DNA of 64,000 nt from Bugula neritina. Taxonomy: Eukaryota > Animalia > Bryozoa. The notes beneath the pieces were generated by a model that was not told the origin of the DNA, did not search any database, and saw only the letters and a program-made list of their open reading frames with translations. The translations under genes were made by a program, and so were the position numbers. Positions 1 to 64,000 of this stretch are shown here, piece after piece. Position 1 is the first letter of the stretch. Each line of letters starts with the position of its first letter. The stretch covers positions 16,088,633 through 16,152,632 of the forward strand of contig OZ037769.1 in assembly GCA_964035545.1 (NCBI GenBank), written 5' to 3'.

Positions 1-609
1 AGTCTCTTTCAGAAAAAGATGTGAAAACTAACTGGAGTAACACAAAACTGGCATAAATATTTCAAGGTAAATGTTTACATATTTTGGCACTTAACTATAA
101 AATATATAATATAACTGCAGACATATGCAGTACAATATATTATAAGTATATAGGGCGTAATATTTTGAACCTATAAATATATAAAATACACTTTTCAAAA
201 CATACTAAGCTTGGCAAAAGATTTAAGTTTAAGCTCTCCATCCTCATGAAAACACAAGATGGTAAAAGTTGTTAATTGGTAGCTAAACACTTGATATTAT
301 TGAAACAGGAAATCTCTGCACAGTTAGTTTCTCTTTTAACCTGTCGGAATTTGAACCTATAGGTAATGACCTAATTATGTTATTATATGCTGGAAAACTT
401 ACCAATAAGCTACAAAGTGTCACTCCAGATATAGACGCTTCCCAGTTAGACGCTATTTATTTATTCTAGTATAATATATATTTTATATTTAAATATACTT
501 TGATTATTTGCTTGTTATTTAGAACACAATTAATTTTTTTTACTTCCATTACCTTTTTAATTTTGAATTTTCTATACTCATGCATTGTTGTTTGAAAAGA
601 TATTTTGTT

Positions 610-866
610 AATGCTGCAAGTAGGTGTGTTATGCTGTACATACATATTATATACTGAGTAAAATGCTGCAAGCAGGTATGTTATGCTGTACATACATATT
701 ATACACTGAGTAAAATGCTGCAAGCAGGTATGTTATGCTGTACATACATATTATACACTGAGTAATGCTGCAAGTAGGTGTGTTATGCTGTACATACATA
801 TTATATATACTGAGTAATGCTGCAAGTAGGTGTGTTATGCTGTACATACATATTATATACTGAGTA
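610..866. repeat. About 50-bp minisatellite, 5 units
   Basis: aatgctgcaagtaggtgtgttatgctgtacatacatattatatactgagt repeated. Confidence 0.9.
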
Positions 867-2082
867 TAATGTTTGTACCACTAAACAGAGTCTCAGCTCT
901 TGGAACTTCCAAAGTTTTTTTGGGACATGATGTGACAGCAGAGTCACATACATTAGTTTCATGTAGTATTTATGACCAACACTTTAGCTCTAAATGATGG
1001 TGGAAATAATACATTCCTCTAAACATATAGGATGATATAATTTATTACATTCTTTAGCCTTTGAAATCCTACATTTGCATGAATGCATGAAGTTGCTTCT
1101 TTCAGAAAGCTGATGAGGTATAGAGATGCTTTAGCTCCTTGGAATGGAGTAATAATCTAAATGAATAGTAATTTGATATTCTTTTATTATACAATCTGAT
1201 ATAATCTTCAACTCATTGTAATGTCCCATTATTTCTTACATTTTCTCTTCTCTATCAACATACCATACATAGTTGCACAGTCATTGTGCCATAAGCAGTT
1301 CTAAGCATCACCATGTTATTATAAAGTGAACTTCCATCACATTAAGCTGCTGTACCAACAATTGTCTACATTAAGTAATCTATACATACCTCCAAACAAA
1401 ACATTATCTCTATGATCTTTCACAGTCTGTAAACTCATACCTCTAGTGCATGAGAATTGCACTGAGAAATATATTTCTTTTTGAAATTCTCATGTTCATT
1501 ACATACCAGTTTATACTCATAGAAATGTTGTGTTCTGTGATGATAAAGAAGATACAAACTGAATGAATAGTAGCTTGATGCTTTATCATCATGTAACATC
1601 TTCTTGTTTAATCTCTCAATACTCAGTTGAACATATATTCACCAAAACGTATTATTATGATATTTTTGTGTGTTGAGTTTATTACTATTCCACATGTAAA
1701 ATAAGCTAAAGTATTGAAATACAATAAATAATATGACGTGCAAAAATAAAGCTATATAAGGTATTAAAAGCAATTTAGGTATAAGAAGCCATCAAAACTA
1801 CATTTGCCTCCATGATGGTGCTATATAGTTCTGGTTGGTTTTGAAAATGTGCGAGCTATGGGTTTGCACATATAATAATGTATTTTTCTAAAAATATGGA
1901 GCTTACATTGTTTGGAAGTTATAAGTTTATAGCTGGAAGCATGGCTGATGGTCTTCCATGCATGTAAACTCATTGCTTATACCTTCTTCTTGGAGGTTAA
2001 ATATACGGTAGTTTAGCTCTATAGAATGTTTATAGTTATAATCCAATATGTGTGTCAGTGTTGTCTGAGAATGTCACAGTAA

Positions 2083-2426
2083 GCCTAGGGCCACACGGTG
2101 CGTATTTTCGCATGCGAAAATTGAAATCACAAGTAGCAAAGGTGTCCACTGTGCGCGTTGAGAAAGCGTTAGCACTTGCGTTGAAAATGCTGAGCGACAA
2201 GTGCGAATCGTCTCTGTCATCGTCACCTAATTGGCTGGAAGCTATTCAGCGAGCCCAATTTCTTTAATTTAGTGCTACATTCCAGCAAATTGCGTTTTAT
2301 TGAAAGTGAGTGCGATTTAAAAATGAAAGCTTTATTTATCACGCATCACTGACGCTACAGTGGACACCTTTGCTACTTGTGATTTCAATTTTCGCATGCG
2401 AAAATACGCACCGTGTGGCCCTAGGC
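2083..2426. mobile_element. PIF/Harbinger (Tourist)-like MITE
   Basis: About 69-bp perfect TIRs (gcctagggccacacggtgcgtattttcgcatgcg...), TAA on both sides (2080-2082, 2427-2429), no credible coding capacity. Superfamily inferred from the TSD. Confidence 0.85.
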
Positions 2427-2716
2427 TAACCTGGTATTATATGTGATGGTACAGTTATATATAAACATTTTCCATTCAGGGGTCAAATCAATTGGTCCTT
2501 GCAGTTATACAGTCTTGCAGTGCTATTGCTAGTTGGTAGAGAGATTACATACATGTGACTAGCTCTTTCCTTAAAGTTCTCTCTCTCTCTCTCTGTTGAT
2601 CTTGTATAATATTGTGTTAGGCATGATGCAAGAGTAGCTTTGAGTGTGCTTCTGTTATAAACAGTTTCTTCAGTGGGTGTTTACGGAGTGGGACACCTTG
2701 GCCATTTTGTACATAC

Positions 2717-2828
<112 letters not shown>

Positions 2829-3885
2829 CCAAGAATTCTCTACTCTGTATGAACTCTCTTTGATGATTGCAATATGCCAGTGTAAACATGCATTACTTGT
2901 TGGCATCACAGATATATACAGACTTCAAGCAACTGTCTATCGAGCTATAGTTACTGTATAGACTATAGTAATTGTCAGTGGTATAGTCATTCTTGGGTAC
3001 AAAGCAGCCAAAATGGCCCAGGCCTGATGTTTTACCAATGCAGATATTTGAGGTTAACACTTGTTAACACTATTATAGAGGGTGTCGAATCTGGGTATTA
3101 ATTTTGAAAATGACTTGAGAAATATGTTTCATTATTTTCACTGCAAATTAAACCTCTATATACAGCTCAAAATATAAACCATGTTGAGTGGAATCACTAT
3201 ATCTAGACAATGTACAAGTAGCTTATAGTCACTATCCTGTGAGAAACTCCGGATGGAAAAAGTTTTGTTAAATAGGGCTAAAGACTTATTTATATGGGGC
3301 ACAAGAATAATTATTATATAATTACATCGCCATTAATGGCCATTTGTCTGGGTTCAAATCCATGACTTAATGTTCACAAAGCAAACACTGTAACCCTCAG
3401 ACTACGGCTGTACCAATAATATGCCATCTATGTAACAGCATCCTATAATATTGTCTGCTAAACTAATAGATTTGTAGTCAAGGGTGCATCTGTTGCCACA
3501 ATAATGTCTCTCTTCCAATCGGACCAATCAGAGCCATTTAGTTTACCTAATTGGTTTATAGTATCGCTGTTACTCTTTTATAATAAAACACTTAGTCACT
3601 GTTTGCATACATGCACAATAATATTTATTTCAGTGTAGTAACAAATTTATATGTTATTTCTATATAGAAAGGAAGGATTATTTAATTAAATATGTGAATA
3701 ATATTATCATATTGAGAAAACCTATCAATTAATTGTCTTCACCACCACCATATTACACCAATCTGTAGAGTTTATTCCACTCTAGTATATGCATCTACAC
3801 TATTTCCAATATTAGAAATGTATATAGTATTATATTTGCAAATAATTGTGAGTTTATTATGGCTTAGTGGTCTTCTGGTATGAGA

Positions 3886-4035
3886 CTGCAAGTAGGTGTG
3901 TTATGCTGTACATACATATTATATACTGAGTAATGCTGTAAGTAGGTGTGTTATGCTGTACATACATATTATATACTGAGTAATGCTGCAAGTAGGTGTG
4001 TTATGCTGTACATACATATTATATATTGAGTAATG
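3886..4035. repeat. Same 50-bp minisatellite, 3 units
   Basis: Same unit, within a local duplicate of about 765-1100. Confidence 0.9.
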
Positions 4036-4265
4036 TTTGTACCACTAAACAGAGTCTCAGCTCTTGGAACTTCTAAAGTGATTTGGTACATGATGTGACT
4101 TCAGAGTCACATACACTAGTTTCATGTAGTATTTATGACCAACACTTTAGCTCTGAATGATGGTGGAAATAATACATTCCTCTGAACATATAGGATGATA
4201 TAATTTATTACATTCTTTAGCCTTTGAAATTCTACATTTGCATATATGCATGAAGTTGCTTCTTA

Positions 4266-4315
<50 letters not shown>

Positions 4316-4423
4316 TACATATATAAATACATATATTTTTTTTTCATCTATTATTATATATATATATATACATTTAATTCATTTATTATTCTAATGCTCA
4401 GGTACAACATAACATGGTGAATC

Positions 4424-4513
4424 ATGGAGGAGTACATTGCTGAATTAGAGTTACTTTTAATAAAACACTTGGGAAAAGCAGAAAAAACAGGAAACTGGGT
4501 TGACTATGTCAAG
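4424..4513 (+). CDS. NTase-TPR gene copy 1, first coding exon (MEEYIAELELLLIKHLGKAEKTGNWVDYVK)
   Basis: Acceptor ctcag at 4401, ATG 4424, 30 codons, donor AAG|gtaaaa at 4514. Phase 0 matches the acceptor at 7700. The exon recurs at 31116 and 51332; flanks of the 51332 copy are divergent. Confidence 0.75.
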
Positions 4514-5541
4514 GTAAAATTTATATTTTGTCGTAAAAGTTATTGTAAATATTTATTAGTATATGATTGAGGTTTGAAGAACTTTAGTGAAATGTGGAAA
4601 GATTTTATACACATCATAGTTACACATGCAGTTTTAGTGCATATCATAATATTATGGTATGCAGCTTGTATGCACGGAGGTGCTGCAGTAAATGAGATAT
4701 AAAATAGTTATATATCTGTAGACATAATGAATACATAATCATGGAAATTGTAAACAAACTTTTTTCAACTTAAATAATTTATTATTGCTTTAAAACATGC
4801 TGCTTTAATCATAAAACAAATTCAATACAAGTTTTTAAAATGATAAACTTTTGAAGGCCTGCAGCAAATTTATCTGCATGTATGACATTGTTGGTAAATT
4901 TGGTTTATGTGTCCCAGAATTCTCAACTCTGTATGGGCTCTCTTTGACATTGCAATATGCCAGTGTGAACATGCATTACTTGTTGGCATCACAGAAATAT
5001 ATACAGACTTCAAGTAACTGTCTATCGAACTATATAGTTACTGTATAGACTATAGTAATTGTTAGTGGTATAGTCATTCTTGGGTAGAAAGCAGCCAAAA
5101 TGGCCCCGGCCTGATGTTTTACCAATGCATATATTTGAGGTTAACACTTGTTATAACACCATTATAGAGGGTGTCGAATCTGGGTAATCTTTTTGAAAAT
5201 GACTTCAGAAATATTTTTCATCATTTTCACTGCAAATTAAACCTTTATATACAGTTCAAAATGTAAACCATGTTGAGCGGAATCACTATGTTGAGAAACA
5301 ATCATGCGATCCTATTGCTAATCACATTCATAACAATCACGTGACAATATACTAACTAATTGCTTTATTAGAATCGCTGTATACTTGTTTACTCTCTCTT
5401 CCATTCTGTTATACAAAAACCATCGTCATGTTTTTGATTCAAATAAATATTTTATTACCAAATAATTGAATCAGTCAGTCAGTTTGCTCGATAACTTAAA
5501 TCAGCAATCAATATTGTATTTCACAATTAATACTTTACACG

Positions 5542-6174
5542 ATGGCAACACATTCAACAGGTTATGGGCCCAGTGGCTTCAAACACAGGCTTCTCTTTGA
5601 TGGTGACTCAAACAATTTCTCAATTTGGGAAACAAGATTCACTTCATACTTGTACACACAAGATGAAGGAGTACACACTGCACTTCTACCCAAAGAAGAA
5701 GGAGAAGATAACGCTGCTGACTTCAACAAAAAGAATAAGCGAGCTTACGCAAAGCTTGTACAAGTTTTAGACGAAAAGTCTTTTCAACTTGTGATGAGAG
5801 ATGCCAAAGACAATGGAAGGAAAGCATTCAAAATTCTAAAAGAACACTATGCAAGTACACAAAAGCCTAGAGTATTAACTCTTTATGAACAACTTACAAC
5901 TGTAAAAATGAATGATACAGAAGACATTACAGATTACCTGATTCGTGCTGAGAACTACTCAGCAGGCCTCAAGTCTGCATGCTGGGAAAATATTAGTGAC
6001 AATTTGGTGATCGCAATGAACGTCATACTACAAGGACCCGCACAAAACAGCAGAAATGGGACTCAGAATACCATATCACAAAAAACTGCACCAGATCTGA
6101 CAGAGGCCACTGACCAATCTGGACCACGTAAATCTGAACGGAAACGAAAGTCCTACCTACCTACAGGACTATGA
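5542..6174 (+). pseudogene. Copia gag fragment
   Basis: LLFDGDSNNFSIWETRF...DNGRKAFKILKEHY...ITDYLIRAE is Copia Gag-like; truncated. Confidence 0.8.
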
Positions 6175-6339
6175 CATAGAAGACACTAACTATGCTTGCT
6201 CACTGATGGCAAACATACCACAGTCCACCAAGAAGCTGTAAATTCAAGAGATAGAGAAGCCTAGAAAAGAGCTAAGGACAAGGAAATAAACACCCTACAT
6301 AACTCAAACAAGGAAAAACCCCTGGCGAAAAACCACATA

Positions 6340-6995
6340 AAACTAGATATGTAGCAAAAGGATATACTGACAAATACAATGAGTTGACTATGACGATACG
6401 TACAGTCCAACCACCAGATTCACATGGATCAGATTGCTGTTACAGAAAACAGCAAAAATAAAGCAAGAAGATACATTAACTAGATATTAAAGAGGCGTAC
6501 CCAAACATGCCAATCAATAAGGAAACCCATCTACAACAGCCTGAAGGGTACGAAGAAACCAGCAACCAAGGGAAGCTTACTTGGCGTCTCAACAAATCCA
6601 TATATATGGCCTCAATTAAAGCAGACGCAATTGGCACCAAACACTTACCACTTTCCTCAAAGAACAAGGCTTCACACCTGGTGCCAGAGACCCTTGTCTA
6701 TACTCAAAACAGGACCCTTCCGACTTTGTGCAAAACATTCAAAATGAAACAGCATAACCCTAACATAGTTTTCACCGACAACTTTGGAGCCATTGCCCCC
6801 ACTAAGGAACAACCATACTCACATCAGAGGAGCAAACACATTGACATTAGATTCCACATTGTCAGAGAGCAAACCACCATAGTATACCAACACATCAGAG
6901 GAGCTGAGAACCCTGTCAATGTCATGACTAGGAACTTGCCTAAAACCAATCACAGAATTGCCCTGGAGCTACTAGCTATCGAATCACATGCTTGA
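6340..6995 (+). pseudogene. Copia RT / RNase H remnants
   Basis: Discontinuous motifs TRYVAKGY, YSPTTR, LDIKEAY, QQPEGYE, TDNFGAI, RSKHIDIRFH. Confidence 0.75.
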
Positions 6996-7700
6996 GGGGG
7001 CGTGTTGAGAAACAGTCATGCGATCCTATTGCTAATCACATTCATAACAATCACGTGACAATATGCTAACTAATTGCTTTACTAGAATCGCTGTATGCTT
7101 GTTTACTCTCTCTTCCGTTTTGTTACACAAAAACCACCGTCATGTTTTTGATTCAAATAAATATTTTATTACTAAATAATTAAATCAGTCAGTCAGTTTG
7201 CTCGATAACTTAAATCAGCAATCAATATTGTTTTTCACAATTAATACTTTACACGATGGCAACACATTCAACACGCTATACCTAAACAATTTACAAGTAT
7301 TGAATATTAGAACAGACATATCGAGTAAATGAGGTCACACACAATCAGTAGTTATTGTAAATTTCCTAAATATTGATTATAATTTTCAATGGCCAACTCA
7401 AAGTACCAAAGTTATAGCTGTATGCCGAATTAATATTTTCAACAAAAGCTGTATTTGAGTTCTAATGTCTGAGCTTTGTAATAGAAATAAGAAGTCAAAA
7501 TATATTATATACTGTCGATAAGTTCAAATTTCCATGTTTCATTTCCATTCAGCAACTTGCATTCAGTTGGTGCTCTGCTGTTGTCAGCCTCAATGAATGA
7601 AGAAAAAATATTTAAATTGAAAAGAAAACAACAGATCTATCTGTTTTATAGCAATTTATACTTGTAAAAATAAGCAGTTTTTTTTTCCTTTGTGATGTAG

Positions 7701-10700
7701 AGTCATGGAATAGCAAACCACCTGCAAACCGTAGATTCACAAAACAGTCCGAGATACCAAAAGGTGTATGAAATAGAAAACAAATGGTACAAAGGAAAAC
7801 ATCCACTCACTTTTACAGAACATCAAAAATTGACAAGACAACATAAACAACAACTTAAAGAATATCGGGAAAACACAATCATTAACTTTGACAGTTTGAA
7901 TAGTGATGTAGAGTTGTTGGACATAGACAATGTGCTTAGTGATGCTAATTTAGAAATATCTACTCGGTTATCTAATGATGTATTTGAAAGTAGTGCGGAG
8001 TGTTCCAAAGAATTTGTGGAGTTTTCTCGTTCTATAATTAGATCATGTACAGAGTTGCTTAAAGGGTGTCAAGTAGAGCCACCATGTAATTTTGCTGTAA
8101 TTGCTTTGGGCTCTGTAGCTCGTGGTGAGGCAACTCCATATTCTGATCTTGAATACGCATTTCTCATTGAAAATGATAATGAGAGAGATTATTTCACTCA
8201 GTTGGCTGTTGACACATATTTTAGAATAACTAACCTCAATGAGTCCCCATTGAAAACCTTTAACATTAAAGTTGAAAACTCTCCTGACTGTCTCAGCGAG
8301 ATCTCTCCAGTAGGATATAGAATAGATGGTCTCACACCAAATGCTGGTAACATACCGACAGGAAATGGATTGGGTAGATCTCTCACCTTCACAGTTGAAC
8401 AAGCAGTAAAACTGTACAAAGAGGAAGTGATGTCACCATCTGAAGAACTAGCGAGTCTTTCGGATTTGCTCATGACATCACAGCTGATCTACTGTTCAGA
8501 TGATGGGGCACAGTTACATGACAGATTTATGGAAGAAATAGCTACATATGAGAAAGTTACAGCTCAGAATGATCATAAAATCAAACAGAAGAGATTGGAG
8601 AGACTCTCTCTAGATTTACAAAAATATGATTTTCTCCCGGAATTTGAATTTACAACCGTTGTTGGTGAAGATGTGAAGGTAAAAGAAGACATTTTCCGTT
8701 ACATCACTCTGTTGGCTACTAATCTAAACATTGCCCTTTGTTTTCAGCTAAACTTTCCATGGAAAGTGTATGAGGCACTTTATCAGTCAGGGATAATTTC
8801 TAAAGAAAGCCTGAGATACCTTCACATTGTCTTGGGACTCTCAATATACATGAGAACTATGGCATACATCATGATGGGAACTCAAAAAGCTGAAATCTTA
8901 CTGAGTACTCCAACTGCTGATATGAAAAGTGGAGTTGAAAAAAACAAACATTACCATGTACCAAGGAAGATATTTGTGACGTTTGGCTCAATACTGATTC
9001 CAATAAAACAATCTCTCATATCAAGTATGCACAAAGGAAATAGGCTACTATCGACATTAAAGGAGAAGAGTGTTATAAGTGAATACCTAAAATCAGTTAT
9101 TCCCAGGGATTTGGTGACAGATAAACATGATTATATGACAATCTGTGAAGTACTGTGTTATGTTGAAGACTCAAAAACAGCTTTGAAGTACATATCTGCT
9201 GGTTCAGGTGTTGATATCAGAAGTGTAGGATATGAGGAGTTTGTGAAATGTATAAGATCAAAATACAAGACAAACAAGTCAGATGATCTAGAGAAAAAGT
9301 ATTTGAAAATGTGCTGTCATATACTACTGAATACTGGCCATGATAGCAGTGCCATTGACTACCTGAGTTGGTTAATCAGTTATGAAACAAATTCGTTTGG
9401 CATACTGCAACAGAAGAGGTTGATAGCTGACTGTATGAGAAGACTTAGTAGATATAAATCTGCTAGGAGTATTCTCATTCAGATAAAGTCTACACTAGAA
9501 GAAGAGCTAATGATAGACAAGAACACATCTCTCACTGAGTACATACTGAGAAAGGTAGAAGCTTCTACTAGGTTAATACCAGAGTATATGCTATATCTGT
9601 TTCAATTCACATCTGATATCTTCCACTCACTGGGTGAAACTAATATTGAATTGTCAAATCTAGCTGAAGCCAAGTCCTACCTGATGCAGTCTCTTTCTAT
9701 TCACAAAGCATTAGGTGAAAAGAAGTTCTTAGGTTGTAGCGCAAGAGAAAACAAGATGAATGAAATAATTATTTGGGGTGAATTAGGAATTGTGTATCAA
9801 CGGGAGGGTGCATATGGCACAGCACTAGAATACTACACAAAGTCACTAGAGATGAATAAAGCTGTTTATGGTGAACATACAAACCAGTCTAGTATAGCTA
9901 GCAGCTATGGCAATATTGGTATGGTACTCAAACAACTAGGTAATTATGACACAGCACTAGAATATTGCACCAAGTCAATGGAGATGATGAAAGCTGTTTA
10001 TGGTGAACATACAAACCACTCTGATATAACTGGCAGCTATAGTATTTTTGGTGATGTACACGAGCAACTAGGTAACTATGAAACAGCACTAGAATATTAC
10101 ACCAAGTCAATAGAGATGAGGAAAGCTGTTTATGGTGAACTTACAAACCACTCTAAAATAGCTATCAGCTATGACAATATTGGTAATGTACACAAACAAC
10201 TAGGTTACTATGACACAGCACTAGAATATTACACCAAGTCAGTGACAATGGAAAAAGCTGTGTATGGTGAACATACAAACCACTCTAGTATAGCTATCAG
10301 CTATGGTAATATTGGTGATGTACACAAGCAACTAGGTAACTATGACACAGCACTAGAATATTACACAAAGTCAATAGATATGATGAAAGCTGTTTATGGG
10401 GAAAATTCAGCACATCCTGATCTTGCAGCTGTGATCTCTACCATTATAGGCATCTATTTAGTATACAGGAGATATGAAGACTGTCTGTTCCTTTGCTATA
10501 CTCCTGTATTGAGTAATCAATGTCTGTCCAAAGTCCTCAATGGAATATCAACATATTACGTCAGATCATCAAACTACAGAAGAGCTGCTCAGTTTCTGCA
10601 GGTTGCTATTTCTAAAGCTGCTGATCATAGCATGCAGCAGGCTGACAACTACCACCAGATGGGTAGATGTTACATGCTGATGTCATCATACAAGAAGAGT

Positions 10701-10979
10701 TGGTTTTGGTTGTACTCTGCTCTCTGTCTGTATCAGTCCTTTCCCAAAACCAGAGAGGCTATTTTGTCTCTTGGGAAAGTTCACAATATGTCCATTTCCC
10801 ATCTACTTCTACAAACTGGTCATGTGACTCAGTCTCTTGAACATTGTCAAAGATCTCTTGACAACTTTAACAATATCCCTGGTGTTGCTACACATTCTGT
10901 GATCAAACGAAAGAAGACACACCTTCTACAACTTTCTGACTCACTACATCTTATTAAAATTTTAACCAATCACTTCTAA
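7701..10979 (+). CDS. NTase-TPR gene copy 1, large terminal exon: Pol-beta-superfamily (GlnD/DUF294-like) nucleotidyltransferase + helical region + 5 x 44-aa TPR repeats + divergent C-terminal TPRs; about 1122 aa spliced
   Basis: ORF 7764-10979 is open back to acceptor ttttcctttgtgatgtag|AGT at 7700. Motif FAVIALGSVARGEATPYSDLEYAFLIE fits hG[GS]x9-13Dh[DE]h. GYRIDG supplies a candidate third acid. SYGNIGxVHKQLGNYDTALEYxTKS repeats follow. Confidence 0.88.
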   Translation, partial: SHGIANHLQTVDSQNSPRYQKVYEIENKWYKGKHPLTFTEHQKLTRQHKQQLKEYRENTIINFDSLNSDVELLDIDNVLSDANLEISTRLSNDVFESSAECSKEFVEFSRSIIRSCTELLKGCQVEPPCNFAVIALGSVARGEATPYSDLEYAFLIENDNERDYFTQLAVDTYFRITNLNESPLKTFNIKVENSPDCLSEISPVGYRIDGLTPNAGNIPTGNGLGRSLTFTVEQAVKLYKEEVMSPSEELASLSDLLMTSQLIYCSDDGAQLHDRFMEEIATYEKVTAQNDHKIKQKRLERLSLDLQKYDFLPEFEFTTVVGEDVKVKEDIFRYITLLATNLNIALCFQLNFPWKVYEALYQSGIISKESLRYLHIVLGLSIYMRTMAYIMMGTQKAEILLSTPTADMKSGVEKNKHYHVPRKIFVTFGSILIPIKQSLISSMHKGNRLLSTLKEKSVISEYLKSVIPRDLVTDKHDYMTICEVLCYVEDSKTALKYISAGSGVDIRSVGYEEFVKCIRSKYKTNKSDDLEKKYLKMCCHILLNTGHDSSAIDYLSWLISYETNSFGILQQKRLIADCMRRLSRYKSARSILIQIKSTLEEELMIDKNTSLTEYILRKVEASTRLIPEYMLYLFQFTSDIFHSLGETNIELSNLAEAKSYLMQSLSIHKALGEKKFLGCSARENKMNEIIIWGELGIVYQREGAYGTALEYYTKSLEMNKAVYGEHTNQSSIASSYGNIGMVLKQLGNYDTALEYCTKSMEMMKAVYGEHTNHSDITGSYSIFGDVHEQLGNYETALEYYTKSIEMRKAVYGELTNHSKIAISYDNIGNVHKQLGYYDTALEYYTKSVTMEKAVYGEHTNHSSIAISYGNIGDVHKQLGNYDTALEYYTKSIDMMKAVYGENSAHPDLAAVISTIIGIYLVYRRYEDCLFLCYTPVLSNQCLSKVLNGISTYYVRSSNYRRAAQFLQVAISKAADHSMQQADNYHQMGRCYMLMSSYKKSWFWLYSALCLYQSFPKTREAILSLGKVHNMSISHLLLQTGHVTQSLEHCQRSLDNFNNIPGVATHSVIKRKKTHLLQLSDSLHLIKILTNHF
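9760..10420 (+). repeat. Coding 132-bp TPR tandem array, 5 units
   Basis: TALEY motif recurs at 132-bp spacing five times. Confidence 0.9.
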
Positions 10980-11715
10980 CAGAAATGCTCACCACGAACC
11001 TGGTCTCCAGCGAAATTTTCAAGCTAGAATTTGCTTTTCCTTGGCCAAAATTTCCTTCTTTTCTTGTGACATTTTCTTCTTTCTCGTATCTAGTGTCAAC
11101 CCTGTGTATTGCGATGCTTTCAGCATGCCGACAGTTATGCCATCAGTTCTTTAGTTGTCGATTCTGGCTTCACAAATATGTGTATAGAAATATGGTACTT
11201 TCATTGGTATAGTTTTTGGCTCTCTTTTTACATACATTTAGATTTATTATAGATATTAATTATTATAATCATTATAATTCTTTAGTTACTGTGTTGTTTT
11301 ACTACTTATGATATATTTACTATACTCTGAGAGAGCAGTTTTATTAGTCTTTTATAACTCAAGTTTGAAACTTTCTTATACTGACTTCTGTATTACCTTG
11401 ATACATTATTGGAACGACATGATTTATGTTATAGCTCTTCATAGCAGATGTGTGCCAAAATGTGATATCTATAAACATTTTCCTGAAACAAGTAAAATGT
11501 TAAAACAGATGTGAACAGTGTGAAGATACTTCTAGCAACAAACATGACCTATATATTATTATATTGTATATACATACGCTGTCAACCACAGAAACCTTCT
11601 TTTGTACTCTTCTGATATCAACATTGTTTTCCTCGAGAATAGGCAGCTATAGAAAAAAAATTAATAAATAATAATATAAAGGTGCATGTTTTGAGTTAGG
11701 TGCTTTAAATTACAT

Positions 11716-12705
11716 TACACTGACTATTCATATAATAATATACCCAAAGAGTATACAATACATACAATACACTGACTATTCATATAATAATATACCCAAA
11801 GAGTATACAATACATACAATACACTGACTATTCATATAATAATATACCCAAAGAGTATACAATACATACAATACACTGAATATTCATATAATAATATACC
11901 TAAAGAGTATACAATACATACAATACACTGATTATTCGTATAATAATATACCCAAAGAGTATACAATACATACAATACACTGACTATTCATATAATAATA
12001 TACCGAAAGAGTATACAATACATACATTACACTGACTATTCATATAATAATTTACCCAAAGAGTATACAATACATACAATCCACTGACTATTCATATAAT
12101 AATATACTCAACGAGTATACAATACATACAATACACTGACTAGTCATATAATAATATACCCAAAGAGTATACAATACATACAATACAATGACTATTCATA
12201 TAATTATATACCTAAAGAGTATACAATACATACAATATACTGATTATTCATATAATAATATACCCAAAGAGTATACAATATATACAATACACTGACTATT
12301 CATATGATAATATGCTCAAAGAGTATACAATACATACAATACACTGACTATTCATATAATAATATACCTAAAGAGTATACAATACATACAATACACTGAT
12401 TATTCATATAATAAGATACCCAAAGAATATACAATACATACAATACACTGACTATTCCTATAATAATATCCCCAAAGAGTATACAATACATACAATACAC
12501 TGACTATTCATATAATAATATACCCAAAGAGTATACAATACATACAATACACTGAATATTCATATAATAATATATCCAAAGAGTGTACAATACATACAAT
12601 ACACTGACTAGTCATATAATAATATACCCAAAGAGTATACAATACATACAATACAATGACTATTCATATAATAATATACCCAAAGAGTATACAATATTTA
12701 CATTA
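11716..12705. repeat. 52-bp minisatellite, about 19 units, 3' of copy 1
   Basis: tacactgactattcatataataatatacccaaagagtatacaatacatacaa head-to-tail. Confidence 0.95.
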
Positions 12706-12711
12706 CTGTAC

Positions 12712-12870
12712 CTGGAGGGGGTGGTGGGTACTGACTAGTGTAGTCAGCTGTCTGTCCAGTAGGGAGTGCTGCCCTGTTGATGAGTGGAAGACGACCTTGA
12801 GGATAATGTTGTTGAGACTGAGAGTATGTTGGAGGAGGTCGTCTGCTGTTATGGTGACTCATCTCTTGTT
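12712..12870 (-). CDS. Pro/Gln-rich 159-nt exon with PPxY motif, copy 1
   Basis: Acceptor ctctactcttctgcttctttag, donor CCAG|gtacag, phase 1-1, frame open (QEMSHHNSRRPPPTYSQ...YPPPPP). Confidence 0.5.
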
Positions 12871-12999
12871 CTAAAGAAGCAGAAGAGTAGAGTGTAGTCT
12901 GCTAGTCATGTGACACTAGCAGTACAACCACTTGTTATTCAGTGTCACAGCTGCAGGCAGAAGAGTAGAGTACAGTCTGCTATAGTCATGTGACACCAT

Positions 13000-13110
13000 G
13001 CAGTGCAACCACTTGTTATTCAGGTAGTTAAAAGCAATGATTGTTACTATAGCTATTAGTAGCAATATTATCCCACAAAGCTCCACTATTGTTTGTATAA
13101 TAATGTTAGT
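13000..13110 (-). pseudogene. Putative transmembrane-coding remnant (IIIQTIVELCGIILLLIAIVTIIAFNYLNNKW); paralog at about 39845-39935
   Basis: Manual minus-strand translation gives a hydrophobic stretch in both paralogs, between the CLCA-like and Pro-rich exons. Confidence 0.35.
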
Positions 13111-14907
13111 ATATTAGCTTTATATAGGTGTAGACTATTTTATAACAGTTGCAGTGTGAAAGTAGAACTGAAATACATCAGGGTGTGAGAATATTTGAAG
13201 ATGGAGGCTGGAGCATTTTTATAGCTGGTAGTAACTGTCAATACACAGCAGCATATGTTTACAGTACATAGCTGAGAGTGGAACTTCATTTGCCCTGAAA
13301 GGTGTGAACCAGTATAGAGCAGAGCTTTATATTCATATTCCTCTCTCTATACAGGATATCTTGTACAGAGAGAGGAATATGAATATGAAGCTAAATAGTT
13401 ACAGTATAACACCAAATAACAAATCTATCAGATTGTAAAATGTGGGTATATTATGGGAGAAAAGCTCTGTCATGTAAACGATTGAATTAACAAAAATAAT
13501 ATATCATAGAATATATTTAGTCGTATAATGAAATAATAGTTTATTTTTAGCATGTGAGACCAGTACTTGACTGAACTTTTTACCATATGGTGATTCACTA
13601 TAACTCTATTATACCGATCATGAGCTGGAGTTGTCTTATTAAAAGAGGTGTGACCTGGCAATACCATTTCTATATTTCTTTCACCAATAGATTTTACTAT
13701 CAGTGTTATTTATAGAGTCAGTGTTATTAGAATCACAAGAAAGTGGAGAATTGTTTGAAAATATTAGCACCATGCACTTTCAATCATGTTATATACCAGT
13801 TTATTATATGCTGAGTAAGTTGATATAAGAGCTCTAAAGTTTTGATTGATTAATTACACCATTATTATTTATTGGGAGTTATCTGTTCTACAAAATCATA
13901 ATATTACTACAATATTATGACGTGGAAGTTGCTTTCTCCCGAACTAACACATGGCTGTTACATGAATTCATGGTAGGTGTTTCCGTTATATTGAAGCTAT
14001 TTCCTTTGAGAATTTATTACATAAAAGGGAACACTTTTCAAGTTGATTTGCTTACCAAAACAATGAAAGATAAATACTTATATAGGAAAACCGATCTCGC
14101 AATATAATATAAAATATTTTCTTACTTAATTGGTAATGCACAACATTATAGTTTTACTACCAGTAATTTCGATTGAATTCAATGTTTTTGGGTATAACCC
14201 AAAAGCTTTGAATTATAGCAGCTATATATATTTATATAATTCCAGCAATAATAATATAACAAAGTACCATGAATATATAATATATATTTAAATGTAGTGA
14301 AATTATACTACACACTATTGTTATATTATTCATTTCTACTCAATGAAGTAAGTAGATGGGTTATTAATAGGCTACATATAATGTATAAACAAACTGAATG
14401 TGATTATCTACAGCTAGACAATTATCTCAAAAAGCTACGCAAAGAGAATAAAATATAATATATATATTATGGCCACCTGCCAAGGGCTCTTAATATAACT
14501 TGTGCATAATTAATGCGTATGACTCTATAAACAAGCTTTAAACAAAGAGTCATAATATTGATTATGTTTATATTTATAAGTGTAGATACAAGCTTTGTAA
14601 TTGTATGATAAATTTTTTGAATGCCTCCATCGGAAATTATAAGCACAGAAATGAAGATCATAATAGCACAGGTATGCATAGTGTAATTAGGTTCATGGAA
14701 TTGCTCCCCTGATAATCAATAATGCAGAAATCCTAGTAAATAGGTTATTGATTTTGTATATCAGTTGATGTCTGCTTGATTTAACTAGTCAATACATTGT
14801 TTATACCCCAATTCATTATTATGATATACTTATAACCCATTACCATGTATGTTACTCACATTATATAGAGGTCGCATAATGAAGTGTGTAGTGTTGGGTT
14901 AACCTAG

Positions 14908-14980
14908 TGGCCCCGTGGTGTAATGGTAGCACACTTGTTTGCAAGCCAAAGGACTCGGGTTCGATTCCCAGTGGTAGCAA
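14908..14980 (+). other. tRNA-derived SINE head or tRNA pseudogene
   Basis: A-box TGGTGTAATGG, B-box GGTTCGATTCC; D-stem pairs, but acceptor and anticodon stems are broken. Confidence 0.6.
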
Positions 14981-15066
14981 AATTATTTTTCAGAGTGATG
15001 ATATCTTCTACGTACTGAGCAGTAATATAAAAAGAGCTTAAGTTAGCACAATAATACAACACTTAC

Positions 15067-15200
15067 AAACTGTAAGAGAGACTGAGGATCGGCAATAGTC
15101 AAGGAAGCTAGATTAGAGTAGTCCCCTACATTTCCTTTGTCGTCCTCTGCAGTCATCCTTATGTAACATGTATCTTGAGTTGTGTTCCCTTTGAGAATCT
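15067..15200 (-). pseudogene. Orphan exon resembling the C-terminal FnIII end of CLCA-family proteins
   Basis: Acceptor ttgttgtag, donor TTT|gtaagt. ILKGNTTQDTCYIRMTAEDDKGNVGDYSNLASL resembles the CLCA YxAIRAxDxxxxxSxxSN strand (recalled similarity). Confidence 0.45.
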
Positions 15201-15499
15201 CTACAACAATGCAATTATAGACAGTTGAATTCATAGAATTTGTTGAAAATTACAGAGACAGTAGAGTTCTAAAGAGACATAAAATATACACTTCTGTATA
15301 GAAAGAGTTATATCAAGTTATAACTTATATATTAAACTATTACTTTATGAGGACATACTACATTGTAATCTGTTGAATGGTAAGTTACTATTATTATGAT
15401 ATGGAGGTGGTGTTACCATGTATGTATGTGATATGTGTTATACTATTTACATTATTCATTCTTGTATACCAAATTCATTCTTAATGATTTACAGAACCC

Positions 15500-15513
15500 G
15501 TAACCATGGTAAC
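15500..15513. promoter_or_regulatory. RFX X-box-like palindrome upstream of copy 2
   Basis: GTAACCATGGTAAC matches GTHNYYATRRNAAC; donor AAG|gtaaaa at 15591. Confidence 0.45.
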
Positions 15514-15804
15514 CTAGCACGATTTAAAATAAAGAAGAGAAAGCTGCTTCTCAAACTAAAAATAAAGAACATGACATAAATTCTCAAAAGGTAAAAATAT
15601 GCATACATATATATTATATACTATATGCAGTTAAATATATAAAACCTATAGTATAAAATTACAGATTATCTATTATATATATGTAATATATATGTAATAT
15701 ATAGCGCTCCGAACCAACATGCTATAATTATACCGTCTCTAAAATTAGTATTGCGCTTTGCTACAGCATTGTATGTTAATTGTGAATATGTTGTCTGTGT
15801 TTAA

Positions 15805-16506
15805 AGGATTGCTCAATCTTAGTTTATTACAATCACATTATAATTATGAACTATAATCTAATGTGTATGCAAACAATTGTGGCTTTGCAAAGGGATATGT
15901 GCCTAGAAAACAGCTTTTCAAAATTCCAGTTTTGAGGGAGGTAAAACTTTCAGCCATGAAAAAGAATAGCCTAATACGTGACGTGTGAACGCCAGTAACT
16001 ATGCTGCACGTGCTAACTATAACGCTAGTATTCAAGGTTGCTGGGCACAACATCAACCAATAACGCTCAAGCAGTTACAGTGCGCTATATAGGTCAGCTT
16101 TGGTGTGCCCGCAATATTGCACAATCTAACCTAGTTTAGATCGATCGCAGGCATTCATCCTAAAGGATGCATGTTTTTGCAAGGCTTTTTTCTAATGTTT
16201 ACAAGCAAAATATAGTCTAATGTTATCACGTACATGTTATTTAAAATGTCAAAAAACTATAGATTGAGATAATTCACATTTGCACTTCTATAAATATACA
16301 AATTACAAGCTAAAAGATTACATCTCACAGCCATATTTCTATAGTTATTCATTTGTATAGTCACGTAACCAGCGGGAATGCTGGCGCTGTTACGTCACAT
16401 TTCCCAGCTCATTTCAAAATCGGCGTTTTGGCTGTTACCAATCTACACCCTCAACTTCAACTAACTTTTTCTACCTTTGGTCAAATGCTTTTTGTCAATG
16501 CACGCT
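15805..16506. mobile_element. Paralogous copy of the Kolobok-like MITE, right end removed by deletion
   Basis: ttaa|aggattgctcaatctt at 15801; near-identical to 50348-51052; right TIR absent. Confidence 0.65.
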
Positions 16507-17099
16507 AATACTGAGATATAAGTGATAATCATTTTGATAACACCTTGCTAACATGTGCAGCAAGTTGAACTTCTATATAATTATAGTACAGTTTAAATTT
16601 ATGCACATCATTGAGCAAAACTAACCTGTCTATGATGTAACAGGTAGTCATCCTGAACTAACTTGCAGGCAGAATCTAAAAACTCACATTCACTATATTA
16701 TATAGTATAGTATAACACATACTAAAAATGAGGAAAGTTGACATAATGCACCATGTAGTGGTATAATAAACAATCTCAATGTTATAAGTATTCAGTGTCA
16801 ACATACCAACATTCAACCAATCAGGGTTGCCTGCCAGCTTTAATATATCGGCATTAATTAATTACAAGTGAATTAAATTTCAAGAAACAAAACTATGCAT
16901 GGTAACAATTATAGTGAGTGTAACTTTTGTATTATATATGATTTGAACAACTTATGCCCTACTATTAGGATTTGTTATTCACAGCACGTTGTAGATGTTG
17001 AAACAGTTTCAGGTTAAGAACGCTGACAAAATTATGTATCATCTTATAAATCAATTTAAAATTATAAATATCAGCAGTTGTTTTTCCTTTGTAATGTAG

Positions 17100-20000
17100 A
17101 GTCATGGAATAGCAAACCACCTGCAAACCATAGATTCACAAAACAGTCTGAGATACGAAAAAGTCTATGAAATAGAAAACAAATGGTACAAAAGAAAACA
17201 TCCACTCACTTTTACAGAACATCAAGAATTGACAAGACAACACAAACAACAACTTAAAGAATATCGAGAGAATACAATCATTAACTTTGACAGTTTGAAT
17301 AGTAATGTAGAGTTGTTGGACATAGACAATGTGTTTAGTGATGCTAATTTAGAAATATCTAATCGGTTGTCTAATGATGTGTTTGCAAGTAGTGAGGAGT
17401 GTTCCAAAGAATTTGCAGAGTTTTCTCGTTCTATAATTAGATCAAGTAGAGAGTTGCTTAAAGGGTGTCAAGTAGAGCCACCCTGTAATTTTGCTGTAGT
17501 TGCTTTGGGCTCAGTAGCTCGTGGTGAGGCAACTCCATACTCTGACCTTGAATACGCATTTCTCATTGAAAATGAGAATGAGAGAGATTATTTCACTCAG
17601 CTGGCTGTTGACACATATTTTAGAATAACTAACCTCAATGAGTCTCCATTGAAAACCTCCAACATTAAAGTTGAAAAATCTCCTGACTGTCTCAGTGAGA
17701 GGTGTCCAGTAGGATATAGAATAGACGGTCTCACCCCAAATGCTGGTAACATACCAACAGGAAATGGATTAGGTAGATCTCTTACCTTTACAGTTGAACA
17801 AGCAGTGAAGCTGTACAAAGAGGAAGTGATGTCACCATCTGAGGAACTAGCGAGTCTTTCGGATCTGCTCATGACATCACAGCTGATATACTGTTCTGAT
17901 GATGGGGCACAGTTACATGACAGATTTATGGAAGAAATAGCTACATATGAGAAAGTTACAGCTCAGAATGATCATAAAATCAAACAGAAGAGATTGGAGA
18001 GACTTTCTCTAGATTTACAGAAATATGATTTTCTCCCAGAATTTGAATTTACAACTATTATTGGCAAAGATGTGAAAGTAAAAGAAGATCTTTTCCGTTA
18101 CATCACTCTGTTGGCTACTAATCTAAACATTGCCCTTTGTTTTCAGCTAAACTTTCCATGGAAGGTTTATGAGTCAATTTATCAGTCAGGGATGATTTCT
18201 AAAGATAGCCTGAGATATCTTCACATTATCTTGGGACTCTCAATATACATGAGAACTATGGCATACATCATGATGGGAACTCAAAATGCTGAAATTTTGC
18301 TAGGTACTCCAACAGCTGAAGTGAAAAGTTGGAGTGAAGAAAACAAACATTACTATGTACCAAGGAAGATGTTTGTGATGTTTGGCTCAATACTAATTCC
18401 AATAAAACAAAGACTCGTATCAAGTATGAACAAAGGAAACAGCCTGCTATCAACATTAAAGGAGAGGAGTGTAAGTGAATACCTGAAATCTGTAATTCCC
18501 AGTGACTTGGTGACAGATAAACATGATTATATGACAATTTGTGAAGTATTGTGTTATGTTGGAGACTCAAACACAGCCTTAAAGTACATATCTGCTGGTT
18601 CAGGTGTTGATATCAGAAGTGTAGAGTATGAAGAGTTTGTGAAATATATAAGAGCAAAATACAAGACAAACAAGTCAGATTACCTAGAGAAAAAGTATTT
18701 GAAGATGAGCTGTTATTTGCTGATTACAAGTGACCATAATAGTAGTGCCATTGACTACCTAAGTTGGTTAATCAGTTATGAAACAAATTGGTTTCATATA
18801 CTACAGTGTAAGAGGGTGATAGCTGAGTGTATGAATAAACTGAGTAGATATAAGTCTGCTAGGAATATTCTCATTCAGATAAAGTCTACACTAGAAGAAA
18901 AGCTCATGATAGACAAGAACACATCTCTCACTGAGTACATACTAAGAAAGGTAGAAGCTTCTACTAGATTGCCAGAGTATATGCTATATTTGTATCAATT
19001 CACATCTGATCTCTTCCGCTCACTGGGTAGAGTTAATATTCACTCATTAAATCTAGCTGAAGCTAAGTCTTACCTCATGCAGTCTCTTTCTATTCGCAGA
19101 GCATTGTGTAAAAAGAAGTTCTTAGATTATAGGGTGAGAGAAAACATGATGATACAATCAACTATTTGGGATAGCTTAGGAACTGTGTATAAACATGAGG
19201 GGGCTTATAGCACAGCATTAGAGTATTACACCAAGTCAGTGGAGATGATGAAAGCTGTTTATGGTGAACATACAAACCACTCTAGTATAGCAAACAGCTA
19301 TGGTAATATTGGTGATGTACACAGAGAACTAGGTAACTATGACACAGCACTAGAATATTGCACCAGGTCATTGGAGGTGGAGAAAGCTGTTTATGGTGAA
19401 CATACAAACCACTCTAATATAGCTATCAGCTATGGTAATATTGGTACTGTACACAGAGAACTAGGTAACTATGACATAGCACTAGAATATCACACCAAGT
19501 CACTGGAGATGATGAAAGCTGTTTATGGTGAACATACAAACCACTCTAGTATAGCTAGCAGCTATGGTAGTATTGGTCAAGTACACAAACTATTATGTAA
19601 CTATGACACAGCACTAGAATATTGCACCAAGTCAATGGAGATGATGAAAGCTGTTTATGGTGAACATACAAACCACTCTAATATAGCTATCAGCTATGGT
19701 AATATTGGTAATGTACACAGAGAACTAGTTAACTATGACACAGCACTAGAATATTGCACCAAGTCAATGGAGATGATGAAAGCTGTTTATGGTGAACATA
19801 CAAACCACTCTAGTATAGCTATCAGCTATGGTAATATTGGTGATGTACACAGACAACTAGGTAACTATGACACAGCATTAGAATATTTCACCAAGTCAAT
19901 GGAGATGATGAAAGCTGTCTATGGGGAAGGTTCAGCACATCCTCATCTTGCAGCTGTAACATCTTCTATTATAGACATCTATTTAGAATACAACAGATAT

Positions 20001-20531
20001 GAAGACTGTCTGTCCCTTTGCTATACTCCTGTATTGAACAATCAGTGTCTGTCCAAAGTTCTCAACGGAATATCAGCAGATTACATCAGATCATCAAACT
20101 ACAGAAGAGCTGCTCAGTTTCTGCAGATTGCTATTTCTAAAGCTTCTGATCATAGCACGCAGCAGGCTGACAACTACCACCAGATGGGTAAATGTTACAT
20201 GATGATGTCATTATACAAGAAGAGTTGGTGTTGGTTGTACTCTGCTCTCTGTCTGTATCAGTCCCTTCCCAAAACCAGAAATGTCATTTTGTCTCTTGGT
20301 GAAACTCACATGTCCATATCCCATCTACTTCTACACACTGGTCATGTGACTCAGTCTCTTGAACATTGTCAAAGATCTCTTGACAATGTTCAATGTCAAA
20401 GATTTCTTGAAAACTTTAACAAGCTCCCTGATGCAGTCAATACAAACTCTGTTATCCAACGAATGAAGACACACCTTCTACAACTCTCTGGCTCATTGAA
20501 TCTTATTAAAATCTTAACCAATCATTTTTAG
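17100..20531 (+). CDS. NTase-TPR gene copy 2, large exon (6 TPR repeats); open frame but ATG exon deleted, so possible pseudogene or N-truncated product
   Basis: ORF 17229-20531 is open back to acceptor gtaatgtag|AGT at 17099, with the same NTase motif. No MEEY exon between copy 1 and this exon; deletion junction at about 16506 relative to 51052/52551. Confidence 0.8.
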   Translation, partial: SHGIANHLQTIDSQNSLRYEKVYEIENKWYKRKHPLTFTEHQELTRQHKQQLKEYRENTIINFDSLNSNVELLDIDNVFSDANLEISNRLSNDVFASSEECSKEFAEFSRSIIRSSRELLKGCQVEPPCNFAVVALGSVARGEATPYSDLEYAFLIENENERDYFTQLAVDTYFRITNLNESPLKTSNIKVEKSPDCLSERCPVGYRIDGLTPNAGNIPTGNGLGRSLTFTVEQAVKLYKEEVMSPSEELASLSDLLMTSQLIYCSDDGAQLHDRFMEEIATYEKVTAQNDHKIKQKRLERLSLDLQKYDFLPEFEFTTIIGKDVKVKEDLFRYITLLATNLNIALCFQLNFPWKVYESIYQSGMISKDSLRYLHIILGLSIYMRTMAYIMMGTQNAEILLGTPTAEVKSWSEENKHYYVPRKMFVMFGSILIPIKQRLVSSMNKGNSLLSTLKERSVSEYLKSVIPSDLVTDKHDYMTICEVLCYVGDSNTALKYISAGSGVDIRSVEYEEFVKYIRAKYKTNKSDYLEKKYLKMSCYLLITSDHNSSAIDYLSWLISYETNWFHILQCKRVIAECMNKLSRYKSARNILIQIKSTLEEKLMIDKNTSLTEYILRKVEASTRLPEYMLYLYQFTSDLFRSLGRVNIHSLNLAEAKSYLMQSLSIRRALCKKKFLDYRVRENMMIQSTIWDSLGTVYKHEGAYSTALEYYTKSVEMMKAVYGEHTNHSSIANSYGNIGDVHRELGNYDTALEYCTRSLEVEKAVYGEHTNHSNIAISYGNIGTVHRELGNYDIALEYHTKSLEMMKAVYGEHTNHSSIASSYGSIGQVHKLLCNYDTALEYCTKSMEMMKAVYGEHTNHSNIAISYGNIGNVHRELVNYDTALEYCTKSMEMMKAVYGEHTNHSSIAISYGNIGDVHRQLGNYDTALEYFTKSMEMMKAVYGEGSAHPHLAAVTSSIIDIYLEYNRYEDCLSLCYTPVLNNQCLSKVLNGISADYIRSSNYRRAAQFLQIAISKASDHSTQQADNYHQMGKCYMMMSLYKKSWCWLYSALCLYQSLPKTRNVILSLGETHMSISHLLLHTGHVTQSLEHCQRSLDNVQCQRFLENFNKLPDAVNTNSVIQRMKTHLLQLSGSLNLIKILTNHF
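19160..19950 (+). repeat. Coding 132-bp TPR tandem array, 6 units
   Basis: Six ALEY motifs at 132-bp spacing. Confidence 0.9.
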
Positions 20532-21656
20532 GAAAAATGCTCATCGCACACATGGTCTCTATAGCAAAGTTTTAAGCTAGAATTTGCTTTCCCTTGACCG
20601 ACATTTCCTTCGTTTCGCGTATCTTATGTCAACCCTGTGTGTTGTGATGCTTTCAGCATGCCGACAGTTATGCCATCAGTTCTTTAGTTGTAGATTCTGG
20701 TTTCACAAATATGTGTATAGAAATATGGTACTTTCATCAGTATAGTTTTTGGATCTCTTTTTACATACATTTAGATCTATTATAGATATTAATTATTATA
20801 ATTCTTCAGTTTCTTGTGTTGTTTTACTACTTATAATATACTTACTATACCCTGAGACAGCAGTTTTGGTTAGTCCTTCATAACTCAAGTTTTAAACTTG
20901 GTTATATACTGACTTCTGTATTACCTTGAAAACTGTTCATATTGGGAAGACATTTTATGTTATATAACTTTTTATATTATTATATGCTTCACCATGTTGT
21001 ATGTTTTACCCACAATGCATTTGGTAGTTATAATCAACTTCCTGCATGACTATGAGCTAGAAGATTTTCTTATCAAAATAATATTATTTACTCTTTCAGA
21101 GCTTACCTTTTGCTTTTTCGAGTTTTCTTTCATGATTTCAGCAAATTGTATTTTTACCAATATTCTACTTGTGATGCATTTTATGCCACATCTTGTTAAT
21201 TTTGAAATTCAAAAAGTTTTTTTAGTTTCATGAAATTATTTTAATTTCAAATTTTATACTAATTTTCTTACGGTTTTGTATAGGTATGTATTCAATAGTA
21301 TAAATAAAAATATATTTTATGTTATCCAAACATTATTCACTTTAATATTAGTTTGAATTTAAATTTAGTTCTTCATAGCAGATGTGTGCCAAAATGTAAT
21401 ATCTAAACATTTTCCTGAAACAAGTAAAATGATAAAACAGATGTGATCAGTGTGAAGATACTTCTAGCAACAAACATATGTCCTATATACTATTATACTG
21501 TATGTACATACGCTGTCATCCACAGAAACTTTATTTTGTAGTCTTCTGATATCAACGTTGTTTCTCTCCAGAATAGCTTATAAAAAAAATATTAAATTTA
21601 GTTATTAAATAATAATATAAAGGTGCATGGTTTGAGTTAAGTGCTTCAAATTACAA

Positions 21657-22781
21657 TACACTGATTATTCATATAATAATATACCCAAAGAGTGTACAAT
21701 ACATAAAATACACTGAACATTCATATAATAATATACCCAAAGAGTATACAACACATACAATGCACTGATTATTCATATAGTAATATACCCAAAGAGTATA
21801 CAATACATACAATACACTGACTATTCATATAATAATATACCCAAAGAGTATACAATACACTGACTATTCATATAATAATATACCCAAAGAGTATACAATA
21901 CATACAATACACTAACTATTCATATAATAATATACCCAAAGAGTATACAATACATACAATACACTGATTATTCATATAATAATATACCCAAAGAGTATAT
22001 AATACATACAATACACTGACTATTTATATATTGATATACCCAAAGAGTATACAATACATACAATACACTGACTATTTATATAATAATATACCCAAAGAGT
22101 ATATAATACATACAATACACTGACTATTCATATAATAATATATCCAAAGAGTATACAATACATACAATACACTCACTATTTATGTAATAATATACCTAAA
22201 GAGTATACAATACATACAATACACTGACTATTCATATAATAATATACCCAAAGAGTATACAATACATACAATACACTGACTATTCATATAATAATATACT
22301 CAAAGAGTATACAATACATACAATACACTCACTATTCATATAATAATATACTCAAAGAGTATACAATACATACAATACACTGACTATTCATATAATAATA
22401 TACACAAAGAGTATACAATACATACAATACACTGACTATTCATATAATAATATACCCAAAGAGTATACAATACATACAATATACTGACTATTCATATAAT
22501 AATATACCCAAAGAGTATACAATACATACAATACACTGATTATTCATATAATAATATACCCAAAGAGCATACAATACATACAATACACTGACTATTCATA
22601 TAATAATATACCCAAAGAGTATACAATACACACAATACACTGATTATTCATATATTAATATACCCAAAGAGTATACAATACATACAATACACTGACTATT
22701 CATATAATAATATACTCAAAGAGTATACAATACATACAATACACTAACTATTCATATAATAATATACCCAAAAAGTATACA
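21657..22781. repeat. 52-bp minisatellite, about 22 units, 3' of copy 2
   Basis: Same unit. Confidence 0.95.
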
Positions 22782-23841
22782 TGCATATATGATAAGCTAT
22801 TGAATGTAAAGAAATATTATGTTGCTATAAATTGCTATTAGAGAATGAGTCATGGAAACTTCTGGAAGTTCTTAGGAAATCCTTACTTAGAGTCAAGTGA
22901 GCAAGTATTTATAAGTTGATAAGTTATACTCTGTACAGTGTACTTAAATCAGTGAGAAAATAACTTCTAAAAGCTGTACTGACAGTCAATTTGTGTAGTG
23001 ACTGTAACCAAGACTGTGGTGTGACATATATAGTGACTGTGTATGCAGTGTGACTCTGTAGTGACTGTAATACAGTCACACCTTGAAGAGTGTAGGTGTT
23101 CATCATTTTGGATATCAACTGTTACATTAAAGTACATGTCATCTCTGAAGTTAAAGAAAAGTTTGTGAATATTTCACTAGCTAACCACTACTTACAAACT
23201 GTAAACAATGCAAAATAGGACGCTTTAGACTTTAGTGAAAGCAAGAAACTTTATTTTGACCTCACATTTGTCCACCATATCATTAAAACAGCAAGTAAGA
23301 TGCAGCTAAAGCCATGCATTATGCACAGGATAAAACAAATTACGTTAATGAAAATAGAAAAATATAAATTGAAACTCTACAACAAACAAGTCTAAAAATA
23401 GAAAATATAAATGCTGCAAATAATAAACATGCTGTCTAGAAATTTAGTTATAAATACAAATACAAAACATTTTGTGGTTTTACAGTTTACATGTAATGTC
23501 AGTTAACACTTGTATAAAGTAAATAATGGAGTCACTAACTTGTATATTAAACTACAAAAAAATAAATTATCTAAAAACATAATATGCAAACAACTACAAG
23601 ATTTTAGGAAAAGTAATTAAATAAACAGCTATTCATGAGCCAATAGAATGAGTCATTAGATTCTCCTCATATAGAGTTATCTTCCCATGTCTCACATATA
23701 GACTAGAGAAAGTAGAGTATACACATGTATTATATAGAGTATACTTGTTAAGTATGAGAAATTATCATTATATTACAATATACTCTGAGTGCAGTTAGAT
23801 GCACCATTCTGAAATAAGGAGTGGATATAATATCCCTGTAC

Positions 23842-24000
23842 CTGGAGGGGGAGGTGGGTACTGACTAGTGTAGTCAGCTGTCTGTCCAGTAGGGGGTGCT
23901 GCCCTGTTGATGGGTGGAAGACGACCTTGAGGATAATGTTGTTGAGACTGAGAGTATGTTGGAGGAGGTCGTCTGCTGTTATGGTGACTCATCTCTTGTT
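23842..24000 (-). CDS. Pro/Gln-rich 159-nt exon with PPxY motif, copy 2
   Basis: Same splice signals; ORF 23795-23992. Confidence 0.5.
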
Positions 24001-25763
24001 CTAAAGAAGCAGAAGAGTAGAGTGTAGTCTGCTAGTCATCTGACACTAGCAGGGCAACCACTTGTTATTCAGTGTCACAGCTGTAGACAGAAGAGTAGAG
24101 TATAGTCTGCTATAGTCATGTGACACCAGCATTACAGTCACTTGTTATTCCGTGTCACATACTAAAACACTGATTAAATTATTTGCAAAGATAACATTTC
24201 TTTTAAAAATTATGTATAGTAATATAAATGTTATATCTTACTCTTTCACTTAATAATATAATGAAATACTAAATTGTCCTCAACTGAGTTATGATAAAAT
24301 ACACAGAATACTAAAACATAATAAATATGTGAACTAAAACAACAATTAATCAGAATACAGAGTTTAGTGTGTACTTTGCATCAGTTTCTCTTTAGTGTAA
24401 TTCTCTCCAAGGATGTGGTAATAACCAGAATGTATATGCTCCATCATGTAACTTACCAACAACATAGCAGTATTTCACCAACAATATGGCAGCATTTTAC
24501 CAACAACATGGCAGCATTACACCAACACCATCTGGTCAGCTGCTAGTCTCAGTGACTGAGTAGTACTTGTGCGTCAGATGTTTCTGTCAGTCAGACTTGA
24601 GTCATTATGAGTCATCTCATCACAGGTAAGTATAAACATTTGTATGTTATTGTATGTTTAGTATGTCCTATTTATATGTATATCTACAGTACTAATTAGT
24701 ATAACACTATATGTATTGGTTGTAGACTAAAAAGGAAATAGCAATATTATATAGGACTGGTCATTTATATAAGCTGCAGCTTTATTTTTTATAATGCCCT
24801 TATATGTTGAAATTATCCTCTCAAATTAGGATATGATTTTCATGACTGCTGCTGTATGCATTATAGAGTTATCTTCCCATGATTGTCAAGGGAAATAACT
24901 CTACAATTAAATGCATATAAATTGGCTGAGGGAGACAACTCTATAATTGTATGTAGTTTTCCTATACTGATTACTATCTTTATGTGTACTAGGTACCCTA
25001 TCAGGTACCACCAGGTAATTGCAGGTGCTATCAGGTATAACAAGGTACTATAATAGAGTATATATAGGTACTGGCAGGTGATGTTGCATATCTATGTAGT
25101 ATATATGTATATGTTATGTTACAGGAAAGTTGGTTTACAGTGTGTTATTTATGTAACTATAATTTATAAGTAGTAATTAACAGAAGTACTCCACATGCAA
25201 ATTTATACCTGCATATATAACCTTCATGCCGAGAATAAACTGTCACCAATTCTATATCCTTAAAGAATGTATAATGGATTATGAATAATTAGGGCAGCTG
25301 TTATAGCAACTACATAAATAATATTACATGTGAGAGACTCATTGTTATAGCTGTTTGTATATCATGGTGTTGATGGTACTTTATTGGAGTCGTAAGTCTC
25401 AACTGATGCCATAAGGAAACGTGAAAACTATAATAGTAATGTATAAAACAACATGTTAGTAAAAATATATGCAAAGATGTATAATAAGTCACCAAGTTAT
25501 TGTCAAACAATAAAGATTTCATATTCTATTAAAATGCAAAGATATTATGTAATTATTAAGAATAATAACTGTATTACCTGATTGGCTCTATACTAGTGCT
25601 ATAAAACGGCTGCACTGTTCATGGCTCTAGCACTTGACCCACCATGGCTAGGCCAAGTCTTCTATAGCTAGCTAGTTTACAAGATGTGTTGGCTGACATA
25701 ACAGCTCAAAACAGCTGCATTAATTCTATAGAAAACAAATGTATACCATAGCTTAAGTTTAAT

Positions 25764-25896
<133 letters not shown>

Positions 25897-26761
25897 CTTG
25901 ATAATAGCTAAATATAACTATAGTTTATGAATGCATTTCCAATACTTGGGTTTTTATATATTTTTAGTAATAAGGTGAGTTACAAAAAAGCCATGCTGGC
26001 CGTTAAACTCATGCGTTTATATGATATATATAGCTATATAATATTATGTTGCAACTTTATGTTTCTGTTCAACATGCTTTAAACTGTCATTGTTTTGCAT
26101 TTCAATAATTATGCTTAATTTTATTTGTTTTAAAATTGCTTTTTACATCTTTATTCTTTTTATCTTATTCAACTCTCTAATAAGTTATATATAGAGTTAT
26201 ACATATGCATGTATAAGGTATCTGCAGATTATGCATTATATAGGAAATCGTTTTCTTAGGTCAAATCTGATGAATAATTCACACTGAATAAACTTAATAT
26301 TATATTTTCATTCCTTTAATATTATTATAAATTTGTTCAATTTGGGGATTATTATAAGTGTTAATATAGTTTTAAGAAGTTCTGCATACAAATGCTTTTC
26401 TATGCTCTTTATAGTATAATTTTACTTGGTTTTTCAACAGAAAAGTAAAATGCAGCAAAAAACTCTTATATATACAGACGTTATTATAGTTTAGCTAATT
26501 ATATAACATATACATGTGCACATGGTATAACATGTAACTTCATGTAGTAGTATGAATCTTCATATAATGCAGTAACACTGTCTCAGAACACAAGTATACA
26601 GGTACACAGGTTACATGTTCATCATAAGTTAGCCTGCAGAGATCTCTTATACATTCACCAGCTCACCAGGTGGAGCTCATTGCTTAGCTATTTCCTGTAT
26701 TCTGAGATAAATATCTTCAGTCTGAATATTTTAAACCGGCTGCTCTGTAGGTGTTGTGTTA

Positions 26762-26932
26762 GCCTGGGGCCACACTGAAATGACGTGCAAGAGATCCCGT
26801 TTAGCCGAAAAATTGGACGTCGTGAGCGGGATTTTCATGCTGAGAGAGAAGAGCGGGAAGCTTGTGCGTGTTTGATCTAATTGGCTTATTATCATTTAGC
26901 AGCACACTTTTTTATTTCAATTCACTTTTTTT
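26762..26932. mobile_element. Truncated copy of the 37737-38084 MITE family, opposite orientation
   Basis: Starts tta|gcctggggccacac. Reverse complement aligns to 37943-38084 (ctaaatgataataagccaattaga, gcatgaaaatccc). Second TIR not found. Confidence 0.6.
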
Positions 26933-28189
26933 ATTTCAGACTAAATAATGCTCCAGTACCAGATTTCTTATGATATTTGCACACTGCATCTGTTTGTATA
27001 TGAATATTGTATGCATGGAGATGCTTCTTATAGAAAGTTAATTCAGCATGAAACAAATTAGCTCCTTGGAATGTGGTGTGTTGATAATAAAGAGAATAGA
27101 AATGTAACCTGATATGGCAATTTAAAATAGCAAGTAAATATAACAATACATAATATTATAGCAGTTTAATATAACGATTTATTATAGCAAGATATAAATA
27201 TATAACATTTGATAGAAATTGAAATCATTTTATTATTTCTATCAGCCTCTGGTATATATACCATAGTTACTTGCTTTATTTTAAATTGAGAGAGATTAGT
27301 TTGTTATTTATTGTACTTTTCTAATACTTCTTGTATAATATAAATTCTTCTTTCTGTTTAATATACATACTATTAGTTCAACATATGATTTGGTTTACAA
27401 AATAATTTTTCATTCACATTTAACTGCTCAGTATAACTATCTTCAACAACTGTCTATATTATGTAACCTTTGCATACTCCAAACAAAACAATTTTAATCT
27501 ATGATCTTTCACAGTCTGTAAACTCATACCTTTAGTGCATGAGAATTGCACTGAGAAAAATATTTCTTTTTGAAGTTCTCATGTTCACTGCATACCAGTT
27601 TATACTCATAGAAATGTTGTGTTCTGTGATGATAAAGAAGATACAAACTGAATGAATAGTAACTTGATACTTTATCATCATGTAACATCTTCAATTAATT
27701 TATTTCTGTAACATTCATTGTGTGTTACACTCTGGTATTTCACTCATTAACATATATGTTATTCTCATAGACTGTTGAATCCATAGAGACTGTTGAAGAT
27801 TACAGAGACAGTGGAGTTCTCAAGAGACATAAAATATACACTTCTGTATAGAAAGAGTTATATCAAGTTATAACTTATATATTAAACTAATACTTTATGA
27901 GGACATACTACATTGTAATCTGTTGAATGGTAAGTTACTATTATTACGATATGAGGGTTGTATTATCTTTTATACTATTTTAATTAGTTATTCTTATATC
28001 CAAAATACATACTTAATAATTTTATTATATTTATGCAGTATTGGCTTGTATATATATTAATGGCTATAATATGCGCTATATAATATACATGCAGATTACA
28101 GAATGTATAACTAATACTCACTATAGCGCTTACTATATATATTATTATTTATTCGTTATTTTTAGATTAAAGTGAATTAATTATTACCA

Positions 28190-28203
28190 GTAACCATGGC
28201 AAC
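28190..28203. promoter_or_regulatory. RFX X-box-like palindrome upstream of copy 3
   Basis: GTAACCATGGCAAC; donor AAG|gtaaat at 28303 (paralogous donor at 67 for copy 1). Confidence 0.45.
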
Positions 28204-29184
28204 TCCAGCAGAAGATGTACAGCACACAGGTTTGAGTCTCTTTCAGAAAAAGATGTGAAAACTAACTGAAGTAACACAAAACTGCAGCATAGATATTTCA
28301 AGGTAAATATGTACATAGTTTGATACTAAACTAAATATAATATAACTGCAGACATACGCAGTACAATATACTATAAGTATATAGGGCGTAATATTTTGAA
28401 CCTATAAATATATAAAATACACTTTTCAAAACATACTAAGCTTGGCAATAAATTTAAGTTCAAGCTCTCCATCCTCATGAAAACACAAGATGGTAAAAGT
28501 TGTTAATAATTGGTAGCTAAACGCTTGATATTATTGAAACAGGAAATACTCTGCATATATAGTTAGTTTCTCTTTTAACCTGTCGGAATTGGAACCTATA
28601 TTGACCTAATTATATTATATGCTGGAGAGCTCACCATTAAGCTATAAGAAGTGTCACTCCAGATAGAAGCTTCCCAGTTGGACGCTATTTATTTATTTTA
28701 GTATTATATATATTTTATGTTTAAATAGACTTGGATTAATTGCTTGTTATTTAGAACACAATTAATTTTTTTACTTCCATTCCTTTTTTAATTTTGCATT
28801 TTCTATACTCATGCATTGTTGTTTATAAAGATATTTTATTAATAAGTTTTATTCATTAAAAATAATGTCTATACTACTATTGTATTACTGTTTTGTTGTC
28901 CCACAAAAGTCTGTCAAAATTGGAATATTATTCCAAATAATTTATATTAGCTATTTATATAGCTATTAGCATATTAGCTATTTAGCAATCTATGCAACAG
29001 TTATATAGGTATATATATAGATATATTATTATAAATGGTACCAAAATAAAAAATAGCATCTAAGTGGAAAGCTTCTATAATCTGGGATGAAACCTGCATA
29101 TAAAACAAAATGTGCAAACCCACATATATTTAAATATATATAATTATTGTGTAGGTTAAATTATAATATATCTAGTATATAGTG

Positions 29185-29486
<302 letters not shown>

Positions 29487-29568
29487 ATATAATAATATGA
29501 TTATGATATGATTAGGAATTTATTATGAAAATTAGTTGTCCCCAGGTTTAATGTATTTACACTTTGCA

Positions 29569-29835
29569 AATGCTGCAAGTAGGTGTGTTATGCTGTACAT
29601 ACATATTATATACTGAGTAATGCTGCAAGTAAGTGTGTTATGCTGTACATATACATATTATATACTGAGTAATGCTGCAAGTAGGTGTGTTATGCTGTAC
29701 ATACATATTATATATACTGCATGAGAAATGCTGCAAGCAGGTGTGTTATGCTGCACATACATATTATATACTGAGTAATGCTGCAAGTAGGTGTGTTATG
29801 CTGTACATACATATTATATACTGCATGAGAAATGC
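29569..29835. repeat. Same 50-bp minisatellite, 5 units
   Basis: Same unit; paralog of 610-866. Confidence 0.9.
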
Positions 29836-30782
29836 TTCAGGGTCACATACATTAGTTTCATGTAGTATTTATATGACCAAAACTAAAGCCATGAATGATG
29901 GTGGAAATAATACATTCCTCTAAACATAAAGGATGATATAATTTATTACATTCTTTAGCCTTTGAAATCCCCTCATTTGCATGAATGCATGAAGTTGCTT
30001 CTTTCAAAAAGCTGATGAGGCATAGAAATGCTTTAGCTCCTTGGAATGGAGCAATACTCTAAATGATTAGTAATTTGATAGTCTTTTATTATACAATCTG
30101 ATATATAATTTTCAGCTCATTGTAATGTTTCATTATTTCTTACATTTTCTCTTCTTTATCAACATACCACACATAGTTGCACAGTCATTGTGCCATAAGC
30201 AGTTCTAAGCGTCACCATATTATTATAAAGTGAACTTCCATCCCATTTATATCTGCTGTAAACCAACAATTGTCTACATTAAGTAATTTATACACACCTC
30301 AAACAAAACATTATCTCTATGATCTTTCACAGTCTGTAAACTCATACCTTTAGTGCATGAGAATTGCACTGAGAAAAATATTTCCTTTTGAAGTTCTCAT
30401 GCTCACTGCATACCAGTTTATACTCATAGCAATTTTGTGTTCTGTGATGATAAAGAAGATACAAACTGAATGAATATTGTAGCTTGATATTCTATTATTA
30501 TGTAACATCTTCTTGTTTAATCTTTCAATACTCAGTTGGAGATATATTCACCAAAACGTATTATTATGATATTTTTGTGCGTTGAGTTTATTACTATTCC
30601 ACATGTAAAATAAGCTAAAGTATTGAAATACAATAAATAATATGACGTGCAAAAATAAAGCTAAGGTTTTAAAAGCAATTTAGGTAGAAGCCACCATAAC
30701 TACATACGCCTCCATATGATGATGCTAAATAATTCGGATTGTTTTTGAAAATTTGCGGGCTATGGGTTTGCCCATATAATAA

Positions 30783-31062
<280 letters not shown>

Positions 31063-31115
31063 TATTTAATTTATTTATAATTCCGATTCGCAGGTACAAC
31101 ATAACATGGTGAATC

Positions 31116-31205
31116 ATGGAGGAGTACATTGCTGAATTAGAGTTACTTTTAACAAAACCCTTGGGAAAAGCAGAAACAACAGGAAACTGGGTTGACTATG
31201 TCAAG
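31116..31205 (+). CDS. NTase-TPR gene copy 3, first coding exon (MEEYIAELELLLTKPLGKAETTGNWVDYVK)
   Basis: Acceptor cgcag at 31093, ATG 31116, donor AAG|gtaaaa at 31206; paralog of 4424-4513. Confidence 0.72.
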
Positions 31206-32404
31206 GTAAAATTTCTATTTTATTGTAAAAGTTATTGTAAATAGTTATTAGCTAGTATATGGTTGAGGTTTGAAAAACTTCAGTGAAATGTGGAAGGATT
31301 TTATACACATAACAGTTATATAGTTTTAGTATATATCATAATATTATGGTATGCAGTGTATGCACGGAGGTGCTGCAGTAAATGAGATATAAAATAGTTA
31401 TATCTGTAGACATAATGAATACATTATCATGGAAATTGTAAACATACTTTTTTCAACTCAAATAATTTATTATTGCTTTAAAACATGCTGCTTCAATCAT
31501 AAAACAAATTCAACACAATTTTTTAAAGTGATAAACTATTGAAGGCCTGCAGCAAGTTTATCTGCATGTATGACATTATGTTGGTAAATTTGGTTTATGT
31601 GTCCAAGAATTCTCGACTCTGTTATATGGACTCTCTTTGACGATTGCAATAAGCCAGTGTGAACATGCATTACTTGTTGGCATCACAGACATAGACAGAC
31701 TTCAAGTAACTGTCTAACGAGCTATAGTTACTGTATAGACTATAGTAATTGTCAGTGGTTTAGTCATTGTTGGGTACAAAGCAGCCGAAATAGCCCAGGC
31801 CTGATGTTTTACCAATGCAGTTATTTGAGGTTAACACTTGTTAACACTATATAGAGGGTGTCGAATCTGGGTAATATCATTTTGAAAATAACTTTAGAAA
31901 TATTTTTCATCATTTTCACTGCAAATTAAACCTTTATATACAGTTCAAAATATAAACCATGTTGAGTGGAATCACTATATCTAGACACTTTACAAGTAGT
32001 GAATATTAGAACAGGCATATCCTGTGAATGAGGTCACACACAATTAGTAATCATTGTACATTTTTTAAATATTGATGATAATTTTCAATGGCCAACTTAA
32101 AGTATCAAAGTTATAGCTATATGCCGAATTAATATTTTCAACAAAAGCTGTATTTGAGTTCTAATGTTTGAGTTTTGTAATAGAAATAAGAAGTCAAACT
32201 ATATTATATACTGTCGATAAGTTCAAATCTCCATGTTTCATTTCAATTCAGCAACTTGCATTCAGTTGGTGCTCTGCTCTTGTCAGCCTCACATTATGAA
32301 TGAAGAAAAAATATTTAAATTGAAAAAAAGACAATAGATCGATCTGTTCTACCGCAATTTATAGTTGTAAAAATATAAGCAGTTGTCTTTCCTTTGTGAT
32401 GTAG

Positions 32405-35400
32405 AGTCATGGAATAGCAAACCACCTGCAAACCATAGATTCACAAAACAGTCAGAGATACCAAAAAGTCTATGAAATAGAAAACAAATGGTACAAAGGA
32501 AAACATCCACTCACTTTTACAGAACATCAAAAATTGACAAGACAACATAAACAACAACTTAAAGAATATCGAGAGAATACAATCATTAACTTTGACAGTT
32601 TGAATAGTGGTGTAGAGTTGTTGGACATAAACAATGTGTTTAGTGATGCTAATTTAAAAGTATCTAATCGGTTGTCTAATGATGTATTTGCAAGTAGTGA
32701 GGGGTGTTCCAAAGCATTTGCAGAGTTTTCTCGCTCTATTATTCAAAAGAGTAGAGAATTACTTAAAGGGTGTCAAGCAGAGCCACCCTGTAATTTTGCT
32801 GTAGTTGCTTTGGGCTCAGTAGCTCGTGGTGAAGCAACTCCATACTCTGACCTTGAGTATGCATTTTTTATTGAAAATGAGAATGAAAAAGATTATTTCA
32901 CTCAGTTGGCTGTTGACACATATTTTAGAATAACTAATCTGAACGAGTCCCCATTAAAAACCTTCGACATTAAAATTGAAAACTCTCCTGACTGTCTCAG
33001 TGAGATCTGTCCAGTAGGATATAGAATAGATGGTCTCACACCAAATGCTGGTAACATACCAACAGGAAATGGATTGGGTAGATCTCTCACCTTCACAGTT
33101 GAACAAGCAGTGAAGCTGTACAAAGAGGAAGTGATGTCACCATCTGAAGAACTAGCTATAGTCTTTCAGATCTGCTCATGACATCACAGCTGATATACTG
33201 TTCTGATGATGGGGCACAGTTACATGACAGATTTATGGAAGAAATAGCTACATATGAGAAAGTTACAGCTCAGAATGATCATGAACTTAAACAGAAGAGG
33301 TTAGAGAGACTTTCTATGGATTTACAAAAATATGATTTTCTCCCAGAATTTGAACTTACAACTGTTGTTAGTGATGGTGTGAGAGTAAAAGAAGACATTT
33401 TCCGTTACATCACTCTGTTGGCTACTAATCTGAACATTGCCCTTTGTTTTCAACTAAACTTTCCATGGAAGGTTTATGAGTCACTTTATCAGTCAGGGAT
33501 GATTTCTAAAGATAGCCTGAGATATCTTCACATTACCTTGGGACTCTCAATATACATGAGAACTATGGCATACATCATGATGGGAACTCAAAATGCTGAA
33601 ATTTTGCTGAGTACTCCAACAGCTGAAGTGAAAAGTTGGAGTGAAGAAAACAAACATTACTATGTACCAAGGACGGTGTTTGTGATGTTTGGCTCAATAC
33701 TAATTCCAATAAAACAAAGACTCATATCAAGTATGAACAAAGGAAACAGCCTACTGTCAACATTAAAGGAGAGGAGTGTAAGTGAATACCTGAAATCAGT
33801 AATTCCCAGTGACTTGGTGACAGATAAACATGATTATATGACAATTTGTGAAGTAGTGTGTTATGTTGAAGACTCAAAAACAGCCTTCAAGCACATATCT
33901 GCTGGTTCAGGTGTTGATATCAGAAGTGCAGGATATGAAGAGTTTGTGAAATGTATAAGAGCAAAATACAACACAAACAAATCAGACTATCTCGAGAAAA
34001 AGTATTTGGAAATGTGCTGTTATTTGCTGATTACAAGTGACCATAATAGTAGTGCCATTGACTACCTAAGTTGGTTAATCAGTTATGAAACAGATTGGTT
34101 TTGTATACTGCAGTGTAAGAGGCTGATAGCTGACTGTATGAACAAACTGAGCAGATATAAACCTGCTAGGAATATTCTCATTCAGATAAAGTCTACACTA
34201 GAAGAAAAGCTCATGATAGACAAGAACACATCTCTCACAGAGTACATACTAAGAAAGGGGGAAGCTTCTACTAAATTGCCAGAGTATATGCTAGATCTGT
34301 TTCAATTCACATATAATCTCTTCTACTCACTGGGTGTGACTAATATTTACTTATCAAATCCAGCTGAAGCTAAGTCTTACCTGATGCAGTCCCTTTCTAT
34401 TCACAAAATATTGTGTGAAAAGAAGTTCTTAGATTGTAGGTCAAGAAAAAACAAGATGACGAAATCAAATATTTGGGGCAAATTAGGTGTTGTGGATTTA
34501 CTTGAGGATAAGAATAGCACAGCACTAGAATATCACACTAAGTCACTGGAGATGTTGAAAGCTGTTTATGGTGAACATACAAACCACTCTAGTATAGCTG
34601 CCAGCTATAGCAATATTGGTACTGTACACAAACAACTAGGTAACAATGACACAGCACTAGAATATCACACCAAGTCAATGGAGATGAGGAAAGCTGTTTA
34701 TGGTGAACATACAAACCACTCTAGTATAGCCATCAGCTATAGCAATATTGGTACTGTACACAAACAACTAGGTAACAATGACACAGCACTAGAATATCAC
34801 ACCAAGTCAATGGAGATGAGGAAAGCTGTTTATGGTGAACATACAAACCACTCTAGTATAGCCATCAGCTATAGCAATATTGGTAATGTACACAAACAAC
34901 TAGGTAACTATGACACAGCATTAGAATATCACACCAAGTCACTGGAGATGAATAAAGCTGTTTATGGTGAACATACAAACCACTCTAGTATAGCTGCCAG
35001 CTATAGCAATATTGGTACTGTACACAAACAACTAGGTAACAATGACACAGCACTAGAATATCACACCAAGTCAATGGAGATGAGGAAAGCTGTTTATGGT
35101 GAACATACAAACCACTCCAGTATAGCTATCAGCTATGGCAATATTGGTAATGTACACAAACAACTAGGTAACTATGACACAGCATTAGAATATCACACCA
35201 AGTCACTGGAGATGAATAAAGCTGTTTATGGTGAACATACAAACCACTCTAGTATAGCTGCCAGCTATAGCAATATTGGTACTGTACACAAACAACTAGG
35301 TAACAATGACACAGCACTAGAATATCACACCAAGTCAATGGAGATGAGGATAGCTGTTTATGGTGAACATACAAACCACTCTAGTATAGCCATCAGCTAT

Positions 35401-36204
35401 AGCAATATTGGTACTGTACACAAACAACTAGGTAACAATGACACAGCACTAGAATATTACACCAAGTCAATGGAGATGGAGAAAGCTGTTTATGGTGAAC
35501 ATACAAACCACTCTAGTATAGCTATCACCTATGGTAATATTGGTAGTGTACACAGGCAGCTAGGTAACTATGGCACAGCACTAGAATATTACACCAAGTC
35601 AATGGAGATGATGAAAGCTGTTTATGGGGAAGGTTCGGCACATCCTAATCTTGCAGCTGTGATCTCTTCTATTATAGATATCTATTTACAATACAAGAGA
35701 TATGAAGACTGTCTGTCCCTTTGCTATACTCCTGTATTGAGTAATCAGTGTCTGTCCAAAGTCCTCAACAGAATATCAGCAGATTACATCAGATCATCAA
35801 ACTACAGAAGAGCTGCTCAGTTTCTGCAGATTGCTATTTCTAAAGCTGCTGATCATAGCAGGCAACAGGCTGACAATTACCACCAGATGGGTAAATGTTA
35901 CATGCTGATGTCATCATACAAGAAGAGTTGGTGTTGGTTGTTCTCTGCTCTCTGTCTGTATCAGTCCTTCCTCAAAACTAGAGAGGTCATTTTTTCTCTT
36001 GGTGAAGTTCACCTGTCCATATCCCTTCTACTTCTGCACACTGGTCATGTGACTCAGTCTCTTGAACACTGTAAAAGATCTCTTGACAATTTTAACAATC
36101 TCTCTGATGTCAATACAAACTCTGCTGTCAAATATCTGAAGACAGACCTTCTGCAACTCTCTGACTCATTGCATCTTATTAAAATCTTAACCAATCACTT
36201 TTAG
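32405..36204 (+). pseudogene. NTase-TPR gene copy 3, large exon (9 TPR repeats) split by a +2 frameshift at about 33157-33160
   Basis: Acceptor at 32404. Copies 1/2 read GAA CTA GCG AGT CTT; copy 3 reads GAA CTA GCT ATA GTC TTT, giving ORFs 32534-33181 and 33178-36204. Confidence 0.8.
34470..35650 (+). repeat. Coding 132-bp TPR tandem array, 9 units
   Basis: cacagca(c/t)tagaata at about 34519, 34651, 34783, 34915, 35047, 35179, 35311, 35443, 35575. Confidence 0.92.
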
Positions 36205-37261
36205 GAAGAATGCTCACCACACACCTGGTCTTCGACAAAGTTTTTAAGCTAGAATTTGCTTTCCCTTGGCCAACATTTCCTTTGTTTTGTGTATCTTGTG
36301 TCGACCCTGAGTGTTATGATGCCTTCAGCATGCCGACAGTCATGCCATCAGTTCTTTAGCTGTAGATTCTGGTTTCACAAATATGCGTATAGATATATGG
36401 TACTTTCATTGATATAATTTTTGGCTCTATTTTTACATACATTTAGATTTATTATAGATATTAATTATTATAATCATTATAATTCTTTAGTTACTGTGTT
36501 GTATTTACTACTTATAATGTATTTGCTATTATACCTTTGTTAGTCCTTCATAATTCAACTTTGAAACTTGTTTATACTGACTTTTGCAATATATATTACC
36601 TTGAAACTGTTTATATTGGGAGGAGATTTTATGTTACATAACTTTTTACCATTGTATGCTTTACTATCTTGTATATTTTACCCACAATGCATTTTGTAGT
36701 TATAATCAACTTCCTGCATGACTATGAGCTAAAAGATTTTCTTGACAAAATAATATTATTTACTCTTTCGGAGCTTAGTTTTTGCTATTTCCTGTTTTCT
36801 TCCATCATCTGAACAAATTGTATTTTTACAAATATTCCATTAATGATGCGTTTTATGCCACATTTTGTTTAAAGGTAATTTTGAAATTCAGAAATATTTT
36901 TTAGTTTCATAAAAATTATATTTTTTGTAATTTTTGCACTGCAATTTTAATTATGATTCTATCCTGTGTCAGTATGTATTTAATAGTATTAGTAAATATA
37001 TCTTATGTTATGTAAACATTATTCACTTCAATATTAGTTTGAACTTAAATTTAGTTCTTCACAGCAGATGTGTGTCAAAATACGATATTTAAACATTTTC
37101 CTGACACAAGTAACATGTTAAAACAGATCTGAACAGTGTGAAGATACTTCTAGCAACTAACACATGACCTATATATTAATATACTATATACATACACTGT
37201 CAACCACAGAAACTTTCTTTTGTACTCTTTTGATATCAACATTATTTGCTTGAAATTACAT

Positions 37262-37420
37262 CACACTTATCATTCATATAATAATATACCCGAAGAGTAT
37301 ACAATACATACAATACACTGACTATTCATATAATAATGTATCCAAAGAGTATACAATACATACAATACACTGGCTATTCATATAATAATATACCCAAAAA
37401 GTATACAATACATACATTAT
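37262..37420. repeat. 52-bp minisatellite, 3 units, 3' of copy 3
   Basis: Same unit. Confidence 0.9.
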
Positions 37421-37736
37421 AAAAGTTTAGGTACACGAACCACACATTTCATGTAGTTTCACAGAAAAGACATTATATATCTACCCGTTCAGTAACTATA
37501 AGTACATACAAGCCACTATATTTGGTATAGGAAGATATGATATGATATTGCATGCATGTAAGAAGGTCCATTTCTATAAATACTATTAGAGACTGAGTCA
37601 TGGAAACTTCTAGAAGTTCTTATTGAATCCTTACTTAGAGTCAAGTGGACAAGTATTTATAAGTTGATAAGTTATACTCTGTACAGTGTACTTAAATCAG
37701 TGAGAAGGTAACTGCTAAAAGCTGTACTGACAGTTA

Positions 37737-38084
37737 GCGTAGGGCCACACGACACATTTTACACGCTCGTGACGTGCGAGAAAACCCCTACCGGTGCGAT
37801 GTTAGCGTTAAACTTTACTGCTCGCCGACAGACGTTCGTTTATAAAACTACGTCATCTGCAAAGTGACTTTGGATATTATAAAAGCAGAAATGCAAATTA
37901 TATGAAACTGTTTTAATTCAGCTCGCTTAAAGCTAAAATGTAAATTGAAATAAAAAAGTGTACTCGCTAAATGATAATAAGCCAATTAGACGCATGAAAA
38001 TCCCTCTAACGACCTCCTATTATTTGGGCTAAATAGGATTTCTCGTAGTCACGCACGTATAAAATGCTCCGTGTGACCCTTCGC
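37737..38084. mobile_element. Related Harbinger-like MITE
   Basis: Imperfect TIRs gcgtagggccacacg / cgtgtgacccttcgc, TTA both sides; absent from the paralogous site at about 22985. Confidence 0.8.
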
Positions 38085-38957
38085 TTACTCTGTACTGACA
38101 GTCAATTTGTGTAGTGACTGTAACCAAGACTATTCAATGACTGTGACCTATACAGTGACTGTGTATGCAGTGCGACTCTGTAGTGACTGTAATATAGTCA
38201 CACCTTGAAGAGTGGAGGTGCTCACCATTTTAGATCTCAACTGTTACATTAAAGTACATGTCATCTCTCTGAAGTTGAAGAGAAATTTGTGAATATTTCA
38301 CTAGCTAACCACTACTTACAAACTGTAAACAATGCAAAGTAGGACACTTTAGACTTTAGTGAAAGCATGAAACTTTATTTTGACCTCACATTTGTCCACC
38401 ATATAGTTAAAACAGAAAGTAAGATGCAGCTAAAGCCATGCATTATGCCAGGATTAAAGAAATTTTGTTAATGAAAATATAAATTGATACTCTACAACAA
38501 ACAAGTCAAAAAATAGATAATATCAAAGCTGCAGATAATAAACATGCTGTCTAGAAATTTAATTATAAATACAGATACAAAATATTTTGTGGTTTTACAG
38601 TTTACATGTAATGTCAGTTAATACTTGTATAAGGTAAATAATGGAGTCACTAACTTGTATATTAAACTACAAAAAAAATAAATCAACTAAAAATATATTA
38701 TGCAGACAACTACAAGATTTTAGGAAAAGTAATTAAATAAACAGCTATTCATGAGCCAATAGAATGAGTCATTAGATTCTCCTCATATAGAGTTATCTTC
38801 CCATGTCTCACATGTAGACTAGGGAAAGTAGAGTATACACATATATTATATTGAGTATACTTGTTCAGTATGAGAGATTATCATTATATTACAATATACT
38901 CTGAGTGCAGTTAGATACACCATTCTGAAATAAGGAATGGATATAATATCCCTGTAC

Positions 38958-39116
38958 CTGGAGGGGGAGGTGGGTACTGACTAGTGTAGTCAGCTGTCTG
39001 TCCAGTAGGGGGTGCTGCCCTGTTGATGGGTGGGAGACGACCTTGAGGATAATGTTGTTGAGACTGAGAGTATGTTGGAGGAGGTCGTCTGCTGTTATGG
39101 TGACTCATCTCTTGTT
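38958..39116 (-). CDS. Pro/Gln-rich 159-nt exon with PPxY motif, copy 3
   Basis: Same splice signals; ORF 38911-39108. Confidence 0.5.
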
Positions 39117-39142
39117 CTAAAGAAGCAGAAGAGTAGAGTGTA

Positions 39143-39845
39143 GTCTGCTAGTCATGTGACACTAGCAGTACAACCACTTGTTATTCAGTGTCACAGCTAC
39201 ACACAGAAGAGTACAGTATTACAGTCTGCTAGTCATGTGACACCAGCAGTACAACCACTTGTTATTCAGTGTCACAGCTACACACAGAAGAGTACAGTAT
39301 TACAGTCTGCTAGTCATGTGACACCAGCAGTACAACCACTTGTTATGTTATTCAGTGTCACAGCTACACACAGAAGAGTACAGTATTACAGTCTGCTAGT
39401 CATGTGACACCAGCAGTACAACCACTTGTTATTCAGTGTCACAGCTACACACAGAAGAGTACAGTATTACAGTCTGCTAGTCATGTGACACCAGCAGTAC
39501 AACCACTTGTTATTCAGTGTCACAGCTACACACAGAAGAGTACAGTATTACAGTCTGCTAGTCATGTGACACCAGCAGTACAACCACTTGTTATTCAGTG
39601 TCACAGCTACACACAGAAGAGTACAGTATTACAGTCTGCTAGTCATGTGACACCAGCAGTACAACCACTTGTTATTCAGTGTCACAGCTACACACAGAAG
39701 AGTACAGTATTACAGTCTGCTAGTCATGTGACACCAGCAGTACAACCACTTGTTATTCAGTGCATGTCACAGCAGTAGACAGAAGAGTAGAGTATAGCCT
39801 GCTAGTCATGTGACACCATACAGCAGCATTGCTACTTGTTATTCA
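39143..39845. repeat. 81-bp minisatellite, about 8 units (about 2 units at 12890-13022 and 24020-24160)
   Basis: gtcatgtgacaccagcagtacaaccacttgttattcagtgtcacagctacacacagaagagtacagtattacagtctgcta, nearly identical units. Confidence 0.92.
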
Positions 39846-41417
39846 GGAAGTTAAAGTAGCAATAAGTGTTACTATGGCTATTAGGAGTGATATTGTCCCA
39901 CAAAGCTGCACTATTGTTTGTATATTAATGTTAGTATTAGCTTTATATTATAGGGGTAGATTATTTTATAACTGTTGCAGTGTGAAAGTAGAATTGAAAT
40001 ACATCAGGGTGTGAGAATATTTGAAGATGGAGGCTGGAGCATTGTTATATTATAGCTGGTATATATAGTAACTGTCAATATACAGCAGCATATATTTACA
40101 GTACAGCTGAGAGTGGAGCTTTATTTGCCCTGAAAGGTGTGAATCAGTATAACAGGCATGTTTTGTATAATACAAGCCCTGCACAGCACTGGGTAGAATT
40201 ACACTGGAAGAACTAAAGGTACCAGACGTGTAATTACTATTCAAAAAGTAGAGGTGGTCAAAAGGTGGCAGGCATTATCTCAGTGTGAGAAGAAGTGAGT
40301 GAATAATATAATGAGAAATATAGTAAAGTGATAGTCATAGTCCAGTTTGTATGATAATAATATTATAATATAATGAAGAGAGAGTATCATAATGAGGGTA
40401 TATGAGAAGTATAATAATTATAGACATATAGGAGAAGGTATTAAGACTATGATAGAGCCAGTAATATAAAGGTATAACAGTATATATATATATATATTGA
40501 GATTATATTACATAATGAGCATCCTGTACAGAGAGAGGAATATGAATAGGAAGCTAAATAGTTACAGTATATCACCAAATAACAAATCTCTCAGATTGTA
40601 AAATGTAAGTATATTATGGGAGAAAAACTCTGTCATGTAATGGATTAAATTAATAAAAATAATATAGCATAGAATAACATAATATTATATTATATTTAGT
40701 TGTATAATGAAATACTAGTTCATTGTTAGCATGTGAGACCAGTACATGACTGAATTCTTTACCATTTGGTGATTCACTATAACTATACCAAGCATGAGCT
40801 GGAGTTGTCTTATTAGAAGAGATGTGACCTGGAAATACTATTTCTATATTTCTTTTACCAATAACCTTTACTATCAGTGTTATTGACTCACAAGAAAGGT
40901 TGATTTGGAAAATTGTTTGAAGATATTAACACCATGCACTCGCAATATTTTATTTTAGTAACAAGTTATATACTAATGTATCATATGCTGAGTAAATTTA
41001 TATATGAGCTCTCAAGGTTTTAATAATTACACTATTATAATTTATTGGGAGTTATCTGTTCTACAACATCATAATATTATTACAGTATTATGATGCTGTA
41101 GAAGTTACTTTCTCCTGAACTAACACATGGCTGTTACATAAATTATTCATGGTATTAAGTGTTTCTACTATTAAAGTTATTTCCTTTGAGAATTCAATAC
41201 ATGAAATAAAATACTTTTCAAGTTGATTTGCTCACCAAAACAATAAAAGATAGAAAAGGAAAAAGGATATCACAATAAAATAATATAATAAAATATTTCT
41301 TTACTTGGTAATGCACAACATTAGGTTTACATAACTTGGAATTCAACGTTTTTGGGTATAACCCAAATATGAATTATAGATGTGCAGCTATATTTCTATA
41401 ATTCCAGCAATAATATA

Positions 41418-43411
41418 GGGTCATTCCACGCCAACTCAACAAGGTTTTTGGAGATTTTCACAGATCGGTCTCAGATTTTTTTGAGACTCTAGTATATGGG
41501 ATTCCGAAATATGTCAATAGAAAAAATATCAAGTATTAGCCCTTAATTCCTAATAGTTTTGTAGTTATGGCACTTTTTGTGAGCATGCAAAGGTTGGTAA
41601 AAAATCGGTACTTTTTCATGGGTTTGTGGATTTATATCCCCGGAAACCATTTAAGACAAACCTTTCATACTTTTATTGATGATAGTTCTACATGATTTTA
41701 TTTAAATTAAAGCAAAAGATTTGCTATAAATGTTGAGAAAAATTTTCTGTTGCATTACATTCTCAGGTCGATTACTTGGTAATTTTTCAAAATCGTCAAT
41801 TTTTAGGCACCTAAAACTCACCTTTTACAAATAGCTATGATCTTGATATTTTTAGCACCTAACAACTATGTTATATGTATCACATTAAAAAAGTTTCAGC
41901 TTTTTACTGGCATAAGTTTCATCACAATTGCGTGTTGAAATCTTGAAATTTTGAAATTATGCACTATTTCATGAGGAGAAAACTCAATGTGGGAATAAAT
42001 TATTTTTTAAAAAAATAGTTTCATTTTAAAGATTTTGGTGTATGTTATATTAAAAACTGAACATTTGTATATTGTTCCTTCATGGAAAAATTTTAGATTA
42101 AATTGACGAGTTTTTTTTATTTTCGCCTATATTTAAAACTACAACTTAATTATACGCAGTTGCTGAAACATGCACAAAGACATAAAAATACCAAAATTGT
42201 TTATATATTTTCTGCAATCATTTTCATAACATTCAAATTTAATGTGGATATCAGTAATCATTGTACTTCATAAGATTGATTGAACTGGGTTCATTTTAGG
42301 TAAACCAGTAAGTGGTTAAAATTTAAAAACAAAATGGATTCAAATCTAGTAAATGAGAAAAGGAAAATTTTATAATTATCATTTATTATTGAATGGCATA
42401 TTTACGAAAGTTTGCACAAAACTTTTACATAAAGGCTGAATAATATCCATGAGAGGAAGGTTGCGTCATATGCCTGTAGGTATAGTGCTTCTTTCCATTG
42501 AATGTAGTTGGTGTCCTAACATAACAGAGTATACACATTGTTTTGGTGCCTAGCCTTTATCCTCTATAAGGGAAGGCCAGTGAAATGAGTGGGTATGTCC
42601 ATAGGAATGCATAAATTTAATGAGTGAATCATTTTCTTCCTCAAATCTTGTTGGGAGACAACCTACTCACCAGTTCTCATCATATGTGCATCTGTTAAAA
42701 TGTTCCACTCCTGGGCGAACAAATTTTATCATGTTTACATATAAAGTAAACCTTAGATGAAAACAGCAGTTTGTATTGTTGTATTATTTGCTGATATTCT
42801 CTTGGCAGTCGGTCCTTTGCTAACTGTAAGGGTAAAAAATGATATTCACAGGTACCAGACACGGACTTTGCAAGTGAGAAGCGAGCATATTTTGAGATGG
42901 GAATGATTAGTGATAAAAAAACAAGTCCACAAAAACAAGCCTTGGGGAGTTAACAAATGTCTGGGAGTTACTGCTTGCAAATCTGCTTTAGCAGCTTTTC
43001 TTTTAATCGTGCCAATTACGCCATCTCAGGCATTTATGTCATGACTGGTTGAAAAAGAGTTCCCCTTATAAGCATAAAATCTGAAATCATTTTCACGAGC
43101 CACGAAATTTGCAACTTTTTTTAAAATTCTTATATTGGGCAGCTGCTCCGTCATAGAAATGATGGATTTTCTTCAAGTGGGAGACATTTTCTTCACAAGA
43201 TTCACGCCTGTTTTCTGAAACATGCTGATAGAAACAGTGTCATGTTGCAGTCACTTATTATACACATGCAGTAATTAGGTTTAATCTCCCAATCTTCGAC
43301 AGGATATGCAACTAATATTTAATATTTTTTCAATTGACATGTTTTGGAATACTCTATATACTAAAATTTCGATTTTGGTTTTGGCCTTGTTGAGTTGGCG
43401 TGGAATGAACC
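41418..43411 (-). mobile_element. Non-autonomous DNA transposon, Sola2-like, with decayed transposase
   Basis: 27-bp TIR GGGTCATTCCACGCCAACTCAACAAGG (1 mismatch), TATA both sides, empty site at about 14255. Minus-strand remnants KKIHHFYDGAAAQYKN, FSTSHDINA*DGVIGTIKRKAAKADLQ and KFMHSYGHTHSFHWP. Superfamily assignment is from recalled motifs and the GRG termini/4-bp TSD. Confidence 0.75.
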
Positions 43412-44035
43412 TATAGCAAAGTAGCATAAATATATAATATATATATTTAAAAGTAGTGAAATTATACTACACACTATTATTATATTATTCATTTATACAC
43501 ACTGAATTGAGTATATGGGTTATTAATAGGCTACATATAATGTATAAACAAACTGAATGTGATTATCTAAAGCTAGACAATTCTTTCAGAAAGCTACACA
43601 AAGAGAATAAGATTTAATATCAATGTGTATCTATATTATGGCCACCTGCTAACAAGTCTTAATATAACTTATGCATAATTAATGTACGTCTCAATACAAG
43701 CTTTAAACAAATAATCATAATATTGATTATGTTTATATTCATCATGTGTAGCTACAAGCTAATTTATAATTGTGTGATAAACTTTCTGAATGCCTCCATT
43801 GAGAATTATAATTAAGCGCAGAAATGAAGACCATAATAGCACAGGTATGCATATTGTAATTAGGTTCATGGAATTGCTCCCCTGATTATCAATAATGCAG
43901 AAATTCTAGTAAATAGGTTATTGATTTTGTATATCAGTTGATGTCTGCTTGATTTCACTAGTCAATACATTGTTTATACCCCAATTCATTATTACGATAT
44001 ACTTATAACCCATTAACATATATGTTATTCTCATT

Positions 44036-44801
44036 CACCTGCTCTCCATGTATCGATCTCAGATCGATCTCAGCCAGATCGATCCATGGAAAGACGTCAA
44101 AGATCGACCTCCATCGTCTGTAGAGCTCGAACTCAGATCGATCTCAAGGCAATGAGACCATGGAAAGATGAAAGAAGTTAAAAAATACTGTTTGCTACAA
44201 TGTTGTCTGCTGATAAAAATGATAACTTATTGATAATTACTAAGCAAATTACTTAATAATTATGATAGCCACCTTTTCAGATGCCAAAACTTTGACTTTC
44301 AGTACTATGATTAAAAAAACTCAATTATATAAAATTATATTCCGTAGAAATTACCAAAATTTGGAGCATTTAAATTGAATTTAAATGGCTAGTAAAACTT
44401 ACTTTTATTACTTATTTGCTACGTAATTTCAAGCTTAACAATCCTGTAAGTTTATGAATAATTTGCAAGATAGCTATTAATTCTATTTAAGCTGTTGAGC
44501 TAAAAAAATAAACGCGATTATTTTAAATTGGCTATATTACTTTACACTAAAAGCTTTGTTGCGTATTGTTTACAAGCCCCATTAATTTTTAGACAGCAAC
44601 AATCTTGTTTTTTAACTGCAGCAGCTTTAATCATCCAGATTTGTGAACAAATTATACTACTAAAGTAATCTTCAATTAAGAGGAGGCAATTCCGTGAGAT
44701 CGATCTGACACTTTTCATGGAAAAACCATCTGAGCACATTTCTCAGATCGATCTCTGACTTTCCACGTATTGATCTGAGATCAATACATGTAAAGCCAGT
44801 G
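44036..44801. mobile_element. MITE with CAC..GTG termini and 3-bp TSD (CACTA/CMC-like)
   Basis: Imperfect TIR cacctgctctccatgtatcgatctcagatcgat / attgatctgagatcaatacatgtaaagccagtg; ATT both sides; many subterminal agatcgatct motifs. Confidence 0.65.
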
Positions 44802-45249
44802 ATTTAGATTGTTGAATCCATTATAGAGACTGTTGAAGACTACAGAGACAGTAGACATGCTTCGTGAAAGTATCTCTGCTTGATAAATTTTCAGGTCGGA
44901 GAGGGTGGTAATTGTTTGGTAAAGGAAAAAAATATATGTGTGTATATGTATGAATATAGGAGTGCATGAGGAGTGGTGCATGCATGGGGAGCATGTGAAG
45001 GGGGTACAAATGAAAGGGCAGAGAATAATGTGAAATGTAATGAAAGCATGAAACCCACCAAGTGGCAGCATGACAAAATACATTAATTTAGTCGAATATT
45101 AATTACTCATGCATGAGAAAACAATATGCAAACATTGATTATTAGAGAAATAAAAATTTATACATATAAACCCACAAGTGATAATTGTAATAATGTTCTT
45201 TTTTTATTTACTAGATTTAAATCTATTGAGCTTTTAAATTCTAACAGTT

Positions 45250-47840
45250 TACCGGTTTTGTTAAAATGAACCCAGTTTAATCAATCTTATGAAGTATAAT
45301 GATTACTGATATCCAAATTAAATTTGAATGTTATGAAAATGATTGCAGAAAATATATAAACAATTTTGGTATTTTTTATGATTTTATGCATGTTTCAGCA
45401 ACTGTATAAAGTGTAGTTTGAAATATAGGCGAAAATAAAAAAAATCGTCAATTTAATCCAAAATTTTTCTATGAAGGAACAATATACAAACATTCATTTT
45501 TTAAAATAACATAATATGTACCAATATCTTTAAAATGAAACTATTTTTAAAAAAAAATTCGGTTATACCCACATTGAGTTTTCTCCTCATGAAATTGTGC
45601 GTAATTTAAAAATTTCAGGATTTCAACACGCAATTGTGATGAAACTTATGACAGCAAGAAGCTGAAACTTTTTTAATGTGATACATATATATACCGTAAA
45701 ATGGGGTAACATTGGCCGTTTTGAGACTTATTTTGGGTGTCATATGAAAGGATTACAATATTCTTTAAAATTTTTGGATGCTAAATGAAGCTTATCAACA
45801 TATGCACTAAATGAAAGAACCATTTGCAGTTTGGGACTGCTAGATCTCCTGTGGTATTAAAAAAAGTAGGTGGCCAAAGTTACCCTATTTTCGGGGTAAC
45901 TTTGGCCGGTGTCGTTATTCTCCATGTAGCTAAAGTTAGCAGCACTTGGAGCTTTTTTAGCCAGTTAGAAATTAAAGAACAACATTATTCAACTTCATTA
46001 CTACAAAAAAAAAATTATTTTAGACAAAATGCAAGCTATAATAGTGTAATTATTGCATTGAAACCACAGCTATTCGAGGTACATTGTTAATAAGTGTAAA
46101 AACTTTTGTATATGTATAAAAAATCATGTATTTTGCTGGCAACATTGAATAAATCACTGTACAAGTTCAAATTCCATTGAATTTAATCTTAAATTCAAGT
46201 ATGCCCTTTCAAACTATAGGCTGTGGCAGTTGTCTGTAGATTTTTTAAATAATGCGTAATGTCTTCAGAATTAACTGTTGCCCATTCCGGTGCTATGTTT
46301 TGGCACAACCTGTGAGACAAGCTATCTTTATGTCTTGACATAAAACTGAGACTCCAGAGATCTTGAGGGTAGTTGCTTTTGAAATGTTGCACTCTTCTTT
46401 CACATTTGTCAAAATAGGTCTTGACTATTATTCGAAAGTCTGTTTTATCTAATGGAAAGCCCCATTGAGCCAGCTTTGTAGTAGGTATGGTCAACAATGG
46501 CTACCTCCTCTACTTGTGATAACACAGTTTGGTGTCCAGGCTTCAGCTTGTGTCTTCATGCGGCTCTGTTTTGTAGTGTTCCTTTGGTAATATCATATTT
46601 CTAGCCACTTCTTGTCAAGACTTTCCAGCTGTCAATTCTTGTGAATAAAGCAAAACCAATGATCTCCTCAGATATACCATATCTTGGAGATGTTACTTTT
46701 CTTTAATATTTTCTGAGTATAATTGTCTTGAAAAATACATTTTACAATGCATGGTCAAATTATTATATAAAAAAAAACATTTTAAACACAAAATTGCTGT
46801 CTGGGAACAAAAATGCATAATTCCCCATGTAATTATTTCATATTTCGGACTCTAAGTTGTTTCAAATATATAACTAAAGCATTGGGTATAGGTAAATCAA
46901 ATGATTGTGCCTTTAGAGAGTAATGTACTATGTGTCTGAAGTAACAAAAAATTCGCAGCGCTGCCAGAAACCTACTTTGGAGTACCATTTAGTCATGGCC
47001 AAAGTTACCCCAAATTCGTCAAAAATTGTACACAGTGAATTCAAGACACATATTTTGATTTTGGATTTCAATTTATTTACCTAAATTACAAATATCCTGG
47101 TTAAAAACTTACCAAAGTTCTTTAATACAAAAAAGAAAATGAGTCCAGCTTTTCTAATGCCTTCAAATAGATTAAAGTTGGACAGCGCTGAAAATCTTGT
47201 TGTCAAACAGGAAACTGAAAATGGCTGACAGCAAGAAGCAGCAAATAAGTATATCAATTATTTTTCAGGAATAGGATGCACCAATCTACAGTCAGTGCAT
47301 ATATACAATTAAAATATCTTTAGACTCCATAGATATAGCACCAGCTACATTTTAAACATTTTTTCCAAAGTGGCCAAAGTTACCCCAAGTGGCTAAAGTT
47401 ACCCCATTTTACGGTAATATATTTTTTAGGTGCTGAAAATATCAAGATTATAGCTATTTGTAAAAGGTGGGTTTTAGGTGCCTAAAAATTGACAATTTTG
47501 AAAAATTACCAAATTTTTGGCCTAAAAACGTAATGCAATAGAATTTTTTTCTCAGCCCTATACGGCAGACTTTTTGCTTTAATTTGAATAAAATCATGTA
47601 TAACTATTATCCATAAAAGTATGAAAGGTTTGTCTTCAATGGTTTCCAGGATATAAATCCACAAAGTTGACCTTCGGTACTGAAACCCATGAAAAAAGTA
47701 CCGATTTTTTACCAACCTTTGCTCACAAAAAGTGTCATAACTACAAAACTATTAGGAATTAAAGGCTAATATTTGATATTTTTTCTATTGACATGTTTTG
47801 GAATACACTACTGAGTTTGTTGTTTGTTGAGTTTGCGTGG
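45250..47840 (+). mobile_element. Second, inverted partial copy of the Sola2-like element, interrupted by a pogo-like element
   Basis: 45250-45690 and 47417-47840 are the reverse complement of about 42310-41430; ends in a TIR remnant gttgagtttgcgtgg. Confidence 0.75.
45694..47414 (-). mobile_element. pogo/Tigger-like (Tc1/mariner superfamily) element with truncated transposase
   Basis: TIR CCGTAAAATGGGGTAAC / GTTACCCCATTTTACGG, TA both sides, internal ggccaaagttaccc repeats. Remnants YDITKGTLQNR (HTH-psq-like) and LAQWGFPL...FKSNYP...WSLSFMSRH (CENP-B-type HTH, 46195-46497); no DDE domain seen. Confidence 0.85.
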
Positions 47841-49779
47841 TAGCATAAATATATAATATATATATAAATGTAGTGAAATTACACTACACACTATTATTAT
47901 ATTATTCATTTATACTCACTGAACTGAGTATAGGGTTATTGATAAGCTATAGGCCTACATATAATGTATAAACAAACTAAAGGCGATTATCTAAAGCTAG
48001 ACAATTCTCTCAGAAAGCTACACAAAAAGAATAAGATTTAATATTGATGTGTATATATATTATGGCCACCTGCCAACAAGTCTTAATATAACTTATGCAT
48101 AATTAATGTACGTCTCAATACAAGCTTTAAACAAATAATCATAATATTGATTATGTTTATATTCATCATGTGTAGCTACAAGCTAATTTATAATTGTGTG
48201 ATAAACTTTCTGAATGCCTCCATTGAGAATTATAAGCACAGAAATGAAGATCATAATAGCACAGGTATGCATAGTGTAATTAGGTTCATAGAATTGTTCC
48301 CCTGATTATCAATAATGCAGAAATCCTAGTAAATAGGTTATTGATTTTGTATATCAGTTGATGTCTGCTTGATTTAACTAGTCAATACATTGTTTATACC
48401 CCAATTCATTATTATGATATACTTATAACCCATTAACATGCATGTTACTCTCATATAATGTTGAATTCATAGAAACTGTTGAAGGTTACAGAGACAGTAG
48501 AGTTCTAAAGAGACATAAAATATACACTTCTGTATAGAAAGAGTTATATCAAGTTACAACTTATATATATTAAACTATTTATACTTTATGAAGACACACT
48601 ACATTGTAATCTGTCGAATGGTAAGTTACTATTATTATAATATGAAGGAGGTGTTACCATGTATGTATGTGATATGTGTTATACTATTTACATTATTCAT
48701 TCTTGTATACCAAATTTATTCTTAATGATTTACAGAACCCGTAACCATGGTAACCTAGCATGATTTAAACTAAAGAAGAGAAAGCTGCTTCTCGAATAAA
48801 GAATAAAGATCATGGCATAAACTCTTCAAAGGTAAAAATATACATACATATATATTATACTATATGCAGTTAAATATATGAAACTTATATAGTTTATAAA
48901 GCTATAACAGATTATCTATCATATATATGTATGTAATATTAAGCGTTCCAAACCAACATACTGATTATACCTTCTCTAAAATTAGTATTACGCTTTGCTA
49001 CAACATTGTATGTTAATTGCGCATAGTACCATGAATATATAATATATATATTTAAATGTAGTGAAATTACACTACACACTATTATTATATTATTCATTTA
49101 TACTCACTGAATTAAGTATAGGGTTATTGATAAGCTATACTTATAATATATAAACAAACTAAAGGTGATTATCTAAAGCTATGCAATTCTCTCAGAAAGC
49201 TACACGAAGGAAATAAGAGTTAATGAGTTATACTTGCTGGACTATATATAGACATGTTGTATTGATCTGATAGAGGATAACTCTGTACAGTCATGTGTTA
49301 TATTGCTAGGAATCTGAGGCTATTCTATAGAACTAGTGCTACATAGATATATTTATGTTTATATAAGGAGGTAATTCACATAATGCCTGCTGTATACTTT
49401 GGCCACCTGCCAACAAGTCTTATTTATATAATATAATATTTTCTATGCAAGCTTTAAACAAATAGTTTAATGGATTGCATATTACTATTCACCTTTTGTA
49501 TTTACAGTTTTTATAACTGTGTGAAAGATTTCTTAATGAACAATTTCATTTTCAAATTTTTACATGCATGAAAATTCTAATTAGGGTCATAGAATTTTGT
49601 TCTTTGATAACCAATGACATAGAAATATTAGTGAATAACAATTTGAGTTGCTATTTGTTTATGTCTGCTTCATTTAATATCTCAATACTTTTTATACTCT
49701 AACATTCATTGTGTGTTGCACTCTGGTATTTAACTCATTAACATATATGTTATTCTCATAGACTGTTGAATCCATAGAG

Positions 49780-51052
49780 ACTGTTGAAGGTTACAGAGAC
49801 AGTAGAGTTCTCAAGAGACATAAAATATACACTTCTGTATAGAAAGAGTTATATCAAGTTATAACTTATATATTAAACTATTACTTTATGAGGATATATA
49901 CTACATTGTAATCTGTTGAATGGTAAGTTACTATTATTATGATATGAAGGAGGTGTCACCATGTATGTATGTGATATGTGTTATACTATTTACATTATTC
50001 ATTCTTGTATACCAAATTCATTCTTAATGATTTACAGAACCCGTAACCATGGTAACCTAGCATGATGTAAAATAAAGAAGAGAAAGCTGCTTCTCAAACT
50101 AAAAATAAAGAACATGACATAAATTCTCAAAAGGTAAAAATATGCATACATATATATTATATACTATATGCAGTTAAATATATAAAACCTATAGTATAAA
50201 ATTACAGATTATCTATTATATATATGTAATATATATGTAATATATAGCGCTCCGAACCAACATGCTATAATTATACCGTCTCTAAAATTAGTATTGCGCT
50301 TTGCTACAGCATTGTATGTTAATTGTGAATATGTTGTCTGTGTTTAACGGATTGCTCAATCTTAGTTTATTACAATCACATTATAATTATGAACTATAAT
50401 CTAATGTGTATGCAAACAATTGTGGCTTTGCAAAGGGATATGTGCCTAGAAAACAGCTTTTCAAAATTCCAATTTTGAGGGAGGTAAAACTTTCAGCCAT
50501 GAAAAAGAATAGCCTAATACGTGACGTGTGAACGCCAGTAACTATGCTGCACGTGCTAACTATAACGCTAGTATTCAAAGTTGCTGAGCACAACATCAAC
50601 CAATAACGCTCAAGCAGTTACAGTGCGCTATATAGGTCAGCTTTGGTGTGCCCGCAATATTGCACAATCTAACCTAGTTTAGATCGATCGCAGGCATTCA
50701 TCCTAAAGGATGCATGTTTTTGCAAGGCTTTTTTCTAATGTTTACAAGCAAAATATAGTCTAATGTTATCACGTACACGATGTTATTTAAAATGTCAAAA
50801 AACTATAGATTGATATAATTCACATTTGCACTTCTATAAATATACAAATTACAAGCTAAAAAATTACATCTCACAGCCATATTTCTATAGTTATTCATTT
50901 GTATAGTCACGTGACCAGCAGGAATGCTGGCGCTGTTACGTCACATTTCCCAGCTCATTTCAAAATCGGCGTTTTGGCTGTTACCAATCTACACCCTCAA
51001 CTTCAACTAACTTTTTCTACCTTTGGTCAAATGCTTTTTGTCAATGCACGCT
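49780..51052 (+). repeat. Near-identical segmental duplicate of the copy-2 upstream region (15240-16506)
   Basis: Only scattered substitutions by eye; ORF-track peptides 15844-16056 and 50387-50599 differ at 2 of 70 residues. Confidence 0.9.
50043..50056. promoter_or_regulatory. RFX X-box-like palindrome upstream of copy 4 (duplicate at 48741-48754)
   Basis: GTAACCATGGTAAC; donors at 50134 and 48832. Confidence 0.45.
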
Positions 51053-51119
51053 TAGAAAAACACAATACTATGTGTGTTTGACCTAAATGGCCATTGATTA
51101 GACAAGATAGAGCAATCCT
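50348..51119. mobile_element. Kolobok-like MITE (TTAA TSD)
   Basis: ttaa|(a/c)ggattgctcaatctt ... aagatagagcaatcct|ttaa; termini AGG/CCT rather than piggyBac CCY. Confidence 0.65.
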
Positions 51120-51331
51120 TTAATTAAACAATTAATGTTCGAGCCTGAGTAGATATATATGTTTTATTATTCAATGTTCTCAGATGTATATTAATGTTCT
51201 ATTGAACTGATTATATATTGTTAAACATCTACCACAATACTACATTATACTATATGATAAATGATGACTTATATAAACTGTAAACTCACCTTTATTATTC
51301 AACACTCAGGTACAACATAACATGGTGAATC

Positions 51332-51421
51332 ATGGAGGAGCACATTGCTGAATTAGAGTTACTTTTAATAAAACACTTGGGAAAAGCAGAAAAAACAGGA
51401 AACTGGGTTGACTATGTCAAA
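51332..51421 (+). CDS. NTase-TPR gene copy 4, first coding exon (MEEHIAELELLLIKHLGKAEKTGNWVDYVK); rest presumably beyond the window
   Basis: Acceptor ctcag 51309, ATG 51332, donor AAA|gtaaaa 51422. Downstream 52548-52594 matches the copy-2 intron at 16504-16550. Confidence 0.68.
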
Positions 51422-52608
51422 GTAAAATATATATTTCATTATGAATAATATTGTAAATATATACTTATTATAAAATGATTAAGACCTAGAACATATTATA
51501 AGTATATTAAAATATAATATTATTATATTACATGCAGGAGTTACAGTAAATAAATATTATAATTATGCCTTATATATCTGTAGACATAAACAAATGATCA
51601 ATATTATGATTAGTGAGGTGCTGGAGTCACAAAATAATGAATAAAAATCTTATCTTTATTAGAATACACTGAAATATCTTCACTAAACAATTTTATATAA
51701 CATAGCTTGCTTTAGAAATATACTAATTTTATACTTCCATAGTTTATCCGTGCTTGAAGACATGTTAATTTAAAATTGAATCACTTTCAATGCATTTGTT
51801 AAACAAAGTGCACTACTTAAGGAATTTATTAAATTAAAAATTAAAAGTTAAGAATTATTTCATTTTGAAGTCTTCTTTCACTTATAGGCGCATAAAGCAA
51901 ATATTGATAAATTGATGGATTATTGATTTCCACGCAGAGAAGACAGCTGCAAATTATTATAACATTACAACTATGGGATGTAAAAGTTATTGACTTAAAG
52001 ATAAAAGCAATTAAAAGAAGAAAACTCTCTTTTAAATATATATCTCTAAAATAATTATACAAACTAATTTGAAGAATAAATATTTAAGCCGTCTATTTGA
52101 ATTTTTAGTTTGATATTTTTGTAATTGATGAAAGATAGATTTTTAAGCTATAGCGAGGTTTAATATATAAACTAGCCGGATAAAGATGCTTTGATCTATT
52201 GAAGCTATGGAATTGAGTAAGTTAAATTAACAATGTCAATTAAAAATAACTGCAGCAGAAAAGATTCTTTAAGTTTTAGTACCATGTGTTAACTCATTGG
52301 ATATTGCTGTCCAATAATATGACATAGATTTACCCAATCAAGAACTTTGAGAACTGTTCTCTGGCCAATAGGAGCCCAACGTGATTTTTTGAATCAAGCA
52401 GTGTCTGATATTGCCATAACGTTTACCATGGTATGATTCAGCCTGGATGTTTTTGAAAATGGCTGACATTTGCTATTACGGCCTACGTTAAGGCAAAGTG
52501 TGTCTATAGGGGATAGCCGAGTGTGTCTTATAGGGATATAATCTGCAGCTAATACTGAGCTATAAGTGATAATCATTTTGATAACACCTTGCTAAAGCTA
52601 CATGTACA

Positions 52609-52914
52609 CAGGCCGATTTTTCATGAAAATCGGCCGATAAACTGTTAGCGATTTTTTAGGATTTTTGAAAAATCGGCGGTTTTTGCTTTTGGCCGATTTT
52701 CGAAGTGATTTTCAAAATTGAACATGTTCAATTTTTCGCCGATTTTCTGTGGAACCAGCCAATGAAAAGGTGACAGAAAATTATGACAGCGAGCAAAGTT
52801 AACACCACTGTTGAAATACAACCAGGAAGTAATTAATACGTTGCTATCACTATGATACATCATATATGAAATACAATTAAGTAAAATAACTATCAATAGC
52901 AGTAGTAGTAATGG
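52609..52914. mobile_element. Left end of a putative hAT-like DNA element that hosts the Gypsy insertions
   Basis: Homology to the copy-2 intron stops at catgtaca, followed by CAGGCCG and several ccgatttt/aaaatcgg subterminal repeats. Other end not in the window. Confidence 0.4.
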
Positions 52915-53299
52915 TGTAGTGAGTCATGCAATGTACTAATATGAGAATCGTCTGCTCTCCGTTCGGGGAATACTAAGGCCCCTATGTAGCAACCAATCAG
53001 CAGCACCGGAAGAGATGCTTCCGACTCATGTGACAATTCCCGGGCAATTAACATTGATCACGTTGTTATAAGCGAGGGCTTGAAGTAGAAACATGTGTTA
53101 GTGGTTGACTTATGTATAGGATAATTTGATGTAATGTTTGCTTTGTATTTTATTGTGGATAATAAACATAATTACTCGACAACTACCCTAGTAATTGCTA
53201 GTAGAATAGCCAACTAAATACGCAAGTAGATAACTCACGCACAGTTTTTGCACGAATTACTACAGTGGTGGCAGCAGTGGGATCTTGCGTATAACAGTC

Positions 53300-54238
53300 A
53301 TGGCAGAAGACGGCGCGGAGCTACCCATTCCACTAAATGAAAGTGAGGAAGATAATGTTGATATACCTGTGCAACCAGTAGTGTTAGAAGAAGTGAGAAT
53401 TCCTAGAAAGCCTGGTGAAGACAGATACCGGCTGAAGGCGCCCACCTTCACAGGCGAGGAAGCAGTAGAGCAGTTTATCCAGGAATTCCAAGATGTGATG
53501 GAAGTTGCACAGTGGCCACCAAGGGTGGCGTTGCTCAAACTCAGGATGGCGCTGACGGACAAGGCTAAGCCGTACGGAGCGGGACCTGACATAGACGGGA
53601 TCTTTGCTTCTCTGCGGACCCGTTTTGGTATCTCCCCCATAGATGCGCGGGCCCGCCTACAAAGGCTGCGGCGTGATCCTCACACGTCGCTACAAGAGCA
53701 CGCTGCCACGGTGTACCCGCTGGCGCAGATCGCGTTCCGGGATCTGCCTCAAGTACACCGTGAGAGGTATACTTATGATGCCTTCGTGCAGTCCATCAAC
53801 GACTTGGGGCTCCACCATCAGTTCCAAGCGAGGGGAGTCACCACGGTCGAGGATGCACTTGCGGTGGGAGAAGCCTACCTCATGGCGACTCATATGCACA
53901 GCAACCGCGTGGCTTCCCGCCAGGTGGCCACGGAGCACAATACTGCTTATACTGAACCAAATGCGGAACCCTCCGCGGTGGCTAATGTGAACCAGATGTC
54001 ACTGATGTCACAGATGACTGACATGCTAGATAAACTGGTCGCCACATTAGCTCCCCCAAGCCAGGTAGATACCGCCCGTGAGCCTTGCGGGCCGCAGGTA
54101 CAATCACCAGGCATGGGGCATAACTTCTGCTGGGGATGCGGAAGGCCAGGACATTTCCAGAAAAACTGCCCTCAACTCCAACAAGGGTTAAACTACCACG
54201 GCCCGCAGATGTTCCCACCTCCTGCGGGCCGCCGGTAA
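53300..54238 (+). CDS. gag: Gypsy A gag
   Basis: Open ORF after the PBS; LKAPTFTGEEAVEQFI; CCHC knuckle CWGCGRPGHFQKNC. Confidence 0.88.
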   Translation: MAEDGAELPIPLNESEEDNVDIPVQPVVLEEVRIPRKPGEDRYRLKAPTFTGEEAVEQFIQEFQDVMEVAQWPPRVALLKLRMALTDKAKPYGAGPDIDGIFASLRTRFGISPIDARARLQRLRRDPHTSLQEHAATVYPLAQIAFRDLPQVHRERYTYDAFVQSINDLGLHHQFQARGVTTVEDALAVGEAYLMATHMHSNRVASRQVATEHNTAYTEPNAEPSAVANVNQMSLMSQMTDMLDKLVATLAPPSQVDTAREPCGPQVQSPGMGHNFCWGCGRPGHFQKNCPQLQQGLNYHGPQMFPPPAGRR

Positions 54239-56583
54239 ATCACCCAGGGAGGACCGCGCGTCTGCCACCCCGCTGGGCGCCGCGCGGAGATGCTGTGAAG
54301 TGGCGACCCTCACGGCAAGTAGGCTTAAGCCACTCGCCGCCTGGGTCCTCTACGCCACTCCAACACGGATCCAGCAGACGGTTGATCTCAGAGCCTGCGA
54401 GGGAAACAGTACAGGCGCTGCAAGGCGTACCGCCCCAACTTCGGCAGCTGGTCAATAGTCGTCGCCAACCGTGGACCCCTCGACCCACAGCGAGGGAGGT
54501 GCAACCACGGCACACACAGCTGCAGCCACACGGAAGTAGCTACTTCCTGCCAGGAAAGCTAGCCGGCAAGCCTGCCAACTTCCTTCTGGAGTCAGGCTGC
54601 ACCACCAACCTACTTAGCCGTCAATTCTTTGACACCCTCAGCGCTAAGGTCAAGGACGAGTTGGCACCGTATGAGGGGGATCATGGCACCCTGGCAGACA
54701 GGTCGTGCATTCCCTTCTACGGCATTATTGAGCTGACTGGTTACATCCGTAACCAGGCCATCCAAGAGACGTTTATCGTCGGACAGCTCAACGAGGATGC
54801 TATCCTCGGGATGCCATTCTTACAACGACACGGATGTCGCATTGATTTCAGTAAATCTGCAATGATCATGGGCGACAGGGAGCTCGCTTGTGTCGATAAG
54901 TTTGGTCGTCCTCTAGCGGGAGGAGTGCAGGTAGTAAGGAGCTGTACGATACGAGGCCACTCCCGGGCTACCGTCCGGTGCAAAGTAGACGGTGGCCAAA
55001 CCTCTAAGTTGGGAGTTGTCGAAAGTATGCACTCAAGAATCCAACTTGCCCATAGCTTTAGCCGGCTTACGGGACAAGGAGAGATCTCAGTGCAGTGCGT
55101 CAACCCCTCCTCAGAGATGGTAGACCTACCACCCAGGTCCATGCTGGGCCGCTTCCAGCCTGTCCAGGAAGAAGCCATTGGGCCGTCGTTGGGAGCTACG
55201 ACGGAAGGTCCTCAGCAGAGCCCGTCTCAAGGGCGGAGGACCGTCCCAACCCACGCCTCCCATCTTCCAGGGACGCGTGGCGACACAGGCAACAGAAAGC
55301 GCCAGGCTATGGCTATGTTGCCGCGCAGGTACAGTGGGGCGCCCCGCCACACAGACCACGACGCCCGCCTAAATAGAGCAGGCCGTTGTGAGGTACCACG
55401 GGTGGCGGAGACCGCCACTACTCAGCAGCCCACGAGGAGGTTGGGCTCGAAAGAGAGGAGCAGAGTTCCCCCACGGAACTCGGGCCAACTCCAACAGAGG
55501 GCTGACTTGCCCCCGGAGGCCGTCCAGAGCCTCCGCGCCAAACCTGTATGGGCTGGTAACGTTAAGGAGCTGCCGAAACTCCAGGAGAGCCTTCCTGGGA
55601 TGGTAGCCGACGTGTACCGAGCGAAACAGGAAGGGCGACGACCCAGTGGTAGACAACGGCGACAGGGATGCGCCGAGTTACGGCTGTACTGTCAACGTTG
55701 GAACTCCCTGCGAGTCGGGCCAGATGGTCTGCTGACCATGACTTTGGCCGCCAACAGCAGACAACCAGCCAGGAAGAGGATCGTCTGCCCAGCTGCCATC
55801 CGCCGGGAGTTGATACAGGACACCCACGAGCAGACTCACGAAGGAGTCCAGAAGGTGGTCACCAAGCTACAACTCCGGTGGTACTGGCCCAACATGGAGC
55901 GGGTCATCCGGCGCAGAGTGAGATGGTGCAAAGTCTGCCAGACCAACAAACATAGCCGTCTCCCTGGTGAAACGGGGCGGCAGACGCATTGTGCGAGAAG
56001 GTATTGGCAAGCGGAAACTGTCGTTCTGGCCAGAAACATCCCCATGACACCTCAGGAAGACTTGGCGAGGCGAGAAAGGCCACTTCCATCCTTGAAAGTG
56101 CGCCCACCCTCCAAACGTCAAGCCTGCCATCACCACTTCCGAAACCGGAAACGGACCCGGAAGTGCAAAAACCCCCCCGTGGGAGGGGCTCCGTACAGAG
56201 ATACCAACGTAGGAACAACCATCACAAACAGGCTGGAAAAACCACCCGTGAGACATAACAATCCACGGGTGAGCACACTGCCTCCCACAGTGATGACGCC
56301 TCCAGGACCACACACTAGGCAACCCCCAGCGTGTCGCGGAGACTTTGTACGTGACCGTGGTACAAGCGGCAGTTACGAAGGTCTAGCGAGGTCTCGCATG
56401 GGAAAACAGGCAAGGAGACGTGGGAGTTGTAAACACCACGGAAATCTCAACTTTTGCCTCGGCGGAATCACACACGAGATTCATCCGCTGGAAGTGAAAA
56501 GCCCTAGTCACGCTTCACAACCACGCTGTCCGGTCTTTTCCTACGTTGATGCAGTCAAGAGTGGACGTGCCACTAAACAGTAA
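54136..56583 (+). pseudogene. pol: Gypsy A pol remnant (-1 frame): protease with D>E, integrase zinc finger, no RT/RNase H/IN core
   Basis: FLLESGC versus FLIDSGC in element B; HEQTH...CKVC; jumps from TRRLGSKE to the post-RNase H region. Confidence 0.85.
54187..54231 (+). promoter_or_regulatory. -1 ribosomal frameshift signal, Gypsy A
   Basis: G_TTA_AAC in the gag frame, 5-nt spacer, 10-bp stem CGGCCCGCAG/CTGCGGGCCG; pol is in the -1 frame. Confidence 0.75.
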
Positions 56584-56606
56584 TCATTTACCGCTCTCAT
56601 TCCAAA

Positions 56607-57626
56607 ATGTCTTACTATTCTGGATCGAAAGGTGAGTTAATTATGTTTTTGGTACGGGAACTAGAATGCATCAGTCAGCTCTAGCTACACCAGCTAGCGA
56701 GCTGGAGATTCGATAATGAAACACAGTGTGGGAACACACGTCGACTTTGATTTTAAATAATCTGCCATAGCGAGTGTGTTCTTCATCAACTATTCATTAG
56801 CCTGAATCTCACGAGTGTAATTGAACAGAGTACCTGTCAGGCTGTACACGCCGGCGGTACCTCAGTGTATAATCTTTAACACTGCTACTCTTTCAGATCA
56901 CACTCGAGTGACCACCTCCCGGTCACGGGACCAGCCAACCCCTCTACCTATGGAAGAAGAACCTGTGATGGAGAATGGCTTACCCGTGGTGCTTTGTTGA
57001 CGACATCGCTGGGTGTCACCCACGACGGAAAGGAGAATTGAGGAAGCCTGGGGACCAAGCGGACCCCATCGGACCTGCCAGGTCTGCTTCCAGGAGTGCC
57101 CGTCACACCGCTCCCTGCGTCTGCATGTAGACGCCCACTTTCTACTCCATTTCTGCCCATGCCGGTTCCACAATGTATACCCGGAGAGGGCCACATTGTT
57201 GATGAGGACAGTTTCCCCCAGTACCTAGACACCATCAAGCCAGTCATCAAGAAGGCTATCATCCTGGCCGCACTAGCGTCAGGATTCCAAGTACTGCTGT
57301 TATCCGCCCGCCATAAGTCCCCTATGGTTCAGGGCCTGTCCACTACCCCTGTCAACCCTAGCAACACCCCCAAATCCGAAGGAACAACAATACCCCCAAC
57401 ATCAGAGACTGCTACAACTCCACCAAGGCCTGGCCGATTGGCTAGTGTAGAAGAGCGGCTTGTAAAACTACAAGCCGAGTTTACGCAACTTACCCCTGAC
57501 CTCCTGGATACGACGACAGATCTATACCAGCTGAAGGACTCAGTGGGGCGACTGAAGAGGCGGCTACGTGCCCGACAGGCTCGACACAGATCACGCTCGC
57601 TACAAGAGTCAGAGTCCACCCAATGA
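56607..57626 (+). pseudogene. Gypsy A spliced accessory ORF3 (C2H2-like zinc finger + coiled coil), disrupted
   Basis: ATG 56607, donor AAAG|gtgagt 56632, acceptor tactctttcag|AT 56896. Spliced frame matches ORF 57013 (CQVC-x12-HVDAH). One TGA at 56998 and a frame change near 57180. Confidence 0.5.
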
Positions 57627-58731
57627 GTATGCCTGGGGTAGGCACCTTTCGGTGAGCTGTATCCTCGTCTGGAAAGTGACGAGTGCACCGACATTGGCCC
57701 GCGTGCTGGTAAGCACCCTCTCTCTTTATAGCTGACTAGATGTGTGTGTTCGATCACCCTGTTTACTTCTGTATGTGAATGTTTGTGTACTCAACTATTT
57801 ATCTTCCTCCTTTTTGTGGGTTTACTTATGTATTCTTTTTTTTGGATTATTGTATTGTTTTTCTTGATATGTGTTTTTTTGTATTGTGTTATCAGAAAGT
57901 AGGGCTTTCTGCTGGGGGGGCGGTGTAGTGAGTCATGCAATGTACTAATATGAGAATCGTCTGCTCTCCGTTCGGGGAATACTAAGGCCCCTATGTAGCA
58001 ACCAATCAGCAGCACCGGAAGAGATGCTTCCGACTCATGTGACAATTCCCGGGCAATTAACATTGATCACGTTGTTATAAGCGAGGGCTTGAAGTAGAAA
58101 CATGTGTTAGTGGTTGACTTATGTATAGGATAATTTGATGTAATGTTTGCTTTGTATTTTATTGTGGATAATAAACATAATTACTCGACAGCTACCCTAG
58201 TAATTGCTAGTAGAATAGCCGACTAAATACGCAAGTAGATAACTCACGCACAGTAATTGCACGAATTACTACAATAGCAACGCATGGGTTGTTGTGTAAC
58301 TTTGAGAAAGTTAGTTTCAATTTTGTGGAAATTCATTGAATATTGCTCTTTTTTAAATAGAAAAATATTATTATTCTTAACTTTTACTCATGTATTGTGG
58401 TGGTTCGTGGAACTACCAGCAGCACAACATGTGGGGTCGCGTAATTGACCCGGAACAATGGATAGCCAATTAGCGTAGTTGATAGTTAGCAGCAATTGTA
58501 GTTTCCCGCTGCTAACTCAGTCGAAGCTAGAGTGTGAAATAGATTAGATGTGTAACTTGTTTGGAAATAATGTATCGTTTTTATAATGTATAATTGTGTG
58601 TAAAATATACTCGTTCACTCGACTTATCCTGGTGCAGTTCTATAGTAAATAAATAGACTCTCTGGATAGCACATCAACCCTAAATCTGAAAATCTCAACA
58701 GTGGTGGCAGCGGTGGGATAGTGCATCCAAG

Positions 58732-59685
58732 ATGGAGACTGAAAATGCTGGAACTCAACCACCGGCAATCGAAGGTGAGCGTAGAGACAATGCTGTAGAG
58801 ACAATGCCTGTTAACCATGTAGTAGAAGAGCGAAGGGTTCCGCGAGAACTAGCTGAGGACGGCTACAGGTTAAAGGCGCCCACCTTCACGGGTGAAGAGG
58901 AGGTGGAACAATTTATCCAAGAGTTTAGCGACGTAATGGATGTCGCTCAGTGGCCCCCTAGGGTGGCCTTGCTGAAGCTTAGAATGGCATTGATGGACAA
59001 AGCCAAGCCCTATGGGCTGGGCGTAGACATTGATAATATCTTTGCTTCTCTGCGGGCCCGCTTTGGCCTCTCTGCTACAGATGCCAGGGCTCGATTGCAG
59101 AGGTTGCGGCGTGATCCCCGCACCCCGCTGTGGGAGCATGCCGCCGCGGTCATGAAGCTGGCACAGATCGCGTACAGCGACTTGCCCCCAGTCAACCGCG
59201 AGAGGTACACCCTCGACGCTTTCATAGCATCTGTCGACGATCTGGGTCTCCACCACCAGTTTCTAGCTAGGGGAGTCACCACCGTTGAAGATGCTCTGAC
59301 TGAGGGGGAAGCTTACCTCCTAGCTAATCAAATGCATAAAAGTCGCGGAAGCTCCCGCCAAGTGGAGATAGACCGCGCAGACGCGGCCGCGGGACAAGGG
59401 GAGGAAACCCCCGCCGCGGCTGCCGTGTCCCAATTGGCGACGGCATCAAAAGTCACTCAACTGACGGACATGCTAGCCAAGCTGATAGCAACACTGACAC
59501 CACAAAACCCAGTGAGTACCGCCCCTGAGCCCATGCGGCCATCGGCGCCGCCACAGGGAGAAACAGTCAATTTTTGCTGGGAGTGCGGAAATCAAGGACA
59601 TTTCCGCCGATATTGTCCCTTCCTAAATCAGGGGTTAAACTACCGCGGCCCGCAGATGTTCCCACCTTCCGCGGGCCGACGATGA
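58732..59685 (+). CDS. gag: Gypsy B gag
   Basis: 317-aa ORF, CWECGNQGHFRRYC knuckle, collinear with gag A. Confidence 0.9.
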   Translation: METENAGTQPPAIEGERRDNAVETMPVNHVVEERRVPRELAEDGYRLKAPTFTGEEEVEQFIQEFSDVMDVAQWPPRVALLKLRMALMDKAKPYGLGVDIDNIFASLRARFGLSATDARARLQRLRRDPRTPLWEHAAAVMKLAQIAYSDLPPVNRERYTLDAFIASVDDLGLHHQFLARGVTTVEDALTEGEAYLLANQMHKSRGSSRQVEIDRADAAAGQGEETPAAAAVSQLATASKVTQLTDMLAKLIATLTPQNPVSTAPEPMRPSAPPQGETVNFCWECGNQGHFRRYCPFLNQGLNYRGPQMFPPSAGRR

Positions 59686-62600
59686 AACCTCCAGGGAAGA
59701 AGAAACGCAGGTCACCCAGACGGGTACCGCGTACTGGCAACCAACAGTGGCAACAGCCACGACGGACCAGCAAGGGGCTTCGCCCCGCGGCTGCCTTTTC
59801 TATGCCCCTTCACAACAGATTCACAGGGCTACAAGTCCAAGAATCTGGATGGGAGCACACAAAGGTAGCTGAGAATCTAGCCTCGGCACCCCCGAGGCCT
59901 ACCTACCACCGCCCCAAAAGACCTCCTTCGCGACCCAAAGCGAGGGAGGTACTCCCTGCGAGAGTAAGGCCTGAAGGGAGAGTTCAGGTGCAGCCCCATG
60001 GGAACAGCTATTTCTTGCCCGGTAAACTGGAAGGCAAAGCTGTTACTTTTCTCATTGATTCGGGCTGTACCACAAACCTCTTAAGCCGCCAACTCTTCGA
60101 CACCCTCAGCGCTAGGGTCAGGGGCGAGATGGTAGCATACGAAGGGGAATACGGCACCCTAGCTGACGGGTCGTGCCTTCCCTTCTATGGTATAATTGAG
60201 CTGACGGGACGAGTCCGCGATCAAACGATCCAAGAGACGTTCATCGTCAGTCAGCTCAAGGAGGATGCTATCCTCGGGATGCCGTTCCTTAAACGGCACG
60301 GATGTCACATAGATTTTAGCAGATCTGCAATGATGATGTCCGGGCGGGAACTCGCCTGCGTCGACAAGTTCGGCCGCCCTTTAGTGGGAGGTGTGCAAGT
60401 GGTACGCAACCGTACCATACCAGGCCGCTCCCGGGCTACCATTCACTGCAGGGTGAATAGTAGCCGAATCTCTGGACTCGGGGTGGTTGAAGGCGCGCAC
60501 GAAAAGATCCAACTTGCCAGCAGTCTGAATCAGCTGACTGAGCAAGGGGAGATCTTAGTGCAGTGCGTCAACCCCTTTACCGAGCCTATCAAGCTCCCGG
60601 CTGGGTCGATGCTGGGCCGTTTTCACTCTGTTCAAGAGGGAGACGTAGGCCCGTCGCTGGGTGATGCGACAGAGGCACTCCCTCGACACCCTATTCAGGG
60701 ACGAGGGGCAGTCCCAACACATCTCCGGGAGTTATACGAAACAGCCAGTGGCGGCTGCGCGAGTAACAGAGAGCGCCAGGCTATGGCCAAGTTACTACGC
60801 GACTACGGTGATGTGTTCAGCAGCGGAGAGCATGACGTGGGACTGACTGGAATTGTCAGACACGAAATACCGCTGACTGCAGGGACAGTCCCTGTCCGGC
60901 AGCCCACCCGCAGGTTGGGGCCGGAGAAAGAGAAGGAGGTTAGCCGACAAGTACGGGATCTTCTGGACCGGGGACTGATAGAGCCCGCCCATAGTGCGTG
61001 GAGCTCGCCAGTCGTACTGGTCCGGAAGAAAGACGGCAGTTGGCGGTTCTGTGTGGACTACCGCAAACTCAATAGCGTAACCATACAGGACACCTACCCT
61101 CTACCTCGTATTGACGAGTCATTGGACGCCCTAGCCGGCAGCAAGTACTTCAGTACGCTAGACTTGCTAAGCGGCTATTGGCAAGTTCCTCTGAGTCCCG
61201 ACGCCCAGGAGAAAGCGGCGTTTATCACACGGGACGGTTTGTGGAAGTGGAAGGTGCTGCCCTTCGGGTTAACCTCCGCCCCAGCCACCTTCCAGAGGCT
61301 GATGGAACAAGTCCTTAGCGGACTCCATTGGAAGCACTGCTGGTCTACCTCGATGATGTCATCGTAATCTCTCCAGACTTCGAGACACATGTCAGTCGTC
61401 TGCAGGAGGTTTTCGAGAGACTCCGAGGTGCCGGTCTTAAGCTCAAACCTTCCAAGTGCGCTCTATTGCAGCCGGAGGTCAAGTACCTGGGGCACGTTGT
61501 CGGTCGAAACGGCGTGGCGACGGATCCCGAAAAGGTACGGGCAGTAGAAGACTGGGTCACCCCCCAAGACTTGACCGGACTCCGGGCTTTCTTGGGGCTG
61601 GTAGGGTATTACAGGCAATACATACCAGACTTTGCGGGCATAACCCAGCCGTTAAACCGGCTCACCGCAAAGGGAGTGACGTGGCAGTGGACTCCAGTCG
61701 AACAAGAAGCGTTCGACCGCCTCAAGAGCTGCCTACTAACGGCGCCCATCTTGGCCTACCCAGACCCCACTCTGGAGTACATCCTAGACACGGACGCCAG
61801 TGACCAGAATGTTGGCGCTGTGCTGTCACAAGTGCAGGAAGGCCGAGAGGTAGTAGTAGCCTACTACAGCAAGTCTCTCTCACCCGCTGAACGAAGTTAC
61901 TGCACTACCCGCAAGGAGCTGCTGGCAGTAATCAAGTCAGTGAAGCACTTCAGACCATACCTATATGGCAGGAAGTTCCGGCTGCGTACGGATCATGCCT
62001 CGCTGATCTGGTTGTGCAGGAGAGCAGAGCCCTCTAGTCAGGTCGCCCGGTGGCTCGAAATCCTAGCTGAATTCTCATACCGGATCGAACATCGACCGGG
62101 CAAGAGACACAGCAATGTGGATGGGTTGAGTCGCCGACCTGACGGAGGTTGCAAACAGTGTCTCAACATCGAGAGGAGGGATGGAGGTCCCCCACGATGC
62201 GAGTTGGAGACGCTGGCTCATCACGGAGCACCGTTTGACTGGGATCAAGGTCAACTCAGGCAGAGAGTTGATGAGTCCCCGGAGGATGTACAAAACCTCC
62301 GCGCCAACCCTGCACTGGCCGGTAATGTTCGAGAGCTGAAGAAGCTCCAAAAAGAGCTGCCTGGAGTCGTGGCAGACATATACCGGGCCAAAAGGGAAGG
62401 GCGACGACCCAGCGAGGAACGCATACGACAGGGATGCGCCGAGTTCCGGCTATACTGTCAGCGTTGGGACTCGCTGCGGATCGGGCAGGATGGGTTGTTA
62501 ACCATCTCTCTAGCTGCCAGCGGCAGACACCCGGAAAGGAAGAGGGTAGTCTGCCCCACAGCCATCCGCCGTGAGTTGATTTGGGATACTCACAAGCAGG

Positions 62601-63499
62601 CCCACGCAGGGGTCAAGCGAGTGATGTCCAAATTACGACTTCGGTGGTATTGGCCACAAATGGAGCGTGATGTCCGGCTCAGAGTCAAACAGTGTGAGAT
62701 CTGCCAGGCCAGTAAGCATAGCCGCCCCCCTGGTGAAGCAGGACGGCGGAGGCTATACGCTGGTAGGCCCTGGCAAGTAGTTGCTGTAGTTGCACTAGAC
62801 CAACATGTATTCTGTTATTTTGGGCTCCCCGAACAGATACACTCTGATCAAGGCGCTCAATTCCAGTCTCAACTGATGAGCGACCTTTGCCGCCTCTGGG
62901 GAGTAAATCAGAGCAGGAGCACCCCCTACCACCCTCAAGGTAACGGGGTGGTGGAGCGCAACAACCGGATGCTAGGTGATGCACTCCGGAGTCTCCTCCT
63001 TGGACGAGGTCAAGAGGAATGGGACACGGTGTTGCCGCAAGTCATGCGTGCATACCGTAGCACCCCACACACCAGTACTGGTGAGACCCCAAACCTCTTG
63101 ATGATCGGGAGAGAGACTCGTGTCCCCGACCATCTCACCTATCACGTTCCAGAGCAAGATAACTCAGTCCACGAGTATGCCAGTGAACTAGTGGAACGGA
63201 TGAAGGCCGCACACGATATACTGCGCCAACAGCAGTGGAAGGTGCGGCACGAAGATTCCGATGAACCACCCTTCTATCAAAGGGGAGATAAGGTGTGGAT
63301 GGTCAATTACCGTAGGCGCCGCGGACAGGCTGATAAGCTGAAGCCTAAGTTCGTAGGCCCCTACGTGGTTGTCGAGGCTATGCCCAATCATACGTACAAG
63401 ATTGAGCGCTCAGGACAGGTGTCTATCCAGAATGAGTCTCGCTTGAAACCGTATTGGGCTAGCCCCGGCGGAGTGGGAGAAGCCCCCCCCCGTTGTTAG
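59574..63499 (+). pseudogene. pol: Gypsy B pol (PR, RT, RNase H, IN) with 1-nt frameshift before YLDD and deletion in the integrase core
   Basis: FLIDSGC; WRFCVDYRKLN, LPFGLTSAPATFQRLM; YLDD in the next frame (shift at about 61333); LDTDAS, KELLAV, RTDH; HKQAH..CEIC; IHSDQG, VERNNR. The segment carrying the first catalytic Asp after PWQVVAV is missing. Confidence 0.9.
59634..59678 (+). promoter_or_regulatory. -1 ribosomal frameshift signal, Gypsy B
   Basis: Same G_TTA_AAC heptamer and CGGCCCGC/GCGGGCCG stem; pol is in the -1 frame. Confidence 0.75.
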
Positions 63500-64000
63500 A
63501 GCCCAGGAGGCAGACAACAAAGCGCGGGCGACGGCGGCATGGACCTGAATACGAAGTGGTCATACCGCGGGAAGAAAACTTGGTGAGAGAGGAGCGGCAG
63601 CTTTTGTCAACAGAAGCGTGTCCGCCACCGCCAAGTCTAATTCCATCACTTCCAGAAACCGAGCCGGTTCCGGAAGTGCAAACCCCCACGGAGGGAGGGG
63701 CTCCATCCGGAGAACAAGAAGAGGTGACTGCTGACGGTGAAGTAGAGACGCCATTAGAGGCCCCTACTAACGAACCGGCAAGCGTGTCACCCCCCCTAGA
63801 AAGGGGACAGCGTACGAGGCAACCCCCCGCATACTTGAAGGACTTCGTATGTGACTGCGTTAAAAGCGGCACGCATGAAAGTCTAGGGGAAAACCGTATG
63901 AGAAAAGAATCGAGCAAATGTGGGAGTTGTCAACACCACGGAAATATCAACTTTTGCATCGGCGGAAATAGAAACAAAATTCATCCGCCGGGTGCACAAA

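Follow-up and report, generated by a model that had tools for sequence, protein, structure and literature searches.

A lineage-expanded DUF294-TPR family in Bugula neritina with a predicted DrrA/GlnE-type nucleotidyltransferase fold and diversifying repeat arrays

In the bryozoan Bugula neritina, we describe a large, lineage-expanded birth-and-death family of about 60 genes whose proteins join an N-terminal nucleotidyltransferase (NTase) module to an array of TPR units. Unit number differs between arrays, and the groove diversifies. Judged from sequence, the predicted catalytic acids are intact across the family, and the modelled fold points to the protein-modifying enzymes DrrA and GlnE, not to second-messenger synthases. 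We consider it about an even call that these proteins are lineage-expanded cytosolic recognition-and-tagging enzymes, that is, protein nucleotidyltransferases (probably AMPylases) whose specificity varies and which are employed in defence.

Organisation of the locus

The window, the whole 64-kb stretch of Bugula neritina DNA that was analysed, holds four tandem two-exon paralogs, A to D, on the forward (+) strand. The first-pass annotation had proposed at least four, and this number holds: the large exons of A, B and C lie in the window, while that of D is located just past it (G000:C5:16155613) as an open frame of 1221 aa. Searches were run on each exon separately, with copy C handled as two pieces, and two RNA loose-end sequences gave no match within the window.

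Copy A is the only paralog apparently complete and intact inside the window. Its coding exon 1 (4424-4513) comprises 30 codons with an ATG start and a phase-0 GT donor, and is supported by the homologous N-termini of Bugula and Watersipora proteins. The intron contains a degenerate copia-type LTR element (5289-7279; LTRs 95% identical), and the large exon (7701-10979) is open over 1092 codons, encoding in order the NTase and helical module, a linker, the TPR array and a C-terminal TPR cap. The catalytic core (8109-8327) was placed by alignment to the DrrA motif, with G-S at 8109, D-x-E at 8145 and the third Asp, that of IDG, at 8325; the 44-aa TPR array (9762-10430) has 5 anchors. In copy B, the large exon (17100-20531) is open over 1143 codons with 6 TPR anchors, and its NTase and helical (HEPN-like) module (17190-18450) is the region that was modelled. 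Copy C pairs a 30-codon exon 1 (31116-31205), with a GT..AG joint to 32405 in subfamily RNA-type contigs, with a large exon (32405-36204) carrying 9 TPR anchors. The corresponding 30-codon exon 1 of copy D (51332-51421) has an intact GT donor. Its intron harbours gypsy-type LTR retrotransposons (52913-64000), the first of which spans 52913-58273 with LTRs 98.9% identical. LGSVARGEATPYSDLEY and GYRIDG...GNIP recur identically in the large exons of A, B and C, and these motifs, like the arrays of 5, 6 or 9 units, were already recognised at first reading.

The birth-and-death lesions described there are also real. In addition to the copia and gypsy insertions in A and D, a 2-nt insertion at 33157-33158 disrupts the frame of copy C, and copy B has lost 1.5 kb relative to copy D at a junction (16500-16510, no strand assigned) that coincides with the end of a dispersed repeat and shows 3-nt microhomology. 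Copy B lacks its own start exon because this deletion removed it, and its first in-frame Met is residue 244, after the three acidic residues. It has kept a probable non-coding 5' exon (15495-15590, bounded by AG...GT), and six paralogs carry homologous DNA at a distance of 0.5-1.3 kb before exon 1. The private changes in copy B look near-neutral (4 synonymous, 10 non-synonymous), though some complete copies give a similar picture. A designed sharing of the first exon with alternative last exons was considered and found unsupported, the loss of exon 1 being a local deletion unique to B.

Diversification of the TPR arrays

The TPR units are 87-89% identical at the DNA level, and 63 distinct groove signatures were found among 74 units. 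At groove sites pN was 0.36-0.39, with pS of 0.11-0.13 in the units and 0.15-0.20 outside the array. Omega at groove sites was 2.87 (LRT 59), obtained with our own code on one tree, with recombination ignored and with a groove site set fixed only after the entropy table had been seen. Non-groove TPR sites gave an omega of 0.7, and values above 1 were likewise obtained at positions 9, 34, 38 and 41, which do not belong to the canonical groove set. Variability again peaked at the groove positions, both in other Bugula samples (25 units) and in a 40%-identical subfamily that was sampled in part (29 units); in a subfamily with about 30% identity, the TPRs are ordinary and non-homogenised. These observations agree with the variable receptor proposed in the first-pass annotation, in that unit number varies and groove positions diversify.

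We regard it as unlikely, though still of some weight, that the family has a non-defensive role (in reproduction, in development or in managing resident symbionts), or that its expansion was driven largely by unequal crossing-over, its surface residues being under relaxed constraint. Numerous broken copies, transposon insertions and the omega at non-groove sites are consistent with such a reading; groove pN two- to three-fold above synonymous divergence, a groove signal that returns position for position in independent sets, and purifying selection on the enzyme (pN/pS about 0.3 over the module, 0.29 in the core) argue against it.

Family size, expression and origin

The genome-wide count that followed the first-pass annotation stands at 57 full-length modules, arranged in clusters, 53 of them in long open frames. 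Mosaic paralogs are present, and paralogs recombine. Expression is seen at the subfamily level, with spliced transcripts in three RNA-type runs, in which the spliceosomal intron is removed. Symbiont contamination was ruled out by the chromosome-scale contigs, the neighbouring LTR elements, the spliceosomal intron and the relatives in a second bryozoan.

The DUF294-TPR architecture is also present in intracellular bacteria, amphioxus, Owenia and an octocoral. An Owenia relative includes an OTU domain, and two metagenome relatives are located in eukaryote-like DNA. In an unrooted LG+C20 tree, the bryozoan, Owenia and amphioxus rows lie on the same side of one branch (88/91), and the octocoral row stands alone beside a bacterial one (81/88). 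The bryozoan genes form a long-stemmed clade separate from the bacterial DUF294-TPR genes (100/100). Several independent transfers into animals had been hinted at by FastTree, but the LG+C20 tree did not uphold them. A literature search of largely open-access papers found nothing on an animal DUF294-TPR family. The expectation that automated annotation would see mere TPR/KLC/NPHP3-like proteins proved wrong: the UniRef name, 'Protein-PII uridylyltransferase N-terminal...', already recognises the DUF294 domain.

Fungal het NLRs trigger rejection on non-self recognition, and Bugula is a colonial animal whose repeats evolve like the fungal NLR arrays. Furthermore, subfamily I proteins from other Bugula samples are at most about 90% identical to the copies described here, compared with 96% for a single-copy relative. 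Inter-colony allorecognition, in which, once tissues touch, the variable TPR would read a polymorphic self protein and rejection would be triggered by the enzyme, nevertheless appears improbable: the large exons contain no transmembrane-like segment, the loci are many and dispersed instead of forming one haplotypic locus, and relatives occur in solitary animals (Owenia, amphioxus).

Fold and catalytic residues of the NTase module

Modelling and profile comparison assign the 420-aa N-terminal module to the GlnE/GlnD/DrrA fold. In the model of copy B (pLDDT 91.8), N-terminal helices and a helical lobe after the NTase core were observed, as in DrrA and GlnE (Z 22-26). Residues 264-417 of the modelled module match HEPN-like domains; the active-HEPN-RNase motif R-x4-6-H is absent from the helical lobe of copies A and B. 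VIA-align gave Z 25.9 over 318 residues for DrrA and Z 22.7 and 21.8 for GlnE, and the next full-module match among those listed had Z 8.0. Foldseek E-values of 3e-8 to 1e-6 were reached, among the matches listed, by GlnE and DrrA only. The sequence profile matched DrrA with E 8.5e-16, covering both halves, and Pfam DUF294 exceeded its cut-off (E 1e-7 to 1e-8); Pfam SidM_N remained below its own (16-17 bits vs 27). Pfam, structure and profile thus bear out the early assignment to Pol-beta NTases of the GlnD/DUF294 type.

The Pol-beta superfamily motif hG[GS]x9-13Dh[DE]h is present in 42/42 Bugula copies, and the predicted catalytic acids are invariant together with the G-S motif in the same 42 (D-x-E and the third Asp). 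The IDG Asp is also found in 44 of 45 bacterial sequences and, paired on position and invariance, would correspond to DrrA D150. DrrA D249 has no acidic counterpart, and the bryozoan copies carry Thr/Ser.

Domain searches of the window genes identified neither GEF nor P4M domains, no N-terminal F-box or OTU domain and, in Pfam at E up to 0.1, no NACHT/NB-ARC match, in line with the previously proposed lack of such a switch. HD and ACT domains and the full-length NCBIfam GlnD model were not matched; since the NCBIfam GlnD scores (12-20 bits) fall far under the cut-offs (519-1299), the family is not a PII uridylyltransferase, despite its database name.

The GlnE N-terminal domain removes adenylyl, and this adenylyl-removing domain (1v4a) is the top Foldseek match (E 3e-8). 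With the nearest bacterial kin living in intracellular bacteria, a counter-effector might be envisaged, stripping host proteins of the nucleotides attached by microbial effectors or acting as a decoy for such effectors. We give this role little credence: the sequence profile and VIA-align favour DrrA, and the diversifying TPRs, compatible with either direction, lend no support. A ligand-gated enzyme that makes free oligonucleotides or a free nucleotide messenger, akin to cGAS, OAS, CD-NTases or Hailong HalB, is hardly probable, for although the superfamily is shared and HalB is weakly matched (Z 6.0), the CD-NTase CdnC had a Foldseek E of 0.7, cGAS and OAS are not among the best 50 matches listed by Foldseek or VIA-align, nor is a CD-NTase among the 50 of VIA-align, and the two-lobe match is full only for the protein-modifying DrrA and GlnE. 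Of the two activities offered by the first-pass annotation, the fold supports an NMP-transferase and speaks against the messenger synthase.

Comparison with known systems

The Legionella DrrA/SidM N-terminal AMPylase domain (6yx5; SidM_N) has the two-lobe fold in common with the bryozoan module, as well as the G-S-x11-D-x-[DE] motif and a conserved K and R in the helical lobe. Identity is 13%, and the bryozoan module differs in having D-x-E for D-x-D, an inserted GNxP loop and no acid at D249. Where DrrA has its GEF and P4M domains, the bryozoan family has the TPR array, and it is encoded by multi-copy, intron-containing host genes. The fold is also common to E. coli GlnE (both NT domains), GlnD and CBS-DUF294-DUF294_C proteins, whose HD, ACT, CBS and cNMP domains are lacking in the bryozoan family; bacterial DUF294 clusters in the ESM Atlas show TM 0.66-0.68 to the module. 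With cGAS, OAS and CD-NTases the Pol-beta superfamily motif is common, but the structure is unmatched and the C-terminal lobe different.

Neochlamydia NEX2 consists of F-box, OTU, DUF294 and TPR domains (PMC4209131). Together with other DUF294-TPR proteins of intracellular bacteria, it resembles the bryozoan genes in the TPYSDLE core (pattern TPYSD[LI]E) and in the order DUF294, helical lobe, TPR_12. The bacterial genes are likewise multi-copy per genome, with 22-28% identity over the module; they are presumed effectors with frequent extra N-terminal domains, whereas the bryozoan genes have the intron and the GNIP loop.

Internally conserved repeats with the same evolutionary signature have been described in fungal NLR TPR arrays (PMC4986451), and internally conserved repeats also in brown-algal NB-ARC-TPR proteins (PMC3341825). 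The likeness extends to kinesin-light-chain-like units that are highly identical within an array, to a variable number of repeats, to a concave face under positive selection, and to birth and death. Unlike these receptors, the bryozoan proteins have no NACHT/NB-ARC switch and their effector would be a DrrA-like enzyme; the repeat signature means that they work like NLRs, not that they belong to NLR/STAND.

Proposed mechanism

By analogy with DrrA and GlnE, the NTase would transfer an NMP, probably AMP, from an NTP to a protein hydroxyl, with Mg2+ held by D-x-E and the third Asp during transfer. Specificity would come from the 44-aa TPR superhelix, whose variable ligand would most plausibly be either an intracellular microbe's own protein or a host protein that the microbe alters. 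Ligand binding may direct or turn on nucleotidylation, the ligand being either substrate or trigger, and the bound target would then be disabled or a defence response triggered. DrrA itself is activated through binding at a non-catalytic site (PMC7815794).

Significance

In a 2021 review of AMPylation, the eukaryotic AMPylases are confined to Fic proteins and SelO, and GlnE and DrrA count as bacterial (PMC8097203). If our reading is true, an expanded, expressed and, by its residues, catalytically intact DrrA/GlnE-type animal family would lengthen the eukaryotic list. More tentatively, and with the chances somewhat against it, the family may add to Fic and SelO a third class of animal protein AMPylase, one that intracellular bacteria also have, with diversifying intracellular immune receptor-enzymes in bryozoans that operate without an NLR-type ATPase switch. 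Our search of largely open-access papers found no paper on bryozoan immune or allorecognition genes, and bryozoans would gain a concrete candidate receptor repertoire. The DUF294-TPR fusion had already been described in Neochlamydia, a parallel that the first-pass annotation had missed. That presumed effectors of intracellular bacteria have this architecture too suggests one enzyme-repeat fusion in use on both the host and the symbiont side, and the family as a whole suggests an animal system for recognising varied molecules and marking proteins with a nucleotide, probably as a defence.

Gene organization and turnover in the window

The motifs quoted in the first-pass annotation, which had proposed tandem NTase-TPR paralogs as a candidate variable receptor-enzyme system, were found unaltered in the large exons of copies A (7701-10979), B (17100-20531), and C (32405-36204), and a recount of the regular TPR unit markers (anchors) returned the 5, 6, and 9 reported there. 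First exons of 30 codons, each with a phase-0 GT donor, are located at 4424-4513, 31116-31205, and 51332-51421. Since such an exon precedes its large exon, copy A has a product of ~1122 aa. The family has evolved by birth and death. The introns of copies A and D contain a copia remnant and gypsy elements, respectively, and the large exon of D (1221 open codons) lies just beyond the window end. Copy C bears a 2-nt insertion at 33157-33158. Copy B (1143 open codons in its large exon) lost its coding first exon through a 1.5-kb deletion (relative to D) at a dispersed-repeat end, and its catalytic acids lie upstream of the first in-frame Met.

The high-copy repeat end marking this breakpoint occurs at ~16420-16506 and ~50966-51052, with 302 candidates at 98-100% identity. 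Two gypsy-type LTR retrotransposons (52913-58273 and ~58700-64000) display 50-59% GC amid a 30% GC region; the first is a recent insertion, as its LTRs are 98.9% identical. An 81-bp tandem array belonging to the duplicated gene unit is present downstream of copy C (8.3 copies, 39142-39818), with shorter versions downstream of A (12706-13023) and B (23836-24159). Two 50-52 bp minisatellites also accompany the unit, one downstream (11711-12696, 21652-22781, 37272-37416) and one upstream (610-871, 3886-4035, 29569-29836); their copy number differs among paralogs, and they may favour unequal crossing-over.

Distribution of the family in the genome

Profile searches of the genome (216 Mb, 321 contigs) identified at least 68 matches, including at least 57 full-length modules (N-terminal 420 aa), at least 53 of which lie in open frames of ≥850 aa without stops; all three counts are lower bounds. 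Relative to copy B, identities fall into three bands (83-100%, ~40%, and ~30%). In the local cluster (15.90-16.16 Mb of the contig), large exons number 11 and first exons 9. The nearest paralog of copy B changes along its length, indicating recombination or conversion. Another large exon of the cluster, at 15923912, has no first exon of its own, lies 9.8 kb behind another copy, and does not share the deletion junction of B. On another contig (C3:2029936-2030589, minus strand), a 629-aa open frame distantly matches a broad animal-plus-bacterial profile (E 3e-7); it escaped the narrower searches and is possibly a divergent member.

In homology searches, where exons were queried singly rather than as a joined spliced model and copy C was used as found, the closest named homologs were Bugula neritina proteins at 88%, with a single-copy relative at 96%, followed by Watersipora subatra homologs at 35-46%.

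Diversification of the TPR groove

Among subfamily I copies with regular anchors, arrays contain 4 to 9 anchors per gene, and units are 89% identical within genes and 87% between genes. Each 44-aa unit is modelled as two helices. Variation is highest at unit positions 9, 12, 15, 19, 22, 23, 34, 38, and 41; from consensus residues, we take positions 12, 15, 16, 19, 22, and 23 to be the groove-lining canonical TPR positions 2, 5, 6, 9, 12, and 13. For these six sites, pN reached 0.36-0.39, compared with a pS of 0.11-0.13 within units and 0.15-0.20 beyond the array. A fixed-sites codon model (in-house code, single tree, recombination ignored, sites picked after inspection of entropies) gave omega 2.87 at groove sites and 0.71 elsewhere (LRT 59 against omega 1). 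The groove is thus diversifying, and two independent sets repeat the pattern: 25 units from other Bugula samples, none identical to our own, vary most at 9, 12, 15, 19, 41, and 22; in the ~40% subfamily (29 units), the most variable positions are 22, 41, 19, 23, 15, and 12. Fungal NLR TPRs show a similar variation pattern (PMC4986451). A non-defensive or relaxed role for the family is a minority reading, though one of some weight; allorecognition, which would likewise draw on a variable groove, is less probable.

Fold and active site of the enzyme module

Pfam DUF294 matched the module above cut-off (E 1e-7 to 1e-8), SidM_N and NTP_transf_2 matched weakly, and no NACHT or NB-ARC domain was found by Pfam in the window's genes. 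The AlphaFold model of the module (pLDDT 91.8) establishes the fold: Foldseek returned GlnE and the Legionella AMPylase DrrA at E 3e-8 to 1e-6, with nothing else below 0.001 among the matches listed, and in VIA-align DrrA scored Z 25.9 (318 residues) and GlnE Z 22.7 and 21.8, with kanamycin nucleotidyltransferase (Z 8.0) following among the full-module matches listed. A profile built from animal and bacterial members also reached DrrA (E 8.5e-16), spanning both lobes. Residues 264-417 resemble HEPN domains, and the HEPN RNase motif is absent from this helical lobe in copies A and B. The database name "Protein-PII uridylyltransferase N-terminal" is a domain label rather than a function, because GlnD models scored far under their cut-offs.

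The active site is intact and conserved. All 42 Bugula copies compared carry G-S and D-x-E, the IDG Asp (a candidate third catalytic acid), and, in the helical lobe, one Lys and one Arg without change; pN/pS is 0.29 for the core and 0.37 for the module. DrrA uses G98-S99, D110, D112, and D150, and binding outside its catalytic site activates it (PMC7815794). Bugula retains no counterpart of the acid that DrrA has at position 249. Set against these protein-modifying relatives, a messenger synthase appears unlikely. A counter-effector that removes nucleotides is an equally improbable reading.

Expression

Four sequencing runs were compared with 31060-34480 at an 88% likeness threshold. Three runs from three studies, labelled RNA-type by software guess, covered both exons, left the intron empty, and contained the GT..AG joint between exon 1 and the large exon; the fourth covered the intron and behaves like DNA. 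As contigs are mostly 90-99% alike, what is demonstrated is that the subfamily, rather than copy C in particular, is expressed. The 2-nt insertion of copy C occurs in no contig, which cannot prove absence, and may therefore be haplotype-specific or an assembly error. In one RNA-type run, contigs with loose ends at 31206 and 32427 join exon 1 to sequence not in the window, and one RNA-type contig omits ~500 nt near the 5' end of the large exon; these joints may reflect alternatively spliced transcripts or a paralog that has been deleted.

Relatives and origin

Scanning 185,579 prokaryotic genomes with a single motif pattern, and hence not exhaustively, yielded 47 loci. Those with a family name belong nearly all to intracellular groups (Parachlamydiaceae, Rhabdochlamydiaceae, Amoebophilaceae, Rickettsiaceae, Holosporaceae, and Legionellaceae), and TPR_12 repeats follow the module in 6 of 7 bacterial proteins tested. 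The 50 members of the Neochlamydia NEX2 family combine F-box, OTU, DUF294, and TPR (PMC4209131), sharing the DUF294-TPR architecture with Bugula. Animal relatives include Paramuricea, Branchiostoma proteins often bearing two or three modules, and Owenia fusiformis proteins, one of which (OTU, two DUF294 modules, TPR) echoes NEX2. ESM Atlas clusters point to chordates as well, and to ciliates on the basis of few labelled members. In an unrooted LG+C20 tree, the bryozoan-containing clade (100/100) has a long stem and is sister to an Owenia protein (99/91), and bilaterian rows lie together on one side of a branch (88/91). Two histories would fit: long-standing descent within animals, accompanied by many losses, or an ancient acquisition from symbionts.

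Proposed function

Taken singly, the enzyme class, the bacterial DUF294-TPR fusion, and diversifying TPR arrays are all known. Databases carry annotation for the three combined in a 60-gene animal family; no description of an animal DUF294-TPR family was found in the literature searched, and the eukaryote part of an AMPylation review has sections for SelO and Fic proteins only (PMC8097203). In the mechanism we propose, the module would transfer NMP, presumably AMP, to protein; the ligand would be foreign or altered-self, and the outcome defence. Recognition-directed protein nucleotidylation in defence has, in our estimate, about an even chance of describing what this family does in Bugula neritina.
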